IMG/VR virus record: IMGVR_UViG_3300035698_010479
Span: 1 to 64,000 of that record
DNA length: 64,000 nt
Direction: 5' to 3' (one strand)
Part shown: positions 1 to 64,000 of the stretch, piece after piece
Layout of the letters: each line of letters opens with the position of its first letter
Position numbering within the stretch: position 1 is the stretch's first letter
The notes under the pieces: model-generated
What the model was told of the DNA's origin: nothing
The model's input: only the letters and a program-made list of their open reading frames with translations
Database searches by the model: none
Made by a program: the position numbers and the translations under genes

Positions 1-381
1 GTGGCCTGACTTATTTTACACAGAAGATGAAGCAAAGGCCGAAAAGTTAATACGAAAGTATCTTGAAGATCATCACTATTTTAGTACCTTACCTACAGCT
101 CGTTTCGATATACCAATAAAGGAGTAACATGTTATTCGAATTAAAGGGCAAAACTCTTGCCGGTAAAAATAAAGTACGTAACGCAATGCGTTTACTTACA
201 AACAATTCTTGGTTAATTCTAGAACAAAAAGATAAAGTTCAGTTCAATCAAGAAAAGGGTCCTTGGGTAAAGATTGCTCCTGTATGCAGTGACTTTAACA
301 AAGCAGCAGAACTAACAAGATGGGTACATCTAAATGATGATAAAGATCTTAGTCTGATTCCCATAACAGAATAGGTGGTAT

Positions 382-801
382 ATGTCTAGTAATTTAACAC
401 GTGACACCCTTTGCCATGATTGTTTTTTTGGTAAGCAGCTCATCTCCTTCAGCGTCAGCTCAAGGATGAATGGTAAATACCAAGCAGTAGCTTCATACTG
501 GTATATTGCTAAAAATAAAGATAATATATACGGTATTGTTGGAGGAGGAAATAACGGTATCGGTGCTTTTATTGGCTGGTGTACAGGTATGTCATCTTGG
601 TGTTTTAATCCTGTAGATTTGAGTGAATATCTATGGAGTAAAATAAACAATGCTTTTATATCTAAAAATTTTGCCTTTTTAGTTAATATTAGAATAATTC
701 CGAATGAATTCTACTACTATCAAGAGGATAGTTATGGAGATATTGAAGAATTTTACAGTACTGTCAATTGTTTTGATAAAGTTACTCTATGGCACAAATA
801 A
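382..801 (+). CDS. hypothetical protein
   Basis: 139-aa ORF in the + strand gene run; no motif recognised. Confidence 0.55.
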   Translation: MSSNLTRDTLCHDCFFGKQLISFSVSSRMNGKYQAVASYWYIAKNKDNIYGIVGGGNNGIGAFIGWCTGMSSWCFNPVDLSEYLWSKINNAFISKNFAFLVNIRIIPNEFYYYQEDSYGDIEEFYSTVNCFDKVTLWHK

Positions 802-819
802 TTAAACCAAGGTGATATT

Positions 820-1356
820 ATGTCTCTTTTCGAATGTCCTAATTGTAAAAAATACTATCAATTAAGCATCAACCATGTTAAATACATTTCACATATGTGT
901 GATTCAGTAGATAGCTTCGGCCTAGCAATCGTTGAATGTGCATGTGGTGCTAAACACGTGTCTGGTGGTGAGAGTTACACAGATGGTTATGATAAAGGTG
1001 TGATGTGCTTTGGAAGAAATTACGAAGAAGCTGACGACAAGAAATTGTTAAGTTTTCCTGCAGTGATGCTTGAAGAGTGCGACGAGCTTGATATAAATAA
1101 AACAAATTCTACATACAACTCTTCACATTTTATGGACCCAGGTGGTAGAACAATACATCTAAGACCAGTACAATTGAAGAAAGGTATAGAAAGGGCTATG
1201 GAATTGCGTGAAGAATTATTTAAAATTGCTAATAGTTTTGGTGGTGATACAACAGGTGTAGTAGCTGTAATACTTCATGGTGCATGTAATAGCATAGTAA
1301 AAGCAGGAAGGCTACTAAACAGTATAACATTTATCAAAGACAGTAACGGAGAATAG
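820..1356 (+). CDS. hypothetical protein with CxxC/CxC zinc-ribbon-like N-terminus
   Basis: CPNC...CACG; AGGTG-type RBS upstream. Confidence 0.6.
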   Translation: MSLFECPNCKKYYQLSINHVKYISHMCDSVDSFGLAIVECACGAKHVSGGESYTDGYDKGVMCFGRNYEEADDKKLLSFPAVMLEECDELDINKTNSTYNSSHFMDPGGRTIHLRPVQLKKGIERAMELREELFKIANSFGGDTTGVVAVILHGACNSIVKAGRLLNSITFIKDSNGE

Positions 1357-1361
1357 TAATA

Positions 1362-1619
1362 ATGAATATATACATCGCAACTGACACGAAAAAAGAGCCT
1401 GCTGGCATAATACTAGCTGAATCATCTAAAATAGCTTGGGTAATCTTCGGAGCTCTCGGAGTTGATGCAGTATCTGTTGAAGAAATTAATCCAAACGACC
1501 CTTCATTCGCTACTCAAGCAGTAATTTACTTACTTACCTCAACAAACGTTCCAGGACATCATATTTGTGACTCCCGTAGACGTCATGAAGATGTTAAAAT
1601 CTGGAAGAGAGGTAAGTGA
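1362..1619 (+). CDS. hypothetical protein
   Basis: 85-aa ORF abutting both neighbours. Confidence 0.5.
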   Translation: MNIYIATDTKKEPAGIILAESSKIAWVIFGALGVDAVSVEEINPNDPSFATQAVIYLLTSTNVPGHHICDSRRRHEDVKIWKRGK

Positions 1620-1620
1620 T

Positions 1621-2607
1621 ATGTTTAAACAACTTAAAAAGTTTTTAAATAATCATACCGATTGGTTTCTGCCATTTTCAATATGGTTATTTGGTGCCTT
1701 TGTACTAGTTATCGTAATGCATACACTAGAAAACAGATCTATATTTGAATCAATATATTACTGTGTGGTCACTGCAAGCACCACGGGTTTTGGTGATATA
1801 GCACCACTTACTGTTGTAGGTAGAATATTTACAATGGTATACATGTTAACTGCTATTACAGCAATGGGTATATTTATAAATGCTTTAATGGCTAGGTCAA
1901 AAACTCTAAATATGAAGAAGAGGTTGGGTATGTTAACAATAAAAACTGTGCCATATTTGATAATAATTGGTTATCCGTCTAAAGGAAAAGTACTTGGTAT
2001 AGTGGAAACAATACGTGCCTATAAGCCTGACTGCAAAATCATATGTGTTGCTGATATTCCAGAAATACCAAATTGGATGATGTATGAAAATGTAGTAGAA
2101 TTTGTGAAAGGTAGAGGTTCTCAAATAGATGTATTGCGTCGTGCAAATGTAGTTAATGCTAATAGTATTTTAATATTAGCACAGAATCCCAATGACTTGG
2201 TATCAGATGAGCAGACATTTGCTGCAGTTACTTTATGTGAACAACTTAACCCCGCAGCTCATACAGTAGCCGAGAAAGTACACACTGGTGAGTGCTTATT
2301 GGATCACTCATTATGTGATAAAGTAGTTACTGTCTGTAGACCAAATGAACTTGCTTCTGAGATAATTGATGCTGGTATTATTGATTTTATTGATAGCATA
2401 GTATCACCAGCAACAAAGGAAAGACAGCGTAATATTAAATCAGCAAATCAAGATTCTGTATGGTATCAGTTAGCACAAGAAGTACTATTCAAAGGAGATA
2501 TACCATTAGGATTTTCTATCAACGGCGGCAAGACATTCACATTTGCACCCAGCCCAAATGATATTGTCCCAGCTAAGTCAGTAATAAAAATATTAACAAG
2601 AAAATAA
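1621..2607 (+). CDS. potassium channel (2TM pore + TrkA-N/RCK domain)
   Basis: Selectivity filter TTGFGDIAP between two hydrophobic helices; RCK-like IIIGY...VEFVKG...LRRANV. Start moved from 1567 to the ATG at 1621 (GAGG upstream). Confidence 0.9.
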   Translation: MFKQLKKFLNNHTDWFLPFSIWLFGAFVLVIVMHTLENRSIFESIYYCVVTASTTGFGDIAPLTVVGRIFTMVYMLTAITAMGIFINALMARSKTLNMKKRLGMLTIKTVPYLIIIGYPSKGKVLGIVETIRAYKPDCKIICVADIPEIPNWMMYENVVEFVKGRGSQIDVLRRANVVNANSILILAQNPNDLVSDEQTFAAVTLCEQLNPAAHTVAEKVHTGECLLDHSLCDKVVTVCRPNELASEIIDAGIIDFIDSIVSPATKERQRNIKSANQDSVWYQLAQEVLFKGDIPLGFSINGGKTFTFAPSPNDIVPAKSVIKILTRK

Positions 2608-2613
2608 GAGCTT

Positions 2614-3015
2614 ATGAAAACATTTGAAACCGGCGACAGGATAATAGCAAGTGATTTTTCTCCAGTAGCCCCAACAAGTACACATATGATCTATTTATGC
2701 AGTGTTGAGGAAGATAGACATCTTTGTGTGACTAAAAGTGATTGGGAAGAAAAAGATTTTTCCTGTGTAACTAAATACAAATTCATAGAAACGTTAAAAG
2801 TAATAAAGAAAGTAAAAAAAGCGCATGAGATTGTTAAATGGTTGGAGAAGCATAACTATCGAGTAACCGAACAAGGGAGCTGGGTACATAATATTAAAAG
2901 TATGGCTGTATTTAGTAGAACTATGTTTATAGAATGTGGCAAAGATATTGAAAATGTAAAAAAACCACAGCGTTTCATAGATGATTGGCTAGAAGAGGAA
3001 TATTTGGAGAATTAA
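2614..3015 (+). CDS. hypothetical protein
   Basis: 133-aa ORF in gene run. Confidence 0.55.
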   Translation: MKTFETGDRIIASDFSPVAPTSTHMIYLCSVEEDRHLCVTKSDWEEKDFSCVTKYKFIETLKVIKKVKKAHEIVKWLEKHNYRVTEQGSWVHNIKSMAVFSRTMFIECGKDIENVKKPQRFIDDWLEEEYLEN

Positions 3016-3025
3016 AGGAGGGTTT

Positions 3026-3361
3026 ATGGGGGACGGGGCAGATATGGCATTAGATTATGCCTGGGATGATTGGGAACAACATGAGGAATATATTAATGGT
3101 AATAAATTTAATATAGACCCATACGATGCTGGTATAGTAGACGAGATGGGGGTAGAAATTGGTGATTCTAGACTGCCTGCAAGTTCATCTAAATCTTTAT
3201 ATGGCAAGAAAGGTAAAAGAAAACCATCCAGCTATGCATGTAAACATTGTGGTAAAAAGAATCTTAAATGGTCAGAAGTTGAAGGTAAGTGGCGGCTATT
3301 TGATAAGAAAATACCACATATATGTAAAGAATACAAAAAGGTAGATGATGAAAATACTTAA
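3026..3361 (+). CDS. hypothetical protein with C-terminal CxxC...HxC zinc finger
   Basis: CKHCG...W...WRL...PHIC; AGGAGG RBS. Confidence 0.65.
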   Translation: MGDGADMALDYAWDDWEQHEEYINGNKFNIDPYDAGIVDEMGVEIGDSRLPASSSKSLYGKKGKRKPSSYACKHCGKKNLKWSEVEGKWRLFDKKIPHICKEYKKVDDENT

Positions 3362-3653
3362 GTCTGTTATCAATAATGGTGTAAAGATGTATGTGGTTTG
3401 TCACAGGGTTGAATATACTCTTCACGGCGAAAAAACAAGGAGAACAATTGATATAGCAACCAATTTAATAAAATCAACACTTGATATGGATAACCATGCT
3501 CCAAAGGAGGTCCATCATAACGCCACTGAAGCTATTTTTATAATGAATCAAGAGTATATTGAAAAGGAAATACCTAAAATAATAATCCCTTTTATTATAC
3601 ATAGCTACACGTTAATAAATGACACAGGTGAAATACTATGTCCAACATCTTGA
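3345..3653 (+). CDS. hypothetical protein
   Basis: 102-aa ORF overlapping the upstream stop. Confidence 0.5.
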   Translation: MMKILKSVINNGVKMYVVCHRVEYTLHGEKTRRTIDIATNLIKSTLDMDNHAPKEVHHNATEAIFIMNQEYIEKEIPKIIIPFIIHSYTLINDTGEILCPTS

Positions 3654-4185
3654 TTTTAACTGCGTTAGTATTTATATTATTACTAATGATGCACATAGCT
3701 GGTTTTCTTATGGGGGTGGCTTGGCTCTGTGTAAAATGGGTTATTCCTGCTTTTATTTGTTATGTAGTATATAAGGGTATTACTACCAGTTAGGTTACAT
3801 ATGGTTATTATTGGGGAGTAGTGGTACTTGTTGTTTTGGTAATTGTGGGGTATGTAAAATCAAATTATTGGGGTATAATATGAGTATAGAAAATAAAAGT
3901 AAGCAAGCGTTCAATGACGTTATAAACTTTCATGGCCCTTTATTCGTGGAAGATGTAGAATATATGCAATTATACTCCTATTGGCTTAATACAGTAGCAG
4001 TAAAAGCAGATTAATAGCTAGTATACTATGAATAACCAAGGGAGAAAACCTAAAAAATTAGTAATAATATTGTTATTAGCTGCTACCATACTAACTGTTT
4101 ATTTTATTATGAGTATGAAACAACTTGATGTATACATGGATAAGCAGTTACAATTACAAGAAAACTTAGTACAGGAGGATATTTA

Positions 4186-4512
4186 ATGGGTAGAAAAAAT
4201 AGCATAGCAAAAAAAGCTACTGCTACTATAAAGAATTGGCAGCTTCACACGCTTTCTGTTAAACAAGAAATGATTGATAAAGTTTATCCTGGTGAGGGGT
4301 TGACACCTCTAATTGTGTCAGGTACTGTAGTTAGTGATGACCTTGGTAGATTCCTTCCTGGCCATCATATGAGGTCCTCTCTAATTAAAAAACATGACAG
4401 AGCAAAGGGAATAATCGAGACAAGAAATACTATCTACAAACTCGAAGGAAAAGAAAATGGAGATGTATTACCAAATCTAGGTGATAATATATTAAACGTA
4501 TTTTATGATTGA
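4186..4512 (+). CDS. conserved hypothetical phage protein
   Basis: AGGAGG RBS; G..V..D..GRF..G...RSS...IETRNTIYKL pattern recalled from small phage proteins. Confidence 0.65.
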   Translation: MGRKNSIAKKATATIKNWQLHTLSVKQEMIDKVYPGEGLTPLIVSGTVVSDDLGRFLPGHHMRSSLIKKHDRAKGIIETRNTIYKLEGKENGDVLPNLGDNILNVFYD

Positions 4513-4624
4513 AAGGTTACTTATGGTAATATATAATGACAGTGGTTAATACAGGTACTAATTAATTTTTAATATTTTATTAATTCTAATACTATAAAAA
4601 CTAATATAAACTAAGGTAAATACC

Positions 4625-6325
4625 ATGTTTAAGCGAATTACATTATTGAGTGTCCTCTTTTTGGTTATTTTTTCTCTGGGCTGCGGTGAAGCATTTAGTA
4701 AAGGATTTTCTAGTGGAGGTCGTTCAAGTAGTTCTTTCCGTTCATCCTCCTCATCATCTTCTAAGTCCTCTTTTAAATCATCATCGTTATCATCAAAAAG
4801 TAAGGCTTCTTCCTCTTCTTCCAAGAAAAGTGCGTCCGTTGCTGCAGTAGGTACTGGTATTTCTAGTAATTCCTACTCAAAACCATCGTCTTTTTGGAAT
4901 ACTTCAGGACAAAAAAGTGCAAATACTTCAAAGAGTTTTAAAGGTACGTCTGTCTTTGATAAAAATCAATCATCTGCTTTAAAAGCGTCTAAATCAGCTG
5001 CAGCGAAACAACAATACACTTCATCTATAAGCAAATTTGCTAAACCTGTAAAACCTATATATTCGTCAACCGGTGCAATTAAATCAGCCCCTGTGTTTAA
5101 GAACATACATACAAAAAGTACAGATAACTATAGTACATATAATCGTAATAGAGGCAATTACTATTCTAATTCAGGATGGAAAGCCCCTACTTACGTGTAC
5201 CAATCGAGCCCATCTTTTGGTATGTGGGATGGTATGATGCTGTGGATGATGTTGGATAACATGAATGACGCTAAGTATGCTAAAATGGCTTATAATCATA
5301 CAAATGATCCCGGTATGCAACAATGGCGTGAGGAAGCTAACAAGCTTGCAGAAAGTAATGCAGACTTAAAAGCTAAATTAGCAGCTATGGATACAAAAGT
5401 ATCCTCAATGTCAGGAGTTAAGGATGCAGCATATATCCCTGAAGGTGTTCCAGCAGCCGTTATATTGTCTTCAGAGGCTCTAGCTGCGGCAGATCCGACT
5501 AAGGTTTCTTTTATTTTGGCTACGGGTGGTCAAGGTAACAATTATGCTCGAACTGGTAATCTGATGAAGAAATCTGGTGAAGCTACAATTGCTATTGATG
5601 TAAAGTATACTGCAGGAACTGGTGAAAATCTCACAATGTTTGCAAATAACAAAGTAGATGGTTTCATTGCCCAAAATGATGTTATGGATAGTAAAGCTCT
5701 TACAGACAGTAACTCCGTGGCAAAAATGAAAGCTAAATGGTTGGTACTTTTCCCAGAACCCGTGCAAATGATTTCAAACACTAATGGTTCTGTAAAAGGT
5801 ATTCAAGACCTATCGACTGATAATATTCTATACGTAGGTCCTTCTGGTTCTGGTACAGAAAGTACATGGAACCGTATGAAAATGACGGATATAAATTATG
5901 CAAAGATTCCTACAGCCAATGCGAGTTATACTGATGCCATGGATATTGTTGCTAAAAATCCTAAAGCAGTTATGATGTTTGTTTCTGGTCTTAACTCAGG
6001 CACTTTAACAGCTGCTGAAGCACGTGCTAAAAAAGACAATTTACGTCTTGTAAGTATTGCTGATAGTGGACTTACCGATATTTTAGATGTAGATGGTAAT
6101 CAATTGTACGATGAAATTGAAATACCATCAGAAGTTTATCCTAATCTTCAGAAAGGCTTTATATTCAACAAAGATATCACTACTATTGCATGTAAAGCGG
6201 TATTTGTAGTTAACCCTACTTGGGTAGAGAAAAACGGCGAAGAAGCTCTTATAGACCTAACAGCAGCGGCTGTTGAAGCTCGTGGAACAATGAATAGCAT
6301 TCTTGCTAGAACATCGGAGAATTAA
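4625..6325 (+). CDS. exported protein: Ser-rich N-terminus + TAXI-family (TRAP) solute-binding domain
   Basis: Signal peptide; GFSSGGRSSSSFRSSS tract; C-half motifs ILATGGQGNNY, TAGTGENL, LFPEPVQ, VGPSGSGT typical of TAXI receptors. Confidence 0.75.
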   Translation: MFKRITLLSVLFLVIFSLGCGEAFSKGFSSGGRSSSSFRSSSSSSSKSSFKSSSLSSKSKASSSSSKKSASVAAVGTGISSNSYSKPSSFWNTSGQKSANTSKSFKGTSVFDKNQSSALKASKSAAAKQQYTSSISKFAKPVKPIYSSTGAIKSAPVFKNIHTKSTDNYSTYNRNRGNYYSNSGWKAPTYVYQSSPSFGMWDGMMLWMMLDNMNDAKYAKMAYNHTNDPGMQQWREEANKLAESNADLKAKLAAMDTKVSSMSGVKDAAYIPEGVPAAVILSSEALAAADPTKVSFILATGGQGNNYARTGNLMKKSGEATIAIDVKYTAGTGENLTMFANNKVDGFIAQNDVMDSKALTDSNSVAKMKAKWLVLFPEPVQMISNTNGSVKGIQDLSTDNILYVGPSGSGTESTWNRMKMTDINYAKIPTANASYTDAMDIVAKNPKAVMMFVSGLNSGTLTAAEARAKKDNLRLVSIADSGLTDILDVDGNQLYDEIEIPSEVYPNLQKGFIFNKDITTIACKAVFVVNPTWVEKNGEEALIDLTAAAVEARGTMNSILARTSEN

Positions 6326-6328
6326 ATT

Positions 6329-7069
6329 ATGTTTGACGCATTAAAGAAGTCAATATCTGCAGCATTTAGACCGAAGAAAGAGTCGAAAGTACCTGATAGA
6401 GTTAAATTTTCTTATTCAGGTGCTAATGGAAGTCTTAATGTACGAGTTGGTAGTGACCTTCAAGTACGCAATAATAACGGACTGATTTATGGGTCTGTTT
6501 GTACTAAACCAACAACTACTATTATAAGTAATATTGGTGTAACTAAAATTCAACGTAGTACAATGTTTAGATTACATCTAGGTCCAGAACATTTTATACA
6601 AGTAGTTATAGACCCCACTACTCGGATTGAAGAATGTCGTCTGTTTAAACTTGTTAAGATTATTCAACCAAGCACAAGAGAAGAATGGTCTACGTATCTT
6701 TTGCATCCTGAAGATGCTGCTGCTAATGAACTACAGGTTGGTATAATCGGAACAGATGAAGTATTTTTCAATGACAACTCCTATTGTAGGCTTGAATCAT
6801 GGGCAAGCCCTGAACCAACTTGGGTTGAGCCAGTTAAACTAAGTGAAAGACGTCATGGACTGGATGAGGTAGTATACGATATAACTAATGAGGCTATGGC
6901 CTATGGTAGATGGCTCAATGAAGAAAACGGTATAGCAGAGTATTTAATTATTTCTTCAGAAGAGTTTGCAAAAGAAGGAGATATGGGTTATAATATGTCT
7001 ACAGATTGTTCAGTGAGATACTATATAGGGTTGGATGTATCCATTGATGACCTTGTAAGTAATTTCTAA
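6329..7069 (+). CDS. DUF2491/YjfK-like protein
   Basis: P...EEW, AMAYGR, EYLIIS, YIGLDV pattern; sits directly before a PspA homologue. Confidence 0.55.
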   Translation: MFDALKKSISAAFRPKKESKVPDRVKFSYSGANGSLNVRVGSDLQVRNNNGLIYGSVCTKPTTTIISNIGVTKIQRSTMFRLHLGPEHFIQVVIDPTTRIEECRLFKLVKIIQPSTREEWSTYLLHPEDAAANELQVGIIGTDEVFFNDNSYCRLESWASPEPTWVEPVKLSERRHGLDEVVYDITNEAMAYGRWLNEENGIAEYLIISSEEFAKEGDMGYNMSTDCSVRYYIGLDVSIDDLVSNF

Positions 7070-7121
7070 AGCAAAGAGCAAAGAGCATACAACTAATATA
7101 AAATTTAAGGAGAATAAAATC

Positions 7122-7901
7122 ATGGGTATTTTTTCAAGAAAGAAATCTTTTGCTGTCAACTATGCTGCAGTAAAGGTTGGTAATGTTTTTACGCAGCTAA
7201 AGGACACTGTTGATAGTTGGGACCCAGAAGGCTCAAGTGAGGCTGATATCCTAGGTATCGACCAACAGCTCAACGAACTTACTCTTGAAGCAGGGCAAGT
7301 AGAGCAGAAGGTGAAAAAAGAAAAAGAAGACGTAGTACGTGTACGTGCTGATTACAACCGTCGAGTAGGTGGACTAGGTGTACTGCAAAACCAATTCGAC
7401 ACTACTACTGATGAAGCTTTGAAAGCAGAGATCGAAGTAGTAATGGAAGAAGAACTCACTAATTTGGCAGAAGTCGAGGCGCAGCTGGTTGTTGAAGAAC
7501 AAGAAGAAGTAGAAGCTATTGAAGAGTTGGCACAAATTAGCTCACTTTGTAAGATTGTTGCTGACAAATTGAAAACTGCTCGTAAAACAATTGATCAAGG
7601 TAAAGCTGCAGCTGTTAAAGCAGACCGCCGTGAGAAACTGGCAGCCGAGAAAGAAGAGAGAGCAAAGAAAGTAGCAGGTATCACTAAGGATATGGGTGCT
7701 GTATCTGGTGCTCTTAATGCTTATGCAAAGAAAGCAGACGCTGCTAACGCTCGTGCTAATGCTCTTGAAATGAAGGCTAAACTGTTGACTCCTGTAGCAG
7801 CAAGTAACCTTATGGCTGAAGCTATGAAGGCCGCTGATGCGGGAAGCACTACTCCTAAGGTAAGTATCCAGGAACGTATGGCTGCATTGAAGAAGAAGTA
7901 G
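7122..7901 (+). CDS. PspA/IM30-family coiled-coil protein
   Basis: N-terminal MGIFSR...DPE, long Ala/Glu/Lys heptads, C-terminal ERMAALK. Confidence 0.7.
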   Translation: MGIFSRKKSFAVNYAAVKVGNVFTQLKDTVDSWDPEGSSEADILGIDQQLNELTLEAGQVEQKVKKEKEDVVRVRADYNRRVGGLGVLQNQFDTTTDEALKAEIEVVMEEELTNLAEVEAQLVVEEQEEVEAIEELAQISSLCKIVADKLKTARKTIDQGKAAAVKADRREKLAAEKEERAKKVAGITKDMGAVSGALNAYAKKADAANARANALEMKAKLLTPVAASNLMAEAMKAADAGSTTPKVSIQERMAALKKK

Positions 7902-7909
7902 TATAGTAT

Positions 7910-7944
7910 AAAGTAGTACCTCTACTTGTAGGGGTACTACTTTT
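7910..7944 (+). terminator. intrinsic terminator-like hairpin
   Basis: AAAGTAGTACC...GGTACTACTTT inverted repeat ending in a T run. Confidence 0.6.
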
Positions 7945-7958
7945 ATAAGGTGTAAATA

Positions 7959-8693
7959 ATGTTAAATAACGAAATAAAAGTTTATGTATGTGGAGACACA
8001 CATTGTCCAATAGATATACGTAAACTGACATCAAAGGAATGGCCAGAACAAAAAGAACTTAGCTTCACTAAAGATGATTTACTTATAATTCTTGGAGATT
8101 TCGGATTATTGTGGGATAACACTTGGTCAAGTGAAGAGTTATACTGGGCTAAATGGTTAACTAGTAAATCGTTTACTACTTGCTTTTTGGATGGTAATCA
8201 CGAAAATTTCGAAAGACTACTTAAATTGCCAGAAGATACACTTCATGGTGGAAAGGTAGGTGTCGCCTATGCAGATGTTAATGGTAGAATTCTCCATCTC
8301 AAACGTGGAGAAATATACACTATCAATGATAAAAAACTATTTTCTTTCGGAGGAGCAGAGTCCACTGATAAGGAACATAGAATAATAGGTAAAAGTTGGT
8401 GGTCTGAAGAAGTACCAAACTACGCTGAGTGTGATTACGCTTTGGAGAATCTAAAAAAACATAGCAACTGTGTAGATTTTATTCTAACACATACTGCTGC
8501 AACTAGTACAATAACAGATTTTAAGTTCATTAACTCCTATGATAGGAAAGATGATCCAACTTCACGCTTTCTTGAAGAAATAAAAAGAATAGTACAATTC
8601 AAGCAGTGGCATTTTGGACATTTTCACACCAGTGCTCATAGAGACCAGCGATATGTATGTCACTATAATTGGTACCCATACAAACTTTTTTAA
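7959..8693 (+). CDS. calcineurin-like metallophosphoesterase
   Basis: GDTH, GDFG, DGNHE, ILTH, FGHFH motifs. Confidence 0.9.
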   Translation: MLNNEIKVYVCGDTHCPIDIRKLTSKEWPEQKELSFTKDDLLIILGDFGLLWDNTWSSEELYWAKWLTSKSFTTCFLDGNHENFERLLKLPEDTLHGGKVGVAYADVNGRILHLKRGEIYTINDKKLFSFGGAESTDKEHRIIGKSWWSEEVPNYAECDYALENLKKHSNCVDFILTHTAATSTITDFKFINSYDRKDDPTSRFLEEIKRIVQFKQWHFGHFHTSAHRDQRYVCHYNWYPYKLF

Positions 8694-8705
8694 AGGTGTC
8701 TTAAC

Positions 8706-9203
8706 ATGAGTGAATTTAATTCTAAAACTTTATTAGCCTACAGTAAAGATTTTCTAGCAAAATGTGGTTTATCACGTGAATCTTCATTGGAAGAAATAAA
8801 AGATAAAATGATTTGGGGAACTTATGGTAAGCCTGCAGTATTAGCTAACTTTAAATGGGTAAAGATTAAAAACTGCAGTGATGAACATTTATACGCGATT
8901 GCTGAACAACCACATATACCTGAAGCAACAAGGATAATAATTAAATCTATTTTAAACGATAGAATAAACGTAGAGAAATTAATATACACGAGATGGGGCC
9001 GTGTAGGGTATGATGGTGCCTTAGGTGATTATAATGGTTATACTGTACTTGCAATAACAAATTCAGAGCACAGACATGATGACCACCCAGAACAAGTAAT
9101 CTACGTAGGTGATAATAAAAAACTTTGGAGTTTACCATTATCTAAGTGGCCGGGAAATTTAGTACCTGAAGAAGAAGCATTATTATCAGCAAAATTTATT
9201 TAA
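8706..9203 (+). CDS. hypothetical protein
   Basis: 165-aa ORF; WGTYGK motif seen in phage proteins. Confidence 0.6.
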   Translation: MSEFNSKTLLAYSKDFLAKCGLSRESSLEEIKDKMIWGTYGKPAVLANFKWVKIKNCSDEHLYAIAEQPHIPEATRIIIKSILNDRINVEKLIYTRWGRVGYDGALGDYNGYTVLAITNSEHRHDDHPEQVIYVGDNKKLWSLPLSKWPGNLVPEEEALLSAKFI

Positions 9204-9206
9204 TAT

Positions 9207-9364
9207 TAGAATGTGGCGGAATAAGTAGACGCTAGGAAAGTCGTTTAGAAAAAAGTAATTCGCTTGGCTAATACCCAAGAGGTAGGGATTAACGTACTCT
9301 AACGATGACAAAAGAATCCGAGGCATGTTAAAACCATATATGGTGTAAATCCATATCAGTCTAT
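9207..9364 (+). ncRNA. tRNA-like RNA with ~100-nt insert in place of a normal anticodon arm
   Basis: Acceptor TAGAATG/CAGTCTA; Leu-type D arm GTGGCGGAATAAGTAGACGC; T-like arm ATATGG-TGTAAAT-CCATAT. Confidence 0.5.
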
Positions 9365-9509
9365 TATTAATTAATAAGGAAAATTAAAAATGAAGGGGGG
9401 GGGGAGATGCTGACTAACCTCAGTAAGATCTTTAGTGGAGGTGGCCACCACACTAAGTAGCTGCAAAGCTGCCTCTCCTGAACTATTTAAAATAAAATAA
9501 TGGAGATTT

Positions 9510-10634
9510 ATGGACGAAATAATACTATATAAAAAATCAACAAAATCAGATAAGATACAATTTTGGGCAGTAAGTGTAGAGATGTCGGAAAATTTAAACA
9601 GTGCTATACTTGTTAGAAAAGCAGGTTTTTTAAATTTTAAAACAAAAGTAAATTATAAGGTAATTGATAAAGGAACAAACATAGGTAAGAAGAACGAAAA
9701 AACTCCCTATGAGCTAGCAGTGTTTAAAGCTAATAAAATGATAAAAGATCATTATGAGGATAATTATCATTTTTCATTGGATGATATTAATAAACCTATA
9801 GAGTTTATAAAACCAATGTTAGCAGAGCCATTTGACATTACAAAAATAATATTTCCATGTTATGCCCAGCCTAAAATGAATGGTGTTCGTTGTATCTCTT
9901 TAAGACATTTAAATGATCCTACCATGTGGTCAAGGCAGCGAAATGACTACACTGCAATAAAAGAAATAAAACAAGCTGTTGGTAAATATTTTGGGGTTAA
10001 CTCACCAGATGGCGAAATATATAATCCAGACGCAACGTTCCAAGAAATTATAAGGGCAGTAAAGAAAAGAAGCGAAGGCACTAAACATTTAAAAATGTGG
10101 ATATATGATCTAGCTATTCCTGACGTACCATTTTCAGAGCGTAATGCAATGATTATGGATATCTTTGAAACACAAAAAGATAATGGTATACTAGATTACT
10201 TTTTTGAAGTACCTACTGTAACGGTAAATTCATTTGAAGAACTGGATGCTTTACATGATAAATGGGTATTAGAAGGTTTCGAAGGCTTAATCCTTAGATT
10301 ACCTTCAGGACTCTACGAGTTCAACGAAAGAACTTTTAGTTTAATGAAATATAAAAAGTTTGTAGATGAAGAATTTGATATAATTGATTATGCGTGTGAA
10401 GTATGGTACGATGCTTTAAACGAAACATTTAGAGAATTAGTTATATGGAAATGTGTAACAGACGCCGGTGCAACTTTCGATGTTAGACCTGCTGGGTCTT
10501 TTTTATTGAGAGAAAAAGCATATAAAACTGCAGAAAAACAAATAGGTAAACCTTATACTGTTAAATTTCAAAACTATTCAGATGATGGTATACCGATATT
10601 TCCAATAGGACTAGCAATGAGAGATTACGAGTAA
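9510..10634 (+). CDS. ATP-dependent DNA ligase
   Basis: KPMLA, QPKMNGVR (motif I), DGEIY, IYD, EGLILR, MKYK, PIFP. Confidence 0.92.
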   Translation: MDEIILYKKSTKSDKIQFWAVSVEMSENLNSAILVRKAGFLNFKTKVNYKVIDKGTNIGKKNEKTPYELAVFKANKMIKDHYEDNYHFSLDDINKPIEFIKPMLAEPFDITKIIFPCYAQPKMNGVRCISLRHLNDPTMWSRQRNDYTAIKEIKQAVGKYFGVNSPDGEIYNPDATFQEIIRAVKKRSEGTKHLKMWIYDLAIPDVPFSERNAMIMDIFETQKDNGILDYFFEVPTVTVNSFEELDALHDKWVLEGFEGLILRLPSGLYEFNERTFSLMKYKKFVDEEFDIIDYACEVWYDALNETFRELVIWKCVTDAGATFDVRPAGSFLLREKAYKTAEKQIGKPYTVKFQNYSDDGIPIFPIGLAMRDYE

Positions 10635-10740
10635 AATAAGTAAAGTGAGAGGAAAGTACTGGCCTTTTATATTATCTTTAATAGTAAAAATAATATAAGT
10701 AGATTCAATTATCGCTTCTCTCAAAACATAGGTAATTAAC

Positions 10741-12069
10741 ATGATTATAGAACAAGAAATTATTGAAAGATTGTCTGGGGCAGGCTACCAAATTTTTATT
10801 GTTGGCGGCGCAATTAGAGACGAAATTTTAGGATTTGAACCACATGACATTGACTTTGCTACCAACGCAAAACCAGATGAAATTATACCATTGTTTAATG
10901 ATAAACATATTGGTATAGTTGGTAAGAGCTTTAAAGTAGTTTTTGTAGAAGGAGTACAAATAGCTACATTTAGAAAAGATACACAGAAGGTATTCTTCAG
11001 TTCCAAATATTGTGAACCTGAATATGCAGACACTATACAAGATGATTTAGCAAGAAGAGATCTTACAATTAACGCTATGGCTAAAAATGCTGTAACTGGA
11101 GAATTCTTTGATCTTTATAGTGGTGTAGAAGATTTAAAAGGAGGTATAATACGTTTAGTAGGAGATCCTATTGAACGTTTACGCCAAGATCCTAATAGAA
11201 TAGTACGGGCTTGTAGAATATTGGCAAAGACTGAGGGATACTTCGCTAAAGAAACTTATGCGGCACTATGTGAGTGTGCTATCTTTATAAAGCGCCACGT
11301 AGAGGCTGAGCGGCTCTGTGAAGAGATTTTGAAAGCTATGGAGGTCAAGACACCCTCATTGTTTTTTAGTGCTCTACACACAATTGGTGCCTTAAAATAC
11401 ATATTCCCTGCAATGGATGACTGCTTCTCACATATTGGTGGTCAATTTCATAAAGAAACAGTAGGTGAGCATTTAATGATGACAGGTGATATTATCTCAC
11501 CTAAATTTCCTATTCTACGGTTAGCTGGTTATCTTCACGACATTGGTAAGCCAAAAGCTTATGAGAAGGAGGGTGATGGTAGTTTCAAAGCTCACGAAGC
11601 TTACGGTGTAAACTTTGCCAGAGGATACTTGAAAAAGTTAAAATTTCCTAATAATATAACAAAAGAAATTCTTGGGTTGATTGACGCTCATATGAGAATA
11701 TGCAGAGGATTGACACCAAAGGGTACAAGAAGACTAAGAGTATATTTAGCTGATTCTGATGTAGACCCTAGAAGCTTTTTAAGATTAAAAATAGCTGATA
11801 GGTCGGCAAACATGTATAGATCTCCAAGCGAGATAGCACCTATAAAAGACTTAATAGTTGGTGCAGGTATCCGCTCTGTTGAACAGCCGGTATTGTCATT
11901 AAAAGATTTAGCTATGTCTGGTGGGGATTTAATTACCGAATTTAATATTCAGCCAGGGCCTGTAGTAGGAAGAATTCATAGAGCACTACTAGAATTTATA
12001 GTAGAAGAAGGTGAGGAGTTTAACACATATGAACAACTCAAGAACAAAGCAGAAGAGTTGTTAAAATAA
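10741..12069 (+). CDS. cca: CCA-adding enzyme / tRNA nucleotidyltransferase with HD domain
   Basis: VGGAIRD, DIDFAT, DLARRDLTINAMA, DPNRIVR, LHDIGK, PGPVVG. Confidence 0.9.
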   Translation: MIIEQEIIERLSGAGYQIFIVGGAIRDEILGFEPHDIDFATNAKPDEIIPLFNDKHIGIVGKSFKVVFVEGVQIATFRKDTQKVFFSSKYCEPEYADTIQDDLARRDLTINAMAKNAVTGEFFDLYSGVEDLKGGIIRLVGDPIERLRQDPNRIVRACRILAKTEGYFAKETYAALCECAIFIKRHVEAERLCEEILKAMEVKTPSLFFSALHTIGALKYIFPAMDDCFSHIGGQFHKETVGEHLMMTGDIISPKFPILRLAGYLHDIGKPKAYEKEGDGSFKAHEAYGVNFARGYLKKLKFPNNITKEILGLIDAHMRICRGLTPKGTRRLRVYLADSDVDPRSFLRLKIADRSANMYRSPSEIAPIKDLIVGAGIRSVEQPVLSLKDLAMSGGDLITEFNIQPGPVVGRIHRALLEFIVEEGEEFNTYEQLKNKAEELLK

Positions 12070-12129
12070 TAACTACTGTGTGGGTAGGAAATATTACTAC
12101 TCACACAGTATAGCAAAGGAGATATATAG

Positions 12130-12465
12130 ATGGAAGAGAATTCAAAAGTACTATCAGATCCACAATTTCAGGGTTTTACAGAACAAGTTAAGGAATCAAC
12201 TAATAGAATGTTACATAATTTTATAACCATGTTCCTTTTTATTGGCGTATATGAAAAAACAGATGATGTCACAAAAAAACATATACAAGATTTTTTAACA
12301 GTTATTCAAGATGACATTAAAACAATGCATATTAAGAAGTCAACAATAGCATTTGATCTTTCTGAATATCAACTTGACTTACTTAACAAAGAAATAGATA
12401 CTATATTAAAAGGTTGCCTTGAACCAATAACTCGTATGATAAAAAAAGATAAAGTGAAGGATTAA
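12130..12465 (+). CDS. hypothetical protein
   Basis: AGGAG RBS; 111 aa. Confidence 0.55.
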   Translation: MEENSKVLSDPQFQGFTEQVKESTNRMLHNFITMFLFIGVYEKTDDVTKKHIQDFLTVIQDDIKTMHIKKSTIAFDLSEYQLDLLNKEIDTILKGCLEPITRMIKKDKVKD

Positions 12466-12466
12466 C

Positions 12467-12985
12467 ATGGTAAATTATTTCTTTACTGCAGATGAACATT
12501 TCGGACATACAAATATTATTAAGTATACTAATAGACCTTTTAGTAACGTTGACGAAATGAATCATACAATAATATCAAAAAACAATGAAGTAGTTACTAA
12601 TTCTGATGTTGTAATACATGTAGGTGATTTTACATTGGCAAGTAAAGATTTTGCCGCTACCATGATTAAACAACTGAATGGTCAACATATATTCATTGAT
12701 GGCAATCATGATTATTGGTTAGGTGGTAAGAGTAAACAGGTTTGGGAAAAAACGATTAAGGGCCAACATATAGTGTGTTGTCATTTTCCTATGTATAGTT
12801 GGCCAAGATCACATTTTGGTAGCTGGTTATGTTATGGTCATCATCATGGGAACTTCTCAGTACCGTGTAAGGCAGTAGACGTTGGAGTAGATACAAATAA
12901 TTTTTACCCATATTCGTTCGAACAGTTGTCAAAAGTAATGGGAGAAAAACCGATTACTCCTGGTACAATAACCAAGAAGTATTAA
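12467..12985 (+). CDS. metallophosphoesterase
   Basis: ADEHFGH, HVGDF, GNHD, CHFP, YGHHH, DVGVD. Confidence 0.9.
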   Translation: MVNYFFTADEHFGHTNIIKYTNRPFSNVDEMNHTIISKNNEVVTNSDVVIHVGDFTLASKDFAATMIKQLNGQHIFIDGNHDYWLGGKSKQVWEKTIKGQHIVCCHFPMYSWPRSHFGSWLCYGHHHGNFSVPCKAVDVGVDTNNFYPYSFEQLSKVMGEKPITPGTITKKY

Positions 12986-13079
12986 AAATAAGAATTGTGG
13001 TGTTTTGGGGGATAGTGGTACTGGTTGTTTGGGATGGGTACTGCTAAAGTTATCAAAATTAAAAGGGTTGTTTATTACA

Positions 13080-13886
13080 ATGAAAGCCAAATTACTAACG
13101 GGTGGGTATAGGGTGGGTAGTGTATATGGTGGTGCAGGGGTATATTGGGCGTTTGTAAAAAAAACAGACGAAGGTTATATAGCACTTCATGACACGATGT
13201 CATGTAAAGATTATTCTCATGAAATTATATGTAACACAGTACATAATGCAGTAATATTATCAAATGGTGTAGCAAAAGTACTACCTATTGATTTAGAAAA
13301 ATTACAAATGTTACTATGTGTTAATTGTAAAGATAATAGTTTAGATACAAAAAAAGATGAATGTAAGGAAATATTATACGCTGCAAAAAAACTATTCAGT
13401 GATATAGAAACAGCATGTAAATTACCAAAAACTTTAATACAAGAAGTTGAACTGGTTGGTGGAGCTGAACAAACAAATAAAAGATATTTCATTATTACTA
13501 TGAAAAAACATATTGTAGAATCACCAGTTCTACTACATTCATTGCTTGCTTTACTTAGAACCGCTATAGTTGTTAGAATCGTTCTCACAAAAGAGAATGT
13601 AGTAAATAGCTTTGAAAATAAATATGCTAAAGACTCTGGCATATTATATAAACTATTTAAATCTGGTACACTTGAACGCTTATTAAGTGAACATAAGAAT
13701 ATATTCACAGAAGTAATTGACTTAAAAAAAGTGTACCCTGAAAAAAGTGAGTGTGGTTGTAGTTATCACAGTGGTTTTGGTCCCGTAGCACTGTATTCCA
13801 GACATCTATGTTCTGTCTGGTACAGTAAAATTTTATATAAATTAATTGATGATAATAACTTGGATTTCAAAGATGCTAGACAATAA
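13080..13886 (+). CDS. hypothetical protein, paralogous to both halves of 15859..17445
   Basis: SCKDY, SPVLLHSLLALLR, YHSGFG; start moved to ATG 13080. Confidence 0.65.
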   Translation: MKAKLLTGGYRVGSVYGGAGVYWAFVKKTDEGYIALHDTMSCKDYSHEIICNTVHNAVILSNGVAKVLPIDLEKLQMLLCVNCKDNSLDTKKDECKEILYAAKKLFSDIETACKLPKTLIQEVELVGGAEQTNKRYFIITMKKHIVESPVLLHSLLALLRTAIVVRIVLTKENVVNSFENKYAKDSGILYKLFKSGTLERLLSEHKNIFTEVIDLKKVYPEKSECGCSYHSGFGPVALYSRHLCSVWYSKILYKLIDDNNLDFKDARQ

Positions 13887-14709
13887 TGATTTTAAATATA
13901 TTTTGCCAAAAAATCCACCATATAGCGTAACTTATGGTTTATACACAGAACTTACTAAATACCCATGGAATAGTATTAAAAACCCATACGTTGACCTTAC
14001 ACCTTTTACAATGAAGGGTACTGCGAATATGCACGTAACAGTACAAAATACATGTTTTTCCAACTTGGGTTATACCTTGAAACAAAAAGGATGTGATACT
14101 CATAACAGAATTGTATATACATTTGAGCCACATAAAATTATTACAAAACAAGAGAGTTTACGTTGGTTGATCTTGGCAAAAAAGAATAAGCTTCTTCCAA
14201 GATATGCTAATGTAAAAAGAATAGTAGAGAAAAATAATGTAATTTTTGATATAAGTAACATTAATTTTAACCTATTGTACACATATCTTGCCACTGTGCG
14301 GATGATAGTAGAAGAACCTAACTTTGTAAGAAATGCATTAGTACTTATTGATAAGTACAAAGTAAATTATTTTGTGGCAATAGTAGCAGCGTCATACTTA
14401 GGTTTCCATAATTTTGGACACTCATTTTTTAGTCCAACAAATACTTATCCAGCAGTAACTAAAGCAAATTCACTTAATAGGATACAGCTGCGTGTTATAC
14501 TTGGTATGTATAGGTTTATACAAGCTAATGGACCAGATAATGCGAAAAATAGTAAACATTTTTCAGCGACAAGTAAGATATCTAGTATGTCATCTATTAA
14601 AAAAGAACTAGAACTTAAAAAATTAATAGGCTTGAATGTAGATAGTGTACTATATGCTAAAACTGACACAGATGCTGAAAAAGAACTAGAAGCTATATGG
14701 GGTAAATAA
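13873..14709 (+). CDS. hypothetical protein
   Basis: Long ORF overlapping both neighbours; start moved to ATG 13873. Confidence 0.6.
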   Translation: MLDNNDFKYILPKNPPYSVTYGLYTELTKYPWNSIKNPYVDLTPFTMKGTANMHVTVQNTCFSNLGYTLKQKGCDTHNRIVYTFEPHKIITKQESLRWLILAKKNKLLPRYANVKRIVEKNNVIFDISNINFNLLYTYLATVRMIVEEPNFVRNALVLIDKYKVNYFVAIVAASYLGFHNFGHSFFSPTNTYPAVTKANSLNRIQLRVILGMYRFIQANGPDNAKNSKHFSATSKISSMSSIKKELELKKLIGLNVDSVLYAKTDTDAEKELEAIWGK

Positions 14710-15167
14710 TGTTTAAAGAAGATTTGAAACAAATTAGAGTCGGTACAACCAAAGTAATATGTAAGGATTATGATGAAAATCCTAAGTACGGTTGGTCTGA
14801 TGGTGACATGGATGAAATGATAGGCAAGGAGTTGATAGTACGTGATCTAGCTATAGACGGAGTTATTTTAAGTCATCCTAATGGACGCACCTATACATTT
14901 CATCACTCAATAATAGAGATGGTGGACAACCCAGCGTGTTTTTTTGAGACAGTCATTAACAATACTAAATTAAACTGTATTAACAGTATAGATTTATCTT
15001 TTTTTGAACGTCATTGTATTTATGATGACTATCAAAACATTAAAAGATTAAATAAATCAAAAAGAACTTTGGAATTAACGGCAGAAATGTTAAAAACAAT
15101 TCAACAGCAATGTCCTAGAGTTTTAGGTACTATGTTAAGTAATAACAAATTAAGGAAAATGGGCTAA
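14709..15167 (+). CDS. hypothetical protein
   Basis: 152 aa; start overlaps upstream stop. Confidence 0.55.
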   Translation: MFKEDLKQIRVGTTKVICKDYDENPKYGWSDGDMDEMIGKELIVRDLAIDGVILSHPNGRTYTFHHSIIEMVDNPACFFETVINNTKLNCINSIDLSFFERHCIYDDYQNIKRLNKSKRTLELTAEMLKTIQQQCPRVLGTMLSNNKLRKMG

Positions 15168-15422
15168 AAAATGCATGATGAAATGGACTATGAAGAGGAT
15201 ACTAGCAAACGATATGAAATTAACAAAAAATATCCTAAAGCTAGAGACCAAGAAAAAAAAATCAGAAATCCAGTTAGCAAGGGAAGTGTACGGTCACAAG
15301 GTAAAGAGGCATTAAAAAGATATGTTGATATTTACACTATAGGTAATGTAGATAATGAAGACATGGATGACTTTGACTACTTTGATAATGGTGAATAGAA
15401 CTGTTTAAAGAGGGAATCTGAA

Positions 15423-15854
15423 ATGTATGAACTGCTTTCTGCACTTGATATAAAAGAGTTTAGAGACACTGTATTGCCAATAGTAAAAAGAGATACAAAA
15501 ATACCACAAGTGAAAGAAGAAAAACCATTTAAAGTATTTGTTGGTAAACACAACAGAATAGCACAAGAAGAATCTGTTATACTAAGTGGTATTCTTACTA
15601 CTCATATGAAAACACTAATTATAAAATTCTTAATACCAAAAGCTGAAGATCGTATAAAACACGAACAGGGGGCTTATTTAACATTCTGTGAAATGTTATT
15701 AGAAAATTTTTCTCTTATGGTAAAAGATAAGCGTCTTGAATCATTATTGGTACATACAAATGACAATACAGTGTTGGAAGCGTTATTAAAAAATAATTTT
15801 GAGATAACAAAAACAAAAAATAATTTCTATAAGGCATTTAAATTACTAAATTAA
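15423..15854 (+). CDS. hypothetical protein
   Basis: 143 aa; GAGG upstream. Confidence 0.55.
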   Translation: MYELLSALDIKEFRDTVLPIVKRDTKIPQVKEEKPFKVFVGKHNRIAQEESVILSGILTTHMKTLIIKFLIPKAEDRIKHEQGAYLTFCEMLLENFSLMVKDKRLESLLVHTNDNTVLEALLKNNFEITKTKNNFYKAFKLLN

Positions 15855-15858
15855 TATT

Positions 15859-17445
15859 ATGAAACAATTAAAAATAAAAATTATCCCGTTCGAAACAGAC
15901 AAGCATTTGAGTGAGATTTATCAGACATCTAAAATTACGTTTGCTTTTTTGTCAGCACCCAGAGATGGTAGTATGCAATGTCATCAATTTGTAAAGTGTA
16001 GGGATTTTTTACAAGATGCTATACGGGCACAGATAACCAAAAAACCAGGAAAAATTTATGGTTTTGAGTTTGATAGTACTAAAAATCCACCAATTGATAA
16101 CAGAAAAACTAGGATGATAGTACGTAGTACGATGCCCGAAAAAGATTTTAGTGTTGTTATGGAAAGAGCAGAAAAGTTACTACATCATTACGAGCATATG
16201 GCAGGTGTGGTTGCTTCTTCTGTGTACACGTATAATTCCGGTTATGTACTATGTAGTTCTAATTTTTGGATGTACTCACCAGTATTAATTTCACTTTACA
16301 CACTGATTATACGCCTAGCAGAATACGATATTAATTTTACAAAATTTGATAATGCAAGTTTATTAACTGCATTTGAATTATTGGCTGCTTCGGATAGTAC
16401 ATCAAATGAAGTAGAATACCTTAGAAAAATTCAAAAATACATACATAAAATTGTAACCAACTATCACTATGTATTTGAAAAAGATAAGAACAATAATTAT
16501 GACTCTCTATATTTTAAAGATATAACTATTTCATCATTTCACAATGACTCAGGTGTAGTAGGCCTATGTACAGCTATTATTAAATCCAAAATACAATTTG
16601 ATAGTTATACAAGACTTCAAGAAGCATTAACGAATGACATAGATAGAATTAATGACTTACCAGTAGTTGTATGTGGTAAGTATGGTGCTGTTGGTAGTTA
16701 CTATGCACCAAACAGTTGGCAATTCAGTGTTGCAAACTCAACAAACGAGCACATGTCTGCCGTAATTAACTTTTCCAAATGTAGAGAGCAACTAACAAAA
16801 CTGTTTGGTAAAATTGTGAAAGATACTACATTCGAAAAATTAAGTGTATTGGTTGGGATTGATGGTATTTTTGACGATGCACAGAGATTACTGAAACATA
16901 AAAAAGAAATGTTCTTTGCAAAAAGAGTATTGAACTTCATAGAAGCAAAGCATGGTATAAAGAAAACAACTATTACTACAATATGTTTAAAAGTTATAGG
17001 TACTAGGCGTAAACATTATGCCTGGTTATTGACTAGTAGTCTTGAATGGTCTAATAGTCCAGTAATGCTAAGTTTGTACGCTCTTATTATCCGAGCAGCT
17101 GCTAATTATTTCTCTTATTCAGGTATTGAATATAAAGAAATAAATGAAAAGAACTTTAAAACAATATGTAAATTTAGACGTACAGGCTCTTTACAAACCA
17201 GTAAAGATTGGGTATTACTAGATTCATTTAATAAACAAATAAATAACATAATTGAAAAAAGGAAAGAGCTGTTTGTTGATAACAATATTACAATACAAGA
17301 TAACTACTTTGTATCTAAAGAAAAAGCAGCAACCCTTGTATACGCTAATGCTACATTTAGTACTATTGGTGTGGCATCTTTACTAAATAAATGTCATATT
17401 GACACAAAACTACAAGAAAAATGTATGGAGTTAAAGGTATGTTAA
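15859..17445 (+). CDS. hypothetical protein with an internal tandem domain duplication
   Basis: KCRDFL...SPVLISLYTLIIR repeated as KCREQL...SPVMLSLYALIIR. Confidence 0.7.
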   Translation: MKQLKIKIIPFETDKHLSEIYQTSKITFAFLSAPRDGSMQCHQFVKCRDFLQDAIRAQITKKPGKIYGFEFDSTKNPPIDNRKTRMIVRSTMPEKDFSVVMERAEKLLHHYEHMAGVVASSVYTYNSGYVLCSSNFWMYSPVLISLYTLIIRLAEYDINFTKFDNASLLTAFELLAASDSTSNEVEYLRKIQKYIHKIVTNYHYVFEKDKNNNYDSLYFKDITISSFHNDSGVVGLCTAIIKSKIQFDSYTRLQEALTNDIDRINDLPVVVCGKYGAVGSYYAPNSWQFSVANSTNEHMSAVINFSKCREQLTKLFGKIVKDTTFEKLSVLVGIDGIFDDAQRLLKHKKEMFFAKRVLNFIEAKHGIKKTTITTICLKVIGTRRKHYAWLLTSSLEWSNSPVMLSLYALIIRAAANYFSYSGIEYKEINEKNFKTICKFRRTGSLQTSKDWVLLDSFNKQINNIIEKRKELFVDNNITIQDNYFVSKEKAATLVYANATFSTIGVASLLNKCHIDTKLQEKCMELKVC

Positions 17446-18344
17446 AACGTAATACTATTGGTACAGACCCTGAATTTTTTATTCGGTCTAGAGATGGTAA
17501 ATTTCTTAATGCCGAGGCAATGTTTCCTGGCACAAAAGATGAACCTTTTCCTATGAATAGTGGTGCAGGACTACAAACAGATAATGTAGCTGTAGAATTT
17601 GCCAGTCCAGTCGGTGAAAATGGGGCAGATTTGGTAGAAAAACTTAGGAATACTTTCAAAGAGTTATTTCTTATGATGCCAAAAGATACAGTGCTGGATC
17701 TATCACCTGCAGCAATATTCGATTTTGACCAGCTGCAAACTGAGCAAGCACAATTATTTGGGTGTTCTCCTAGTTATTGTGCTTGGGATTTAGTAGAAAA
17801 TGAACGCCCAAATGCTACAATAAGTAATCTTCGTAGTGCTGGAGCCCATATTCATATTGGCAAAGCAGACGGCGATGGTAATGACTTCTTACTCGATCCT
17901 TACGGTAAGATTAATACTGTCCGTATGTGTGATGCTCTTCATGGTATTATAAGTGTTGTATTAGACACATCGAAAGAGAGTGTAATGCGACGAGAGTTGT
18001 ATGGAAAAGCAGGCGAACATCGTCCAAAAGATTACGGTGTTGAATACAGAACACTATCACCATTTTGGATGAAAAGTCCTAATTTAGTAATGTTGATCGA
18101 CTCCTTAACATCAGATGCGTTGAAGTTGGTTAGGGAAGAACGGCACGAAGAACTTATTACAGATATTGGCGGAGGGGATGTTATTAGAAGTATTATAAAC
18201 ACCGGCAATGTCGAAAAAGCGAGGGAAGTTGTAGAAAATATTCTCTTTAACTATATGTCTAAAGATTCTATATATTTTTTCAAAGAATGTAGTGATGCTA
18301 TAGCCGCATATGATTTTAAAAAAGAGTGGCAATTAACAGTATAA
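17439..18344 (+). CDS. phiEco32-like COOH-NH2 ligase type 2
   Basis: IGTDPEFF, DNVAVEF, FGCSP, RSAGAHIHIG, RRELYGKAG, YGVEYRTLS. Confidence 0.88.
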   Translation: MLKRNTIGTDPEFFIRSRDGKFLNAEAMFPGTKDEPFPMNSGAGLQTDNVAVEFASPVGENGADLVEKLRNTFKELFLMMPKDTVLDLSPAAIFDFDQLQTEQAQLFGCSPSYCAWDLVENERPNATISNLRSAGAHIHIGKADGDGNDFLLDPYGKINTVRMCDALHGIISVVLDTSKESVMRRELYGKAGEHRPKDYGVEYRTLSPFWMKSPNLVMLIDSLTSDALKLVREERHEELITDIGGGDVIRSIINTGNVEKAREVVENILFNYMSKDSIYFFKECSDAIAAYDFKKEWQLTV

Positions 18345-18563
18345 ACTAGAAAAGGTACTCTAATTAAATTTAGGGTACCTTGTCATAGAGGAATTAAATA
18401 TATGACGAGGTTAGTTACAGATGCCCTGAGTGTGGTTGGGGGATATGAAGGCGAGACTGCTAATGTCCAAAATGTAGTTGTAAAGATCTTATAAATAAAA
18501 ATTAGTAAGCATTATACCGTAGTCAAAATAAATCATAAATACAAAACAACAAAGGGAAAAAAA

Positions 18564-19343
18564 ATGAAAATTGCATTACCAATCTTCGATGGCGATAACA
18601 GACTAACACTAAACACCGCCTATGTACAATATGTAGCCAACGCTGGTTTTGAGCCTATTCTTGTTACAGGCGCTAATAACTTGCAAGAAATTGCAAAGAT
18701 GTGTGATGGCCTGTTACTACCTGGAGGTATTGATGTAGAGCCTACATTCTACGGGGAGGATAATTTCGGTAGTGAAGGATGTGACCCAGAAAAAGATGAT
18801 TTTGAAAGAAAACTTCTTCACGCTTTTGCAGCAGAAGGTAAAAAGATTTTTGGTATTTGTAGAGGACATCAGTTAATAGTAAAAGAATTTCTTCACATGT
18901 TTCATAAACAATGCGCAGGTTTGTCCTTTTGGCAGCATATTAATAATCATTCATTAGCGCAAGCTAGAACAGCAAAAAGGTCTACACCTACTCACAGCGT
19001 TACTGTAAATCCTCTTCTGCTTTATGGTGTACAAGGCGAAAAGAAACTCAGTACTATATTTGTGAATTCAATGCATCATCAAGCTTTACTATCCGATGGC
19101 CCTAAAAATCTTACTAAAATTATTGATGCCCACAATTATATTAAATGTACTGGTGTAACTGACTTCGGTGCTCCTGCTGCAAAAGATAACGATTGGTTAG
19201 TTGTTGAAAGTGTAGATGTGATGCTTAACGGTGTACATATGCGCGGTGTACAATGGCATCCAGAAGAACTGATGGATATTGGCTTGTTAACTCATTATTT
19301 TGCAGGAGTCGCTAAAGCGGATGGAGTCAAATTATACAGGTAA
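18564..19343 (+). CDS. class I glutamine amidotransferase (peptidase C26 / gamma-glutamyl-GABA hydrolase-like)
   Basis: LLLPGGIDV, GICRGHQ, VNSMHHQ, GVQWHPE. Confidence 0.9.
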   Translation: MKIALPIFDGDNRLTLNTAYVQYVANAGFEPILVTGANNLQEIAKMCDGLLLPGGIDVEPTFYGEDNFGSEGCDPEKDDFERKLLHAFAAEGKKIFGICRGHQLIVKEFLHMFHKQCAGLSFWQHINNHSLAQARTAKRSTPTHSVTVNPLLLYGVQGEKKLSTIFVNSMHHQALLSDGPKNLTKIIDAHNYIKCTGVTDFGAPAAKDNDWLVVESVDVMLNGVHMRGVQWHPEELMDIGLLTHYFAGVAKADGVKLYR

Positions 19344-19565
19344 GATATTTTGGCAAGTGAATGTGTTACTAGGTAATGATTTAGAGCATTCTCGTAAAGT
19401 AACAAGGGTGGATTTAAAAAACTTTATAGCGCAAGCTCCGGCAGAATTACGCAATGTAAAGGATATGGATATAATAAATAAATATGTAATACCTTACGTA
19501 GAAAGTATTTATGCTGTATATCAAGCACCCATAAAATATATAATAGTGAGGAAAGCATCCGCAAT

Positions 19566-19946
19566 ATGACAATACTTAAAGTATTTGTGTACGGAACTTT
19601 GAAAGTAGGAGGCAGATTTTCTACTCGTTTCGATACAGTTAGAGTAAGTTCTAAGGAAGGTAAAATAAAGGGAAAGCTTTACGATTTAGGAAGTTTTCCA
19701 GCTGTAAAGCTAGAGGGTAATTCTGACGTTATAGGGGAAGTGCATACTTATTCAAATGCTGAAGAAGTTGAAAAAGCAATGGATAGGATTGAAGGCTATA
19801 ACGGTCCTGGAAAATCTTATAATCTCTACAATAAACGTACTGTACAAGTAAACACCTCAGATGGTGAAGAAACTTGTATAATGTATGAATTCGCACGTGA
19901 TATAGAAGCTAATAGGCAAATAAAAGAAGGAGTTTGGAAGATATGA
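19566..19946 (+). CDS. gamma-glutamylcyclotransferase (AIG2-like)
   Basis: VFVYGTLK, LYDLGSFPA, GEV, MDRIEG. Confidence 0.9.
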   Translation: MTILKVFVYGTLKVGGRFSTRFDTVRVSSKEGKIKGKLYDLGSFPAVKLEGNSDVIGEVHTYSNAEEVEKAMDRIEGYNGPGKSYNLYNKRTVQVNTSDGEETCIMYEFARDIEANRQIKEGVWKI

Positions 19947-20215
19947 AAATTGTTGGATTAACTACTGTATCCTTTGACGTAGCAGTTGGTAAACCTTTAA
20001 ATGAGGAACGTCCAGAGGAAGTAGTAAAAGAAATTAAATATTTTGAATCTTCTCAAGTATATAATAAGTTTATACATGAGCCTGTATATGTAGTAGAATC
20101 TACTAATACTACATTAAAGGTCTTAATACCAGTTAGGTCGGTAGACGGTATTGAGTTGGAAACAAAAAAAGATGAAGTAGTTAAACCTGATCTTTCAGTT
20201 ATTGGTGAATTATGA
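19934..20215 (+). CDS. hypothetical protein
   Basis: ORF coupled to both neighbours. Confidence 0.5.
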   Translation: MEDMKIVGLTTVSFDVAVGKPLNEERPEEVVKEIKYFESSQVYNKFIHEPVYVVESTNTTLKVLIPVRSVDGIELETKKDEVVKPDLSVIGEL

Positions 20216-20895
20216 AAATTTTGATTGTTGGTGGTTACGGCGGATATTCAAAGCCTTTTCAAGACTTGGGTGAAGTTTCGTATAAAGAAGAGGATTTTGT
20301 TAAAGAACCTAATTCCTTCGATTTGTTAGTGTTTACAGGTGGCGAAGATGTATGCCCAGCATTTTATGGACACACATCACCAAAACACATGTGTGGTTAC
20401 AATGTTAAAAGGGATATTGCTGAACAAGACTTATATAATATCGCCTCTGAAAATGGTATAAAAATGACTGGTATTTGCCGTGGTAGTCAATTTTTGAATG
20501 TAATGGCTGGTGGTGAAATGATGCATCATATTACAAATCACGGCACAAGTCACTCCGTTGAGACTGTAGATGGTTGTGAAATTTTTGTAACATCAACACA
20601 CCACCAAATGTGTATGCCAGCTAAGCATGGTTATGTAATGGCCTGGTCTAAAGAAAGAAGATCTTCTGCATATTACGGTGATAAAGATGAACTAGTTAAA
20701 TATTCAAATAAAGAAGTAGAGAGTATCTATTACCCGGAAGAGAATATATTCGCAGTACAATACCACCCAGAATACATGGATAGTAAGAGTGATGGTTTTT
20801 TATGGTATAGAGAGGCTGTGTACAATTTTTTGCATATGACAACAGAAGAGTTTGCTGCACGATATATAAATAAAGTAGCTACAGCTACTATGTAA
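20212..20895 (+). CDS. class I glutamine amidotransferase (peptidase C26-like), second copy
   Basis: FTGGEDV, GICRGSQ, STHHQ, VQYHPE. Confidence 0.9.
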   Translation: MKILIVGGYGGYSKPFQDLGEVSYKEEDFVKEPNSFDLLVFTGGEDVCPAFYGHTSPKHMCGYNVKRDIAEQDLYNIASENGIKMTGICRGSQFLNVMAGGEMMHHITNHGTSHSVETVDGCEIFVTSTHHQMCMPAKHGYVMAWSKERRSSAYYGDKDELVKYSNKEVESIYYPEENIFAVQYHPEYMDSKSDGFLWYREAVYNFLHMTTEEFAARYINKVATATM

Positions 20896-20949
20896 TTTTA
20901 AAATTGGGGTAGTTAACAGTAAGTTGGCTACCCCATATATGAGACGACA

Positions 20950-21462
20950 ATGCCGACATTTAAAAACAACATAGGAAAACAAATATTTCTAGTAGCAGAA
21001 GAAAAACGCAGTATGACTGCTATAACCTTTTACAATAAATCAGAAGAAGTACATTCTTTTTTTAATAGTTGTGTTGCTGGAAGCATAACTGAAATGTCTC
21101 TACTACATGGTACACTTACAAAAGCAATAAGCGTACCCGAAGATATAAGTTCCAATATTGACATAACTGTAATAGTTAGACAAAATAAGTCTAATAGCTG
21201 TATTTTAATACCATGTGTAAGCCTGGAGTATGCGCAGGAGATTGTTTTGGCATTAGTTAGTTCATCAGTACAAGCAAATGATATATTCAGTGATGAAATG
21301 ATTGACGACATTATTGGTATTAGTAAAAAGAATATTGATGATATTTTCATCTTCTATGGCTATGAAGTAGAACTACATTATTCTTTTGACAAAACAGAAT
21401 TAGATGAAGAAATATTAGAAGGGAGTAAAGAAATATATGAACGAATCTCTTCAGAACAATGA
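20950..21462 (+). CDS. hypothetical protein
   Basis: 170-aa ORF. Confidence 0.55.
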   Translation: MPTFKNNIGKQIFLVAEEKRSMTAITFYNKSEEVHSFFNSCVAGSITEMSLLHGTLTKAISVPEDISSNIDITVIVRQNKSNSCILIPCVSLEYAQEIVLALVSSSVQANDIFSDEMIDDIIGISKKNIDDIFIFYGYEVELHYSFDKTELDEEILEGSKEIYERISSEQ

Positions 21463-21802
21463 TAACTTCACATTATACTATTTCACTGGTATATACCACT
21501 TATTCTCAGGAAGAGTAATAGGTTACATTGATGATAGACAATTTGCTGCAGTATTAACAAGTCCACAAACACTGGCAAGAAAATTAAGTACAATGCCACC
21601 GTTAGGATTTTATGACATTATAGGTGATGCGGCCGTAAAGCTGAGATTAGCTTTTTTGGCGAAGGATAATAATAGTAATAGACATTTAATACTGTCTGGA
21701 GTTATTAAACAAATAGACAGTTCTTTGTCATACGGTTCAGGCGAGATCACATACGTAGATGAATCAAATAATATGTTTTGTCTAGAAACGGAGGTAAAAT
21801 AA
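21437..21802 (+). CDS. hypothetical protein
   Basis: 121-aa ORF. Confidence 0.5.
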   Translation: MNESLQNNDNFTLYYFTGIYHLFSGRVIGYIDDRQFAAVLTSPQTLARKLSTMPPLGFYDIIGDAAVKLRLAFLAKDNNSNRHLILSGVIKQIDSSLSYGSGEITYVDESNNMFCLETEVK

Positions 21803-21808
21803 TTCGAC

Positions 21809-22543
21809 ATGTTGTCAACATCACTTATACCAATAAATAAATGTATTGTTACTGATTATATTGAATCAACTAAATACTCTCACTATACATCAGGATATCT
21901 TGTGTATATTGAGAGTATACAAAATGATGTTGATGTACTTTGTACAATATTAATAACAAGTAACACTGGTAAGTTATTACATAGACCGTCAATAGCTAAA
22001 ATCAGAACACCCTTGATATTGTGTAATGAACTGGTACCATCAGGTTTATATAGTAAATGCAATGGTTTTCTACTTGTGGATAGTGCAATGCAGTCATATT
22101 TGAAAATTGAAAGTCCTGATTTTATAAATATGCTATACGCACGAATAATAAGTTTAAATAGAATTAGTTGTAACTATTTCAATGGCACGGTTTTAATGAA
22201 CAATAATCCAGTAATAAAAAAATTCTTCACGGATTATAACGAGTCGGCAAAAGTACACAGTAAAGTAATGATAGGTAATGTAAATACTGATGATAAACGT
22301 ATAGTATTGGTTAACAATATAATGCTTTTAGAAAGTTTTATAAAGAAGTATTTACCTAAAAAAATAGACCCAATGCAGTTTCTAAAAAGAACTTTTAGCG
22401 TAGCCAGAGATTATGAAAAAAAGGTACTTATAAAGAAATTAGAATCTATTATAAGTAACAAAAACTACGACAAAATATTGAGTGATGTGCAGGAGAACAA
22501 AGATGCTTTACATAGGTACAAAAATAGTGGTTATTGGCTCTAA
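21809..22543 (+). CDS. hypothetical protein
   Basis: 244 aa; GGAGG RBS. Confidence 0.6.
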   Translation: MLSTSLIPINKCIVTDYIESTKYSHYTSGYLVYIESIQNDVDVLCTILITSNTGKLLHRPSIAKIRTPLILCNELVPSGLYSKCNGFLLVDSAMQSYLKIESPDFINMLYARIISLNRISCNYFNGTVLMNNNPVIKKFFTDYNESAKVHSKVMIGNVNTDDKRIVLVNNIMLLESFIKKYLPKKIDPMQFLKRTFSVARDYEKKVLIKKLESIISNKNYDKILSDVQENKDALHRYKNSGYWL

Positions 22544-23324
22544 TGTAAAAAGAAAAGCTGGACCTCGTGTGGGTAGTATTGGGTTTATAGTAGAGTTACT
22601 TCATACTAATAGACATATAATTAACGAAAAAGTACTTATGTACGAAGCCAAAATATTATTTACACGTTATGGCTTCCAAAAATACCAAAGATGTGAACTT
22701 AAAAAAGTCATGTTAGCTGTACCAATGTTCGATGGTAGTGAAAAAGCTACTAATAATACAATATCTTACCTAGTAAAAAGTATAAAAACTAGTGAAGTGT
22801 TTAATAAAAAGTCTGTACTTTTAGTAAGTCCTTCTAACTATTTTATTGGTGAGGATTTACGTAGTAAGCTGCATAGTTTTTTATTAAATGGTAGTATGCA
22901 TGATAAGTTAACAAGAGTAGCTGTTACATATAATACAAAAGATTTTCCAAACACGGAAAGGTTACACAGTTCATTAACTAAGGATGCAAGCAATTTTCTA
23001 CGCATTTGTACTGCAACAAAATATCATAATAAATTAAATACATTGCTTATGTACATGTACGGTATGAATATTGACATAATCAAGGAGCTTTTATCGTTGA
23101 TATCAAAATTAATATCCTTAGAGGAAATTGCACACAGAGACAAATATAAAAATCACACAACAGTAGAGCAAGATCTTATGCAATCACTATTTAAACCTTA
23201 TGAGTTTAAATATAATATTATAAAATGGGGTAAATATGCACCAGTAGCACTCTTTATGTTTTATGCAGAAATTAATGGCTTTCTTAGAACAGAAGGAAAT
23301 AAGGTTGTAACCAAACATCTTTAA
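22482..23324 (+). CDS. hypothetical protein
   Basis: 280-aa ORF directly upstream of the RNAP; true start probably ATG 22503. Confidence 0.6.
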   Translation: MMCRRTKMLYIGTKIVVIGSNVKRKAGPRVGSIGFIVELLHTNRHIINEKVLMYEAKILFTRYGFQKYQRCELKKVMLAVPMFDGSEKATNNTISYLVKSIKTSEVFNKKSVLLVSPSNYFIGEDLRSKLHSFLLNGSMHDKLTRVAVTYNTKDFPNTERLHSSLTKDASNFLRICTATKYHNKLNTLLMYMYGMNIDIIKELLSLISKLISLEEIAHRDKYKNHTTVEQDLMQSLFKPYEFKYNIIKWGKYAPVALFMFYAEINGFLRTEGNKVVTKHL

Positions 23325-23333
23325 GGAGATACA

Positions 23334-26300
23334 ATGTTCTACTCAAACCTTGATGCAATTATTACTGGTTTTGTAAGTCAATTTAATTCTAGAATTCTTA
23401 CAAGAGCAAATGCTCAAACATTTGGTGCCTCATTAGATGTAGACAATAATGATACAGAGTTGAATTTTGTAATGAAACGTGATGATATGCAGCACGTATT
23501 ATCAATCCCAAAATCTTTCGTAGAAAACGGAGTAAAGTTAATAAGAATAAATGGTATTGAACGTGCTGTTGGTAAATACTTTTGGAAAGTACAGAATAGA
23601 CTTATGGATTATGAAGATGTGATCTACGAAGTGCTATTTGGGTATCCTGCACATATGCTACCTGAGTATATGATTAAAAGTAACTCTTCAGCTATGCAGC
23701 AATTGCGTTATGCTTTTGAGAACAACAAAGTGGCTATAACACTTCGTAGCATTCAAAAGAGAGTAAATCATGTAGTAAATAATTTACCGATTCATGAGAC
23801 AAATCTAAACTCGTTCATCATGAATCATAGAATAACAATCTTTGATCCAGAGTTTAACGTATTAACAAATCCTGAAGAACAACATACTTATCAAGTGGAA
23901 AAAAATAAAGAATACTTTGATAAAGGATGGACATCTTTGGGATTATCCGATGGATGCCTTGCGGGAAAGAATTACATGTTGGATTACGACCTTAGGAAAT
24001 TATCACCTTTTGGAAGTAATTATCATAATCCACAAAGAAATCTGTACTCAACACTTGGTATGCGTGGTGACGAAGTACCTACTGTACATTCAACAACTAC
24101 ATTTAATTTAGCTAACCAAGGTCTCACAAGAAAAGGTTGGAATATGTTTACTATATTCGTTGATATCCCAGACGTATGGGAAGATCAGTTAATGGTAGAT
24201 ATAAGCCATGTTGACAAATTTATCGAATATACAAAACGTTATATCTGTTTTGGTGATGTACTTGTAGCTGAAGGTGATGAAATTTCGACAGATGACCAAT
24301 TGTTTGTTAACAAAACTGGCGAAATAAAAGCGTTTGATATTCAATGTGATCATGCAGTTGTAACATCTATTGAAGAAAAAGATGACAATATCGGTGGTGT
24401 TCTTTTCCCATCCAACGTGGTTACAATAACCTATCGTAGAAATCTTAAAGACGGTACAAAACTTACTAACCTAGCTGCAAATAAAGGTGTTATCAGGATG
24501 CGTGATTTAGGTTACGCTATAAATCCAGAAACAGGCAAGCAGCAGAAAATTGACGTAATTGTATCTGCTAAAGCAGTACTGAAAAGAAAGAATTATACTC
24601 AGATACTGGAAGCATTAATTAATAATCTAAACAATAACCAACCAGTTGTAATACCCGATGATGTAGTAATTACAGAAGAAGCTTTATCTTCGGCTTTAAC
24701 TTCTATTGGGCATAATGCAGACGGTACTTGGATATGTAACACCTATGCAGGGAATTTTAGATGTGTCGCCGGTAATGTTTTCTGGGGAGTAACACATGAT
24801 GCTGATGATACAGTATGGAGGCCTGGTACAACAAAAGCAGTTAATGGTAGAGGATTACGTGAAGCTGGTTTAAAGTTTTCAACAATAGAGTTCAGGGCGT
24901 TAACTACTCGTTTTGGTGCAAACAATCCTTTAGAAAGTGAAATTCTACACTATGCTCAAGGTTACCAGGATGTTAAAGAACTTCTAAACATATTGAAATG
25001 TAAAGTAGGCAAGAAGAACATTGAGTGTAGTATACATCATGTCAAGGATATCAAACCACTGCGACAAGAAGATGGAATAATGATACAACCAGAAGAACTG
25101 GTTCAGTCAATAGTGGACCCAGAACTTGCTAAAGATGGTTTCATGATGAAGCTTCCTGTAAAGTATCAGGTAGTTATAGATCATGAGTACAACGTACTTG
25201 CAAGTGGTTTTCCTTGCACAGTTGGCGAAATGATAGGAGAGACTAAAGTATTTAAAGTAATTCTTATTGACTCAATCTATGTGCCTTATGAGAATCTTCG
25301 TAAATGTTGGAAACATGATATAGGTAGAGTAGGTTTGAATGACCTTGGTAATGCTTTAAATACTGTAGTTGTTATGTCCCATAATTATCTTATTGATGAT
25401 GTAGCGTCAATAAATACCACAATGCTATACAAAGCTATAGGTACCTATTTTAGTATCGTAGCTAATAAGCTTAGTACAAAACGTGGTGAATTGAGTGTGC
25501 ATACTATGGCTGTTAGATACCCTCATTCAGCTAAAGCTGTTGCCACACTTAGTAATGAATTACCACCAAACACTGTAGAAATTCATAGTAGTATGGCAGC
25601 CAGTTTAAATGTGGTTGATGGTGACGTAGTATTAGCAGAGAGATTCCCTTGTTTGGGTTTCATGTCTCTTCGTCCACAACAAATAAAAATCACTGAAGAT
25701 CCAATGTGTAAATTTACCATTAGAGTTAGTGGTAATAGTTTGGGTTCTCAAGGGTTGGATTTTGATGGTGATGTTTTGTACATAGCAGCATTTTATTCCA
25801 AAGAAGCTAAGGCTGCTCTTAGGAAAGAGTTTTATACACCTAATGAATGCTGTATTAAACATATTAATTTCTTCAATAACAAGATGGGTTCACCAAGGCT
25901 TATGGAAATGTCACTGCTAGATTATCAAATAGCTCCTTTTGAAGTTTTAAACAAAGATAGTCACGCAGAGATTGTTAGTAAACTTACAGGTGTAAAGAGT
26001 AACACGGGGCCAGTTGTAGCATTGGCTTATAATCTTTTAAGAGTTATGGAGAACTCTTCTATATCTGACGACAGAGAATTAGAGTGTGAAGTTGAAGTGT
26101 TTATGGATACAGTAGCAAATAGTGTATTCAAGCAAAAACATGGTGTAAAATCACTGCATAAAGTGGTTACAGACGCTGTGTGTGCGGCTGACCTAAATAC
26201 TTTAATTAGTGAGGGGTTTGATCCAAAAACTTCCGAAATTATCTGTAAGAATATTACTGAAAAAGCAGCACAAATTGGAATTAAAGATGTAGCTGCTTAT

Positions 26301-26591
26301 CACAAATTGATTACAGCAAAAGGAGGTAGCAATGTAATTAATAAGATAGTGAAAGCACAAAATGTGTTGTATTTCACAAGTAGGGCCAGTTTATCAGGTT
26401 GTAAAATTGTTAAGAATCTAATGGACTACGCACAAGTAGATATACCAAGTAAGATTTTTACCAAGATTATGAATTTGAACACATCTCTTACCACAGTAGA
26501 TCATGAGGCTCTAAAAACATTGAAAAATCCAGAGTCTATAATATACTGTTCAGAGGTACTTAAGGCTTTAAACAGTCTAATAACAAAATAA
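23334..26591 (+). CDS. single-polypeptide two-barrel DNA-directed RNA polymerase (beta C-half fused to beta' catalytic core)
   Basis: Collinear beta motifs (HNPQRNL, WEDQ, DGTKLTNLAANKGVI, IDVIVS..AVLKRKN, THDADD, GLKFSTIEFRAL) then beta' motifs (KRGELS...RYPHSAKAV, ERFPCL, DFDGD at 25758-25772). Confidence 0.88.
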   Translation: MFYSNLDAIITGFVSQFNSRILTRANAQTFGASLDVDNNDTELNFVMKRDDMQHVLSIPKSFVENGVKLIRINGIERAVGKYFWKVQNRLMDYEDVIYEVLFGYPAHMLPEYMIKSNSSAMQQLRYAFENNKVAITLRSIQKRVNHVVNNLPIHETNLNSFIMNHRITIFDPEFNVLTNPEEQHTYQVEKNKEYFDKGWTSLGLSDGCLAGKNYMLDYDLRKLSPFGSNYHNPQRNLYSTLGMRGDEVPTVHSTTTFNLANQGLTRKGWNMFTIFVDIPDVWEDQLMVDISHVDKFIEYTKRYICFGDVLVAEGDEISTDDQLFVNKTGEIKAFDIQCDHAVVTSIEEKDDNIGGVLFPSNVVTITYRRNLKDGTKLTNLAANKGVIRMRDLGYAINPETGKQQKIDVIVSAKAVLKRKNYTQILEALINNLNNNQPVVIPDDVVITEEALSSALTSIGHNADGTWICNTYAGNFRCVAGNVFWGVTHDADDTVWRPGTTKAVNGRGLREAGLKFSTIEFRALTTRFGANNPLESEILHYAQGYQDVKELLNILKCKVGKKNIECSIHHVKDIKPLRQEDGIMIQPEELVQSIVDPELAKDGFMMKLPVKYQVVIDHEYNVLASGFPCTVGEMIGETKVFKVILIDSIYVPYENLRKCWKHDIGRVGLNDLGNALNTVVVMSHNYLIDDVASINTTMLYKAIGTYFSIVANKLSTKRGELSVHTMAVRYPHSAKAVATLSNELPPNTVEIHSSMAASLNVVDGDVVLAERFPCLGFMSLRPQQIKITEDPMCKFTIRVSGNSLGSQGLDFDGDVLYIAAFYSKEAKAALRKEFYTPNECCIKHINFFNNKMGSPRLMEMSLLDYQIAPFEVLNKDSHAEIVSKLTGVKSNTGPVVALAYNLLRVMENSSISDDRELECEVEVFMDTVANSVFKQKHGVKSLHKVVTDAVCAADLNTLISEGFDPKTSEIICKNITEKAAQIGIKDVAAYHKLITAKGGSNVINKIVKAQNVLYFTSRASLSGCKIVKNLMDYAQVDIPSKIFTKIMNLNTSLTTVDHEALKTLKNPESIIYCSEVLKALNSLITK

Positions 26592-26602
26592 GGAAACAAA
26601 TT

Positions 26603-26974
26603 ATGGCAAAATCTGTAGGTTTGAGTTTCAACAGAGTAAATCTCTTGGGTAGAGTAACCGGCGATCCTGTTGTAAATGGTGAGTGGGTAACTTTCAATCT
26701 TAAAACTATTGTACCAAAACTTGGAGCAGACAATAAGTGGCAAGAGGCAGAAGTTATGGTACCAATTTTGACAAATGATCAAAGAAAAGTAGACACTGTA
26801 AACAGCTTTGTACAGGATGAACGTCAACTGTATGTAGAAGGTTACGTAGAAGCATGGGAAGGTGGCTGTGGTGTATTCCTTAGCATGATTAAACTTGGTT
26901 CCAAAACCATGTTTGATCCTGATGCTAATGGTGGACAACAGCAGGGTAGTAAGAAAGGTAATTTCCCTAGTTAA
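26603..26974 (+). CDS. ssb: single-stranded DNA-binding protein (OB fold)
   Basis: NRVNLLGRVTGDP ... LYVEG; Gly/Gln-rich tail. Confidence 0.8.
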   Translation: MAKSVGLSFNRVNLLGRVTGDPVVNGEWVTFNLKTIVPKLGADNKWQEAEVMVPILTNDQRKVDTVNSFVQDERQLYVEGYVEAWEGGCGVFLSMIKLGSKTMFDPDANGGQQQGSKKGNFPS

Positions 26975-27036
26975 TGTAATAATGTACATGAGTAGTAGTT
27001 ACTTTAGCTACTACTCATGTTTCAGATGGAGAAACT

Positions 27037-27441
27037 ATGCAACCAGATGTAAGTTTACAAAAAATAAATACACCAAAAGATATCAACATTGACAAAGCTA
27101 CATCACAAGAGGGTCGGTTGTTGGAATTAGAAGCTAAGATGTGCTCTATTGCACAAATGCTTTATATGTTTAAAAGGTCCGGCTTACCTAAAAAAGTAGT
27201 TTTAACAAAACGCAACACTACTGAAGAAGGAATACCTTTTAACACATGTTATCTTGGGTATACTAAGGGTTCAATATACCCGTATATACTTGTCGTAACC
27301 GAAGAAGGTAAGTATACTATAGGAGATAAAGAGTTTGAAACATTTGAAACGTCCACTGAATACTTATGTGGTAATGGCACAGATGGTTTTAAGTTTTGGC
27401 AAACATTTGAAGGTATCTCTTTAGCTGAGTCTATCAAATGA
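27037..27441 (+). CDS. RAMA/DUF4357-like DNA-binding domain protein
   Basis: G.YTIGDKEFET...YLCG...DGFKFW resembles the RAMA NGW.FW signature. Confidence 0.45.
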   Translation: MQPDVSLQKINTPKDINIDKATSQEGRLLELEAKMCSIAQMLYMFKRSGLPKKVVLTKRNTTEEGIPFNTCYLGYTKGSIYPYILVVTEEGKYTIGDKEFETFETSTEYLCGNGTDGFKFWQTFEGISLAESIK

Positions 27442-29876
27442 AAGTAGAAATATGTAATGTGTTAATTGTAGATATAACTAATGAAGCATTATTACAGGTA
27501 GTACTGGAGGATCTTACATATGACAATCCACTGTATAAAGAAGCTGTAAAGGCATTTAGGTCTACAAGAGGTATTCCACAAGTATTAAAAAACTTGTCAT
27601 TCTCTAATGGTCTTTATCAATTACCACGAGGATACTTTAATAGACTTTGTACAATTGCAGCGGACCTTGATATTGAAATTGAAATTACTGATACCAGGTC
27701 TATTGTACCATTTGAAACTACATATAACCACAGTGTTCATTTGCGTGATTATCAAATGACAGCTCTACAAACACTATCTAATTTTTCAGATGGGTTATTA
27801 GTAGCACCTGCTGGTAGTGGTAAAACAATTATAGGTATAGCTACAATATTAATGTGCGGTCAAAAGAGTTTATGGGTAACTCATACAAAACAATTATTAT
27901 TTCAATTTGTTGATAGAATAAAAGAATTTGTTGACATACCTGACGATGATATAGGTTTGATATATGATGGTAAATGGGATGCAGAAAAACCAGTAACAGC
28001 TGCACTAGTACAAACTTTACGTACGGACAAAGATAAGTTATCTGATATATCGCAAAATTTTGGTACTATAATAACTGATGAATGTCTAATATCAGGTACA
28101 AAGATAACTTTAATAAATGGGGATGAGAAGCTAGTAGAAGATGTTAATAATGGTGATGTAACGTTATATGGTGAAGTAAGTCATAAATTTAATAGATGTA
28201 CAAGAAAAACTATTGAATTAAGAACAGGGCACGGTAAGTTAGAAGGTACACTTACTCACCTACTACCAGTAATTACTAAAGAAAAAGAAACCATTGGCCC
28301 AGAAAATAAATTTAAGTCTTTTAAAGAAATTGATGTAGAATTTAAACCAATGAGTAGTATAAATGAAGAAGATTATTTATTATATTTACCTTCCTCACCA
28401 CATACTACAAAACATACGATTGGTAAAGTAAAGGCTAGATTATTAGCATTAATTGCCTGTGATGGTCATATAACAAAAAACTTGACTTGTCTACAGGTAG
28501 GTATAGTGAAAGACAAAGCTTGGTTTATTAACGAGATGATCATGAGTACTAGTATATTTAATGACGGCGACTTAAGGTATAGTAATTGTAAAAGGGGTGA
28601 CTTAATTATAAGGGAATATTCTAAAAAAGCAGTAACCTTTGTAAATTCATACGTACCTAAAGGTAATAAATCTAAACTTATAACAGTTCCTAAAATTATA
28701 AAAGAAACATCATTAGAAGAAATAAGTGATTACCTTCAAGTGGTATTTGACACAGAAGGGTCTGTCACAAATCAAATCTCAGTTACTATGTCTAATTTTA
28801 AGTACATTGAAGATATTCAGTTCCTTTTAAAAAAGTTCGGTATTATGGGTAGAATCATACCTATAAAGCGAAATGGGTATTCAAGAATAGCTATAAATGG
28901 TTATGACGCTCTACTTTTTTATACTAAAATTGGTTTTTCTATAGAGAGAAAACAAAAAGCACTATTTGAATTACTTAAAAAAACAAAAACTTTTATACGT
29001 ACAGTGTTATTTAGAGGCGTAACTTATAGATGTGTACCTATATTAGAAAAAACACATAATAATATTTTTAGGGTAGTATATGATTTCACCACAAAAGAAC
29101 ATTTATTTTCTGCAAATGGTGTATTAAGTTCTAATTGTCACCACCAACCCAGTTCCACATTTACTGAGGTGATAACTCAGCTTAATCCGTATTACTTATT
29201 TGGATTGACTGCTACTCCATCAAGACGGGATGGGCTAGAGACTGTTCTGTACCAAAATCTTGGACCAATAAGACATACAATACCAAGAACAGCAGTAGCA
29301 GATAGAATATTGACACCTGTGGTGTATACAAGACATTTAAATATTGATGGAATACCGGACGAAGTATCTTATCAAAAACTCTTGCAAATTTTAGTTAAGA
29401 GTACTGTACGTAATAATATTATAACAAAAGACGTTGTGGAACAAGCACGTGGTGGTAATATATGTATTGTGGTAACTGAAAGAGTACCACATGCAGAAAC
29501 ACTATATAATAAAATTAAAAAGTTATGGCCAAATACTGGAATAATGGTAGGTAAACATTCTGATAAACTACGTGATAAAACACTTGTAGGTTTGAAAGAT
29601 GGTAGTGTAACTGTATTAATTTGTACATCTCATCTACTAGGTGAAGGCTTCGATTTCGCACCACTAAATAGGTTGTTCATAACACTTCCTATTCGTAATC
29701 CAACTAGATGTGAACAGTTAGTTGGTAGAGTACAAAGAATAAGTGAAGGAAAAACAGACGCTTTTATATTTGATTACGTTGATAATCATGGTTTAACAAA
29801 GCATCAATATCGAAATTTTGGGGATAAAGGTTGTCGGTATAATGTATACAAGAAACTTGGCTGTACTATTTTATAA
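27438..29876 (+). CDS. SF2 (DExH, UvsW/Rad25-like) helicase interrupted by an intein
   Basis: LRDYQ, APAGSGKT, DE|CHH after intein removal, GLTATP.R.DG, GEGFD, QLVGRVQR. Confidence 0.92.
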   Translation: MKVEICNVLIVDITNEALLQVVLEDLTYDNPLYKEAVKAFRSTRGIPQVLKNLSFSNGLYQLPRGYFNRLCTIAADLDIEIEITDTRSIVPFETTYNHSVHLRDYQMTALQTLSNFSDGLLVAPAGSGKTIIGIATILMCGQKSLWVTHTKQLLFQFVDRIKEFVDIPDDDIGLIYDGKWDAEKPVTAALVQTLRTDKDKLSDISQNFGTIITDECLISGTKITLINGDEKLVEDVNNGDVTLYGEVSHKFNRCTRKTIELRTGHGKLEGTLTHLLPVITKEKETIGPENKFKSFKEIDVEFKPMSSINEEDYLLYLPSSPHTTKHTIGKVKARLLALIACDGHITKNLTCLQVGIVKDKAWFINEMIMSTSIFNDGDLRYSNCKRGDLIIREYSKKAVTFVNSYVPKGNKSKLITVPKIIKETSLEEISDYLQVVFDTEGSVTNQISVTMSNFKYIEDIQFLLKKFGIMGRIIPIKRNGYSRIAINGYDALLFYTKIGFSIERKQKALFELLKKTKTFIRTVLFRGVTYRCVPILEKTHNNIFRVVYDFTTKEHLFSANGVLSSNCHHQPSSTFTEVITQLNPYYLFGLTATPSRRDGLETVLYQNLGPIRHTIPRTAVADRILTPVVYTRHLNIDGIPDEVSYQKLLQILVKSTVRNNIITKDVVEQARGGNICIVVTERVPHAETLYNKIKKLWPNTGIMVGKHSDKLRDKTLVGLKDGSVTVLICTSHLLGEGFDFAPLNRLFITLPIRNPTRCEQLVGRVQRISEGKTDAFIFDYVDNHGLTKHQYRNFGDKGCRYNVYKKLGCTIL
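28083..29135 (+). mobile_element. intein (351 aa) with LAGLIDADG homing endonuclease, inserted in Walker B (DE/CHH)
   Basis: Starts CLISGTKI; block B TLTH; LLALIACDG and QVVFDTEG motifs; VYDFTT...FSANGVLSSN followed by C+1. Confidence 0.9.
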
Positions 29877-29940
29877 TGATTACATATTTTTCTTGTGGTT
29901 GGTTTTTATTTATAAGTATATAATCATGAGGTAATAATTT

Positions 29941-31044
29941 ATGCAGATAGAAAAGTCAGTAGTTATGTCAAATATTGCAGGTATTGAAGATAGTTTAATA
30001 AGAATGCCTGCAATATTAAGAAAAGAATTACAAGTAAATTTAGGTAATATTATTCTTGTTAGGGGACTACCCTTGCAAGTTAATAAAATGTTTAGTCAAG
30101 AAGTTATGTCTAGTGTATGTAAAGCATATGTTTCTGAAAATGTGTTAAAAAAATTAGGTATTCCAACACATAATCTATCAGTTGAGCAACATATAACTAT
30201 GGGATGTGACCCAGAATTATTTTTAGTTGACTCCAAAACAAATAAATTATATAACCCCGGATTTTTGGTTAAAAAAACAGCTCCTGTTGGGTATGATGGT
30301 ATGCTAGCAGAACTTAGACCTAACCCAGATGTAGATCCAGATAAAGTAATAAAGAATTTATACCAGTTAATAATTAATTTAAAAAATGTACTAGTAAAAA
30401 ATAATCTACATCATGTAAGAATGATAGCTAGGTCTAGTGGGTGGAACTTATTTGCGGGATTCCATGTACATCTTGGCATACCTAAGAAACTACTCGATCC
30501 TGGTATGCCTAATTATATAAAAATACTTAGAGTAATATTAAAATCATTGGATTACTACGTGGGTACTCTTGCAGTATTAGCAGAAGGAGTTGATTTTACA
30601 AGAAGATGTAATCCACTAGTAGCTTATGGTAAAGTTGGTGATTTTAGAGTTGATAATAGAACTTTAGAGTATAGAGTACCTGGTGGTGCATTACTTAAAC
30701 ACCCAGATATAGCAAGGGGTTTAATAAGCGTAGCATCATTAGTAGCACACGATGTAATTGAAAGATTGCGTATATTTACAAATGATTTTGTTGGTGAAAT
30801 AGCCGATGAGAGTATCTTGGCGAAGGAAATATATCCAAATTTAATAGACACACAGAGTATGTTTCAATTAATATGTGCACCAGATGTCAGTAAAGCTTGG
30901 GAGGAAATAAATAACATAAACCAAGATCTAAGTTGCATGGTTAATTATGATTATTACAGTGAGGCATTGGAAAAGTTTTATAACTTACTACATTTAAAAA
31001 TAGCTGATGATATTTGGCTGAATTGGAGTAAAATAGATGTATAA
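29941..31044 (+). CDS. phiEco32-like COOH-NH2 ligase type 2 with N-terminal extension
   Basis: MGCDPELF, DG..AELRP, AGFHVHLG, RR...YGK.GDFR, LEYRVPG. Confidence 0.85.
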   Translation: MQIEKSVVMSNIAGIEDSLIRMPAILRKELQVNLGNIILVRGLPLQVNKMFSQEVMSSVCKAYVSENVLKKLGIPTHNLSVEQHITMGCDPELFLVDSKTNKLYNPGFLVKKTAPVGYDGMLAELRPNPDVDPDKVIKNLYQLIINLKNVLVKNNLHHVRMIARSSGWNLFAGFHVHLGIPKKLLDPGMPNYIKILRVILKSLDYYVGTLAVLAEGVDFTRRCNPLVAYGKVGDFRVDNRTLEYRVPGGALLKHPDIARGLISVASLVAHDVIERLRIFTNDFVGEIADESILAKEIYPNLIDTQSMFQLICAPDVSKAWEEINNINQDLSCMVNYDYYSEALEKFYNLLHLKIADDIWLNWSKIDV

Positions 31045-32644
31045 CGATAAATGGATTTTCTTTAGTAATTTACCCGGAAAGCCTTCTCTAACAAACGAAG
31101 AAGTTAAATATTGGTTAGGGAGTTTAAATAAAGTATTAAAAGTAGGAGTTGAGTTTGAGTTTAACTTACAGGATGCTAAGGGCTTCTGTAGAGGTGCAAG
31201 TGAGAGTTGTCCGTGTATTAAAATGGATGACGCGCATGATTGCTGGAAAGTATGTCTTAACGAACATGAATGTAAAAACGAATTTGGTAAAGATTTTCAA
31301 GCCAATTGTCATAAACAGTTTTGTAGTGGTTTTAGAAGTGCCTGCATATCGTGTAAAGATTTCAAAGTAAATTGTTTGAATTGTAAATATATGTACGATC
31401 CAAGTTATGACCCTGACTCTATAAGAAATTTTTTACGGAGTTCTTTAGATCCATCTAAAAGTTATGGTAACTTAAGCCGGTCAGGTGTACATAGTGTAAT
31501 ATGTGACGGTTCTTTGTTAGGAGAAGGTCAGGAAGGTAAGGGTGTTGAAATTATCACGGTAGGCAGGCGTGTAGATTATTGGGAATTTTATAATATGATA
31601 AGTAATATTATTTCTATGTCTATAGAAAAAGGTGCTTACGTAAACGAAAGATGTTCCACACACATACATGTTCTTGGAGGTTATTTCGAGGCACGTGAAA
31701 ATAATTCAAAATATAGTGATGTAAATGACCTGGAAAAGCCGTTACCACAAATAGTGTTAGCCAATTTCCACCAGTTATGTAGAAGGTACCAAAACGCTAT
31801 TACTTGGATGTCAATGGGTTTAGATAAACCTGACCGTTTAACTAGATGGGAAAAGTACAGAGTATCGTTACTAAATACTTCACCAGTATCCATGTCAATG
31901 CAAGATATTATACGTAGATTAGAGGAAATTTCATATAAACCAAGAGGTAAATATGCTTGGACTAACTACATGTATTCAAAATTTGACAAAAATAACGATA
32001 TAACCAGGTTGCATGTAGAATTACGTGCATTAGATGGTATGATGTCTACAAGCGTTGTAACAGCAATGTGCTGCCTGTACCAAGCAATGATGATGAAAGC
32101 AGTAGAGATATCAAAATACGGTTTATTAGAGCTAGGTTCAAAAGAATGGTTTGAACAGACGCTTGATGTTAAGAACAACATGATGAATAACTGCCCTCAA
32201 GGTTGGTCAGAAAACAGATTTTCAGATACCTCTAATTTGAGAGAGGAACAAAAAGATATTTTACGTATGGAGTCTCTTGATCTTCTCAACCAATTGAAGC
32301 ATTTGTTAATGAGAACTGGCCCTTCTTTTGAAGTACTTGAGAAACTGGCACAAAAACCTGTAGCTTTCTTTAGATGTGATGGGGACTCTTGGGAAACCAT
32401 TGAAGAATATTTTGCTGTATTCAGAGCTAGTGAAACTATTCTAGATCAAAAACTTGACGAAATAATTGATTTTAGGACAGTGTCTGGGTGTGTGAATGAA
32501 TTAGCTTGGTTAGATCAAGTTAGTGGTATGTTAGTTAAAGAAGGTATAGCTACATCTGAGCAAGTACTAAATACAATAGCTATTCATAAACGAAATGGTC
32601 TGTGTATATGGTCTGATAACCTCGGTACCTTATTAAAAGTATAA
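31037..32644 (+). CDS. putative amidoligase (COOH-NH2 ligase type 1) with Cys-rich insertion
   Basis: VGVEFEF, DGSL, VEIIT, CSTHIHV, KY...N, VELR. Confidence 0.75.
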   Translation: MYNDKWIFFSNLPGKPSLTNEEVKYWLGSLNKVLKVGVEFEFNLQDAKGFCRGASESCPCIKMDDAHDCWKVCLNEHECKNEFGKDFQANCHKQFCSGFRSACISCKDFKVNCLNCKYMYDPSYDPDSIRNFLRSSLDPSKSYGNLSRSGVHSVICDGSLLGEGQEGKGVEIITVGRRVDYWEFYNMISNIISMSIEKGAYVNERCSTHIHVLGGYFEARENNSKYSDVNDLEKPLPQIVLANFHQLCRRYQNAITWMSMGLDKPDRLTRWEKYRVSLLNTSPVSMSMQDIIRRLEEISYKPRGKYAWTNYMYSKFDKNNDITRLHVELRALDGMMSTSVVTAMCCLYQAMMMKAVEISKYGLLELGSKEWFEQTLDVKNNMMNNCPQGWSENRFSDTSNLREEQKDILRMESLDLLNQLKHLLMRTGPSFEVLEKLAQKPVAFFRCDGDSWETIEEYFAVFRASETILDQKLDEIIDFRTVSGCVNELAWLDQVSGMLVKEGIATSEQVLNTIAIHKRNGLCIWSDNLGTLLKV

Positions 32645-32694
32645 TTTAAACTAAGCAGCTATATCTTATGGCTGCTTAGTTAAAAAGAGGATAT

Positions 32695-33426
32695 ATGAGT
32701 GATATTTTTGGTTTTACTTTATTAAAAAATAATAGAATGAGTAAGGAAAGTATTATTACTCTTACAGCTCTTTTAATCAAGAGCCAGTTTGGTCCTATTG
32801 AAGAAATCAACTTGGCGGTAGCTACAGATAGTGCAATTCACATTATACGTACAGATATGTCGGTAAATAATTTCACAGTATCAAAAGAGTTCTTTAATTT
32901 CTTTGAAAATGTTACAAAAGATCAGAAAATCTTCTCATTGATAGGTAGTTTTAAAAATACTAAAAATGCTGAAGAATATAATACATCGGAAGAAAGGGCC
33001 TTAGCTGTTTATGGAGAAGCTGTGTGTGTTCAAAAGGAGTGCGAATTTACAGATGTACAATTTGGTGGTGATGTTGTTGCTGAAGTGTTGGATAGGTATG
33101 AATATGCAGCTGATATTACATCACGTATAAAAACTGCAGCTAAGGATGTACGGCTATACGCTGGAATACATGCAGCCTACCCATCTACCCTGTTATTAGC
33201 AAAACATACAGCAGACCCTTTACGTATTTGTATGTTTGCTACATACGGTGTGCTTATTTTTTCTTCTATTATAACAAGTATTGATAAAGTAACAACTCAG
33301 TTATTACTTGGAAAAAAAGAAGATGTTGATATATTCTCACACCAAGCTTTTCTGCTCTGTATGGATAGTAATAAATACAAGGTAGTTAACTCTTATCCTG
33401 GAAATGTAAATTATGCAATTAAATGA
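32695..33426 (+). CDS. possible degenerate class II (Ntn) glutamine amidotransferase-like protein
   Basis: MSDIFGF resembles MCGIFG without the Cys; LLLAK...PL...LIFSS resembles the Ntn-GAT C-terminal strands. Confidence 0.4.
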   Translation: MSDIFGFTLLKNNRMSKESIITLTALLIKSQFGPIEEINLAVATDSAIHIIRTDMSVNNFTVSKEFFNFFENVTKDQKIFSLIGSFKNTKNAEEYNTSEERALAVYGEAVCVQKECEFTDVQFGGDVVAEVLDRYEYAADITSRIKTAAKDVRLYAGIHAAYPSTLLLAKHTADPLRICMFATYGVLIFSSIITSIDKVTTQLLLGKKEDVDIFSHQAFLLCMDSNKYKVVNSYPGNVNYAIK

Positions 33427-34975
33427 AAAGTTTTTACTTGGTTATGGTAAAATAAATGGAATAGCTTGTAATGGTATAAATATATCAAAGCTACAGCCCA
33501 TTATATACACAGAATTACCTGGTGCTGGCACATGTTATACGATGACCCAGTTTGGTCTGCCTTATTTAAGGAGGCCTTGGGAGCTTGGTCAAGAAAGAAT
33601 GTCTAATATAGTACAAGGTGATATCGCTAGACATAAAGTTATATCAAACAAAGAAATTTCTTTTATGTTAGATTTTACTGACACAAAGAAATTAAACATG
33701 GACTTCTTGTTGTCTATGGCCGAGGGTAGCAAAAGATGTACTTTTATAATGACTGGTACACGTTTCCAAAACATAGTTAATAGTCTGTCAAAATTACATA
33801 ATACCTACAAAGTTTTTTCCAAAACTTATGAATATTATGAAGAAAATTCTAAAATGGATAATAACTATATATTTATGTTATCTATTTATGATTTGTCTAC
33901 AATAGTTGCTAATTTAAAGAATAAGCAACTGACAGGTTTTGGTTTAGCTGTAGAGGTGTTGAATAAATATAATACATCAAGATATAAAGTGCCAATGTTA
34001 AGTTATGCACAATATATGATTTATACAAATAACTATGATGACGTATACTACAGAGATTGTGTAGAGATTATACGTTTTTCAAGTATCAACTACGGTAGCC
34101 TTTCAGAAAATGTTAATAGCTTTAAAGCTCGTCAAATAGATGAAGAATTTATAGGTGATATATGTGTAAAAAAAGATATTGTTAAAAAAGGTGAACCACT
34201 TAAAAGTGCACGAAGACCAGTAGGACCTACTGTACCCAAAATAGTATTAAAATACGCTAATAACGACAATGATGGTGTGCCAAAACCAGTTTATGACAAT
34301 ATGCCACAAATGGATTATGATTTAGTATATGATGATTTAGAAAAATACGCTGCAGAGGTAAAAATTGCTATAAAACCTGCAGGCAATCCACTTACTGGAA
34401 AACCATTTGATAATCCATTTGAAGTAAAAGCAGCGCAGTTTGACGTTGTACCTATGGAACCTTTAATGGAACAAGAAAAACCATTACGTTTTAAGACAAA
34501 TAAACAAAAATTAGGCAAAAATGCTGTTGGAAAATCTTATGAAGAATTTGTAAAAGAAAAAAGAGACTATACAAATTCAAAGAAAATCCCAATGCCGATG
34601 CCAGTGTCTACACCGATTCCTATTGATGTATCTAATATAGACTTTGTAGATATAGAAACAAAAGTAGATGATTGGTGGGGTGAAGGACCAGTAACAGAAA
34701 AAGTAGAAAATGATTTGGAAATAGCTGCTTCGCTTGAGAGTGATGGTGGTGCACAAAAAAGTGTAAGTCTTAGAGAAATGGCAAAAAAATCCAAAATGGA
34801 CGTGTACTCCAAAATGTATGGTAAAACACAGCCTAAATATCAAGGAAGACCTACTGCAAAAAAAACGTTGGTAGATCTAGACTCAAGTGATTATGAAAAA
34901 TATGAGTCTATTGCTAGAGAGGACGTTATGCAAGAGCTAAGAAAAATACAAACAGTAACTAAAAAGAAGCGTTAG
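33413..34975 (+). CDS. hypothetical protein with low-complexity C-terminal half
   Basis: 520-aa ORF; Pro/Lys/Asp-rich tail. Confidence 0.65.
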   Translation: MQLNEKFLLGYGKINGIACNGINISKLQPIIYTELPGAGTCYTMTQFGLPYLRRPWELGQERMSNIVQGDIARHKVISNKEISFMLDFTDTKKLNMDFLLSMAEGSKRCTFIMTGTRFQNIVNSLSKLHNTYKVFSKTYEYYEENSKMDNNYIFMLSIYDLSTIVANLKNKQLTGFGLAVEVLNKYNTSRYKVPMLSYAQYMIYTNNYDDVYYRDCVEIIRFSSINYGSLSENVNSFKARQIDEEFIGDICVKKDIVKKGEPLKSARRPVGPTVPKIVLKYANNDNDGVPKPVYDNMPQMDYDLVYDDLEKYAAEVKIAIKPAGNPLTGKPFDNPFEVKAAQFDVVPMEPLMEQEKPLRFKTNKQKLGKNAVGKSYEEFVKEKRDYTNSKKIPMPMPVSTPIPIDVSNIDFVDIETKVDDWWGEGPVTEKVENDLEIAASLESDGGAQKSVSLREMAKKSKMDVYSKMYGKTQPKYQGRPTAKKTLVDLDSSDYEKYESIAREDVMQELRKIQTVTKKKR

Positions 34976-35154
34976 ATAGTTCTGTGTATAAAACTATGCG
35001 CGTTGGTGGGAAATTAGTACATCTTTCAACTATTCAACTATTTCTACTGACTCTTCTACATCCCTTAGCTATCACGATTCAATGAAATTTGCAAAATTTA
35101 TTAGTTAAATAAGTAAACATATGTTTGCTAACAACAACGAGAGGAATTCTAAAT

Positions 35155-36852
35155 ATGTGTGGTATTATAGGTGTTTTAGCTTTAGGTGAAGCAAAAGATG
35201 ATTTGAGGACTGGTGTTATGAAGTTCTTGTTCACTGAGCTACTCCAGTTAACTGAAGAACGTGGTAAAGATGCTACAGGCGTATCTGCATTATTCGAAGA
35301 TGGAATGTCTTATATCCAAAAAGGTCCAATCACAGCAACTGAATTTATTGGTAATTTGGGTGATGATGAAACGACATATAATAATTTTTTGAGTAATTGC
35401 ACAGACTATCGTAATGTTAACGAGACTGAATTAAAATTATTTATGGGGCATTGTAGAAAAAGTTCAGTTGGTGGTGCTTTTGATAATGTTAACAATCATC
35501 CAATTAAAGTAAATGAGATCGTTGGTGTACATAATGGTACGCTTGAAAATCACAATAAAATATTTAGTAACTTAGGTTGCAAACGTGATGGAGTTGTTGA
35601 TACTGAGGCCATCATGCGCTTGTTAAATCATTATACTGGTGATTGTACAGAACCCTTTACAATGGAAGGTATTGAAGAAGCAGCCAGAAGATTAGAAGGT
35701 GCTTATAGTGTATTAGCTTATAATGCCAATAATCCTTTCCAAGTATGTGTGATGAGAAAAGAAAGACCTTTTGAGATGGCTCTAATACGCGATTTAGGTA
35801 TTATGCTAATTTGCTCAGATAAATCTTTCTTTCTAAAAGCTCTTTACCAGTATAATAAATTTGCTTATTTGTTTAATAACGATTTTGAACCAATCGACAC
35901 AACTGAAGTTGAGGTGTTTACATTGCCGTTGGATCATGTTGGTTTTGTAGATCTTGCAATTGACATAACGGAAGACACAACTATTGCAGATCTACTCACG
36001 TCGAAAGATATTTTTAAAACACCTAAACTGTGGAAAACTCCAGCCAAAACATATGGTAATACTACATATTACGGAAGAGCTGGTAGTAATGCTGGTAAAA
36101 AAAACGACACAACAAGCGCAACAAAGCCAGCAGATACACCAAAAACAGAAGAAGTTAATAAAGAAAACTTCAAAGGTAAAGTATTTTGTAAACGCCTTAA
36201 TGCATATGTTAACCAAGAAAAAATAGATGAATCTAAAGCACAAGGACCTAAAGTAGTTAGCATTAACGGTGGGAAAGTGCAAGATTTAAAACAAGAAGAA
36301 CTATCTGATTTTGTAGAAGTTAAAGATATGAAATTAGATGTTAATAAAACACCGGTGCCTATCATTATGAAAGAAGTAAAAACAGTTGATGAAACTTTGG
36401 CAGAAGCTATGAAAGCAGCTACAGAACATGAAAATTTTAGTACAAGATTTAGTAACAGTAATGAAGTTGCTGATGCCCTTGAGATAAAATCTGTTGATAC
36501 TTTAGACAGTATCCCAGCATTTGCACTTGTAAACAAAGCCAAGGATGTTATATATAAAGAAGCTTTTGTAGATGGTGCTATGTGGTATAAACAAAAAGAA
36601 GTAAATAAACCGGATGAAAAATCATCTGATTCGACGGCTGCCGTTAGAATAGCCAAGCACGTAGTAGGTATATTTGGAACAGTAATCGACCAGTTAGCCG
36701 ATGGAAGAACAGAAGATTATGCTTCTAAAATTCTTGCTGAACTTAAAAAGCGAGACGTTACTGAACTGACTTTAGAAAACGTCAGACGAGTATTTTCAAA
36801 AGGTAATAAGCTATCTTGTAAAGCCCTAACTGCCTTGGAGGATGTAATATAA
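35155..36852 (+). CDS. class II (Ntn) glutamine amidotransferase with long C-terminal extension
   Basis: MCGIIG at ATG 35155 (GAGG upstream), RGKDATG, GHCR, NNHP, VHNGTLEN, VDTE, LEGAYS. Confidence 0.9.
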   Translation: MCGIIGVLALGEAKDDLRTGVMKFLFTELLQLTEERGKDATGVSALFEDGMSYIQKGPITATEFIGNLGDDETTYNNFLSNCTDYRNVNETELKLFMGHCRKSSVGGAFDNVNNHPIKVNEIVGVHNGTLENHNKIFSNLGCKRDGVVDTEAIMRLLNHYTGDCTEPFTMEGIEEAARRLEGAYSVLAYNANNPFQVCVMRKERPFEMALIRDLGIMLICSDKSFFLKALYQYNKFAYLFNNDFEPIDTTEVEVFTLPLDHVGFVDLAIDITEDTTIADLLTSKDIFKTPKLWKTPAKTYGNTTYYGRAGSNAGKKNDTTSATKPADTPKTEEVNKENFKGKVFCKRLNAYVNQEKIDESKAQGPKVVSINGGKVQDLKQEELSDFVEVKDMKLDVNKTPVPIIMKEVKTVDETLAEAMKAATEHENFSTRFSNSNEVADALEIKSVDTLDSIPAFALVNKAKDVIYKEAFVDGAMWYKQKEVNKPDEKSSDSTAAVRIAKHVVGIFGTVIDQLADGRTEDYASKILAELKKRDVTELTLENVRRVFSKGNKLSCKALTALEDVI

Positions 36853-36858
36853 GTTTAT

Positions 36859-38187
36859 ATGCTTAAACCACTAATCATTATACCGTCCGAATCTATGGAT
36901 GGTAATAAAAAACCAGACAGGGATGAAGATGTCTTGTTGAGGATGGCTAAAAGTACAAGGACAAGTGTAGCACTAGATGACAATAGTGTTACACTTACTG
37001 GTACACTTAGTAATAAAAAACTCAACGTATATAAAGCATTTTCTAAAGATTTAATAAAAATACGTGAGTTAGTTTTAAACGACGAGATACAATTTGAAGA
37101 TTCTTCAAGAGTGGCTTTTGTATCTTCTAGGACATATAAAGAATTGGGTGGATTAGGTGATTTCCTTGATCTAAGTAAAATTAAAGCCCCAAAAGTAGAA
37201 CAAAAGAAGGTAGTAAAAGAAGTTATAGATAAGTTACTAATAGGTACAGACCCAGAATTACTACTAATGTTGCAAGGTAAGGTGGTAAATGCTGCTGGAG
37301 TACCAGGATTTAGCAAACAATCAAAGTTTGGGTCTGATGGTGCAATGGCTGAAATGAGACCTGACCCAGCTTTTACTGCAGAAGGCCTTGTTAAAAATCT
37401 ACAAGATATATTACATGATGACGATTTACAAGAAAGAATAGCTTATTATGATTTAGTAAGCTCTTGTTATCATGAAGAAAAAGAAAGAGACTATCCTGTA
37501 GGAACACATATACATATTGATAACCCCACTAAGATTGCAAAATTACCAACAGAACAAAGATACCGTTTATTTGCTGTGACTAATAAAATAATGGATGAGT
37601 TATTAACAATACCTGCAATACGTTTAGATGGCCAAAAAGGTCATAATAGGCGTGCAAAATGTCGTATGAGTACCCATAATGGTTACGGTAACACATATGG
37701 TAAAGGTTATGGATTCTTCGGTGAATGGAGAGAATGTCATGGTAGGTTAGAACACAGAAGTTTATCTGGGTTAGTTTTGATGAACCCTGAAATAGCTACA
37801 GCGGTATTTGGTACGGCGCAGGCTATTGCCGAGGCTGCTTATAACGAAGCTATTCAAAATGGATTAAATAAAGAATTTATTTTACCTAAGGATTTCGATC
37901 ATAAGAGCATATACACAGCTACATTCAAACAATGGGGGGATATACCACTTGCAGAATCTTTAAATTGTACACTGACATCAAAAGAAATGGCTGCTTTGAT
38001 GGATTCTAGTGATAGATCAGTAGTATCCACAGGTTTCATTAAAAAATGGTTAACTAAAATTAGAAAATTAACTACTTATGGTAAGTTTTCTGAACATATC
38101 GAAGCACTTGGAGATATTTTATCTTCAACTGACAAAGTATTAGATAGCTTTGATACAAATATTAAAAATACATGGAAGGATAAATAA
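36859..38187 (+). CDS. phiEco32-like COOH-NH2 ligase type 2, third copy, with N-terminal extension
   Basis: IGTDPELL, GSDG..AEMRP, VGTHIHI, RR...YG..GEWR, LEHRSL. Confidence 0.82.
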   Translation: MLKPLIIIPSESMDGNKKPDRDEDVLLRMAKSTRTSVALDDNSVTLTGTLSNKKLNVYKAFSKDLIKIRELVLNDEIQFEDSSRVAFVSSRTYKELGGLGDFLDLSKIKAPKVEQKKVVKEVIDKLLIGTDPELLLMLQGKVVNAAGVPGFSKQSKFGSDGAMAEMRPDPAFTAEGLVKNLQDILHDDDLQERIAYYDLVSSCYHEEKERDYPVGTHIHIDNPTKIAKLPTEQRYRLFAVTNKIMDELLTIPAIRLDGQKGHNRRAKCRMSTHNGYGNTYGKGYGFFGEWRECHGRLEHRSLSGLVLMNPEIATAVFGTAQAIAEAAYNEAIQNGLNKEFILPKDFDHKSIYTATFKQWGDIPLAESLNCTLTSKEMAALMDSSDRSVVSTGFIKKWLTKIRKLTTYGKFSEHIEALGDILSSTDKVLDSFDTNIKNTWKDK

Positions 38188-38190
38188 CAA

Positions 38191-39282
38191 ATGCAAGATA
38201 CATATATATGGTACTCACCGGCAACTGACGTAACTGGTAAAAAACTTCAAGCGGAGTTGAATGCTTCTGGTGGTACAGCTAAGCCACCAGCTAATAAAAC
38301 TAATGTAATCTGCTGGGGTACAAAAACTGATGCTGATATCGTGATTAACAATAATAAAGTATATAATCACCCAAACAAAATTAGGACGAATAGAAACAAA
38401 GTAAATGCTCTGGCAGTATTAGCAAAAGGTGGTGTTAATGTTGCTACATTTACAGAAAATTTCAAATTGGCCGGTAATAAAGATTTTGCATTCCCCCTCG
38501 TAGCTCGTACTAAATTTCATCAAGGAGGCGCTGGATTTTGGTTGTGCTTAACAGCAGGTATGGTAGCACAAGCAGTAAAAGATGGTGCACAGTACATTCA
38601 AACATTCATTGATATCAAAGATGAATATCGACTTCATGTAGTCGATGGTAAAGTTATCTACGGAGTACGTAAAGTACAAAGAGATAATCATGCTGAGGCT
38701 TTTGTAGAACATTATAATGAACATATTCAAGATAAAGCCGTAAAAGGCAATGTAAATCTTGATAAGGTTACAGTTGACTTTGTACTTGGTAAACTTGCAC
38801 GTAAGCTTGCTACAGGCCCAGATATGGTGATTAGATCTAATACTCGCGGCTGGAAATTTAGTAAAGTAGCTAATGAAAATTTGGACAAAGGCCTTGTAGC
38901 AGAAGCAGTAAAAGCAGTAAAAGCTCTTGGTTTGGATTATGCGGCAGTTGATTGTTGCGTAGATAGTACAGGTAAGGCATTTGTTATTGAATGTAATACT
39001 GGACCAGGTCTCGACGGTACTTCGTTTGAGGCATGGTCTTCTGCACTCAAAACACTGGTAGCACCGCCTAAAGTTGTCAAAAAGGCAGCACCGGTTGAAC
39101 AAGCAGCACCTGCACCCGCATTTGCAAAAGCCAATGTTGGCATCGCTGCAGCTAAGCTTGGGGGTATTAATGCTAAACAACGTCTAAAAGAAAGAGCTGC
39201 TTTTTTAGCTCAGTTAGCAGAAGTAGCAGACGATGATGACGCCGAGTTGTTGGAAAAATTGTTGAAAAAAGCTAATATGTAA
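38191..39282 (+). CDS. ATP-grasp ligase (RimK/YheCD-like)
   Basis: NKVNAL, FPLVAR..HQGGAG, EYRLHV, IRSNTRGW, LGLDYAAVD, IECNTGPG. Confidence 0.88.
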   Translation: MQDTYIWYSPATDVTGKKLQAELNASGGTAKPPANKTNVICWGTKTDADIVINNNKVYNHPNKIRTNRNKVNALAVLAKGGVNVATFTENFKLAGNKDFAFPLVARTKFHQGGAGFWLCLTAGMVAQAVKDGAQYIQTFIDIKDEYRLHVVDGKVIYGVRKVQRDNHAEAFVEHYNEHIQDKAVKGNVNLDKVTVDFVLGKLARKLATGPDMVIRSNTRGWKFSKVANENLDKGLVAEAVKAVKALGLDYAAVDCCVDSTGKAFVIECNTGPGLDGTSFEAWSSALKTLVAPPKVVKKAAPVEQAAPAPAFAKANVGIAAAKLGGINAKQRLKERAAFLAQLAEVADDDDAELLEKLLKKANM

Positions 39283-39287
39283 TAAAG

Positions 39288-39734
39288 GTGCTTAGTATGG
39301 ATAAATTTAAATTTATTATAGACGAACAATATTTAGCTGAACAAATTGCTGGGCTTTTAAATAGCTATAACAAATTAAATACTGTTCATACTAAGCATAC
39401 AATATTAGCCAGTGAAGTTGTATACGTCATAAAACAAAAATATACGTCTGGTAAAGCACTTGTCGTAGGTTGCATAGGTATTCATATGAAAGATGAGCAA
39501 CTAACAACCTTACGGCATTTATGTGTCAACTATGAGTATAGACGTTTAGGAATAGGTTTAGAGTTGCTTAATGATACTTTGAAATATGTTACTACAAAAT
39601 ATGTACAAATGCATATAAGGCATGATAATTTGCCTAGTATAAACTTAGCTAGCAAAGCTGGATTTTTTGTTGACTCTTACGATATTAAAAAAGAATATTA
39701 TTTATTAACAGTTAAAAAGGAAGCACATGCTTAA
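39288..39734 (+). CDS. GNAT family acetyltransferase
   Basis: HLCVNYEYRRLGIGLEL; N.PS..L..KAGF. Confidence 0.85.
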   Translation: MLSMDKFKFIIDEQYLAEQIAGLLNSYNKLNTVHTKHTILASEVVYVIKQKYTSGKALVVGCIGIHMKDEQLTTLRHLCVNYEYRRLGIGLELLNDTLKYVTTKYVQMHIRHDNLPSINLASKAGFFVDSYDIKKEYYLLTVKKEAHA

Positions 39735-40449
39735 ACCTATAAAATATATTGAAGTATCTCTGAATAAACCTGGAACAAAAGAAAAAGGATTATTTCTTAA
39801 CTATGATGCAGTAACAAAAATGGTGAGACTTGTTCTTGATGGTAAGAACACCACTGGAACTTTTTCATTGGCATTTATAACAGTATCAAGTATACTTGTT
39901 GTAAATGTAGAGGGTCTAATGGATAGTGTGTTTAATGCCTCAGACGGATCGCAAAAACTTGCTATTGAAATGTTGTTGGAGCTAAGTGAACAGCTTAAAA
40001 AAGAAAATAAGGTAAACGCATCTGGTTTTGTTAATATTGCAGCATACAAAGATGTGCCTGTTAAATATACAAAAGATGCAACAATAGTGTTACCTATGGT
40101 TAGACCTAGCACCTATGCGAATAATACAATTATACCACCACCTAAAATAGGTTTTTTAACTACAAAACCTATTAGTACAGCCACGTATTTGCCTGCTAAA
40201 AAGATTATTATTATTTATAGAAAATCTGAATTACCAACTAGTAAATTACTGGCAGCTATGAAGAAAAAGGCAGCTGCTGCTTGTTTAAATAATTATAAAT
40301 TGAAAGCAGAACCATTGAGTGAAGAAGACACTGATATTGATGTAGACAAGGCTGCTGAGGATATAATGAAAGAAGCTTACGGTAACAGTGATTGGAATGA
40401 TGAATATGGCTACGCTGGAGCGCATGGAATGCATGGAAGAATGATGTAA
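39727..40449 (+). CDS. hypothetical protein
   Basis: 240 aa, coupled to both neighbours. Confidence 0.6.
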   Translation: MLKPIKYIEVSLNKPGTKEKGLFLNYDAVTKMVRLVLDGKNTTGTFSLAFITVSSILVVNVEGLMDSVFNASDGSQKLAIEMLLELSEQLKKENKVNASGFVNIAAYKDVPVKYTKDATIVLPMVRPSTYANNTIIPPPKIGFLTTKPISTATYLPAKKIIIIYRKSELPTSKLLAAMKKKAAAACLNNYKLKAEPLSEEDTDIDVDKAAEDIMKEAYGNSDWNDEYGYAGAHGMHGRMM

Positions 40450-41432
40450 TGATAATTGGTAATACGAAAATAAAAGAGCAGATTCACGTAGCATTAGAGT
40501 CTGCTCATAAAAGAAATATGGCACCACCACATATGTTAATGTCAGGACATCCTGGGTGTGGTAAAACATCAACTTCAAAAGAAGTAGCAAAGCAGATGGG
40601 TACTGACTTTATTTCGTTAATTCCAGAAACACTAAAAGATCAAAGGTCCATATTAAACCTTCTTGATTCATTAAATTTTATTGGTTATGATGAGTTGGGA
40701 AATAGAGAATCACAAATTCAACCTACTATCGTATTTGTAGATGAGTGCCATAGGATACCCATGTATGGGCAAGAAAAACTAGGCATGTTAATGGAGAATT
40801 TTACACTGGATACAGGTAAAATAGGAAAAGTATATTGGGTACCTTACTTCACACTTATAGGTGCAACTACACTTGCAGGTAGTATGTCAAAACCTTTTTT
40901 AGATAGATTTAAACTCAACTTCTTTTTTGAAACTTATGATATATACGATTCAGTTGAGATTGTAAATTACCATGCTAAAAGATTGGGAATACCAATAACT
41001 AAAAAGGCGGTTATAGATGTTGCCTCGCGTGGTCGTGGTGTTCCTAGAATTATGGTAAAATATCTAGAAAGATGTAGAGACATGATGTTAGCTGTTGGAA
41101 GTGCTTTGGTTACCAGTAAATTAAGTAGTGATACATTTGAAAGTTTAGAAATAGATAGCAGAGGTTTTAATAAGTTAGAATTAAAAGTATTAAAAGCACT
41201 CTATGATTATGACAAACCGCTCTCACTGGAAAATTTGGTTATGATGACTGGCGAATCAAAGGAAACAATTCAGAGTGATATTGAGTCACATCTAATTAAA
41301 AATGGCCTTCTTGTAAGATCTGGTAAAGGTAGATCAATAACTTCTCAGGGACGTCTATACTTAGAAGAAGAAGGTTATGCCGGTAGTGGTTTGGGTAGAA
41401 AAACAATTCCAATAAACTATGCTCGTGGCTGA
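40449..41432 (+). CDS. ruvB: Holliday junction branch-migration ATPase RuvB
   Basis: IIGN..IKEQ, HMLMSGHPGCGKTS, FVDECHR, MENF, FTLIGATT.AG, P..DRF, RGVPRI, E..L...G...RS.KGR. Confidence 0.9.
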   Translation: MIIGNTKIKEQIHVALESAHKRNMAPPHMLMSGHPGCGKTSTSKEVAKQMGTDFISLIPETLKDQRSILNLLDSLNFIGYDELGNRESQIQPTIVFVDECHRIPMYGQEKLGMLMENFTLDTGKIGKVYWVPYFTLIGATTLAGSMSKPFLDRFKLNFFFETYDIYDSVEIVNYHAKRLGIPITKKAVIDVASRGRGVPRIMVKYLERCRDMMLAVGSALVTSKLSSDTFESLEIDSRGFNKLELKVLKALYDYDKPLSLENLVMMTGESKETIQSDIESHLIKNGLLVRSGKGRSITSQGRLYLEEEGYAGSGLGRKTIPINYARG

Positions 41433-41450
41433 AGCTGGGGGTGGTGTGAA

Positions 41451-41705
41451 ATGAAGTTAACAGTGACTAATCGTTCTGAAGAAGAAGTAGAAGAACGCGA
41501 TTATCGTAGAGCCTTGGAGATAGTAGGAGAAAGTAATGGTACCAAAATATCATTAAGTTTTTCTGATGGGGAGCCGGAAGATGCTAATATATCACGTGAT
41601 TTTAATGATGTATACAGTATAGAAAATATTATAGAACTTGCTTATAACGCAGGTAAAAATAACGAAGTACTTGTAATCAAACATTTAGTAAGTAGTGAGA
41701 TTTAA
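41451..41705 (+). CDS. hypothetical protein
   Basis: 84 aa; DGEPEDA...RDF motif. Confidence 0.55.
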   Translation: MKLTVTNRSEEEVEERDYRRALEIVGESNGTKISLSFSDGEPEDANISRDFNDVYSIENIIELAYNAGKNNEVLVIKHLVSSEI

Positions 41706-42172
41706 TGTTTTGTTTGGTTACATATGTTTTGTGTGGAGTGGTGAGTGTGTTGTACTACATCTTGTAGAGAACAGCACCAGCCTTTTATCATCCATTAAGT
41801 AATATGCAATAGGCCAAGTAGAATTAGCTAAGCTAATGACGAACGGTGTTGCTAAAAAGAAAATGAATATCGTATAGAACAGGCGTAGTATTATTATCTA
41901 TAAAACCCTAGTGGATGTGACTAGGTGGGTTTTTAAGGTCTTTTTACCTCTTACAGGAATAAAAACACCCTCGTACACATATGTGTATGAAAACTACTGT
42001 CTTCTTTGTTGTTTTCTTCTCTACAGAAAGAAAGCACCCATAGATAATAGAGAAACGTTCGAATCGTTTCTATTCATAGACTTTACTTTACATGGACTAC
42101 CTAGCGGCAAGGGGCTAATGTGCCGCGCTTCATCCACTTATTTACAATTAATCAACGAAGAGGAACAACATT

Positions 42173-42655
42173 ATGAAACCACAAGCAAATAAACCAGTAA
42201 TTCACGAAGAAGACCTGCGAAGCTTTAATGATGACATTAAATATGTTTATTTTGGCCGTATGAAAGATACCAATGCACACAACGGAGTTGTCTGTGTAGG
42301 CTATAAAGTCGACAAAACAGGTACTGTACTCCGTATGGCTGCTGCCTTTTGTAGTCCTGAAGATATTTTCGAAAAGAAAGAGAGTCGTGCTAGAGTAAAT
42401 GTGCGTATTAATGCCGGTGCTTTCGAAGAACTTATTAAAGATACAGACGAGATTTCAGAAGATAATCCTTTGTTCACTGATATGAAATATGAGGATATTA
42501 TTGACATTATCATAACTACTGTGAACTCTACTATTCCTGCAGATTGGGAAAATTACAAATCGTACCTCAATAATGCTAAACCTTACCCAAAATTCGCACG
42601 TATACCTCTCCCATGGTGGCTGGCAGGGTGGCGTCTTGTACCAGTGAAACAATAA
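42173..42655 (+). CDS. hypothetical phage protein
   Basis: GAGGA RBS; AFCSPEDIFEKK..R motif seen in small phage proteins. Confidence 0.65.
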   Translation: MKPQANKPVIHEEDLRSFNDDIKYVYFGRMKDTNAHNGVVCVGYKVDKTGTVLRMAAAFCSPEDIFEKKESRARVNVRINAGAFEELIKDTDEISEDNPLFTDMKYEDIIDIIITTVNSTIPADWENYKSYLNNAKPYPKFARIPLPWWLAGWRLVPVKQ

Positions 42656-42733
42656 TTCAATTTTTTTGGTAGTACCATGTATTTTAGTTTTCTTGCCTTC
42701 AGTAATAAACTAACCTATATAGTATTACCATCT

Positions 42734-42814
42734 GCGATGGTGGCGTAAAGGCAGCCGCACCAGGCCTAGAACCTGGCGTTGAAGAACGTGAGAGTTCGAA
42801 TCTCTCCCATCGCA
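42734..42814 (+). tRNA. tRNA-Leu(TAG)
   Basis: GCGATGG/CCATCGC acceptor; CCAGG-CCTAGAA-CCTGG anticodon arm; long variable arm; GAGAG-TTCGAAT-CTCTC. Confidence 0.85.
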
Positions 42815-42845
42815 TACAGTAATACATTATATAAAGGAGTTAATA

Positions 42846-43319
42846 ATGGCGTCAGTAATTCAAGGTTTGAAAAGAATCAAACATCTTCTACGTAAAATCG
42901 AAACAACACAAGGACGTATATCACGTTGGTGTTCTTACACCGATGATGAACAACCTCTATACACAGATATCAATGCAATGATCCAATCAGCAAATGATAT
43001 GCAGGCAGAGATTGGTAAAATTCGTCATGCTATTCATCATCTAAACGCTACAACTAAAGTTTCATTTAAAGGTAAAGAAACTACACTTGATGAACTGCTT
43101 ATTGAAGCTACTGTTAATATACCTGTCCGTATTGGAACTTTGAAGACTCTTCGTAGGAAAGAGAAACATGGTTACGGTGGTAATAATAAAGATGTTAAAG
43201 TGTTAATTCAATATGACCCTCACAAGCGTGACAAAGATTTGGATGCTTTGATTGAACTTCAATCTGATATTAATGATTTTATTGACATTATGAATATTCA
43301 ATTAGAGCTACCTTACTAG
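42846..43319 (+). CDS. coiled-coil protein, DIP1984/septicolysin-like
   Basis: AGGAG RBS; KIRHAIHHLNATTKV...TLDELL...IDIMN pattern. Confidence 0.5.
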   Translation: MASVIQGLKRIKHLLRKIETTQGRISRWCSYTDDEQPLYTDINAMIQSANDMQAEIGKIRHAIHHLNATTKVSFKGKETTLDELLIEATVNIPVRIGTLKTLRRKEKHGYGGNNKDVKVLIQYDPHKRDKDLDALIELQSDINDFIDIMNIQLELPY

Positions 43320-43320
43320 T

Positions 43321-43527
43321 TTGATTGTATGGGTAGTGATAAAGATCTATGAAAAATCTTTTATACTGATTCAGGGGCTGGACAACCAGCAAGATTAGGG
43401 TTGAGGGCTTAGGGATTAGGATTATAGGTATTAGTACTTATAACACAAATAAAAATCCTTGTAGTAGAATATGGTTTTTAAAAGATTTCCCTTTAGGTGC
43501 TCACAAGGCAGCTATCTGTACAATTAA
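43321..43527 (+). ncRNA. structured RNA enclosing a (T)TAGGG-like heptamer array
   Basis: 17-bp terminal stem 43321-43337/43511-43527; repeats at 43394-43443. Confidence 0.5.
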
Positions 43528-43531
43528 TTGG

Positions 43532-43604
43532 AGGGATGTAACTCAATTGGTAGAGTACTTGGTTTTGAGCCAAGGAGTCGTAGGTTCGAGTCCTACCATC
43601 CCCG
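43532..43604 (+). tRNA. tRNA-Gln(TTG)
   Basis: CTTGG-TTTTGAG-CCAAG anticodon arm; GTAGG-TTCGAGT-CCTAC. Confidence 0.88.
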
Positions 43605-43618
43605 TAGGAAGTAATTAT

Positions 43619-43691
43619 GGTGTCTGAAAGCAACCGGTGCGCTGCTTGGCTGTGACCCAAGTGCAAATGGGTTCGATTCCCATCGGACACA
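43619..43691 (+). tRNA. tRNA-His(GTG)
   Basis: G-1 + GTGTCTG/CGGACAC; CTTGG-CTGTGAC-CCAAG; ATGGG-TTCGATT-CCCAT. Confidence 0.8.
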
Positions 43692-43702
43692 CACAAAGTC
43701 TG

Positions 43703-44078
43703 TATAATTAAGGAGGTAGGCTTAGGAGCAGCCATCGGTACAAGTCCAACTATTTAACGCTAAAACGTTTATAGTGTCTCAGGGCCGACTAAACGAAACT
43801 TAGTACCATTAAATTCGGATGTGAGGGAGCGTATAGCCTTTAAAGAGTGGATCGTGATTCTTGGAATAGAGACGTTAATGGGGAATCCATTACAATACTA
43901 TTCTTCTATACGGATAGTTGTAGAACTGAGGATGAACTCTCAGACGTGACCGTATAAGACGCAAAGGAGTAGTTCACCAGTGACTAGGCTGAGAGTGGTT
44001 GACAACTCGTGCCCATACCTACACTGCGAAGTTAGACTCAACCATGGATTCTTTGGCGTAAAAGCACACTTAATTATA
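43703..44078 (+). ncRNA. RNA containing a split mimic of the 23S rRNA L11-binding domain (H43/H44)
   Basis: AGGAGGTAGGCTTAGGAGCAGCCATC (43711-43736) + CTTTAAAGAGTG (43838-43849) + GCGTAAAAGCACACT (44056-44070), closed by TATAATTA/TAATTATA. Confidence 0.75.
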
Positions 44079-44301
44079 TATTTTTAGAGGTGTCACATAT
44101 AATGTGTAATAAAACAGATTGTAGAATAGAGTGTATTAATTGCGGGTACCCGTACTCTGAAGCAAGATACCCTGATATTTTAGAAAAACCAATGCAGTGT
44201 AATACATCATATGAAGTATTAAACAACTATATAAATAAAATTACAACACGTATAAATAAGATCACAGCAAATAGAAAAACAGTTAATAAATTGGAGTAAT
44301 T

Positions 44302-44733
44302 ATGGATTTATTGGATTTTTTTGATGTATACAATGTAGAACATCTAAAAGCTTACAAACATCTTACAGAAAAAGGTTCGTGGCCCGAAGGATTCCTACCA
44401 GAAAATTGTATACTATCTAATGTATGGCAGTATAAAATAGCTGCTAAATTAGCTGTGACACACATTAACTACACGTTAAGTGGAAAAGATGTATGTGTTT
44501 TTTGTAATTCATCCGATACTGTAAGGTTTAAAGAGCATTATACTTTTTGTAGTGAATGTTCTGCAATATATACATCAATGATTATACAAAAAAAGAATTG
44601 TGATCATATAACAGATAACACTGTTGTAGTAGAACATGAACCTTGGTATAAACATATACGTGATAGTAAAGTATATATAATTGATGGGGAATGTTCTGAA
44701 TGCGGAAATGCGGTTGTTACTGACGGTTGGTAA
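44302..44733 (+). CDS. hypothetical zinc-finger protein
   Basis: CVFC, CSEC, CSEC pairs; GGAG RBS. Confidence 0.6.
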   Translation: MDLLDFFDVYNVEHLKAYKHLTEKGSWPEGFLPENCILSNVWQYKIAAKLAVTHINYTLSGKDVCVFCNSSDTVRFKEHYTFCSECSAIYTSMIIQKKNCDHITDNTVVVEHEPWYKHIRDSKVYIIDGECSECGNAVVTDGW

Positions 44734-44771
44734 TATATATATATATAATAAATTAGTCAATAGGAGTACAT

Positions 44772-45335
44772 ATGTGGTATAATTTCTTCATAGTTGGTGG
44801 AATATGGTTTTGGTTACTTGTAGGAATTGAATTATGCACTTTGCTATTTTTTACACACAATGAGGAGTTTGCAATAGCTACTGTTACATTAGTATTATTT
44901 CTAATAGTTGCGCATTTATTTGGAGACCTAGCAGTATTTTCTTACATAAAAAATAATCCATTAGATATATTACGTAAATTAATGGTTTACCTATTTATAG
45001 GTGTAGTGTTTTACTTTCTATATGCTGCATATACTATGGCTTTATGTAAAACAAACATCAAGAAATACAAAGAAGCATTCAAGTCTAACCCAAGAGGTTT
45101 TTCTAGTTGGGAGACTTATTATAAAGAACATGCCAATCGTTGTGACAGAGAGAAAGCTGCTTTAACTTACTATAAAGATAGGGCTCCTTTGTGGATCATA
45201 TATTGGCCAATAGTTTCTATAAGTGCTTTATTTGGTGATCTATTAGTTAATTGTGTGCGTTTCGCCTACTCACTATTTTTTGAGCGTATTATTAAAAAAC
45301 TACATTCAAAAATTATTGGTAATATTACAGAGTAA
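44772..45335 (+). CDS. membrane protein
   Basis: Several hydrophobic helices; WIIYWP; AGGAG RBS. Confidence 0.7.
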   Translation: MWYNFFIVGGIWFWLLVGIELCTLLFFTHNEEFAIATVTLVLFLIVAHLFGDLAVFSYIKNNPLDILRKLMVYLFIGVVFYFLYAAYTMALCKTNIKKYKEAFKSNPRGFSSWETYYKEHANRCDREKAALTYYKDRAPLWIIYWPIVSISALFGDLLVNCVRFAYSLFFERIIKKLHSKIIGNITE

Positions 45336-45545
45336 CATATGCATAAATTTCCAGAAGAGGTTCCAAAAAAAGATGAGTTAGTAATTGCTTACATAAAAGG
45401 TGGCGGTTTTATACTTTCTCGCTACAGTAATGCATTAACATGGTCTGGTAGAAAGATGAAATTTATAAACCTGATGTCCAATGGGTTTTGGAGGGATGAT
45501 GTTATAGGGTGGAATAGGGTACCTAAAACGTCAGACACTATATAA

Positions 45546-45860
45546 ATGTACATACAGCTAAAAGATAAAGATAATTTCAAATCAGGTATTCTTTACATTC
45601 AATGTGATGAAGAAGAATTTCTTGTACAAATATATAAATGGTTGAAAGAATTAAAGGAATGGGTAAATACTACCATATACACAGGAATGCCCTTAAGTAG
45701 GTTTGAACCTGACACAGCAATGGTTGATTTGATCTGGCATCTTTGTGAATACTATAACAAAACAAGTATGTTAAGAGAAAAAGGTAGAATTATTGGTACA
45801 TTTAGATTAATATCATATAATGTACATGATAAAGATATTACTACTATTTTATTGAACTGA
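45546..45860 (+). CDS. hypothetical protein
   Basis: 104-aa ORF. Confidence 0.5.
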   Translation: MYIQLKDKDNFKSGILYIQCDEEEFLVQIYKWLKELKEWVNTTIYTGMPLSRFEPDTAMVDLIWHLCEYYNKTSMLREKGRIIGTFRLISYNVHDKDITTILLN

Positions 45861-45867
45861 ATTATAT

Positions 45868-45941
45868 GTACCTGTAGCTCAGCTGGATAGAGCATCTGCC
45901 TTCTAAGCAGAATGTCGCAGGTCCGAGTCCTGCCAGGCATA
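45868..45941 (+). tRNA. tRNA-Arg(TCT)
   Basis: TAGCTCAGCTGGATAGAGCA D arm; TCTGC-CTTCTAA-GCAGA; GCAGG-TCCGAGT-CCTGC. Confidence 0.88.
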
Positions 45942-46457
45942 AAATTGAGATTACTATTACACTAAAGGCACACGCTGAAGAAATATTAAGGGAATAAACG
46001 CTTATCTAGAGATAAGATTGTGACTACGCTAGCCGTGTAGAATACTCGACAGTATATATGCCTTAAAGCCTCGTAACTTAGTGTAGTAGTGATATTTAAA
46101 GGAGCTAAATGCAAACATCAAGCATAGTATTTGTTGTATTAATTATTGTAAATATTATAGTTGTAAATTTATTTTTTGAATGTAAAAAGACTAATAATTA
46201 TTATCCTTATTTTTATGCGTGTTTTGGTGGTATAGGTACATGGCTACTTGGTACTTATATATTTTGTAGGTTTTTAGTTAAACGTTATAATATAAAATTT
46301 TTTTAGGTTAGGATTATTGTAAGACGCTGCACAAGAGCTATTACAAAATTTAGGGTTGGTAGTTTCTTTCAGACAGTTTGGACATATTGTCATAGTATTT
46401 TTTCCTTATTCGAATTGGTTATGTTATACTTAAGTATAGCTAGTTAATTCGAATAAA

Positions 46458-46532
46458 GGGCGTGTAGCTCAGCTAGGTTAGAGCACTCCCCTCATGAGGG
46501 AGACGTCCAAGGTTCGATTCCTTGCGCGCCCA
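46458..46532 (+). tRNA. tRNA with CAT anticodon (Ile2 or elongator Met)
   Basis: GGGCGTG/CGCGCCC; CTCCC-CTCATGA-GGGAG; CAAGG-TTCGATT-CCTTG. Confidence 0.85.
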
Positions 46533-46656
46533 AATAAAATTTTGTACGTCGAGCCATTGCTGGTAAGTGGTGCTACTGCCGTAGATTAAAGAAGAGACAT
46601 ACTCCGCCCACGTACAATTAGTAATATAATATTAAAAATTAAACTTTAGGTGCTTT

Positions 46657-46968
46657 ATGAGTAAAACTTATAAAAGTATTCTAGGATATAAAGTAATTGA
46701 GGATTCAAGATTGGTAGTTGATGGACCATTAGTCACTGTCAAAAGAACCTTGTTCGAAAGATTATTTTCTTGGCCATGGCAACCTAAAGTAAGAGAAAAA
46801 ATAGTACCAAGTAAATTACCAAAAAAAGAAATACGTAAAACAGGCGAATATTTAATAATGCATCCGCTTGTTGCAAAAAGATTACGTATTTATATGAACT
46901 TTAAAAAATATTCTTTAGTTAGGTTATATCTTCTACAACATCTAAGAGAATCTAAACATATAAAATAG
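46657..46968 (+). CDS. hypothetical protein
   Basis: 103 aa; RT..ERLFSWPW.P...LIMHP motif seen in phage proteins. Confidence 0.6.
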   Translation: MSKTYKSILGYKVIEDSRLVVDGPLVTVKRTLFERLFSWPWQPKVREKIVPSKLPKKEIRKTGEYLIMHPLVAKRLRIYMNFKKYSLVRLYLLQHLRESKHIK

Positions 46969-46975
46969 GAGGATT

Positions 46976-47494
46976 ATGATATTTAATCCTAGTATACATG
47001 TAAGTAAAATGAGTCATCCAAAAAGTGTCGATCATAAAAGGTTCTTCGTTTACAAACAAGGCAAATGTTACTTAGGAGGAGCTTGTATTTCTCAACTACG
47101 TACATTCGCGACGCAGAGAAGAGATTCTCTTGACATATCAAAAGAAGTTGTTATATTAGAAACAAATGTGATATCTACATTATTAGATGCTGGTTTCTCT
47201 ATTGAGAAGATATCGGCTTCTTATGATAAATTAGTACAGGAATTTACTGAAGATAAAGAAAAATGTCAGCAAAGATATAAAGATGACTTGTATAAATGGT
47301 TAGGTATTATGGACATGCGGAAGGATACTTTTGATAAGTTCTATAATCTAGCTAGGCTATTAAGTGAGAGTGAGAGGTTTGAATTCGGTTACGAAGAATA
47401 TAGAAGTGCAAATTTAGCAGAAGATTTTGAGCTTAATCTAAGAGAATTAGTTGATATTGGGTTAGCACTTGTTAAAGATTTAAAACAAAAATAA
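46976..47494 (+). CDS. hypothetical protein
   Basis: AGGAGG RBS; 172 aa. Confidence 0.6.
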   Translation: MIFNPSIHVSKMSHPKSVDHKRFFVYKQGKCYLGGACISQLRTFATQRRDSLDISKEVVILETNVISTLLDAGFSIEKISASYDKLVQEFTEDKEKCQQRYKDDLYKWLGIMDMRKDTFDKFYNLARLLSESERFEFGYEEYRSANLAEDFELNLRELVDIGLALVKDLKQK

Positions 47495-47696
47495 CACGAG
47501 GTGTATATGCGTAGAAATAATGTAAAGAAAACAAAACATAATAAAATCAATCGGATGACTACTGATACTCTTACTGGTTTTATAAAAGAATTAGAAAAAG
47601 CAAATCAAGGTAATAGTAAAGTGTATGCTATGGCTATACAAACATTAGCATTATCCAAAAATAAAATTGTAAAATAAAACATATTAGGTGACCATT

Positions 47697-48350
47697 ATGA
47701 AAATGCTTATTCCTGTATTTTTATTAATATTCTTATTTTGTACACCAGCAATGGCTACTGTAATGAATTATGATGGTTGCCGGTATGATTGTCATGAAGA
47801 AAAAACAACTTACACAAAACGTTGGGATACTGTAAAAGAAATTAAACATACAGACATCGTGAAAGAAATGTTATATATTAATAGAACTTCTACACCAATA
47901 ATTGGTCCTAATGATATATTAAGACAATGTATTAACTATATTGAATACGATAAAATCAAAAATGGTGTCACTGCCGGAACAGTTACTGATTATACACTAA
48001 TAAACGGTAGAGTTGGTAATAAAAGTGGTGAAACCTTTGCTAGATGTGATGATCCTACAAATGAAAAATGGATTAAAAAATGGGTAGAGGAACTAGAAGT
48101 AGACAAAACTGTAACCTGGTCTGAATTTATTACAATACCAAATGAAGATTTATTTACTATAAGTAAGTGGGTATGTTTTCCACTAACTGAATCAGTGATT
48201 ACATATTTTCGTGGTGGTGGTGGGTATGATTATCCACATAACTATACACCACCAATAGGAAGTGCACCAGTACCGGAGCCATCTACAATATTGCTATTAG
48301 GGGTAGGTCTTTTAGGTTTTGCTTCCATAAGTAAATTTAGAAAGAAATAA
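47697..48350 (+). CDS. PEP-CTERM sorting-domain protein
   Basis: Signal peptide ending AMA; C-terminal APVPEPSTILLLGVGLLGFASISKFRKK. Confidence 0.85.
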   Translation: MKMLIPVFLLIFLFCTPAMATVMNYDGCRYDCHEEKTTYTKRWDTVKEIKHTDIVKEMLYINRTSTPIIGPNDILRQCINYIEYDKIKNGVTAGTVTDYTLINGRVGNKSGETFARCDDPTNEKWIKKWVEELEVDKTVTWSEFITIPNEDLFTISKWVCFPLTESVITYFRGGGGYDYPHNYTPPIGSAPVPEPSTILLLGVGLLGFASISKFRKK

Positions 48351-48386
48351 AATTGTATTACTAAACACAACTAAAGGAGTAAAGGA

Positions 48387-48653
48387 ATGGAAAAAAAAGG
48401 CACACTAAGAGACATGGTATCAGGAGTATTTTCATCATCATCGCCACCGGCTAAAAAGACATATGCACAAATTGTTTCAAAGTTCAGTGAAACACGTACA
48501 TAGTTGCAAACTTTGGTAGCAGATAGTGAAACAAATATCGCTAATCTAGATACTCAAATTGCACAGCTTGAAATAGAAAAAGAACGAGAAGCAGAAGAAA
48601 AAATTAGTGCTATTGGTACTTTGGATTTTCTGGATAAATTTATTAAATTTTAA
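48387..48653 (+). pseudogene. coiled-coil ORF with one in-frame TAG (48501-48503)
   Basis: AAGGAG RBS; the frame stays open and helical for 49 codons after the TAG. Confidence 0.55.
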
Positions 48654-49136
48654 GTATAATAAATACACTATGTGGAGGGGGTAGTAAAGATTGTGCAGCA
48701 CTGAAAACTCCGAGAAGTGCATCCCATGAAGTGACTTTCTTAACTGCTTGGATAAGTATGGGACTGGCTAGTCACCAAAGTGTGCTTCGGTCACACCACA
48801 ATCTTGTTGCAACATAATTAAGATAGTTACTCGATTAATTATGTAATTTTGGGTAGAGTAACTATATAAATCTTAGTTTATTACAAACGATGGTGTCTTA
48901 AGGTTTATGAATGGACATCTTAATGAATGGCGCAGAAACTTAAAACACAAGCGCAAGTCTTTGGACATCGAAGACGGACATCAGTAGGTTCCCTGGACGC
49001 GTGAACTGGGTTCCTACTGATTTTTATTTTATATTTATACTAGGTAGTTTATAGTGTATAGGTTGATACAATGTGCCTGGAATACACATTGACACTGCTG
49101 AACACTCTGTAATCTATCACGTATAAACTACCTATT

Positions 49137-49370
49137 ATGAATAATAAGATATTAGATCTACATGGAGTAAAACACGAAGATGTAAAGCAATTAGTAATTA
49201 ACTTTATAGAGAATAACTGGACAATAGAAGAAAGTTTAGTTGTAGTTACAGGACATAGTAGAAAGATGAAAAATATTGTTATAGTAGTACTTAATGAGTA
49301 TAAATTACAGTATATACCTGGGGATATATTTAATGAATTAGCCCCTAAAATTATATTTTGGGTGAGATAA
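49137..49370 (+). CDS. Smr/MutS2-like domain protein
   Basis: ILDLHGV...VVTGHS. Confidence 0.75.
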   Translation: MNNKILDLHGVKHEDVKQLVINFIENNWTIEESLVVVTGHSRKMKNIVIVVLNEYKLQYIPGDIFNELAPKIIFWVR

Positions 49371-50014
49371 TGTTAGTAAAAACTTTTGTACATTTTGTAT
49401 GTTTGCTAGTTGTGATTAGTGTATTATCAATTGCAAAAGAAGTGCGGGCTATACCGATAGTAGAGACAGGGTCTCAGTGGGAATACACAATTCTAAATAA
49501 CGATTTGTGGCCTAACTGGTCATCCGTTAATTACAATTCTTTTGATTGGCAAGGTAATAGTCAGTGGTATACTGGTTCTGCTGCCTTCGGTAATGAATAT
49601 GCTGGCGGATTGGCCTTTAATACTTATTGGCAAGCGAACCAAGATATGGCTTTACAATATAATTTTAATGTAGACGGTATTATATCAGGGCCAATAACAT
49701 TGAACGTAGCTTCTGATAATGGGTTTCTTGTTTTCATCAACGGTACTCAGGTCGCTAAAGAAAATGCAGAAGGATACACCAAATATTGGGAATACACTTT
49801 GGACATATCCAGTTTTTCTGATGTATTTAGATCACAAGGAACCAATATTATACAGGTACTTGCTGAAGATCATGGTGTAGCTACGTTTTTCGATCTTCAA
49901 ATGAATGCTAATGTTTCTGCTGCACCAGTACCTGAACCAGCTACCTTTTTATTACTTGGAGCTGGTTTAGTTGGTCTGTCAACCATACGAAGAAAAAAGG
50001 TTAGTAAAACATAA
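49370..50014 (+). CDS. PEP-CTERM protein with beta-sandwich (PA14/galactose-binding-like) domain
   Basis: Signal peptide; W.TG.AAFG, SDNGFLVFING; C-terminal APVPEPATFLLLGAGLVGLSTIRRKK. Confidence 0.85.
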   Translation: MLVKTFVHFVCLLVVISVLSIAKEVRAIPIVETGSQWEYTILNNDLWPNWSSVNYNSFDWQGNSQWYTGSAAFGNEYAGGLAFNTYWQANQDMALQYNFNVDGIISGPITLNVASDNGFLVFINGTQVAKENAEGYTKYWEYTLDISSFSDVFRSQGTNIIQVLAEDHGVATFFDLQMNANVSAAPVPEPATFLLLGAGLVGLSTIRRKKVSKT

Positions 50015-50353
50015 AAGATAAAAAACTTGTTTATACTGAGTATGATGTAAATATCCTGGCAGAAGCGCTTAAAAATGCTTTTAGTGCTGTTGGGTGTGAC
50101 TTACGCTGTTTTGATTGGTTAAGTTATAGACCAGATGATTATATTAAACAAGTTAAAGTTTTGTTGTAAATATGTGAGATTGGCTAAAAATTATTTGTTG
50201 TGGTGCTTTTTGCTGTTGATTAATTAACTAACCTTAATAACTTACACCAAATGGGGGACATCATGTAAACTTTATATTGCATATTTTATTTAGATATATT
50301 ATAATTAGTTTATTAGAGAGATGTAGTAGAAAGATGTTGATTGTTTTAAAGTT

Positions 50354-50433
50354 TAGTACTATAAGTAGTGTATAAATAGAGTTACTTCAATTGGCGAAAA
50401 AACACTCTGTTTGCTAGTTCTCTTATAGTACTA
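50354..50433 (+). ncRNA. Y-RNA-like element A (short form)
   Basis: 12-bp outer stem; AGTGTA-TAAATAGAG-TTACTTC ... CTCTGTTT-GCTAGTTC shared with five other copies. Confidence 0.6.
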
Positions 50434-50442
50434 TTTTTATTA

Positions 50443-50767
50443 GGGAGTGTGGTGGAACGGTATACACATGGGAGAGCTAGTAGCTCAGTCCCCCTCAAGT
50501 AGAAATACATGAGTAAACTGTGGGTTAATTCGGGAGAGTCTAAGTCGAAAGATAAGGCAATCGCGAGCCAAGCTGGAAATACATTTTCAGAAGGTGTACA
50601 GACTACTGGAGAGCTTGAGTGCTCTTAATAACCAGCTAGAACGCCCACTACCATAGCAGGTAATGCTGATGGTAAAGAGATAGTCGGTGTCTTTTAGAAA
50701 TAAAAGAACAACATGCTTAAAATCCCCCGGCAGTAATGCCGTAAGAGTTCGAATCTCTTCATTCCCA
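50443..50767 (+). tRNA. tRNA-Leu(TAA), intron-containing (exons 50443-50473 and 50716-50767)
   Basis: GGGAGTG/CATTCCC; spliced anticodon arm TGGGA-CTTAAAA-TCCCC; long variable arm; AAGAG-TTCGAAT-CTCTT. Confidence 0.82.
50474..50715 (+). mobile_element. group I intron (242 nt, no ORF) in tRNA-Leu(TAA)
   Basis: P AATTCGGGAG, Q AATCGCGAGC, R GTACAGACTA, S AAGAGATAGTC, P3 GTGGG/CCCAC, terminal G. Confidence 0.85.
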
Positions 50768-51181
50768 AATTAAAATTTGTTTTTATTTTTACCTCTATAT
50801 GTTGAAGTTTGTGCGTGAAATAAAGAAATACGGAGCTACCCGTCCCGAAGCTACTTAGTAGCGACTATGAGATGTTATGCTCAACGGGTTTTATTATATT
50901 AAACTAGTATCTGAAAATAAATGAGAATAGGAGTTATCAGTCCCTATCAATATACTAGTAATGGTATAGAGATATTAACGTATCAACTGGTGCAGTTTCT
51001 AAATAATAAGGGGGTATGAGGTGGTGGAGAATACAGATGATATAGTTTACAAATTAACTAAACGTGCAGAAATTAGAAGACAGATACCTACACGTAAGAG
51101 TGTTATTGAAGGTAAGCCAGATCGTATTGCAGACCTATTAGAGGAAGCTGCTTTAGAGATTATAAATTTAAGAAAAAAGTT

Positions 51182-51254
51182 GCCGGTGTAGTTCAGTTGG
51201 AAGAGCGCCTCCCTTGTAAGGAGGATGTCACGGGTTCGATTCCTGTTACCGGCT
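51182..51254 (+). tRNA. tRNA-Thr(TGT)
   Basis: GCCGGTG/TACCGGC; CCTCC-CTTGTAA-GGAGG; ACGGG-TTCGATT-CCTGT. Confidence 0.9.
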
Positions 51255-51275
51255 CAAAATAAAAAGGTGAGAAGC

Positions 51276-51485
51276 ATGGGTGTTTTAAACTGTGATAGAA
51301 CTGGTTGCGAAAACATAATGTGTGATCGTTATTCAGATAAATACGGTTATATATGTTGGGAATGTTTTAATGAATTAGTAGCAAAGAAAATACCTGTAGG
51401 AGATTTTATGCATACTGTTAAGGAAGACTATGAAGATAGCCCATATACAGAAAAGTTTTATGACAAAATTTTTGAATTAAGATAG
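51276..51485 (+). CDS. small Cys-rich hypothetical protein
   Basis: MGVLNCDRTGCENIMCDRYS...YICWEC; start moved downstream of the tRNA. Confidence 0.6.
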   Translation: MGVLNCDRTGCENIMCDRYSDKYGYICWECFNELVAKKIPVGDFMHTVKEDYEDSPYTEKFYDKIFELR

Positions 51486-51493
51486 TAGTAATA

Positions 51494-51567
51494 CGGGGCG
51501 TAGCGCAGTTTGGTGGCGCGTCTGGTTTGGGGCCAGAAGGTCGAGTGTTCGAATCACTCCGTCCCGA
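51494..51567 (+). tRNA. tRNA-Pro(TGG)
   Basis: CGGGGCG/CGTCCCG; TCTGG-TTTGGGG-CCAGA; GAGTG-TTCGAAT-CACTC. Confidence 0.92.
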
Positions 51568-51593
51568 AATAGTATAATAAATAAGGTGTTTAC

Positions 51594-52106
51594 ATGTTGT
51601 TATCTAGGATATTACAACAAACTTTACGTAAGATGTTTATAGCTATTTGTACTTATACTATTAGCTTAGTATGTTTATTAGGTGCTTATTCTTCAATAGC
51701 TACATATAAAAAACTTGACTTTTATTATAGTACTGTATATAATGTATTACCAGTAATTATTATAAAAGATCCTAATTATGTACTTTCAAAAACAGACCAA
51801 TTACTAAACGCTGAAGCAAAGCAAATAGGTCCTATAATAATTATATATTCTCAATTCAAGGATGACCATTTAAAGTTAGTTATCCATGAAAAAGAACATG
51901 TTAAACAAGGTTACAGTAAATTATTTGTATGGCATGTATATAAGTACAACACTGATACAAAGTATAGATTGTTAGCTGAATACAGTGCTTATAGTGCGGA
52001 GAATGCCTTTAATTTAGCCACAATAGTAATCATGCTGCATGATTTTTATAAGCTAGAAATGTCAGAAAAACAAATAATTACTGAAATAAAAAGCACAGAA
52101 AGTTAA
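51594..52106 (+). CDS. membrane-anchored HExxH (zincin-like) protein
   Basis: N-terminal hydrophobic helix; HEKEHVKQ ... E..AY. Confidence 0.55.
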   Translation: MLLSRILQQTLRKMFIAICTYTISLVCLLGAYSSIATYKKLDFYYSTVYNVLPVIIIKDPNYVLSKTDQLLNAEAKQIGPIIIIYSQFKDDHLKLVIHEKEHVKQGYSKLFVWHVYKYNTDTKYRLLAEYSAYSAENAFNLATIVIMLHDFYKLEMSEKQIITEIKSTES

Positions 52107-52120
52107 CTTAGGGTGATTAT

Positions 52121-53038
52121 ATGCATAACAGTTTACTAAAGCAGTTTTATAGTGTGGGTTTACAGCTTAAATTGCTTAAAAATCCTATGGGTGGTCGTCG
52201 AGCAAATAGAGATATCTTTCAAATGGATATAAAAAGAAAGGTAACTGGTACAAGACGTCGTGAGTGGTTTGAGATGTACCTCGGTCATGAAACTAATTTT
52301 ATACAAGTACTTGACATAGATCCTAAATTAAATCAAATTCTTCTTCTTGTACGTGAGACTCCACGTGAGTTTGTTGTTGAAGAAAGAAAAGGTTGGACTA
52401 GAAGCAGAATTGATACTAGAAGATCTCAACTTCGAAAGGAAAGAACTCCTTTCAAAGAAACAGAAAAACATTTTATAATTACTAACAAGACACCGGGTGG
52501 TAATAGACACTTCCTTATGGGTGTTGATGAGAGACAGTTATTTGTAGCACAGCTTAAAAATGGTGTCATAAATATTAATGAAGCCAGAAAGCAGCTTGGT
52601 AATACCGTCATGTTTCATGAAGGAAAAAGAAGGATGACTCCCAGCAGACAAGGTGAGTGGTTCTTCGTAGAAGCTACAAAAAAGCAAGAAGCAGTTATCG
52701 ATCTATTGCTTGAAAAGAAACGTATATTTATACTTAATAAAGCAAACATAGGTAGATACGCAGGTAGACCAAGAGGTAATCCACATACTGCCGATGAACT
52801 ACTTATATTACCAGCTAATGAACGATTACAAGTTGAAGCCCAGTCTTCCAAGTGGGCGAAAGAAAATAAAGATTTGACTAAGGTACGGCCTATTTACCCA
52901 ATAAGGACTAAAGAGGTATTTGTTCGGGGGTGTGTGAGACACATTGACCATAAGACGGTTAAGTACACAAAGTGGCACCAAGTTATTCTCAACAATGAGG
53001 GAGCTACCGCTAGTGCTACACAAAGTTGGATCGATTAA
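52121..53038 (+). CDS. hypothetical protein (RQGEWFF / His-rich C-terminal motif)
   Basis: 305-aa ORF; RQGEWFFV, NPH, VRH.DH. Confidence 0.65.
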   Translation: MHNSLLKQFYSVGLQLKLLKNPMGGRRANRDIFQMDIKRKVTGTRRREWFEMYLGHETNFIQVLDIDPKLNQILLLVRETPREFVVEERKGWTRSRIDTRRSQLRKERTPFKETEKHFIITNKTPGGNRHFLMGVDERQLFVAQLKNGVININEARKQLGNTVMFHEGKRRMTPSRQGEWFFVEATKKQEAVIDLLLEKKRIFILNKANIGRYAGRPRGNPHTADELLILPANERLQVEAQSSKWAKENKDLTKVRPIYPIRTKEVFVRGCVRHIDHKTVKYTKWHQVILNNEGATASATQSWID

Positions 53039-53329
53039 TTTTTATTTACAGTAGCAGTTACTAATGTAGGCATACATAAGTAAATGAACAGTTGCGGGGT
53101 CCGTAAACTCCAACTATGTAGAAAGTCATTACCGGACAAATACTTAATACATACTGATTGGGACTACTGTAAATAAATTCTTATTTGAATATGTTTTAAG
53201 CAACGAGTAGACGAAAAACACACGTAGGGAAACTTTGATAGGTAATAAGAAAATGCCTCAATAAACATAAGAGGACTTTCGTTGTATCTAAAAAGAACAA
53301 CCATAGTTAATCTACGTCGAAAGTTGTAT

Positions 53330-53402
<73 letters not shown>

Positions 53403-53416
53403 AATAAAATATGTAC

Positions 53417-53546
53417 TGCTATTTAGTGTAACGGCAAGCACGCTAAAATCTCCTTATTAGATAGTTCCTCATCTCACGATGACGGTGTATAATATGGTTA
53501 CTTCTAATCATAATAGAGAAGACTGGTTCGACTCCAGAAATAGCGA
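53417..53546 (+). ncRNA. Y-RNA-like element B (tRNA-framed form)
   Basis: Acceptor TGCTATT/AATAGCG, D arm, T arm CTGG-TTCGACT-CCAG; insert CCTTATTA-GATAGTTCC...CGGTGTA-TAATATGG-TTACTTC. Confidence 0.7.
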
Positions 53547-53561
53547 CCGTAGTTAAGACTT

Positions 53562-53708
53562 TGATCTGTAGCTCAGTTGGTAGAGCAGCTGTTTAAAAAA
53601 GCCTGTTTTTGTTTATTCCTCCTTTCTCCTCCTTCGTTGTGGACGGTGTAAAAAACAGATACTTCAATATGGCATAGCGGGTCATGGGTTCGAGTCCCAT
53701 CGGATCAA
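53562..53708 (+). ncRNA. Y-RNA-like element C (tRNA-framed form)
   Basis: TGATCTG/CGGATCA, TAGCTCAGTTGGTAGAGC, ATGGG-TTCGAGT-CCCAT; insert CTGTTTTT-GTTTATTCC...CGGTGTA-AAAAACAG-ATACTTC. Confidence 0.72.
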
Positions 53709-54020
53709 TAATTGTGTTTAAGTATACCAAATATTAGGGTGCGGTTGGTTTCGAAAGCCAATGAATCTAATTGAGAGCGGCGGAAAATACAGCGAGATGA
53801 GTTCGTGGTATACTTTATTATTTTAAATTAAGGAATTTATATGAGATACGATGATGATTTAACTGTAAAAGCTGTAAAAGAGTGGGGCCTTAAACATTTT
53901 GATTGGCCTATTCAAGTATACGATTGTAACCAAAATTTCGTAGTTACAAGCCGTAAACATGTAGTAACTGTACGTAAAAATTGTGGTACAGTTGATGTAT
54001 GTGACAAGATAGAAACATAA

Positions 54021-54093
54021 TGCGGGTTAGAGAAACGGTCATCTCGCTAGGCTCATATCCTGGAAACAACCTGTTCAACTCAGGTACCCGCTA
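54021..54093 (+). tRNA. tRNA-Met(CAT), initiator-like
   Basis: 1:72 mismatch (T/T); CTAGG-CTCATAT-CCTGG; ACCTG-TTCAACT-CAGGT. Confidence 0.78.
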
Positions 54094-54101
54094 AAATAAA
54101 T

Positions 54102-54192
54102 TTAAAACTTGAATGGTGAATAGTATGGTTACTTCTATAGACTCTTAATCTAACCAAAAAAAACCTTACTAGCTAGTTCCTTCAGGTTTTAA
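54102..54192 (+). ncRNA. Y-RNA-like element D (short form)
   Basis: TTAAAACTTGAA/TTCAGGTTTTAA stem; TGGTGAA-TAGTATGG-TTACTTC ... CCTTACTA-GCTAGTTCC. Confidence 0.68.
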
Positions 54193-54222
54193 TACCTCTT
54201 TAATTAAAACACGTAGTATATC

Positions 54223-54290
54223 TAGGGTGGTGAATAGCACAGTTACTTCACTGTAAATGAAAAAACAACTGTACTAGTTTGTTCCCTCTA
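54223..54290 (+). ncRNA. Y-RNA-like element E (short form), just upstream of Ro60
   Basis: TGGTGAA-TAGCACAG-TTACTTC ... CTGTACTA-GTTTGTTCC. Confidence 0.68.
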
Positions 54291-54315
54291 ATTTTGTGTT
54301 AAAGGAGAAAACACA

Positions 54316-55761
54316 ATGTCAAAGTTAAATAGAACAGTTCCGCAAATTAAAACTTTTAATGGCGCAGTAGCAAAACACATTTCTCCAGAAGCAATGCTAA
54401 GACGTTCTATAATGTCTTGCTTGTTATGGGAAAAAGAATTTTATGAGAGTGGTTCAACTATCGCACAACGTATTGAAAATCTCGTACCTCAAGTAGACCC
54501 AATGGTTGTAGCCGACCTCGCTATACTTGCAAGAACAAGGATGAATCTCAGACATGTACCATTGTTGATCATTAATACAATGTTAAAATTCACTGAACAT
54601 AGAAAATATGTCAGAGAAGTTATTAATCATGTTGTTAATCGTCCTGATGAAATGGGTGAACTTCTAACAATGTATTTTGGTGGTGGTACAAAAAATAAAC
54701 CCCTTGCAAATGCATTGAAAAAAGGTCTTGCTGATGTATTCTGTAAATTTAACGAGTACCAGTTGGCCAAGTATAATCGCGATGCGGCTATAAAATTACG
54801 TGATGTTCTATTTCTTACTCACGCAAAACCTGTAGATAACCAACAAGCAGTTCTTTGGAAAAAGCTTATAGGTGGATTTTGTAAAAATTGTGGTCAAAGT
54901 CATTACAATAAAGATACTAAGTGTATCGACGATAATTCAACAACAACCGATTGTTCACAGTATGATGAATTGGTACTGGCTACACCTGACACATGGGAAG
55001 TAGCGTTAAGTTCTGGTGGTGATAAGACCGCTCATTGGACACGTCTTCTGTCTGAAGGAAAGTTGGGCGCTCTGGCACTACTACGTAACTTACGTAATAT
55101 GCAGACAGCTGGTATTGAAAAGGATAAAATCGCAGATGCTTTTCAAAAAACTGACTTGAGTAAAGTACTACCTTATAGATACATTGCTGCAGCTAGATAC
55201 GCACCAAGTCTTGAGGGTGTGCTTGAAGAAGGTATGTTTAGAAGTCTGAAGGGTTATCAAAAAATGGAAGGTCATACTGTGCTATTAATTGACGTTTCCG
55301 GTAGTATGGATTGGGCACTTTCGGATAAATCTGATTTACGTAGGATTGATGCTGCGTGTGGTCTTGCAATGTTACTTCGTGAGACATGTGAAAAAGTAGA
55401 TATTTTTACATTCAGCACAAAACTGGTAGAAGTAGCACCAAGAAGAGGTTTTGCTCTGCGTGATGCTATAGTTGGTAGTCAAAACCATAGCTCTACATAT
55501 CTTGGAAAAGCTATTAAAGCTTTATTTTCAAACGATAGAAGTGAAAGTGCTTTTAAAGGCCGTAATCTTTCACCAAATCGTCTTATTGTTATTTCAGATG
55601 AGCAATCAAATGACAAAGTACCTGACCCAAAATGTGTTAGCTATATGATAAATGTAGCTTCTGCTAAAAACGGTGTTGGTTACGGGGCGTGGAATCATGT
55701 AGATGGCTTTAGTGAAGCAGTTGTACAATGGATTCAAGAATTGGAAAATGATAAAAAATAA
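54316..55761 (+). CDS. rsr: Ro60/TROVE-domain RNA-binding protein with vWA domain
   Basis: LWEKEFYESG, AR..MNLRH.P, RPDE, YQLAKY, PDTWE..LS, ALLRNLRN, LPYRY, DVSGSM (MIDAS), ISDEQ, GFSE. Confidence 0.93.
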   Translation: MSKLNRTVPQIKTFNGAVAKHISPEAMLRRSIMSCLLWEKEFYESGSTIAQRIENLVPQVDPMVVADLAILARTRMNLRHVPLLIINTMLKFTEHRKYVREVINHVVNRPDEMGELLTMYFGGGTKNKPLANALKKGLADVFCKFNEYQLAKYNRDAAIKLRDVLFLTHAKPVDNQQAVLWKKLIGGFCKNCGQSHYNKDTKCIDDNSTTTDCSQYDELVLATPDTWEVALSSGGDKTAHWTRLLSEGKLGALALLRNLRNMQTAGIEKDKIADAFQKTDLSKVLPYRYIAAARYAPSLEGVLEEGMFRSLKGYQKMEGHTVLLIDVSGSMDWALSDKSDLRRIDAACGLAMLLRETCEKVDIFTFSTKLVEVAPRRGFALRDAIVGSQNHSSTYLGKAIKALFSNDRSESAFKGRNLSPNRLIVISDEQSNDKVPDPKCVSYMINVASAKNGVGYGAWNHVDGFSEAVVQWIQELENDKK

Positions 55762-56100
55762 GTTATTTTAAATATGTGATACAAGTAGCTAGAGCCTAAC
55801 AAACTCTGGCTACTAAAGTATGTTACTACCATGTCATAATAGAGATTGACAAATTGTGATTATATGAGTATTGTGTATTTATTATTTCAGTAAGACTACT
55901 GGCAATAGTATTACTGAGCTTTTTAAGACTAAACGACAAGATAACAAGATGGACTTTTACATAAGTCATGCACAATCATCGCGATTACGCTACGACAAAG
56001 TAAACTCCTAGTTTGAGTCAGACAGTTTAAGCAACTAGGTTGAATGGGATAGGGTGGGTAATTTTTTATCATTAAAGATTAATTTAATACTTGGAGTTAT

Positions 56101-56424
56101 ATGGAAAGAGACCTTTGTGATTTGATGGCTAATGGTGGTGATTACTTCAATGAAACTAGCTATAATACAGAAGATGAGTATAGTAACAACAGATCCTTTG
56201 ATAGTAGGGATCTTGGAACTGCTATGACTTTTGGCGATATGCTAGCAGAAGAACGGTCATTATCTGACTTATTAGATTTTTCGGATGACCCAGCTGAGCT
56301 ATTAGAAGCGATAGAAGCAGAACATAATCAAGATAAAATACAACGTATAAGTCTCAAAAGCAGGCAAGCAGATGTACCAGCATTTGAACAATACGTTTAT
56401 CAAAAATGTGGAATAACTAGATAA
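56101..56424 (+). CDS. acidic hypothetical protein
   Basis: GGAG RBS; 107 aa. Confidence 0.55.
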   Translation: MERDLCDLMANGGDYFNETSYNTEDEYSNNRSFDSRDLGTAMTFGDMLAEERSLSDLLDFSDDPAELLEAIEAEHNQDKIQRISLKSRQADVPAFEQYVYQKCGITR

Positions 56425-56606
56425 TGCCTATTTATAATTATGAATGTAAGTGTGGGAAACAGTACGAATCAATGCAACGAATGGATACTAAAACAATTAT
56501 CTGTACGTGCGGTGAACAAGCTAAAAAAGTACCATCCCTATCTAATTTTCATTTAAAAGGTGGAGGTTGGGCTAAGGAAGGTTATAGTAATGGCTCAAAA
56601 AAGTAG
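56424..56606 (+). CDS. FmdB-family zinc-ribbon protein
   Basis: MPIYNYECKCG...CTCG...S...F.LKGGGW. Confidence 0.8.
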   Translation: MPIYNYECKCGKQYESMQRMDTKTIICTCGEQAKKVPSLSNFHLKGGGWAKEGYSNGSKK

Positions 56607-56904
56607 TTGTAAGTACGAAAATAATATGTTAAACTTGACTATAGGTAAACGATATAAATTTACTATTTTTGCGCATAACACACCTATAGTTGGTACAATA
56701 ATAATAAAAAATGTACGTGATGCAACACATCATTCTTACTGGGTGTCGTGGTGGAGTGAGGAAAGAAAACAAAACATAGGACATTATATTTTTGATTGTG
56801 GTTACGCAAATATGCACAGAACTATTGTATATAATATGCATAGCATAAGAACTTGTATCGAAGTGTCTCCTAGTTCAGATGCTTCTAAATGTTGAGAGGA
56901 TAAA

Positions 56905-57435
56905 ATGGCACTAATTGAAGACGCCATATTGTTTGCAGAAGAAGCTCATAGAGGTATGAAAAGGAAATTTGACGGTACTGCCTATATAAGACATCCTTTA
57001 TCAGTGATGGGTATATTATCTGGTTACTATTCACAACCTGAAGTACTGGCTGCTGGTGTTATACATGATACAGTAGAAGACTGTGAAGATGTTACATTGG
57101 AAGTAATCCATGAACGCTTTGGTGAAATAGTAGCTGGTTATGTATTTTATGTATCTGAGAAGTCAAGAAAAGATGATGGTAACAGGAAAGTTAGAAAAGC
57201 TATAGACTTAATACACTATAGTAAGGGTGGTTCAGTATCACAAGATATAAAACTTGCAGACATGTTAGATAACATTCCTTCAATGGTATTATTTAATCCA
57301 GTTTTTTCAAAAGTATATTTGGATGAGAAAATGCAATTATTAGGAGTATTGACAAAAGGTAATGTGGAATTAAAAAGTTTAGCTTTAAAATTAGTTACAA
57401 ACATGTTCGTACTCATAAATGATATAAAAATATAG
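56905..57435 (+). CDS. stand-alone HD hydrolase, (p)ppGpp hydrolase (SAH/Mesh1)-like
   Basis: AEEAH.G..RK..G..YI.HP, IHDTVED, RFG..VA, IKLAD.LDN. Confidence 0.85.
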   Translation: MALIEDAILFAEEAHRGMKRKFDGTAYIRHPLSVMGILSGYYSQPEVLAAGVIHDTVEDCEDVTLEVIHERFGEIVAGYVFYVSEKSRKDDGNRKVRKAIDLIHYSKGGSVSQDIKLADMLDNIPSMVLFNPVFSKVYLDEKMQLLGVLTKGNVELKSLALKLVTNMFVLINDIKI

Positions 57436-57447
57436 TAATCTAAATAA

Positions 57448-57576
57448 GACCAGTTAGCTCAACGGTAGAGCATTAAGCCACCTTATTAGCTAGTTCCCTA
57501 TGTAAATAGCGGTGTATAGTATGGTTACTTCTCTTATGATAAAAGAAAGATAAAGGTTCGAATCCTTTGCTGGTCA
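57448..57576 (+). ncRNA. Y-RNA-like element F (tRNA-framed form)
   Basis: GACCAGT/GCTGGTC, TAGCTCAACGGTAGAGC, AAAGG-TTCGAAT-CCTTT; insert CCTTATTA-GCTAGTTCC...CGGTGTA-TAGTATGG-TTACTTC. Confidence 0.72.
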
Positions 57577-57740
57577 AATTAAAAACGTTGGGGTTGATGT
57601 GCTAGTCCTCCATGTAAGTTCCATGGTAAACTTACAATAGTACGAAAGTATAAAACTGCAACTCTTTTCAGTTATCAGACTAAACTGTTCGTATTAACTT
57701 AATTGAATAGTAATGTATAGGAGATATATAAAAGAAGAAA

Positions 57741-58460
57741 ATGAAAGAAGAAACTGTAATAGATATTCTAGATATGAATTACCCTTTGCTTGTTAATTTT
57801 AAAGCAGCAGCACAGGGTACCTTTGCCCACAGTAAAGTGCTTTCAGACATACTAGAAAAGATTGGCAACGCTTTAGGTCTTAATAGTCGTTTATTAAAAA
57901 CTATAGGGCTTTATCATGATATAGGAAAAAGTATTACACCAATGCTGTATTCAGAGAACCAACCTGCCGATTTTAACCCTCATGATAAGCTTGAAGCATG
58001 GATATCTTTTGCTCTAGTTGCTGGACATGTAGCACACTCAGTACAAATACTTCTGACTGATCCAAACGTGCCTAAAGAGGTAGTCACTATATGTTCTCAA
58101 CATCATGGAACTACCCTTGCCTTGTACTTCTTTAAAAAGAGTGGAAGTACTGATGAAAATGAATTCAGATATAAAACACAGAGACCACAATCATTTGAAG
58201 CTGCTTTGTTAATGATTTGCGATCATCTAGAAGCTCGTATTAGATCTGAAATTAATAGTGGTAGAATTACCAACCAGGAGGGTATAGAGAATCTCGTTGA
58301 ATTAGTTTTTAATCATTTGGTGGATGATAATCAATTTGATGATGTTGTGGTTCCTAGTTTTAAAACACTTCGTAAACTAAAAATAGTTTTAAAAGAAGAG
58401 TTTTCAGAGCTTTTTAAAGATCATAAACGTATTGATTATACACAAGACACTGAAAAGTAA
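57741..58460 (+). CDS. stand-alone HD phosphodiesterase resembling the PgpH (7TM-HD, c-di-AMP PDE) catalytic domain
   Basis: A.GTF.HS, YHDIGK, ENQ, NPHD, QHHGTT, YFF, FRY..RPQS.EAALLM.CD..EA. Confidence 0.8.
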   Translation: MKEETVIDILDMNYPLLVNFKAAAQGTFAHSKVLSDILEKIGNALGLNSRLLKTIGLYHDIGKSITPMLYSENQPADFNPHDKLEAWISFALVAGHVAHSVQILLTDPNVPKEVVTICSQHHGTTLALYFFKKSGSTDENEFRYKTQRPQSFEAALLMICDHLEARIRSEINSGRITNQEGIENLVELVFNHLVDDNQFDDVVVPSFKTLRKLKIVLKEEFSELFKDHKRIDYTQDTEK

Positions 58461-58609
58461 TTAAGTATCTTCAATATAGTAACAACTCGTTGCCGTTGTA
58501 GAAGAACTACACGAGGATTGTATTTAAACACAATTACGTGGTCAATAAGAGTGCAGCTAGATCTGCCCAAATCTTCTGACTTGTATTAACAGTAGTATAT
58601 TATAACTAA

Positions 58610-58638
58610 TCCTTAGATGCTATGATGCGATAGGAGAA
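58610..58638 (+). promoter_or_regulatory. RBS-sequestering motif, copy 1 (before NMNAT-Nudix)
   Basis: TCCTTAGATGCTATGATGCGATAGGAGAA; TCCT can pair with AGGA. Confidence 0.45.
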
Positions 58639-58643
58639 GTGAA

Positions 58644-59540
58644 ATGAAAGAAAAACAAAATGCAGATGTAGGCGTAGTAATTGGTCGTTTTCAAGTAGAC
58701 GATCTCCACGAAGGTCATCTAAATCTACTTTCTACAGTAGAACAATCACACAGTAGACTTATAATCTTTATAGGTTTATCTTCATGTAAATGTACTTATA
58801 ACAATCCACTTGACTTTGAGTCGAGGCGAGCTATGTTACAAATACATTATCCAAAAGCAACCATCCTTTACATTAAAGACGTACATGACGACCTGTTTTG
58901 GTCTAAAGATCTCGATAATAAAATATCAGGTTTATTAGGTCCTGGTCAGACAGTCTGTCTTTATGGTAGTAGAGATTCATTTATTCCCTATTATCATGGT
59001 AAACTACCAGTAAGAGAGCTTGTTCAAGAAACTTATTTCTCAGGTACGGAGGTTCGTAAACAAGTAGCTATTAGATCCAATTCTTCTAGAGACTTTAGAG
59101 CTGGTGCTATATGGGCGCTAGGTAATCAGTATCCTTCTCCTAATTTTACAATTGATGTCGCTATATTTGATGATAATTTCACTCGAATTCTTCTTGGAAG
59201 GAAAGTGAAAGAAACAAAATATAGACTGATAGGTGGCTTTATTCAAAACTCTGAGAAGATTTCTGATGCAGTCGCAAGAGAAGCACTGGAAGAAACTCAT
59301 CTAGTATTAAATAATATTAAATACATTGATAGCTTCCCTTCAACTGATTGGCGTTACCGTAGCGAAAGAGATAAGATTACCACCATACTTCATACAGCAA
59401 CAATAAAATCAGGTGTGCCTGAACCGGATGATGACATCCATGAACTTCGTTGGTTTGATTTTAACAACGATATACTAGATCTAATTGTCCCCGAACATCT
59501 TGATATGCTAACTGTATTACTAAAGCTGTCAAGAAGTTAA
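58644..59540 (+). CDS. bifunctional NMN adenylyltransferase / Nudix (ADP-ribose pyrophosphatase), NadM-Nudix/NatV-like
   Basis: IGRFQ...HEGH, NPL....R, SGTEVR; Nudix box GGF...E....AV.REALEET. Confidence 0.9.
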   Translation: MKEKQNADVGVVIGRFQVDDLHEGHLNLLSTVEQSHSRLIIFIGLSSCKCTYNNPLDFESRRAMLQIHYPKATILYIKDVHDDLFWSKDLDNKISGLLGPGQTVCLYGSRDSFIPYYHGKLPVRELVQETYFSGTEVRKQVAIRSNSSRDFRAGAIWALGNQYPSPNFTIDVAIFDDNFTRILLGRKVKETKYRLIGGFIQNSEKISDAVAREALEETHLVLNNIKYIDSFPSTDWRYRSERDKITTILHTATIKSGVPEPDDDIHELRWFDFNNDILDLIVPEHLDMLTVLLKLSRS

Positions 59541-59817
59541 CAATGTTATAGGAGGATTATGAAACAAATAAAAATAAAGGAAGTAGTACTACCAATAAAA
59601 GTACCATCAGGTAAATATTGTTGGGAGCATCATATATCTGGCACTTGTAATTATTTTGATAATGAAGGAGGACACTCTTCTTGTGAATTAAAATTTCACT
59701 GCCAAAAAGATACTAAGCAGGGTGTTTTAAAAGATCCAGCATGTGCGGCGTTAGTAGATGTCTTGATTATTGATAATATATCATAAATTATTTGTCTTCA
59801 TCCAAGGTACTTACTAA

Positions 59818-60009
59818 ATGAAAACATACAAAGAAAGAAAAGAAGAAAGAAAAAAGCAGTACGAAAAACATGAGTTCGGTTGGCGTTCCCGTAAGTGTGG
59901 TGCCTGTGATGGTGCCGGTTACTACGACTATAACGGTTCACCTCCTTGTGGTGCCTGTGAAGGTACAGGTAAGGAGAAGTATACAGGACCAAAAATCTCC
60001 ATTCTATGA
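59818..60009 (+). CDS. small DnaJ-type zinc-finger protein
   Basis: CGACDGAG ... CGACEGTG. Confidence 0.65.
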   Translation: MKTYKERKEERKKQYEKHEFGWRSRKCGACDGAGYYDYNGSPPCGACEGTGKEKYTGPKISIL

Positions 60010-60045
60010 CCCGAAAGATGTTATGGACTGGTAAATATTAATTTA

Positions 60046-60072
60046 TTCTTAGATGCGTTGATGCAAGGAGAA
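60046..60072 (+). promoter_or_regulatory. RBS-sequestering motif, copy 2 (before NAMPT)
   Basis: TTCTTAGATGCGTTGATGCAAGGAGAA; TTCTT can pair with AAGGA. Confidence 0.45.
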
Positions 60073-60077
60073 AAATT

Positions 60078-61409
60078 ATGAGTAAGAGAAATGTAGTATT
60101 CACAACAGATAGTTATAAAGTTAGTCACTGGTTGCAGTTTCCTAAAAACGAAGGGTCATATTATTATATAGAATCTCGTGGCGGGGCAGAAACAGTGTTG
60201 TTTTATGGGCTTCAGATGATTATAAAAAAGCTTTTAGATCGTGTTCCAACTAAAGCTGAAGTTGAACGTGCTGCTAAATCATGGACTGAACATGGGGTTA
60301 CTTTTAATAAGAATGGATGGATGGCCCTATCTGAGCTTGGTTATTTCCCTATCGAAATTAAAGCTGTTGAAGAAGGTAAACTGGTTGGGACTAAAGAAGT
60401 ACAAGTAACTATTGAATCCACAGACAAACGGTTTGGTTGGTTACCTGGTTGGTTAGAAACTCGACTTTTACAGTTGTGGTATCCTACTACTGTTGCAACT
60501 AAACAATTTGAATGCAAGAAGATTATTATAAATTATCTAAATAAAACTGGTACTCCAGAAGATGCACCGTTTAAACTTCACTCCTTCGGCTACAGGGGTG
60601 CAAGCTCTGAAGAGTCAGCAGGCGTCGGAGGTTCTGCTGAACTTCTTACATCTATGGGTACAGATACAATTGTAGGAGTCTACACTGCACAGGATTATTA
60701 TAACACTGATGCTATGTTAGGCTTTAGTATTAATGCATCAGAACATAGCACTATAACTGCGTGGGGAAGAGAATTTGAAAAGGATGCATATGAAAATATG
60801 CTTGACCAATTCTTGAAGCCTGGTGCTATACTAGCTTGCGTGTCTGATAGTTATGACCTTAGTAAAGTAATACTTGAGTACTGGGGACGTGAGTTCAAGG
60901 ATAGGATTGTAAAATCTGGTGCTACTTTGGTAGTGCGTCCTGACTCAGGTGATCCTGTAACTATAGTACTTAGATCTTTGGAACAATTACGTTCAAGTTT
61001 TGGTGTAACTACAAACGACAAAGGTTATATGGTACTGCCTAATTGTGTAAGACTTATCCAAGGTGATGGTCTTGATGGGCCTGCAGAAATTGAAGCGATT
61101 CTTGCTGCAATGGAAGCTGTTGGTTGGTCTGCAGATAATATTGCTTTTGGTATGGGAGGTGGTTCTTTACAACAACTAAATCGTGATACATATAAATACG
61201 CTATGAAAATGTCCTCAATACTAGTTGATGGTGAGTGGCGGGATGTATATAAGCAACCTGCTGATGCTGCATGGAAAATTAGCAAGAAGGGGAGATTTGA
61301 TAATTTAAATCTTCCAACCGTATGGAAGGACGGAGTATTCATCCGTGAATATACTTTTGAGGAAGTACGAGCTAACGCTATGGAGGAACTCGAAAAAGTT
61401 TGCAGTTAA
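60078..61409 (+). CDS. nadV: nicotinamide phosphoribosyltransferase
   Basis: TDSYK.SH..Q.P, YIESRG, WYPTTVAT, LH.FG.RG, GTDT, ASEHS, VSDSYD, RPDSG.P, IQGDG, FGMGG..LQ..NRDT, KISKKGR. Confidence 0.93.
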   Translation: MSKRNVVFTTDSYKVSHWLQFPKNEGSYYYIESRGGAETVLFYGLQMIIKKLLDRVPTKAEVERAAKSWTEHGVTFNKNGWMALSELGYFPIEIKAVEEGKLVGTKEVQVTIESTDKRFGWLPGWLETRLLQLWYPTTVATKQFECKKIIINYLNKTGTPEDAPFKLHSFGYRGASSEESAGVGGSAELLTSMGTDTIVGVYTAQDYYNTDAMLGFSINASEHSTITAWGREFEKDAYENMLDQFLKPGAILACVSDSYDLSKVILEYWGREFKDRIVKSGATLVVRPDSGDPVTIVLRSLEQLRSSFGVTTNDKGYMVLPNCVRLIQGDGLDGPAEIEAILAAMEAVGWSADNIAFGMGGGSLQQLNRDTYKYAMKMSSILVDGEWRDVYKQPADAAWKISKKGRFDNLNLPTVWKDGVFIREYTFEEVRANAMEELEKVCS

Positions 61410-61979
61410 ATAATGTGTTGACGATACAAAATATCGTTAATTCAGAGGGCGCAGAAGGAAGTGTAATAAATGACAAGATTATATTGTACTTTGAGTGCCT
61501 GATGGTGTCGCCGAGGAGGTAAGCATTATGTGGGTCTGTCAAACCTTTATCTATGATACCGGCGATGCCGCATCTTATAGGAGTACTTATGGGATTTGCT
61601 GAAATTAAAAAGAAAGAAACACCATTACCACGTTATAAAAATACAGTTGTATGTCATAAATGTCACGCAGAATATAATAAAGATGTTCAATTTGTAAAAG
61701 GTATTACAGTATCTAGTAATACTGGTACTGACCTCGGTGACTTTATACCACTTGCTACAATAAGAATTGGTACTTGTCCTATGTGCTCAACAAGTGAAAA
61801 GATAACTTTATGAAAACAAAGACATCTAAGATATTAGAAACAGTTGATGTAATAGCCGGAAAAAGCTATCATCAGGGCACCTTTGCTAGCATTTCACATA
61901 AGTACCCTAGTGACTTTAGTAGAATGAGTAAAGAAATAAGTGAGCTACGTAAAAAGCTTGTTGATATGCTAGCAGATGA

Positions 61980-62012
<33 letters not shown>

Positions 62013-62162
62013 TCAAGTACTGGTCTCTAGAAGTTGTTGAGTTTAAAGTTAAACCACATAATAAAAGACCAAATTCAATATATAAGGACTCTAAAACATC
62101 AGGTCATATTACTAAATCAGGTGTTGGTATGGTAGGTAAACTAATTAAAAAAGGCTAATATT

Positions 62163-62912
62163 ATGCACTCACCGTTAAAATACTGTACTAAGGGTGTACC
62201 ACTACCAAATTATTTAATTGACGGACCAGAGCGTGTTTTAAACGTTTCTGAAGCTAATGTGGAAGTAGTTTACGGAGGTGATGGTTCAGTACTTCGTGGA
62301 GTACAAGGTATAGTAAAGAACAATGTACCAGACGTTCTAATACTTGGTATTAATACTGGACACGTTGGCTTCTTATCAAACGATATTAGTAAAGAACAAG
62401 CATTAGCTTTCCTTACCAATCCTAATGAGGCCCTTATTGAGAAGCGTAATATGTTACGTATAAGCAATAATGATACTGTATGGTATGCACTTAATGAAAT
62501 AGTAATTCAACCACTAAAAAGAGGACCATTATTTGAAACGCTGCTTAAAGTTGACAATGATGATTTAGTATATAAGGGAGATGGCTTGATAATTTCTACT
62601 CCTTCTGGTAGTACTGCTTATAATCTATCTGCTGGAGGACCTATTATACATCCAAGTACCAACGTGCTTGGTATTACACCTATATGCCCATTTTCTCTCG
62701 CTGCACGGCCTATTGTAGTACCGAATTCTGTAAAACTTCTTGTTAATACTTCTGCCGATGCTGAAATAACTATAGATGGTGTATCAGTGTTCGTTGGAGT
62801 ACTAAAGAATATGTCGATAGATCTTGCAGCATTTACTATAAATTTAGTTAAGTTTGACTCGTTTTTTGAGGCAATACATAATAAACTTGGGTGGAACTAC
62901 TCTATACGGTGA
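62163..62912 (+). CDS. nadK: NAD(+) kinase
   Basis: GGDGSVL, GINTG.VGFL, ALNE, GDGLIISTPSGSTAYNLSAGGP, PICP.SL..RP, IDG. Confidence 0.93.
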   Translation: MHSPLKYCTKGVPLPNYLIDGPERVLNVSEANVEVVYGGDGSVLRGVQGIVKNNVPDVLILGINTGHVGFLSNDISKEQALAFLTNPNEALIEKRNMLRISNNDTVWYALNEIVIQPLKRGPLFETLLKVDNDDLVYKGDGLIISTPSGSTAYNLSAGGPIIHPSTNVLGITPICPFSLAARPIVVPNSVKLLVNTSADAEITIDGVSVFVGVLKNMSIDLAAFTINLVKFDSFFEAIHNKLGWNYSIR

Positions 62913-62917
62913 CTAGT

Positions 62918-63373
62918 ATGATACAACTTATAAACGAAGATATTCTTGGTAACTTAGATACAAATAAACAAAAAACAATTATTCTTCATGGGTGTAATTG
63001 TTTCCACACAATGGGTTCTGGTATTGCTAAATACTTAAGAGCCAAATTTCCAAAGGTTTACACAGTAGATATTACTACTACTAAACGTGGTGATAAATCA
63101 AAGCTTGGTACTTTTAGTACAGCAATCATTGAGGATAGATTTGTAATACTTAATTGTTATACACAATTCAGATATGGTAGAGATAACATCCTGTATGCTA
63201 ACTATGCAGCTATAGAAAAATGTTTTAGACAGGTGGCTTTGCAGTATGATAATTCATGGGAAGTACGGCTTCCAAAAATAGGGTGCGGATTGGCAGGTGG
63301 TGATTGGAATATTGTAGGGCCATTGTTGATGATGCATTTAAACAATCATAGTACTAAAGTTTATTATAAGTAA
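62918..63373 (+). CDS. macro domain protein (ADP-ribose processing, TARG1/Poa1-like)
   Basis: HGCNCFHTMGSGIA, NCYTQ, PKIGCGLAGGDW. Confidence 0.9.
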   Translation: MIQLINEDILGNLDTNKQKTIILHGCNCFHTMGSGIAKYLRAKFPKVYTVDITTTKRGDKSKLGTFSTAIIEDRFVILNCYTQFRYGRDNILYANYAAIEKCFRQVALQYDNSWEVRLPKIGCGLAGGDWNIVGPLLMMHLNNHSTKVYYK

Positions 63374-63384
63374 GAGGTGTATAA

Positions 63385-63783
63385 ATGGGTTTATATTTGG
63401 AGCTTTACCATGGCAGAAAAGTACTTGACGTAGATATGAATGGTTGGGGTTTTCATGGTCCAATTATAGGGCCACTAGAGCATATAAGTATGACTTATAT
63501 GGATATACTACGTGTGTTCTGTACATCCAATGACGTGGCAAAAGAATGCGGATTTGAAGACAAAGAAGATGTGTGGTTGACACATAAAGAAGGCTGTGTT
63601 GAATTTCAAGGTAATTATTACGGTGATTGGTCTTTACAAATAATGACCGATGATAAAGTTAAACTATTAAGAGAAGAAGTAACAAGGGTAAATGCTATAC
63701 CTTATAATGTTGATAGTACTTTCATAGACAAAAATAAGAATCCACCTGAAACAATTAATGTCGCTAATATCAGAAGATTTTAA
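63385..63783 (+). CDS. hypothetical protein
   Basis: GAGG RBS; LYL.LYHGR...WG..GP...YYGDW. Confidence 0.6.
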   Translation: MGLYLELYHGRKVLDVDMNGWGFHGPIIGPLEHISMTYMDILRVFCTSNDVAKECGFEDKEDVWLTHKEGCVEFQGNYYGDWSLQIMTDDKVKLLREEVTRVNAIPYNVDSTFIDKNKNPPETINVANIRRF

Positions 63784-64000
63784 AATTGACAAGCCTTGGG
63801 ACGTATTAAAAGTATACCCAGAAACAGCATGGCAAGTAATCAAAACTTTACATGATGAGAATATATCACTGAAAGAAGAAAAAGCCAAAACAGATAAGAT
63901 TATTCATAATTTAATTGCATCGCTAGAAGCAGAAGTTAAACTTTACTAAGGTTACTGTAATGCTAAAAGAAATAAAAAAGAAGTCTTTTGCTAATGGTTG

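What the first reader, a model, noticed from the sequence alone, without database searches (positions are those of the whole stretch)
17439..39734. Greatly expanded amide/peptide-ligase cluster (about 11 enzymes)
Seen: three COOH-NH2 ligases type 2, one amidoligase, one ATP-grasp, two class I GATases, one class II GATase plus a possible dead copy, a gamma-glutamylcyclotransferase and a GNAT. Known: phiEco32-like phages carry a smaller version, predicted to make a gamma-glutamyl/peptide modification whose product I do not know to be identified. Inference: a multi-step write/erase pathway making a peptide metabolite or tagging proteins or the cell envelope.
Basis: partly seen in the sequence, partly recalled or inferred. 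Interest (0 to 1): 0.68.

Follow-up and report, generated by a model that had tools for sequence, protein, structure and literature searches.

The report
Expanded phage amide-ligase gene module
An uncultured salt-lake jumbo phage carries a doubled version of a known but still unexplained phage gene set for making and trimming amide (gamma-glutamyl-type) bonds; the set is real and standard in that phage's whole clade, but its product is still unknown.

Summary
Between 17.4 and 39.7 kb the window encodes three PF14395 COOH-NH2 ligases, one divergent amidoligase, one RimK-like ATP-grasp, one intact class II glutamine amidotransferase (GATase), one degenerate short class II GATase, two PuuD-like Peptidase_C26 enzymes, one GGACT and one GNAT. 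The amidoligase has no Pfam hit but has a glutamine-synthetase/YbdK/PafA fold. Ten enzymes keep their catalytic motifs and one is dead.

The genes form two blocks, 17439-20895 and 29941-39734. About 9 kb of other genes lies between them, including an RNA polymerase and an intein-bearing helicase.

Five members are orthologues of the five-gene cassette of phiEco32/LUZ24-like phages. The other six are additions.

The complement is not peculiar to this genome. All 11 related metagenomic loci I examined keep block A (29941-39734) in the same order. Four of five related virus records carry block B (17439-20895), and the fifth is truncated.

New details:
- Two of the ligases carry an N-terminal Cdc48-N-like double-psi barrel.
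- The amidoligase has an insert with 12 invariant cysteines and a possible winged-helix tail.

No known entry enzyme for DNA hypermodification is present. The product is unknown. The most likely function is a multi-step ATP-dependent amide-bond pathway with gamma-glutamyl-specific trimming. I rate it a new variant of a known kind, of moderate interest.

The parts
15859..17445 (+). 528-aa ORF of unknown function; possible accessory component. It is an internal tandem duplication of a ~265-aa unit, and its stop overlaps the start of ligase 1.
   Evidence: Relatives carry two separate ~265-284-aa paralogues at the same position directly upstream of ligase 1. No hit in Pfam, PHROGs, NCBIfam or the Atlas.
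17439..18344 (+). Ligase 1: minimal COOH-NH2 ligase type 2, the orthologue of the ligase in the cultured-phage cassette. The ORF opens at 17421; the likely start is Met7 at 17439.
   Evidence: PF14395 E 8.5e-9 and PHROG 3815 E 1e-52. blastp to the Kuravirus and Lahexavirus ligases gives E 1e-28. The four ligase motifs are present.
18564..19343 (+). Peptidase_C26 / class I GATase a, a PuuD-like gamma-glutamyl hydrolase.
   Evidence: PF07722 E 4.7e-29. It aligns to PuuD 6vtv with the nucleophile Cys and the His-Pro-Glu motif conserved.
19300..19569 (+). Small ORF (~82-89 aa) that follows C26a in the relatives too. Function unknown.
   Evidence: Positional conservation, with 33% identity in the closest relative.
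19566..19946 (+). GGACT/AIG2-like gamma-glutamylamine cyclotransferase.
   Evidence: PF06094 E 2.8e-16 over the full profile. Orthologue of the cultured-phage GGCT. The N-terminal YGTL-type motif and the acidic catalytic motif are readable.
19934..20215 (+). Small ORF (~89-102 aa) that precedes C26b in all relatives examined. Function unknown.
20212..20895 (+). Peptidase_C26 / class I GATase b.
   Evidence: PF07722 E 6.3e-20. Aligned to Lin1909 3fij with the Cys motif kept, and the His-Pro-Glu motif is present.
29941..31044 (+). Ligase 2: an N-terminal double-psi beta-barrel (residues 1-78) fused to a COOH-NH2 ligase domain (residues 84-367).
   Evidence: PF14395 E 3.9e-19. The AF2 model has pLDDT 90. 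YbdK Z 17.3, Dop and PafA Z 16.6. The N-domain matches Cdc48/VAT/PEX1/NSF N-domains at Z 8-9.8, rmsd 2.0-2.4.
31037..32644 (+). Divergent amidoligase: a GS/GCS2-fold core, an insert at residues 51-116 with 12 invariant Cys, and a C-terminal winged-helix-like domain (residues 465-535; a lead only).
   Evidence: Model pLDDT 78. YbdK Z 18.2, GCL Z 17.1, Dop Z 16.0, PafA Z 15.5 (Foldseek). Invariant motif columns are in A2. hhalign to cultured-phage Amidoligase_2 proteins gives probability 67%, E 5e-5. Pfam PF12224 itself gives no hit.
32695..33426 (+). Degenerate short class II (Ntn) GATase paralogue, a pseudoenzyme.
   Evidence: Relatives begin Met-Cys and keep the Arg, Asn-His-Pro, His-Asn-Gly and Asp-Ser-Glu motifs. 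The window, L007 and L008/9 have lost all of them.
33413..34975 (+). Protein X: a syntenic unknown with a weakly conserved N-terminal ~270 aa and a long low-complexity C-terminal extension.
   Evidence: Present between the two GATases in 10 of the 11 loci; L011 has no ORF of at least 60 aa there. It is 260-381 aa where the short GATase is live and 453-520 aa where it is dead. No family or Atlas hit.
35152..36852 (+). Long class II (Ntn) GATase with a ~280-aa C-terminal extension. The likely start is at 35152, so that Cys follows the initiator Met.
   Evidence: PF13522 E 1.4e-10. Aligned to GlmS with Arg73, Asn98-Gly99 and Asp123 matched. Relatives start directly at Met-Cys.
36859..38187 (+). 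Ligase 3: a paralogue of ligase 2, including the N-terminal barrel.
   Evidence: PF14395 E 2e-13. hhalign of the ligase 2 family against the ligase 3 family gives probability 100%, E 3.8e-40, end to end.
38191..39282 (+). RimK/R2K-like ATP-grasp ligase.
   Evidence: PF08443 E 6.8e-9 and PHROG 2599 E 1.9e-32. Invariant Lys/Arg, Gly-rich loop and Asp...Glu-x-Asn columns are shared with the cultured-phage orthologues.
39288..39734 (+). Small GNAT acyltransferase.
   Evidence: PF00583 E 8.8e-10. Its best NCBIfam resemblance is RimI, below the cut-off. It follows the ATP-grasp gene in all 11 loci.
39727..40449 (+). Protein Y: a syntenic unknown between the GNAT and a RuvB-like ATPase. Whether it belongs to the module is uncertain.

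Best explanation
This is a two-block, clade-conserved enlargement of the phage 'phiEco32/LUZ24' amide-ligase cassette.

Shown:
- Four glutamine-synthetase/GCS2-fold carboxylate-amine ligases and one ATP-grasp ligase, all with intact motifs.
- One intact N-terminal-Cys glutamine amidotransferase, plus one decayed copy.
- Two PuuD-like gamma-glutamyl hydrolases, one gamma-glutamylamine cyclotransferase and one GNAT.

Inferred from the chemistry of these families:
- Each ligase activates a carboxylate with ATP as an acyl-phosphate and joins it to an amine, so up to five different amide bonds can be made.
- The class II GATase hydrolyses glutamine to feed ammonia to a partner ligase, turning a carboxylate into a carboxamide. 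The partner is most likely the amidoligase, its neighbour in every cultured cassette.
- The ATP-grasp adds an amino acid (Glu-type) to a carboxyl end, and the GNAT caps an amine.
- The C26 hydrolases and GGACT cleave gamma-glutamyl-amine links, releasing Glu or 5-oxoproline. At least one ligase therefore makes such a link, which is later edited, recycled or removed as a temporary protecting group.

Target (inference, with my odds):
- Peptide or protein amine/carboxyl groups, about 0.35. This is favoured by the Cdc48-N-like barrels on two ligases and by the RimK- and RimI-like pair.
- A small amine or peptide metabolite, about 0.3.
- The envelope, about 0.1.
- Nucleic acid, about 0.1.
- Something else, the remainder.

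The confidence given below is for the pathway-level statement, not for a particular target.
For: - Family assignments and motifs.
- Folds of the amidoligase and of ligase 2.
- One-to-one orthology of five members with the Kuravirus/Lahexavirus cassette, with the same order ligase-amidoligase-GATase-ATP-grasp.
- Conservation of block A (29941-39734) in 11 of 11 related loci.
- Block B (17439-20895) with three ligase ORFs, two C26 and one GGACT in four of five related virus records, the fifth being cut at the contig end.
- More than 390 homologues of the amidoligase at E <= 0.001; the 120 best listed share 41-84% identity.
- All genomic copies of PF14395, PF13522 and PF07722 lie in this span.
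- ATP-grasp, GATase and the GGCT-like protein are listed among 'early gene products' in the proteomics of the cultured relative SU10: PMC4281155.
Against: - No product or substrate is known for any version of the cassette.
- The two blocks are 9 kb apart with unrelated genes between them. Their co-occurrence within one clade may be inheritance rather than functional coupling.
- A class II GATase domain could act as an Ntn peptidase rather than as an ammonia donor.
- The C26 enzymes could be true amidotransferase subunits rather than hydrolases.
- The winged-helix-like tail and Cys-rich insert of the amidoligase, and the surrounding polymerase, helicase and RuvB-like genes, would also fit a nucleic-acid target.
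- The predicted pair amidoligase + short GATase gave no answer.
Confidence: 0.55

Rival explanations
1. Small-molecule route. The module gamma-glutamylates, amidates and acetylates free amines such as polyamines or amino acids, then releases them again, as in the Puu pathway or in butirosin's gamma-glutamyl protecting-group logic. This would reshape host amine, glutamate or polyamine pools, or make a diffusible peptide metabolite.
For: - C26a is most similar to PuuD (NCBIfam NF008471 E 2.6e-13; PDB 6vtv).
- GGACT acts on gamma-glutamyl amines (family knowledge).
- GS-fold ligases include gamma-glutamyl-amine synthetases such as GmaS among the structural neighbours.
- A GNAT could be a SpeG-type amine acetylase.
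- No tag-like small protein with a conserved C-terminus was seen.
Against: - All equivalog scores are far below their cut-offs.
- No oxidase or dehydrogenase step of the Puu route was seen in the span.
- The Cdc48-N-like barrels on two ligases are more typical of macromolecule recognition.
Confidence: 0.3
2. Cell-envelope modification. The enzymes alter peptidoglycan stem peptides or another surface polymer, for example by amidation or added amino acids, to block superinfection or control lysis. This is the proposal attributed to Iyer et al. 2009 for phiEco32.
For: - The proposal as quoted in PMC10580990.
- Glutamine-dependent amidation of a Glu carboxylate by a ligase plus a GATase has a precedent in MurT/GatD (my knowledge).
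Against: - No Mur-ligase, transpeptidase, flippase, signal peptide or membrane-associated gene was noticed in either block.
- The genes sit among polymerase and helicase genes.
- The Iyer 2009 paper itself could not be read here.
Confidence: 0.1
3. Nucleic-acid hypermodification. The ligases and GATases extend or amidate a side chain on a DNA (or RNA) base, in line with the amidoligase and amidotransferase genes that Lee et al. saw beside thymidine-hypermodification genes.
For: - PMC8989533 notes the co-association.
- The amidoligase has a 12-Cys insert and a winged-helix-like C-terminus.
- Neighbouring genes are an RNA polymerase, a helicase and a RuvB-like ATPase.
Against: - The 228-kb record has no 5-HMUDK (PF18723), no Tet_JBP and no TGT/DpdA.
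- Its only thymidylate-synthase-family gene scores as true ThyA (TIGR03284, 297 bits) and sits next to DHFR.
- The winged-helix match is under the tool's trust line (Z 7.7).
- The record is only 86% complete, so absence is not proof.
Confidence: 0.1
4. Not one system. Block B (ligase 1, two C26, GGACT) and block A are separate functions that merely lie near each other. Counting '11 enzymes in one pathway' would then overstate the case.
For: - About 9 kb of unrelated genes separates the blocks.
- In one relative the GGACT lies about 9 kb from ligase 1.
- C26 genes are almost absent from cultured cassette carriers.
Against: - In cultured phages the orthologues of ligase 1 and GGACT sit in the same cassette as the orthologues of the amidoligase, GATase and ATP-grasp. 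This ties members of both blocks together independently of this clade.
Confidence: 0.15

Closest known systems
phiEco32 / LUZ24-type phage cassette (COOH-NH2 ligase type 2, Amidoligase_2, class II GATase, ATP-grasp, GGCT/AIG2)
   Same: All five components have orthologues here. The order ligase-amidoligase-GATase-ATP-grasp is the same, and the cassette likewise sits among early or replication-type genes.
   Different: Here the canonical ligase and GGACT lie in a separate block. Six genes are added: two barrel-fused ligases, a second short GATase, two C26 hydrolases and a GNAT. The amidoligase has diverged beyond Pfam recognition and carries a 12-Cys insert. The product is unknown in both versions.
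Pupylation enzymes PafA and Dop
   Same: Ligase 2 and the amidoligase match PafA and Dop as strongly as they match YbdK (Z 15.5-16.6). The gamma-glutamyl-amine chemistry with a removal step is analogous.
   Different: No Pup-like small protein with a conserved C-terminal Gly-Gly-Gln/Glu was found. No proteasome or Mpa context is evident. The similarity is at superfamily level only.
Puu pathway (PuuA gamma-glutamyl-putrescine synthetase with PuuD hydrolase)
   Same: It pairs a GS-superfamily ligase with a C26 gamma-glutamyl hydrolase. C26a is nearest to PuuD.
   Different: The ligases here are GCS2/YbdK-like rather than type I GS. No oxidase or dehydrogenase was seen. Scores are far below equivalog cut-offs.
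Butirosin BtrJ/BtrG gamma-glutamyl protecting-group pair (recalled from my own knowledge, not tested)
   Same: An ATP-grasp ligase adds a gamma-glutamyl group that a GGCT-family enzyme later removes. That is the same logic as ATP-grasp plus GGACT here.
   Different: No acyl carrier protein or aminoglycoside genes are present. The resemblance is one of logic only.
RimK (ribosomal protein S6 glutamate ligase) and RimI (S18 acetyltransferase)
   Same: The adjacent ATP-grasp and GNAT genes have these two as their best named resemblances.
   Different: Both matches are well below the curated cut-offs, and generic small GNATs often hit RimI. No evidence points to a ribosomal target.

Membership tests
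Phage phiEco32-like amide-ligase cassette | At least one PF14395 COOH-NH2 ligase type 2 | tested here: met
   Three hits over the cut-off. Ligase 1 matches PHROG 3815 at E 1e-52.
Phage phiEco32-like amide-ligase cassette | Amidoligase_2 (PF12224) gene next to the ligase | tested here: inconclusive
   PF12224 gives no hit. However, the gene in that position has the GS/GCS2 fold. It shares the Arg-Cys-Ser-Thr-His-x-His region with cultured-phage amidoligases (hhalign probability 67%, E 5e-5; blastp E 3.4e-4).
Phage phiEco32-like amide-ligase cassette | Class II GATase, ATP-grasp and GGCT/AIG2 genes accompanying the ligases | tested here: met
Phage phiEco32-like amide-ligase cassette | One contiguous cassette | tested here: not met
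   The genes are split into two blocks 9 kb apart, here and in the relatives.
GS/GCS2 carboxylate-amine ligase superfamily (four ligases) | Fold, plus the acidic first-strand motif, second Glu, His-x-His and Glu-x-Arg | tested here: met
   Fold Z 17-18 to YbdK for ligase 2 and the amidoligase. The motif columns are invariant in A2, A5 and A8, and they are readable in ligase 1. Ligases 1 and 3 were not folded.
Class II (Ntn) glutamine amidotransferase: long copy 35152-36852 | N-terminal Cys after Met, Arg, Asn-Gly oxyanion pair, and Asp binding the glutamine amino group | tested here: met
   The alignment to GlmS matches Arg73, Asn98-Gly99 and Asp123. The Met-Cys start is shared with the relatives.
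Class II (Ntn) glutamine amidotransferase: short copy 32695-33426 | The same catalytic residues | tested here: not met
   Cys is replaced by Ser, and the Asn-His-Pro, His-Asn-Gly and Asp-Ser-Glu motifs are absent. All are present in six related lineages.
Class I GATase / Peptidase_C26 | Cys-His-Glu triad | tested here: met
   The Cys motif and the His-Pro-Glu motif are present in both copies. They were aligned to PuuD and to Lin1909.
ATP-grasp (RimK-like) | ATP-binding Lys/Arg, Gly-rich loop, Mg-binding Asp and Glu-x-Asn | tested here: met
   These columns are invariant across the clade and two cultured-phage orthologues. Pfam RimK is over its cut-off.
GGACT/AIG2 | Full-length domain with the N-terminal Tyr-Gly-Thr-Leu-type motif and the catalytic Glu | tested here: met
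   PF06094 covers profile positions 1-119 of 120, E 2.8e-16. The motifs were read. No PDB sequence hit was available to align the Glu formally.
Pupylation-like protein tagging | A small tag protein with a conserved C-terminal Gly-Gly-Gln/Glu | tested here: not met
   The small syntenic ORFs of block B have variable C-termini. Only ORFs inside the blocks were inspected.
Thymidine hypermodification pathway (Lee et al.) | 5-HMUDK, a dUMP hydroxymethylase or Tet/JBP, and aGPT-Pplase | tested here: not met
   No PF18723 and no PF12851. The only PF00303 gene is a true ThyA next to DHFR. aGPT-Pplase was not searched. The record is 86% complete.
7-deazaguanine DNA modification | DpdA/TGT transglycosylase | tested here: not met
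   No PF01702 match in the record.

The most novel reading that the evidence does not exclude
The module is a phage-encoded, reversible protein- or peptide-tagging system. The two barrel-fused ligases would use their Cdc48-N-like domains to hold a host or phage protein and attach glutamate or short peptide tags through isopeptide bonds. The tags would be amidated with glutamine-derived ammonia, then removed by the two PuuD-like hydrolases and GGACT. This would be a viral functional analogue of pupylation/depupylation, built from different parts.
Probability: 0.2. Interest if true: 0.85.

Novelty: new variant of a known kind. Interest (0 to 1): 0.5.

Why it matters
The five-gene cassette is found in hundreds of cultured phages: 313 records match ligase 1, including Pseudomonas and E. 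coli phages. It has had no known product since it was described in 2009.

This clade shows the same core in a richer setting:
- Extra ligases carry a macromolecule-binding type of domain.
- Dedicated gamma-glutamyl-amide hydrolases are added.
- One paralogue has decayed into a pseudoenzyme in some lineages.

These additions narrow the chemistry to gamma-glutamyl-amine and amidation steps. They also give concrete handles for finding the target, such as barrel-domain pull-downs and hydrolase substrate panels. If the target proves to be protein, this would be a new type of viral post-translational takeover. If it is a metabolite or DNA, it would be a new phage biosynthetic pathway.

Tried and rejected
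- Megablast and tblastn of block A, ligase 3 and the RNA polymerase against 50,697 phage records gave no match. A single-protein scan of IMG/VR with ligase 3 also found nothing.
- PF12224 gave no hit in the genome.
- phmmer or a profile against PDB sequences found nothing for the amidoligase, protein X, the ATP-grasp or GGACT.
- hhalign of the amidoligase family against the ligase 2 family showed no detectable link at profile level.
- The Atlas look-alike search for protein X and for the 528-aa upstream ORF gave nothing usable.
- Pfam at a relaxed E-value on the N-domains, the GATase tail, X, Y and the small ORFs gave only sub-threshold noise. The one item worth noting was CDC48_N at E 0.008 for the ligase 2 N-domain.
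- PHROGs and hhalign gave no link between the 265-aa paralogue family upstream of ligase 1 and the two hypothetical genes that precede the ligase in Kuravirus and Lahexavirus.
- The promoter/terminator scan showed no enrichment over shuffles.
- Complex prediction on amidoligase + short GATase returned no verdict, which is not evidence either way (after four busy refusals).
- The search for sequencing runs found only salt-lake DNA runs and no RNA.
- No sigma-like gene was found downstream of the RuvB-like gene in the window.
- The six-frame RimK search missed even the known ATP-grasp gene, so it says nothing about further copies.
- Iyer et al. 2009 is not held in the library.
- The large representative-protein search was not used. 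One word search was also left unused.

Full report
**Setting.** The window is the first 64 kb of a single 228,458-bp IMG/VR virus record, estimated 86% complete. It has about 34% G+C, and almost every gene in the window is on the + strand. Near-identical DNA occurs only in salt-lake metagenome runs; no RNA run holds it. Nothing in 50,697 deposited phage records resembles block A, ligase 3 or the RNA polymerase at DNA or protein level. The genome is therefore a distant, uncultured jumbo phage.

| Enzyme | Coordinates |
|---|---|
| COOH-NH2_lig (PF14395), ligase 1 | 17421/17439-18344 |
| COOH-NH2_lig, ligase 2 | 29941-31044 |
| COOH-NH2_lig, ligase 3 | 36859-38187 |
| Peptidase_C26 / class I GATase a | 18564-19343 |
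| Peptidase_C26 / class I GATase b | 20212-20895 |
| GGACT | 19566-19946 |
| Class II GATase (long) | 35125-36852 |
| RimK/R2K-like ATP-grasp | 38191-39282 |
| GNAT | 39288-39734 |

Two further members have no family hit. The 535-aa ORF 31037-32644 was modelled from an alignment of 20 homologues (pLDDT 78). Its core matches YbdK (Z 18.2, 277 residues), plant glutamate-cysteine ligase (Z 17.1), Dop (Z 16.0), PafA (Z 15.5) and many glutamine synthetases (Foldseek). Its family keeps invariant an acidic first-strand motif, a second Glu, an Asn-Glu-Arg-Cys-Ser-x-His-x-His stretch and a His-x-Glu-x-Arg motif.

The 243-aa ORF 32695-33426 is the 'possible dead copy'. Its counterparts in six related lineages start Met-Cys and keep the Arg, Asn-His-Pro, His-Asn-Gly and Asp-Ser-Glu motifs of class II amidotransferases. 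The window, its closest relative L007, and L008/L009 have lost all of these. On a tree of the amidoligase, the window and L007 form a clade (100/100). L008 is unresolved among the lineages with a live copy, so there were one or two inactivation events.

**Catalytic state of the others.**
- The long GATase aligns to GlmS with Arg73, Asn98-Gly99 and Asp123 matched. Its real start is probably 35152, so that Cys follows the initiator Met, as in the relatives.
- C26a aligns to PuuD, and C26b to Lin1909, with the nucleophile Cys and the His-Pro-Glu motif kept.
- The three PF14395 ligases show the four ligase motifs.
- The ATP-grasp keeps the Lys/Arg, Gly-rich loop and Asp...Glu-x-Asn columns, invariant even against two cultured-phage orthologues.
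- Ten enzymes therefore look active and one is a pseudoenzyme.

**Anatomy.** The 22-kb span is really two blocks. Block B (17439-20895) reads: ligase 1, C26a, a small ORF, GGACT, a small ORF, C26b. Block A (29941-39734) reads: ligase 2, amidoligase, dead short GATase, unknown X, long GATase, ligase 3, ATP-grasp, GNAT.

Between the blocks lie four unknown ORFs, a 1085-aa protein with weak hits to both the Rpb2 and Rpb1 barrel domains, and an 812-aa helicase carrying a LAGLIDADG intein. All copies of PF14395, PF13522 and PF07722 in the whole record lie inside the span.

**New structural details.** The ligase 2 model (pLDDT 90) has a ligase domain at residues 84-367. It matches YbdK at Z 17.3 and Dop and PafA at Z 16.6. 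Residues 1-78 form an N-terminal double-psi beta-barrel that matches the N-domains of Cdc48, VAT, PEX1 and NSF (Z 8-9.8, rmsd 2.0-2.4 over 66-72 residues). The ligase 2 and ligase 3 families are homologous end to end, barrel included (hhalign probability 100%, E 3.8e-40).

The amidoligase has an insert at residues 51-116 with 12 invariant cysteines. This region is poorly modelled and is probably metal-binding (inference). Its C-terminal 70 residues have a helix-helix-helix-strand-strand layout that matches winged-helix domains at Z about 7. That is below the tool's trust line, so it is only a lead.

**Relation to the known cassette.** LUZ24-like phages carry, in order, a PF14395 ligase, a small unknown, Amidoligase_2, a class II GATase, an ATP-grasp and an AIG2/GGCT protein, next to the primase/helicase (PMC3890496). 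Kuravirus and Lahexavirus records show the same arrangement.

By blastp, each of these five has one counterpart in the window:

| Cultured-phage gene | Window counterpart | E-value |
|---|---|---|
| Ligase | Ligase 1 | 1e-28 |
| Amidoligase | 535-aa ORF | 3.4e-4 |
| GATase | Long GATase | 4e-11 |
| ATP-grasp | ATP-grasp | 3e-16 |
| GGCT | GGACT | 2e-4 |

A profile comparison links the 535-aa family to the cultured amidoligases over the Arg-Cys-Ser-Thr-His-x-His region (probability 67%, E 5e-5).

Ligase 1 has homologues in 313 phage records, nearly always one per record. Ligase 3 has none. C26 homologues are almost absent from phage records. The window therefore holds the canonical five plus six additions: two barrel-fused ligases, a short GATase, two C26 enzymes and a GNAT.

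**Is it special to this genome?** No. The amidoligase has more than 390 homologues at E <= 0.001; the 120 best listed share 41-84% identity and lie on contigs of up to 325 kb. All 11 fetched loci keep block A in the same order, flanked by the same polymerase, helicase and RuvB-like genes. Four of five related virus records, including one rated 100% complete at 268,764 bp, hold three ligase ORFs, two C26 and one GGACT. The fifth is cut at the contig end.

**What it does.** The literature held here gives only predictions. It cites cell-wall modification or superinfection exclusion (quoted in PMC10580990) and secondary metabolism. It also notes that amidoligase and amidotransferase genes lie beside thymidine-hypermodification genes in viromes (PMC8989533). 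SU10 proteomics lists the ATP-grasp, the GATase and the GGCT-like protein as early gene products (PMC4281155).

From established family chemistry I infer a multi-step ATP-dependent amide-bond pathway:
- Up to five acyl-phosphate-forming ligases each make an amide bond.
- Glutamine-derived ammonia is used for amidation.
- An amine is capped by acylation.
- Gamma-glutamyl-amine links are removed by two PuuD-like hydrolases and a cyclotransferase. Precedents for this logic are the Puu pathway and the butirosin protecting group (the latter from my own knowledge).

The barrel domains and the RimK/RimI-like pair lean towards a peptide or protein acceptor. The PuuD-like enzymes lean towards small amines.

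The DNA rival is weakened. The record has no 5-HMUDK, no Tet/JBP and no TGT/DpdA, and it has a canonical ThyA-DHFR pair. It is not excluded, because the record is incomplete and the amidoligase may carry nucleic-acid-type domains. A predicted complex of the amidoligase with the short GATase gave no verdict.

**Verdict.** This is a new variant of a known, functionally unsolved phage cassette, and it is standard within a large uncultured jumbo-phage clade. Interest is moderate.

Noticed in passing
window 15859-17445 and 13005-13886; L019, L020, L021: A family of ~265-aa proteins with invariant Cys, Glu, Pro, Arg and Gly lies directly upstream of ligase 1 in all relatives examined. In the window and its closest relative, two copies are fused into one 526-528-aa ORF whose stop overlaps the ligase start. 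No database match of any kind.
   Followed up: partly
window 23334-26591: A 1085-aa protein has weak hits to both RNA polymerase barrel domains (Rpb2 domain 6 at residues 301-464, Rpb1 domain 2 at residues 723-829). It looks like a single-chain beta/beta'-type polymerase. It is conserved (41-71% identity) upstream of block A in all 10 loci that reach that far upstream.
   Followed up: partly
window 27438-29876: The ResIII/DEAD helicase is 812 aa and contains a LAGLIDADG domain at residues 431-499. Most relatives have 461-470 aa and one (L012) has 833 aa. This suggests an intein or homing-endonuclease insertion.
   Followed up: partly
window 33413-34975 versus L004-L014: Protein X is long (453-520 aa) exactly in the genomes whose short GATase is dead (window, L007, L008/9). 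It is 260-381 aa where that GATase is intact.
   Followed up: partly
window 58644-59540, 60078-61409, 62163-62912: An NMN adenylyltransferase-Nudix fusion, a nicotinamide phosphoribosyltransferase and an NAD kinase lie together. This is an NAD salvage set of the kind linked to countering NAD-depleting defences (from my own knowledge). Lahexavirus LAh_9 also has NAMPT next to its ligase cassette.
   Followed up: no
window 47688-48350 and 49358-50014: Two ~220-aa proteins end in a PEP-CTERM sorting motif. This hints at a Gram-negative host with an exosortase.
   Followed up: no
window 1567-2607, 4625-6325, 6329-7069, 9510-10634, 10741-12069, 54316-55761: Potassium channel with an RCK domain, an NMT1_3 binding-protein-like domain, DUF2491, an ATP-dependent DNA ligase, a CCA-adding enzyme with an HD domain, and a TROVE/Ro60-vWA protein.
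   Followed up: no
G000:C1 118270-122472 (L017 2271-6473), outside the window: Two GT4-type glycosyltransferase paralogues flank a ThyA-DHFR-MutT-like group. A Cas4/AddA-like nuclease and a DnaJ homologue follow.
   Followed up: no
window 40449-41432; L004, L005: A RuvB-like AAA+ protein follows the module in all 11 loci. The three loci with gene calls (L004, L005, L006) have a sigma-70 region 2-like gene next; no such gene was found by tblastn downstream of it in the window.
   Followed up: partly

What the first reader, a model, noticed from the sequence alone, without database searches (positions are those of the whole stretch)
23334..26591. Minimal single-chain RNA polymerase: collinear beta/beta' fusion in 1085 aa
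Seen, in order, with recalled E. coli equivalents: HNPQRNL (HDDANRAL), WEDQLMV (FEDSILV), TKLTNLAANKG (DKMAGRHGNKG, same Lys spacing), IDVIVS..VLKRKN (VDIVLN..VPSRMN), THDADD (NHLVDD), GLKFSTIE (GQRFGEME); then KRGELS..RYPHSAKAV (KQGRFR..RVDYSGRSV), ERFPCL (NRAPTL), LDFDGD (ADFDGD). Possible bridge helix KSNTGPVV and trigger loop FKQKHG follow. Both barrels are in one chain at about 40% of the length of beta+beta'. Jumbo-phage RNAPs are usually split into several chains, and this one keeps more cellular-like motifs than I recall for YonO-type enzymes. No sigma or alpha was seen.
Basis: partly seen in the sequence, partly recalled or inferred. Interest (0 to 1): 0.82.

Follow-up and report, generated by a model that had tools for sequence, protein, structure and literature searches.

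The report
Compact single-chain phage RNA polymerase
This 1085-residue gene from a large uncultured phage encodes both catalytic barrels of a cellular-type RNA polymerase (beta then beta') fused into one chain about 40% of the normal size; it belongs to a widespread family for which I found no published description, so it could serve as a small model enzyme for how such polymerases work.

Summary
The ORF 23334-26591 (+) is intact and has a strong ribosome-binding site. Pfam finds the beta barrel (Rpb2_6) in 39/42 members and the beta' barrel (Rpb1_2) in 41/42. A confident AlphaFold model (pLDDT 88) matches beta/Rpb2 chains at E 1e-14. It also shows a 33-residue bridge-like helix followed by a helix-loop-helix with an invariant His at its tip.

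The window is the first 64 kb of a 228-kb IMG/VR phage contig. Relatives sit on viral contigs up to about 300 kb, and none is in GenBank phages. Distant relatives encode the same enzyme as two overlapping genes.

It is not a YonO-family member (no detectable similarity). No NCBIfam model covers it, and I found no paper describing it. However, single-chain two-barrel RNAPs are a known kind (YonO, crAss gp66, P23-45 gp64, killer-plasmid Orf6).

No conserved accessory subunit was found: the always-linked 535-aa neighbour is a glutamine-synthetase-like ligase. Catalytic activity, promoter use and self-sufficiency are untested. Verdict: real, interesting, a new variant of a known kind.

The parts
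23334..26591 (+). Gene for the 1085-aa single-chain two-barrel RNA polymerase (beta-like half then beta'-like half)
   Evidence: Intact ORF; Pfam Rpb2_6 + Rpb1_2; AF2 pLDDT 87.9, pTM 0.84; Foldseek to beta/Rpb2 at E 3.5e-14
23324..23329 (+). Shine-Dalgarno AAGGAG, 5 nt before the ATG, overlapping the stop of the upstream ORF (translational coupling)
   Evidence: Sequence read directly
23334..24023 (+). N-terminal domain (aa 1-230): 8-strand beta region plus helices; stands in for the roughly 670-aa N-terminal lobes of beta; no detectable sequence homology to beta
   Evidence: DSSP of the model; no profile hit in this region
24024..24923 (+). Beta-type double-psi barrel region (aa 231-530) with HNPQRNL, WEDQ, a roughly 75-aa all-beta insert (296-370, candidate minimal SBHM/flap), TKLTNLAANKG, IDVIVS..KRKN, GLKFSTIE
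   Evidence: Pfam Rpb2_6 aa 301-464; hhalign to E. coli beta 1031-1120; invariant columns
24456..24488 (+). Catalytic lysine motif TKLTNLAANKG (K376, K384 = E. coli beta K1065, K1073)
   Evidence: Aligned by hmmsearch/hhalign; invariant in 42/42
24822..24857 (+). Position (aa 497-508) where distant relatives are split into two overlapping genes
   Evidence: L004 and L005: the upstream ORF ends and P0190 / the downstream ORF starts here, with 14-16 nt overlap
24924..25478 (+). Connector (aa 531-715): helices, a small beta-sheet domain and two long helices; replaces the beta C-terminus plus the roughly 330-aa beta' N-terminal clamp
   Evidence: DSSP; no profile hits; inference from motif positions
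25479..25823 (+). Beta'-type double-psi barrel (aa 716-830) with switch-2-like KRGELS..RYPHSAKAV, ERFPCL and LDFDGD
   Evidence: Pfam Rpb1_2 aa 723-829, E 4.9e-5; 41/42 members; PDB Rpb1/Rpo1N alignments
25758..25772 (+). Metal-binding aspartate triad DFDGD (D809, D811, D813)
   Evidence: Invariant; aligned to the DFDGD of Rpb1 / Pol V
25953..26051 (+). Bridge-helix candidate (aa 874-906, GVKSNTGPVVALAYNLLRVME)
   Evidence: Continuous 33-residue helix in the model; invariant G886 K888 T891 G892 P893 Y899 R903 E906; ungapped match to E. coli beta' 782-802 read
26073..26183 (+). Trigger-loop candidate (aa 914-950; FKQKHG 932-937 at the tip)
   Evidence: Helix 914-936, loop, helix 942-950; F932 Q934 K935 H936 G937 invariant; matches E. 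coli MRTFHIGG 932-939
26184..26588 (+). C-terminal helical domain (aa 951-1085), lineage-specific
   Evidence: DSSP; no homology detected
22482..23324 (+). ORF directly upstream (280 aa; true start probably at residue 8): positional orthologue in 18 relatives, only the N-terminal ~100 aa conserved; possible accessory factor, function unknown
   Evidence: blastp across loci; no Pfam/PHROG hit; Atlas uninformative
26603..26974 (+). Downstream 123-aa ORF, weak SSB/OB-fold similarity in orthologues
   Evidence: 17 loci; SSB hits in 3 members; bona fide SSB genes near the RNAP in L009/L010
27037..27441 (+). Downstream 134-aa ORF with a sub-threshold DUF4357/RAMA-type C-terminal domain in orthologues
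27438..29876 (+). SF2 helicase (T5 D10/SPO1 type) with a roughly 350-aa LAGLIDADG insert; linked to the RNAP gene in all 25 loci that reach far enough

Best explanation
The gene encodes a catalytically competent DNA-dependent RNA polymerase of the two-barrel (multisubunit-type) superfamily. The beta-type barrel (two catalytic lysines) and the beta'-type barrel (DFDGD Mg-binding triad), a bridge helix and a trigger loop with its catalytic histidine are all carried on one 125-kDa chain. Most of the lobes, the clamp, the flap tip, the secondary-channel rim and the jaw have been deleted. It belongs to a large family confined to uncultured tailed phages with genomes of about 130-300 kb. I infer that it is a non-virion enzyme made after infection that transcribes phage genes independently of host RNAP and sigma, so it would be rifampicin-insensitive, possibly helped by fast-evolving small proteins encoded next to it. 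Shown: the ORF, the motifs, family-wide invariance of the catalytic residues, fold homology, the viral context, and the existence of split relatives. Inferred: activity, template and product, the stage of infection, and the lack of obligatory partners.
For: Intact ORF with a strong SD. Pfam Rpb2_6 and Rpb1_2 in order along the chain, in 39 and 41 of 42 members. Profile hit to bacterial beta at E 4e-5 over the catalytic Lys segment, and hhalign to E. coli beta 1031-1120. Catalytic and structural motifs invariant over 44-85% identity and retained in split relatives at 23-31% identity. AF2 model pLDDT 87.9 / pTM 0.84 with a bridge-like helix and a trigger-loop-like hairpin. Foldseek: 990 PDB hits at E<=1e-3, the top 50 all beta/Rpb2; viral Rpb2- and Rpb1-type chains and whole-chain matches to uncharacterised phage two-barrel proteins. 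Context is a large phage: IMG/VR contig of 228 kb, relatives on viral contigs up to 298 kb, with tRNAs, DNA ligase, CCA-adding enzyme, NAMPT, Ro60 and amidoligases. The gene sits among replication/nucleic-acid genes (SSB-like, helicase), not structural genes.
Against: There is no biochemical evidence. For the window protein alone both Pfam hits are below the gathering thresholds. The residue equivalent to E. coli beta' N458 (ribose recognition) is Gly/Leu here, so sugar selectivity is not guaranteed. The N-terminal 230 aa, the connector and the C-terminal 135 aa have no recognisable homologues, so DNA loading, RNA exit and promoter recognition cannot be explained from sequence. Only 64 of 228 kb were visible, so a second RNAP, sigma-like factors or further subunits elsewhere cannot be excluded. 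No phage-specific promoter motif was found near the operon.
Confidence: 0.8

Rival explanations
1. It is only the catalytic core of a multi-protein polymerase: one or more neighbouring small proteins (the 280-aa ORF directly upstream, the 123-aa SSB-like and 134-aa RAMA-like ORFs downstream) or unlinked phage/host proteins are obligatory subunits or specificity factors, as gp68/gp226 are for the phiKZ/AR9 nvRNAPs and Orf7 is for the killer-plasmid enzyme.
For: The ORF immediately upstream is a positional orthologue in 18 loci and is translationally coupled to the RNAP gene. The 123- and 134-aa ORFs recur in 17 and 14 loci. The clamp and flap are drastically reduced, so extra DNA-holding parts may be needed.
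Against: None of these ORFs is detectable in the divergent subclade, which still has the RNAP (L009, L010, L019-L022, L030). The one universally linked unknown (535 aa) is a GS/YbdK/PafA-fold ligase, not an RNAP part. The helicase is a generic T5 D10-type phage helicase found in 3735 phage records. YonO, crAss gp66 and P23-45 gp64 work as single chains (PMC5467207; PMC10770324).
Confidence: 0.3
2. It is a virion-packaged early RNA polymerase injected with the DNA (as in N4, crAss-like phages, phiKZ vRNAP and P23-45 gp96).
For: The best whole-chain structural match is a protein annotated 'minor tail protein' of an uncultured siphovirus. ME3_36, a two-barrel-like protein, lies in a tail module. 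Many RNAP-encoding phages carry two enzymes (PMC10770324).
Against: The gene lies among replication/metabolism genes, far from any recognisable structural gene, in all relatives. The protein has no extra N- or C-terminal domains or tail-protein fusion. No paralogue was seen in the window or on the 14 IMG/VR contigs.
Confidence: 0.1
3. It is a two-barrel polymerase used for something other than mRNA synthesis, such as a replication primase / primer-synthesising RNAP, an RNA-dependent RNA polymerase (QDE-1-like) or a PolD-like DNA polymerase.
For: The conserved neighbours are SSB-like proteins, a D10-type helicase and, further off, a DNA ligase. The beta' N458 equivalent is not conserved. QDE-1 and PolD show that the fold supports other activities (PMC9508822; PMC4996933).
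Against: The best sequence and structure matches are to transcription beta/Rpb2 and Rpb1 chains, not to QDE-1 or PolD. The beta' R425 equivalent (R770), which contacts the NTP 2'-OH in cellular RNAPs, is invariant, as are the trigger-loop His and a bridge helix typical of transcribing enzymes.
Confidence: 0.08
4. It is an inactive relic or structural protein that only retains RNAP-like motifs.
For: None beyond the absence of experiments.
Against: Every catalytic residue is invariant across 42 sequences down to 44% identity and is kept in relatives at 23-35% identity. The ORF is intact in hundreds of contigs.
Confidence: 0.02

Closest known systems
Killer-plasmid (pGKL2) Orf6 RNA polymerase of Kluyveromyces lactis, 982 aa, an Rpb2::Rpb1 fusion (PMC2919709)
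   Same: Same architecture and size class: beta-type barrel then beta'-type barrel in one chain of about 1000 aa, with about half of the cellular sequence deleted and lineage-specific N-terminal and junction segments.
   Different: Orf6 is on a eukaryotic cytoplasmic linear plasmid, is thought to derive from eukaryotic Rpb2/Rpb1, and works with a small second subunit (Orf7; my own knowledge of Sykora et al. 2018, cited in PMC7598289). The phage protein carries bridge helix and trigger loop in the same chain. Sequence relationship could not be tested here (no Orf6 sequence available).
YonO of Bacillus prophage SPbeta (single-chain two-barrel RNAP; PMC5467207)
   Same: Phage-encoded, single polypeptide, homologous to multisubunit RNAPs, and sigma-independent (as reported for YonO).
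   Different: No detectable sequence similarity (hhalign E 0.23, hmmsearch E 0.12). YonO (839 aa, DNDGD) hits no Pfam RNAP model, whereas this family hits both barrel models. Iyer et al. place YonO with the RdRP-like clade that lacks the SBHM insert in the beta barrel (PMC7824862); here a roughly 75-aa all-beta insert occupies that position.
phiKZ / AR9 jumbo-phage multisubunit RNAPs (PMC7598289, PMC4666361, PMC5449584)
   Same: Large-phage enzymes distantly related to beta/beta', without alpha, omega or sigma. The weak PHROG hits (phrog_3295, phrog_2987, E about 1e-5) are to these families.
   Different: Those enzymes are split into 4-5 polypeptides that together cover full-length beta/beta' and need a fifth specificity subunit. 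This one is a single chain at 40% of the length. The candidate fifth subunit tested here is a ligase. Neither phiKZ nor AR9 chains appeared in the PDB profile search at E<=1.
crAss-like phage phi14:2 gp66, P23-45 gp64/gp96 and QDE-1 (single-chain two-barrel polymerases with solved structures; PMC10770324)
   Same: One-chain two-barrel enzymes of phages; P23-45 gp64 is a non-virion enzyme of comparable role.
   Different: They form the second major clade, distinct from the multisubunit clade (PMC10770324). This protein's best PDB matches are cellular beta/Rpb2. gp96 scores only E 0.03 and gp66/QDE-1 do not score at all by sequence.
Cellular beta and beta' (including natural beta::beta' fusions of Helicobacter/Wolbachia type, NCBIfam PRK09603/PRK14844, about 2890 aa)
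   Same: Collinear conserved motifs, catalytic residues, bridge helix and trigger loop; beta-then-beta' gene order as in rpoBC.
   Different: 60% of the sequence is missing (lobes, Rif-pocket region, flap tip, clamp, zinc sites, rim helices, jaw). Bit scores are 14-31 against cut-offs above 800. No alpha, omega or sigma was seen.
'Cyano_RUMTOR_01356' likely-ssRNAP family of siphoviruses (in-house profile name in Supplementary Data 4 of PMC10770324) and look-alikes in Microcystis phage MaMV-DC and Acinetobacter phage ME3
   Same: Best whole-chain structural matches (TM 0.52 over 1236 columns to a Siphoviridae sp. protein; ME3 and MaMV-DC proteins at E 6e-14 to 1.5e-9); DFDGD motif.
   Different: No sequence similarity was detectable to any GenBank phage, even at E<=10. 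ME3_36 has DHDQD and no alignable motifs. Assigning the BFVD hits to that family is my inference.

Membership tests
Two-barrel (double-psi beta-barrel) RNA polymerase superfamily | Beta'-type barrel carrying the DxDxD metal-binding triad | tested here: met
   DFDGD 809-813 invariant; Pfam Rpb1_2 in 41/42 members, best E 9e-7; aligned to the Rpb1 DFDGD
Two-barrel (double-psi beta-barrel) RNA polymerase superfamily | Beta-type barrel contributing two conserved basic residues (E. coli K1065, K1073) | tested here: met
   K376 and K384 invariant; aligned to DKMAGRHGNKG by hmmsearch (E 4e-5) and hhalign; Pfam Rpb2_6 in 39/42
Two-barrel (double-psi beta-barrel) RNA polymerase superfamily | Two barrels juxtaposed to form one active site (3D) | tested here: inconclusive
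Two-barrel (double-psi beta-barrel) RNA polymerase superfamily | Templated NTP polymerisation | not testable with these tools
   Needs biochemistry
Multisubunit-type (cellular-like) clade of two-barrel RNAPs | SBHM (flap) insert inside the beta barrel, absent from the YonO/RdRP clade (PMC7824862) | tested here: inconclusive
   A roughly 75-aa all-beta insert (aa 296-370) lies between WEDQ and the Lys motif, and the Pfam Rpb2_6 alignment spans 301-464. The fold of the insert was not superposed.
Multisubunit-type (cellular-like) clade of two-barrel RNAPs | Bridge helix followed by a trigger loop with a catalytic His | tested here: met
   Helix 874-906; helix-loop-helix 914-950 with invariant H936; ungapped matches to E. 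coli beta' 782-802 and 932-936. Model and sequence level only.
Multisubunit-type (cellular-like) clade of two-barrel RNAPs | Assembly with alpha-dimer/omega and initiation through sigma/TFB-type factors | tested here: not met
   None found among about 40 scanned ORFs of the window or among conserved neighbours. Only 64 of 228 kb were examined.
YonO family | Detectable sequence homology to SPbeta YonO | tested here: not met
   hhalign E 0.23 outside the catalytic motifs; hmmsearch E 0.12; blastp nothing
phiKZ/AR9-type jumbo-phage RNAP | Beta and beta' homologues split into 4-5 polypeptides covering the full length | tested here: not met
   Single 1085-aa chain; split relatives have only two genes totalling about 1040 aa
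phiKZ/AR9-type jumbo-phage RNAP | Fifth, promoter-specificity subunit (gp68/gp226-like) | tested here: not met
   The only universally linked unknown protein (535 aa) folds as a GS/YbdK/PafA ligase
crAss gp66 / QDE-1 / P23-45 clade | Closer sequence/structure similarity to these than to cellular RNAPs | tested here: not met
   The PDB profile search finds bacterial beta at 4e-5, gp96 only at 0.03, and gp66/QDE-1 not at all. The top 50 Foldseek PDB hits are all beta/Rpb2.
Killer-plasmid Orf6-type Rpb2::Rpb1 fusion | Sequence membership in the Orf6 family | not testable with these tools
Cyano_RUMTOR_01356 ssRNAP family | Match to that family's profile | not testable with these tools
   The profile is not available, and the record BK033905 is not in the local phage set. 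Only a structural resemblance to probable members was seen.

The most novel reading that the evidence does not exclude
A self-sufficient 125-kDa enzyme of the cellular (multisubunit) RNAP lineage that performs promoter recognition, melting, elongation with a functional bridge helix and trigger loop, and termination without any partner. It would be the smallest enzyme of that lineage retaining those elements. It would also be a deep-branching lineage whose fused state is ancestral, since its split relatives break inside the beta homology region rather than at the cellular beta|beta' junction. This bears on how the two-subunit core arose.
Probability: 0.3. Interest if true: 0.8.

Novelty: new variant of a known kind. 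Interest (0 to 1): 0.62.

Why it matters
Cellular RNA polymerases are 400-kDa assemblies, and it is hard to say which parts are truly needed for catalysis, translocation and fidelity. A natural 125-kDa chain that keeps the two barrels, switch 2, the bridge helix and the trigger-loop histidine, but lacks most of the clamp, lobes, flap tip and secondary-channel rim, would be a compact test bed for those questions and possibly a useful orthogonal transcription tool. The family is abundant: at least 288 clusters at 90% identity, across gut, sediment and groundwater samples. It marks a lineage of 130-300-kb phages with no cultured or GenBank representative, so it is also a handle on the biology of that lineage. 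The split relatives show that fusion and fission of the catalytic core happen within one phage lineage, which is relevant to scenarios for the origin of beta and beta'.

Tried and rejected
1. The 535-aa protein that is linked to the RNAP in 24/24 loci was tested as a phiKZ-gp68/AR9-gp226-like fifth subunit. Its AF2 model (pLDDT 83) matches YbdK, PafA/Dop and glutamine synthetases, so it is a carboxylate-amine ligase of the surrounding amidoligase module. Rejected.

2. The linked SF2 helicase was considered as an RNAP-specific (Rad25-like) partner. It is a generic T5 D10/SPO1-type helicase found in 3735 phage records, most of them without an RNAP. There is no specific support for a partnership.

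3. The upstream ORFs 20950-23324 were considered as conserved subunits. They evolve fast: two of the four are seen only in the closest relatives, and none is detectable in the divergent subclade.

4. YonO membership was rejected.

5. Cultured representatives: tblastn of the window protein (E<=10), of a divergent member (P0150) and of the 535-aa protein against 50,697 GenBank phages found nothing meaningful. Megablast of 24 kb found nothing.

6. ME3_36 as a sequence relative: it has a DxDxD signature but no alignable similarity.

7. Host inference from GTDB: the hits are short contigs in MAGs of six unrelated phyla, so probably mis-binned phage DNA.

8. Promoters: sigma70-like sites occur at chance frequency (90 vs 89.5 expected). 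The one recurrent intergenic motif clusters around tRNA-like genes and the Ro60 gene, not around the RNAP operon.

9. hhalign of the family profile against a single E. coli beta' sequence gave no useful alignment. The beta' evidence rests on Pfam and PDB HMM hits and on motifs.

10. Literature: five full-text searches and seven papers read found no description of this family. The published crAss RNAP paper (Nature 2021) is not held, and the 23 family alignments of PMC10770324 (its Supplementary Data 3) are not among the held files.

Full report
**Observation.** The ORF at 23334-26591 (+) is open for 1085 codons. It starts at an ATG placed 5 nt after an AAGGAG Shine-Dalgarno that overlaps the stop codon of the preceding ORF. 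I fetched E. coli MG1655 rpoB and rpoC and confirmed that each recalled E. coli string is real and collinear: RpoB 673, 812, 1064, 1094, 1103, 1236 and 1267; RpoC 334, 346, 424 and 459. The length ratio is 39.5%.

**Is it more than chance?** Pfam finds RNA_pol_Rpb2_6 at aa 301-464 (E 1.7e-3) and RNA_pol_Rpb1_2 at aa 723-829 (E 4.9e-5). Both are just under the gathering thresholds for this one protein. Across a 42-member family alignment, however, 39 and 41 members hit them, with best E-values of 9e-10 and 9e-7. PHROGs gives two 'RNA polymerase beta subunit' families at about 1e-5. A family profile hits bacterial beta chains of the PDB at E 4e-5, exactly over ...RKISDGDKLAGRHGNKGVI...[21 protein letters not shown]. 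hhalign aligns aa 341-432 to E. coli beta 1031-1120.

- N232 P233 R235 N236
- D284 Q285
- K376 N379 N383 K384 G385
- R418 N420
- K514 S516 E519
- K716 G718
- R728 P730 K734
- R770 F771 P772
- D809 D811 G812 D813
- G886 V887 K888 T891 G892 P893
- F932 Q934 K935 H936 G937 (all)

Only THDADD is not conserved in the family.

**Structure.** AlphaFold2 with the family alignment gives mean pLDDT 87.9 and pTM 0.84. Against the PDB, Foldseek returns 990 hits at E<=1e-3; the top 50 are all beta/Rpb2/RpoB chains of bacteria, archaea, eukaryotes and ASFV (E 3.5e-14 to 1.7e-11). Against viral models the hits include Rpb2-type and, lower down, Rpb1-type (poxvirus Rpo147) chains. The best whole-chain matches are:

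- a 'minor tail protein' of an uncultured siphovirus (TM 0.52 over 1236 columns)
- two proteins of Acinetobacter jumbo phage ME3
- one protein of Microcystis phage MaMV-DC

The model has a continuous helix at 874-906 containing GVKSNTGPVVALAYNLLRVME. Read against E. coli beta' at a constant offset of 104, G782/Y795/R799/D802 fall on the invariant G886/Y899/R903/E906. After it comes a helix-loop-helix (914-936, 942-950) with FKQKHG at the tip. Against E. coli MRTFHIGG this puts F932/K933/H936 on M932/R933/H936. The bridge-helix and trigger-loop proposals are therefore supported at model and sequence level.

Between WEDQ (282-285) and the lysine motif (375-385) lies a roughly 75-residue all-beta insert. 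This is where cellular beta carries the SBHM/flap, which Iyer et al. use to separate the cellular-like clade from the YonO/RdRP clade (PMC7824862). I could not superpose it. The much-reduced regions, judged from motif spacing, are:

| Region | E. coli | This protein |
|---|---|---|
| beta N-terminus, up to HDDANRAL | about 670 aa | 230 aa |
| beta EDS to the Lys motif | 250 aa | 90 aa |
| beta C-terminus plus beta' N-terminal clamp | about 400 aa | about 195 aa |
| DFDGD to the bridge helix | 319 aa | 78 aa |
| after the trigger loop | 468 aa | 148 aa |

**Family and genome.** The word-indexed search found 288 relatives at E<=1e-3 among 8000 scored candidates. The top 120 are 43-85% identical and 922-1190 aa long, on contigs up to 325 kb, and all are unnamed or 'hypothetical'. 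The exhaustive profile search of 1.84 billion representatives found 251 proteins, about 25 of them full-length 50%-identity clusters, followed by a steep drop.

The window itself is positions 1-64000 of IMGVR_UViG_3300035698_010479 (228,458 bp). Thirteen other IMG/VR contigs (45-298 kb) carry relatives. In GTDB genomes the gene occurs only on 16-43-kb contigs of MAGs assigned to Arcobacteraceae, Muribaculaceae, Woesearchaeota, Stahlbacteria, Patescibacteria and Altiarchaeales. That pattern indicates mis-binned viral DNA rather than hosts.

The window is 33% G+C with all genes on one strand. It encodes glutamine amidotransferases, phiEco32-type COOH-NH2 ligases, a RimK-like ATP-grasp enzyme, DNA ligase, CCA-adding enzyme, Ro60/TROVE, NAMPT and at least 8 tRNAs. 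No GenBank phage (50,697 records) matches the RNAP, a divergent member or the neighbouring DNA.

**Split relatives.** The nearest proteins outside the family are P0190 (537 aa; matches aa 508-1026; 23% identity; keeps LDFDGD, R-Y-P, K-x-G, KHG) and P0196 (506 aa; matches aa 219-496; 26% identity; keeps HHPKR, YED, the K...GKG motif, SRKN). On their contigs each is flanked by the other half. In L004 a beta-like partial ORF (31% identical to aa 268-489) ends 14 nt inside P0190. In L005 P0196 is followed, with a 16-nt overlap, by an ORF whose start aligns weakly with aa 512-652 (21% identity, E 0.017). So a sister lineage encodes the same enzyme as two translationally coupled genes. The break is at aa 497-508, inside the beta homology region just before GLKFSTIE, and not at the cellular beta|beta' junction.

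**Neighbourhood and possible partners.** I compared 30 loci. The RNAP gene is followed within 2-5 kb by an SF2 helicase in all 25 loci that reach far enough. Further on come a COOH-NH2 ligase, a 530-574-aa unknown (24/24 loci) and a GATase.

- I tested the 535-aa unknown as a possible gp68/gp226-like fifth subunit. Its model (pLDDT 83) matches YbdK, PafA/Dop and glutamine synthetases (E 2.7e-6 to 1e-3), so it is another carboxylate-amine ligase.
- The helicase is a generic T5 D10/SPO1-type enzyme present in 3735 phage records.
- The ORF directly upstream (22482-23324) has positional orthologues in 18 loci, but only its first ~100 residues are conserved. Nothing identifies it.
- The 123-aa downstream ORF has weak SSB/OB similarity. 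Divergent relatives carry a true SSB gene there.
- The 134-aa ORF has a sub-threshold DUF4357/RAMA-type domain.
- None of these small ORFs is detectable in the divergent subclade (L009, L010, L019-L022, L030).

No second RNAP-like ORF or [RK]xP...DxDxD signature other than the RNAP, apart from a chance match in the CCA-adding enzyme, occurs in the window. Sigma70-like sites occur at chance frequency.

**Comparison with known systems.**

- YonO, fetched from SPbeta, shows no similarity to the family (hhalign E 0.23, hmmsearch E 0.12, no Pfam hit at E<=1).
- phiKZ/AR9 enzymes are split into 4-5 chains covering full-length beta/beta' (PMC7598289). None of their PDB chains scored at E<=1.
- crAss gp66 and QDE-1 did not score, and P23-45 gp96 scored E 0.03.
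- The closest architectural analogue is the killer-plasmid Orf6, a 982-aa Rpb2::Rpb1 fusion with about half the sequence deleted (PMC2919709).
[quoted passage not shown] Its survey names families such as ORF6_Kl_lactis, Cyano_RUMTOR_01356 ('likely ssRNAPs'), YonO and CAC1139. I could not obtain those profiles.
- The ESM Atlas shows several clusters of single-chain proteins (911-1675 aa, mostly viral) carrying both barrel Pfams, one of them auto-named 'putative DNA-directed RNA polymerase'.
- NCBIfam has no model for the family: the hits are 14-31 bits to rpoB/rpoA' against cut-offs above 800. Another fused protein, P0248 (1561 aa), is plainly bacterial-like (E 1e-121) and belongs to a different kind.
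- Five literature searches found no description of this family.

**Verdict.** This is a compact, collinear beta-beta' fusion with all catalytic elements of a two-barrel RNA polymerase. It belongs to a large, unnamed, apparently undescribed family of big uncultured phages and is distinct from YonO and from the split jumbo-phage enzymes. Because single-chain and fused two-barrel RNAPs are already an established kind, I rate it a new variant of a known kind rather than categorically new. Activity, template and product, timing, promoters and independence from partners are inferences that need the experiments listed.

Noticed in passing
window 27438-29876: The SF2 helicase is 812 aa here but 456-504 aa in nearly all relatives. 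The extra ~350 aa carry a LAGLIDADG_3 domain (aa 431-499), so this is an intein or homing-endonuclease insertion. One other relative (L017, 833 aa) has it too.
   Followed up: partly
window 50360-50388, 53476-53504, 54107-54135, 54221-54249, 57503-57531: A recurrent intergenic element, GGTG(T/A)ATAGTATGGTTACTTC, is often preceded by TAGCTAGTTCC and followed by T-arm-like GGTTCGAnTCC. It flanks the Ro60/TROVE gene (54316-55761). These may be Y-RNA-like (YrlA-type, tRNA-like) ncRNAs or a phage promoter.
   Followed up: partly
window 53562-53708 and 57448-57576: Rfam tRNA matches of 147 and 129 nt (49 and 44 bits), so tRNA-like genes with long insertions. ARAGORN did not call them.
   Followed up: no
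window 50469-50707: Group I catalytic intron (RF00028, 65.6 bits, full model length) in a 1-kb stretch without a long ORF. The host gene was not identified.
   Followed up: no
window 42733-54093: Cluster of 8 ARAGORN tRNA genes (Leu-tag, Gln, Arg-tct, Met x2, Thr, Pro, Asn) plus one more Rfam tRNA at 43620-43691.
   Followed up: no
window 17421-20895 and 29941-39282: Unusually large amidoligase/peptide-modification module conserved with the RNAP across the family. It has three COOH-NH2 ligases (17421-18344 by orthology with a weak Pfam hit in relatives; 29941-31044; 36859-38187), two Peptidase_C26-type GATases (18564-19343, 20212-20895), a GGACT-like ORF (19566-19946, by orthology), a GATase_6 protein (35125-36852) and a RimK-like ATP-grasp enzyme (38191-39282).
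   Followed up: partly
window 31037-32644: The 535-aa protein present in 24/24 related loci has a GS/YbdK/PafA carboxylate-amine ligase fold plus a low-confidence insert (aa ~55-110) with eight invariant cysteines. No Pfam or PHROG model recognises it.
   Followed up: yes
L033:33172-37980 (Acinetobacter phage ME3, gene ME3_36): A 1603-aa 'hypothetical protein' in the tail/baseplate module of cultured jumbo phage ME3 carries an [RK]xP...DHDQD signature. ME3 proteins were among the top structural matches to the RNAP model, so ME3 may encode unannotated two-barrel polymerase-like proteins, one of them possibly virion-associated.
   Followed up: partly
P0248: A different single-chain beta-beta' fusion of 1561 aa with strong similarity to bacterial rpoB/rpoC (E 1e-121 to the NCBIfam beta/beta' model). 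The Atlas shows further fused clusters of 911-1675 aa, so reduced fused RNAPs seem to have arisen repeatedly in uncultured phages.
   Followed up: partly
window 20906-20936: Hairpin GGGGTAG(N15)CTACCCC in the 54-nt gap before the first gene (20950) of the RNAP-containing gene string, just after a terminator-like stem-loop at 20874-20889. This may be a transcription-unit boundary or a regulatory site.
   Followed up: no

Follow-up and report, generated by a model that had tools for sequence, protein, structure and literature searches.

In this work we analysed a 64,000-nt stretch of viral DNA (positions 1 to 64,000 of IMG/VR record IMGVR_UViG_3300035698_010479, referred to below as the window) and found, by reading the sequence directly, a 376-base element amid tRNA genes at 43703-44078 (+ strand) that resembles the GTPase-associated centre (GAC) of 23S rRNA. 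The element belongs to a large, phage-borne and apparently previously undescribed family, and judging from the alignment of its members this family keeps the fold of the ribosomal L11 domain. We propose that the element encodes a stable ncRNA that would replicate the GAC domain (top of H42, H43, and H44) and act in trans as a decoy of the ribosomal stalk base, a reading to which we give a probability of roughly 45%.

The element in the window and its match to 23S rRNA

The element was compared base by base with the E. coli rrlH sequence, which was fetched as the reference and in which 23S positions 1051-1108 read GCCAGGATGTTGGCTTAGAAGCAGCCATCATTTAAAGAAAGCGTAATAGCTCACTGGT. The original prediction had described three blocks arranged in the order of 23S positions 1054-1105, and the comparison bore this out base for base. 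Block 1 (43711-43736) agrees with E. coli 23S 1054-1079 in 23 of its 26 bases; block 2 (43838-43849, CTTTAAAGAGTG) is the counterpart of 1080-1091, and block 3 (44056-44070, GCGTAAAAGCACACT) that of 1091-1105. The gaps between the blocks, given earlier as about 100 and 205 nt, measure 101 nt (43737-43837) and 206 nt (43850-44055), the latter being composed of a 201-nt insert and a 5-nt family-specific CUUUG joiner.

All parts of the element lie on the + strand. The 5' strand of the closing helix (43703-43712), which corresponds approximately to the top of 23S H42 (~1046-1055), is perfectly complementary to the 3' strand (44069-44078, C1104 onwards); the basal helix is thus replaced by an AT-rich stem, as predicted, in the form of a perfect 10-bp helix. 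The H43 replica (43713-43736, positions 1056-1079 including the 1067 loop) was delimited by the rrlH comparison and by a match to the covariance model R1 described below. Its landmarks are U1060 at 43717, the A at position 1061 at 43718, A1067 at 43724, and G1071/C1072 at 43728-43729, and its loop region (43719-43733) agrees with the family pattern GGCUUAGnAGCAGCC, with one variable position. Expansion 1 (101 nt, 43737-43837) interrupts the 3' strand of H43, separating 1079 from 1080. The segment read at 43838-43849 runs from C1080, which pairs with G43715, through U1081, the junction loop 1082-1086, G1087, and A1088 to the GUG that enters expansion 2; the junction pattern UnUAAnGAGUG appears here as UUUAAAGAGUG at 43839-43849, with U43840:A43844 as the 1082:1086 tertiary pair. 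Expansion 2 (201 nt, 43850-44050) leaves the 5' strand of H44; its closing pairs are G43849-C44051 and then GAUC/GAUU. The CUUUG joiner (44051-44055) connects it to the top of H44 with the 1095 loop (44056-44068, from the sequence and the R1 alignment), made up of G1091, C1092, the GUAAAA loop (A1095 at 44060), G1099, C1100, the family-specific A1101, C1102, and A1103. The family 3' block has the pattern CUUUGGCGUnnnAGCACAC, and the window has CUUUGGCGUAAAAGCACAC at 44051-44069.

Several finer claims of the original prediction also stood up to this comparison. Both factor-contact adenines are present in the window element (A1067 and A1095, at the positions given above), the pair 1058:1080 is compensated (G43715-C43838), and position 1061 is A, U1061A being a stabilising variant of the L11-domain fold. 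In agreement with the claim that no other rRNA accompanies the element, an Rfam scan of the window at gathering thresholds matched tRNAs and one group I intron only. The Rfam bacterial LSU model (RF02541) gave no match in the window at gathering or at E values up to 10. Minimum-free-energy folding was uninformative, with z-scores of -0.23 (+ strand) and -1.34 (- strand), and a promoter/terminator scan found no match above shuffled background.

A phage-borne family with a covarying fold

Searching viral contigs for an exact 18-mer from the 1067 loop brought up four independent homologues of the same architecture; in each, the shared H43 and junction sequence is followed by a variable insert, and this by CTTTGGCGTnnnAGCACAC. 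Scanning viral contigs with the 3' motif gave at least 120 loci; in ~95 of those listed the 5' motif is present as well, at a distance of 107-412 nt upstream. A second scan of viral contigs used the 5' half only, a query that rRNA of E. coli-like lineages escapes (GAAAG, not GAGUG); the 3' block was conserved in the sequences it gathered even though it was absent from the selection criteria. Together the motif scans of viral contigs yielded at least 152 distinct family sequences, counts that are lower bounds and in which the scan motifs bias the variants that turned up. Among 185,579 species genomes the 3' motif had 119 matches, 17 of them accompanied by the 5' motif and located mostly on MAG contigs full of tRNAs; the remaining matches are at about chance level (16 fixed bases, 596 Gb).

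Carriage by cultured phages was verified for Pseudomonas phages pf16 and UNO-G1W1, Xanthomonas phage XacN1, and Aeromonas phage 4_4572. The R1 scores are 93.5 bits for pf16, 94.3 bits for UNO-G1W1, and 81.7 bits for XacN1, and the match in Aeromonas phage 4_4572 is split; Astolliot, Milchi, and XaC1 match the family by blastn only. The element is annotated in none of the records of the cultured carriers, and in the UNO-G1W1 record a small ORF is called across it on the opposite strand. GC content of the element ranges from 0.34 to 0.65 across members, and carrier hosts span many phyla, the host being known for a handful of members only. One contig (L084) bears two copies in tandem. A blastn search of the whole window element against 50,697 phage records returned no match; the inserts are clade-specific, so that only queries based on the core work.

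Model R1 was built from 20 short members, all from other phages, and it recognises all 100 loci outside its training set at 33-112 bits. In the window it matches 43716-43736 (21.2 bits, E 5e-4) and 43949-44078 (25.4 bits, E 3.5e-5), both in the correct order and on the correct strand, with the rest of the 64 kb at noise, and it aligns 44050-44078 with high posterior probability. The window element gives two partial matches instead of one full-length match because R1 cannot bridge two long inserts (101 and 201 nt); the match is likewise partial and double in L326 and L327, two related jumbo-phage metagenome contigs. The same model picks out the genuine GAC of E. coli 23S rRNA (positions 1046-1113, 51.1 bits, E 3e-12). 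In the reverse direction, RF02541 aligns the member L110 at model positions 1082-1155 with 33 bits (threshold 50), the best RF02541 score of any family member tested. Rfam scans of the window and of member loci found no Rfam family that matches the element. A full-text literature search, to which most subscription journals were closed, turned up no description of the family, nor did a word search of large surveys of candidate structured RNAs. On the two points that the original prediction had named as able to overturn it, therefore, the searches gave at least 152 homologues and no known Rfam family.

The fold is supported by covariation. In the R1 alignment 93.8% of cells pair, vs. 70.1% in shuffles, and double changes occur at 18 of 19 pairs; the covariation score is 0.593 vs. 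0.152 for shuffled alignments and was attained by none of 500 shuffles, and pairing drops to ~38-60% when registers are slid. The closing helix shows 34-58 compensatory double changes per pair at 7 of its 8 pairs and 6 at the innermost G-C. Counted on 91 distinct family cores, G1055:C1104 is GC in 88, with A:U replacements in the unbiased set; 1058:1080 covaries (GC 34, UA 31, AU 20, and CG 3), and 1082:1086 behaves as a Watson-Crick pair (UA 45, CG 30, and AU 10). Rare compensatory changes at 1091:1100 and 1092:1099 were seen in members found without the 3' motif. The existence of at least 152 homologues, covariation in every helix and at 1082:1086, and the recognition of 23S rRNA by R1 uphold the earlier view that the element is a selected GAC mimic and not debris.

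Eight positions (U1060, U1066, G1071, C1072, A1084, A1085, G1087, and A1088) are invariant in the 91 cores. A1084, A1085, G1087, A1088, and the following GUG occur in 91/91 cores and were not part of the scan motif that gathered most of them. Going by published crystal structures, we take the invariant bases to be the builders of the tertiary fold, through the U1060-A1088 contact, the triples of 1071 and 1072 with H44, and the junction adenines; 1082:1086 is a tertiary pair of that fold. The exposed loop bases 1067-1070 and 1095-1097 vary, with 1097 free: position 1067 is A in 76 cores, G in 12, U in 2, and C in 1, and position 1095 is A in 85, G in 5, and U in 1. The prediction that the factor-contact adenines are kept thus holds for the window, but not as an invariant feature of the family (A in 76/91 and 85/91 cores, respectively). 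Since the buried bases are invariant and the exposed loops relaxed, recognition of the fold, of the uL11 type, fits better than contact with EF-G or thiostrepton. The family ends coincide with those of the classical 58-nt uL11-binding fragment (structures of Draper, Wimberly, and Conn). In the LSU model alignment the bacterial rRNA consensus at 1087-1092 is GAguGC, and the GAGUG of the family equals the consensus GAguG; the phage GAGUG is therefore a sequence that rRNA itself has, and the insert common to all members lies immediately ahead of C1092, in the 5' strand of H44. The CTTT[G/A]G joiner is nearly constant, even in members found via the 5' half alone.

An insert in H44 is present in every member among the matches listed, with a length of 22-431 nt (median 134). 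The insert in H43, after 1077-1079, is found in 13 of the 152 members listed (~9%, the window element included) as hairpins of 24-105 nt. The description of the element as three pieces is accordingly true of the clade of the window element but not of the family, in which the H44 insert is universal and the H43 insert confined to those 13 listed members. The helix that closes the H44 insert shows 45-53 double changes per pair, and in the smallest member (L293, ~85 nt) this insert is a 5-bp hairpin. Intron models and other Rfam models gave no match in 43600-44200 at E values up to 10; the same library does detect the group I intron at 50469-50707 of the window. We read both inserts as expansion helices and not as removable introns, given the covariation of their closing helices, a 22-nt hairpin as the shortest H44 insert, and the lack of any intron-model match.

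The inserts of the window element have no blastn similarity to any other collected member. L326 and L327, whose RuvB-like proteins are 87% and 83% identical to that of the window, carry both inserts, and three internal hairpins of expansion 2 show compensatory changes among the window, L326, and L327; the 3' half of the insert is highly conserved in this clade. A module CACCCCG-NNNN-YGGUAAGGC recurs in the inserts of many members. Local alignment of the window inserts to E. coli 23S rRNA gave as its best result a 13-mer near H95 (score 21), which is at chance level, and the only insert/23S resemblance that recurs is an SRL-like hairpin of the long forms. This SRL-type hairpin (xAGUAC-NNNN-GGAx, with a covarying stem) occurs in 6 of the 152 members listed, at the same place in the H44 expansion; the scan for it also detects 23S H95, and shuffled sequences yield 0.55 per 152. 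Its tetraloop varies (GAGA, GGGA, AGAA, and CAGC), and the module is missing from the window element and from most members.

Genomic context and comparison with known RNAs

Two tRNA genes lie directly upstream of the window element on the + strand: tRNA-Gln (UUG) at 43532-43604 (Rfam 64.8 bits; also called by ARAGORN) and a tRNA-His-like gene at 43620-43691 (Rfam tRNA 45.5 bits; anticodon GUG from the alignment), which ends 11 nt upstream of the element. The order tRNA-Gln, tRNA-His, element recurs in L326 and L327, where ARAGORN calls the tRNA-His, and more tRNAs, all on the + strand, follow downstream in the window. At the member loci 860 of 860 tRNA genes are on the strand of the element. 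A tRNA lies within 40 nt upstream in about one in four members, and downstream in a comparable fraction; it is common for as little as 0-12 nt to separate the element from one or both of its neighbouring tRNAs, and in pf16 and UNO-G1W1 the element fills an unannotated gap between two tRNAs. Across member loci there is no preferred tRNA identity beside the element, and some loci also hold a tmRNA.

No protein accompanies the family. Clustering of 1,853 neighbouring ORFs revealed no protein common to members beyond close relatives, the small ORFs flanking the window element have no Pfam matches, and two neighbouring proteins searched in viral contigs recovered the source contig alone. A metagenome search with the RuvB-like protein encoded 2.3 kb upstream of the window element did yield relatives. 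The 20 kb around the window element form an accessory island with further tRNAs, a Ro60/TROVE protein between two tRNA-like RNAs, and genes for RelA/SpoT-type HD_4, NUDIX, NAMPT, NAD kinase, and Macro domain proteins; the neighbourhood is thus rich in genes of the host-takeover and counter-defence type (Macro, NAMPT/NUDIX, HD_4, and Ro60). The ppGpp-hydrolase-like gene that had been called nearby is the HD_4 gene at 56905-57435, which is 13 kb away, and no protein neighbour is conserved family-wide.

The family shares with the GAC of 23S rRNA (H42-H44, 1051-1108, contained in RF02541) the order of helices, the 1067 and 1095 loops, the fold-forming bases, the junction, and the covarying 1082:1086 pair. 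It differs from it in being a free-standing gene of ~85-560 nt within phage tRNA arrays, in having H42 cut to a plain stem of 7-10 bp, and in its obligatory expansion in the 5' strand of H44, its CUUUG joiner, the change of U1101 to A, and its more variable exposed loops. The rplJ (L10) leader RF00557 and other r-protein leaders are also extra-ribosomal RNAs that imitate the stalk-base region. These, however, are cis-acting 5' UTRs of bacterial r-protein operons with a loose resemblance to rRNA, whereas the element is not located upstream of an r-protein gene, is flanked by tRNAs, and is near-identical to rRNA. RF00557 matched neither the window element nor L110 at E values up to 10. Nor is the element a leader: often tRNAs lie both before and after it.

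Other stable RNAs, small or large and of unknown or accessory function, are co-oriented and probably co-transcribed with phage tRNAs as the family is, among them T4 rnaC/rnaD ("species 1 and 2"), phage tmRNAs, and GOLLD/ROOL. T4 rnaC/rnaD were rejected as relatives, both motifs being absent and R1 giving no match, and the Rfam scans rejected GOLLD, ROOL, and tmRNA as the identity of the element, as no such model matches it. Paenibacillus phage Pd_22F was rejected as a member since its record contains a genuine 23S gene (2073 bits vs. the LSU model). Phage phiTE encodes Pseudo-ToxI, a phage RNA that mimics an antitoxin (PMC3594212) and so neutralises a host toxin. Pseudo-ToxI has a narrow distribution and imitates the antitoxin repeat of one defence system, whereas the family imitates a universal part of the ribosome.

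Proposed function and rival readings

We envisage that the element would be transcribed within the phage tRNA array and its RNA released by the enzymes that trim the flanking tRNAs. The RNA would adopt the compact tertiary structure of the ribosomal domain, with the expansion helices pointing outward, and would act in trans as a free-floating stalk-base decoy. It would most probably take up host uL11, whose minimal site the element copies exactly, and compete with ribosomes for whatever docks on or attacks the GAC. The target that we prefer would be a host toxin or abortive-infection effector against the GAC, with ribosomes staying at work during infection. As no phage protein is dedicated to the family and its carriers span many phyla, the host partner should be a universal one; candidate partners of the RNA may be uL11, a toxin aimed at the GAC, or a GTPase. 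A bacterial toxin is known to ADP-ribosylate H44 (1095-1098; PMC8661411), abortive infection can proceed through cleavage of rRNA and tRNA by its effectors (bioRxiv 10.64898/2026.07.14.738597), and phage tRNA arrays serve counter-defence (PMC10264068).

Some points weigh against a decoy. Each cell holds 10^4-10^5 ribosomes, with which the RNA must compete if its binding is not much tighter than theirs, and as the family is spread across phyla an equally widespread attacker would be required; to our knowledge, no anti-phage system targets the GAC specifically. A1101 and the three-way junction in H44 are family-invariant differences from rRNA, and the ligand could therefore be a non-ribosomal one. 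The site-1 (H43) insertions, that of the window included, presumably lie in the strand contacted by uL11, which also counts against it. In a wider form of action in trans, which we hold to be unlikely, the replica would recruit uL11 and perhaps uL10 and bL12, be joined in long forms by the SRL look-alike, and engage translational GTPases, RelA, or ribosome-directed toxins off the ribosome; it would then amount to a miniature GTPase-associated centre in trans, an organelle-like viral mimic built of RNA and widespread among phages of many bacterial phyla.

The main rival to the decoy is a uL11 sponge that blinds RelA: the RNA would soak up free or exchangeable uL11, and the resulting L11-poor ribosomes would translate but could not activate RelA, so that the stringent response is blunted. 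RelA depends on L11, and rplK (relC) mutants are viable. The family boundaries match the minimal uL11 site, the fold-forming bases are invariant and the factor- and drug-contact bases relaxed, uL11 as the partner would be conserved in all bacteria in keeping with the breadth of the family, and the window phage also encodes the RelA/SpoT-type HD_4 hydrolase domain. We nevertheless consider the sponge unlikely. Since uL11 is abundant and mostly ribosome-bound, its capture within a lytic cycle would take an RNA that is present in very large amounts and holds uL11 more tightly than the ribosome does; the 13-kb distance of the HD_4 gene and its lack of linkage to the family also count against it, and many carriers are large virulent phages that commonly shut off host synthesis anyway. 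A trap for GTPases or RelA is, in our estimate, quite improbable. Here the RNA, alone or with uL11 and bL12, would sequester EF-G, EF-Tu, IF2, RF3, or RelA or cause futile GTP hydrolysis, and the long forms would add the SRL look-alike. The excess of SRL-type hairpins over shuffles (6 of 152 listed members vs. 0.55) speaks for it, as does EF-G binding by isolated GAC and SRL oligonucleotides, reportedly observed by Munishkin and Wool in 1997. However, the factor-touching A1067 and A1095 are replaced in 16% and 7% of cores, 1067 or 1095 is G in 4 of the 6 SRL-type members themselves, the SRL-like tetraloop is variable, the module is found neither in the window element nor in most members, and the bulged-G motif is a common structural module.

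The rRNA-like fold might instead be just a sturdy scaffold or a module for processing or stability, with the real function residing in the variable expansion or in the processing of the tRNA array. The expansion is always present among the members listed and reaches 431 nt, the CACCCCG-NNNN-YGGUAAGGC module occurs in many inserts, and in the window clade conservation is high across the 3' half of the insert. Yet the inserts have no common sequence and shrink to a 22-nt hairpin, which leaves the GAC core as the sole universal part, and near-identity to rRNA at ~50 positions over many phyla would be needless for a mere scaffold; we regard such a role as very unlikely. The least credible reading is a functionless captured or contaminating 23S fragment, which the data already contradict, or a mini-gene whose inserts would splice out as introns to give a contiguous 58-mer. 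Real 23S rRNA does occur in some "phage" records (e.g., Paenibacillus phage Pd_22F), Acinetobacter and Staphylococcus records match over ~32 nt only, the Acinetobacter stretch being annotated as 23S rRNA, and a group I intron is present elsewhere in the window. Debris is rejected because no rRNA flanks the element, the family has its own invariant changes, and its helices covary, which indicates selection; strand and spacing relative to tRNAs are strict as well. Against splicing, intron models match neither insert at E values up to 10, the helices that close the inserts show covariation, and 22 nt are enough for a site-2 insert.

Bacterial mRNA leaders that control the synthesis of ribosomal proteins are a known case of rRNA mimicry. 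For annotation, the element has been overlooked in cultured phages, at times under a spurious ORF call. With its expansions at two defined sites and its variation at 1061, 1067, and 1095, the family supplies structural biology with a set of naturally occurring GAC variants. It may point to a hidden conflict at the base of the ribosomal stalk, be it over toxins, stringent control, or GTPase hijacking. A viral gene that on its own reproduces a working domain of the ribosome, lies in phage tRNA arrays, and is spread over phages of many phyla would be a new class of viral ncRNA, and the view of phage tRNA arrays as islands of supply and counter-defence would widen from tRNAs to a piece of rRNA.

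Features of the H44 expansion and a tandem arrangement

We examined the insert in the 5' strand of H44 (the H44 expansion) that is found in every member of the family of phage RNAs copying the L11-binding domain of 23S rRNA (GAC-mimic elements). In the long forms of ∼370 nt, this expansion contains a hairpin of the form xAGUAC-NNNN-GGAx whose stem covaries. Six such long elements carry it: L004:2314-2687, L007:6454-6837, L034:7734-8120 (-), L045:3683-4068 (-), L066:3419-3813, and L075:8148-8539. The hairpin resembles the sarcin-ricin loop (23S H95), and the H95 12-mer is present with at most one base changed in two of the six hairpins and with two positions different in another two.

Close to the 3' end of the expansion, the module GGCACCCCG-NNNN-YGGUAAGGCUG recurs in many members despite their dissimilarity elsewhere, for example at loci L088, L018, and L065, in Pseudomonas phage pf16 (L246, 3140-3165), and in Pseudomonas phage UNO-G1W1 (L325). 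The stretch CACC...CUAGGCUG in the window, at about 43982-44000, is possibly related to this module. Two elements can also lie in tandem: a single viral contig carries a pair separated by 10 nt (L084:3845-4337 (-); 87.3 and 61.6 bits).

The element in deposited phage genomes

In the UNO-G1W1 genome a 35-aa hypothetical protein, probably spurious, is annotated across the element on the opposite strand (L325:1580-1687 (-)). In Xanthomonas phage XacN1 (L323:830-1480) an annotated 2'-5' RNA ligase gene is followed about 14 nt on by the element. Paenibacillus phage Pd_22F, which was rejected as a family member, carries a bacterial 23S rRNA gene that is all but complete (L324, MZ092003.1, ∼82.9-85.1 kb; Rfam 2073 bits) and for which the deposited genome has no rRNA annotation. 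Either host DNA was captured here or the gene is an artefact of assembly.

Ro60 homologue, tRNA-like RNAs, and other genes of the window

The TROVE/Ro60-vWA ORF at 54316-55761 encodes a phage Ro60/Rsr homologue. It is flanked by two tRNA-like RNAs, one on each side (53562-53708 and 57448-57576), in which the acceptor, D, and T arms are intact and 71-77 nt take the place of the anticodon arm, the same architecture as in the bacterial Y-RNA-like (YrlA) partners of Ro60. The tRNA-rich region also contains a group I intron (50469-50707; Rfam 65.6 bits, model matched over its full length).

The accessory genes that follow one another at 56905-63373 are related to nucleotides and NAD. They encode an HD_4 domain (RelA/SpoT-type hydrolase), another HD protein, NUDIX, NAMPT/NAPRTase, NAD kinase, and a Macro domain, and they resemble phage counter-defence modules for NAD+ reconstitution and ADP-ribose removal. 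Three genes at 35125-39282 (glutamine amidotransferase, phiEco32-like COOH-NH2 ligase, and RimK-like ATP-grasp) form a phage peptide-ligase cassette that is already known, though poorly understood. PEP-CTERM sorting motifs are uncommon in phage proteins; two ORFs of the window carry them at the C-terminus (47688-48350 and 49358-50014; Pfam E 2e-7 and 9e-7), which hints at a host possessing an exosortase system.
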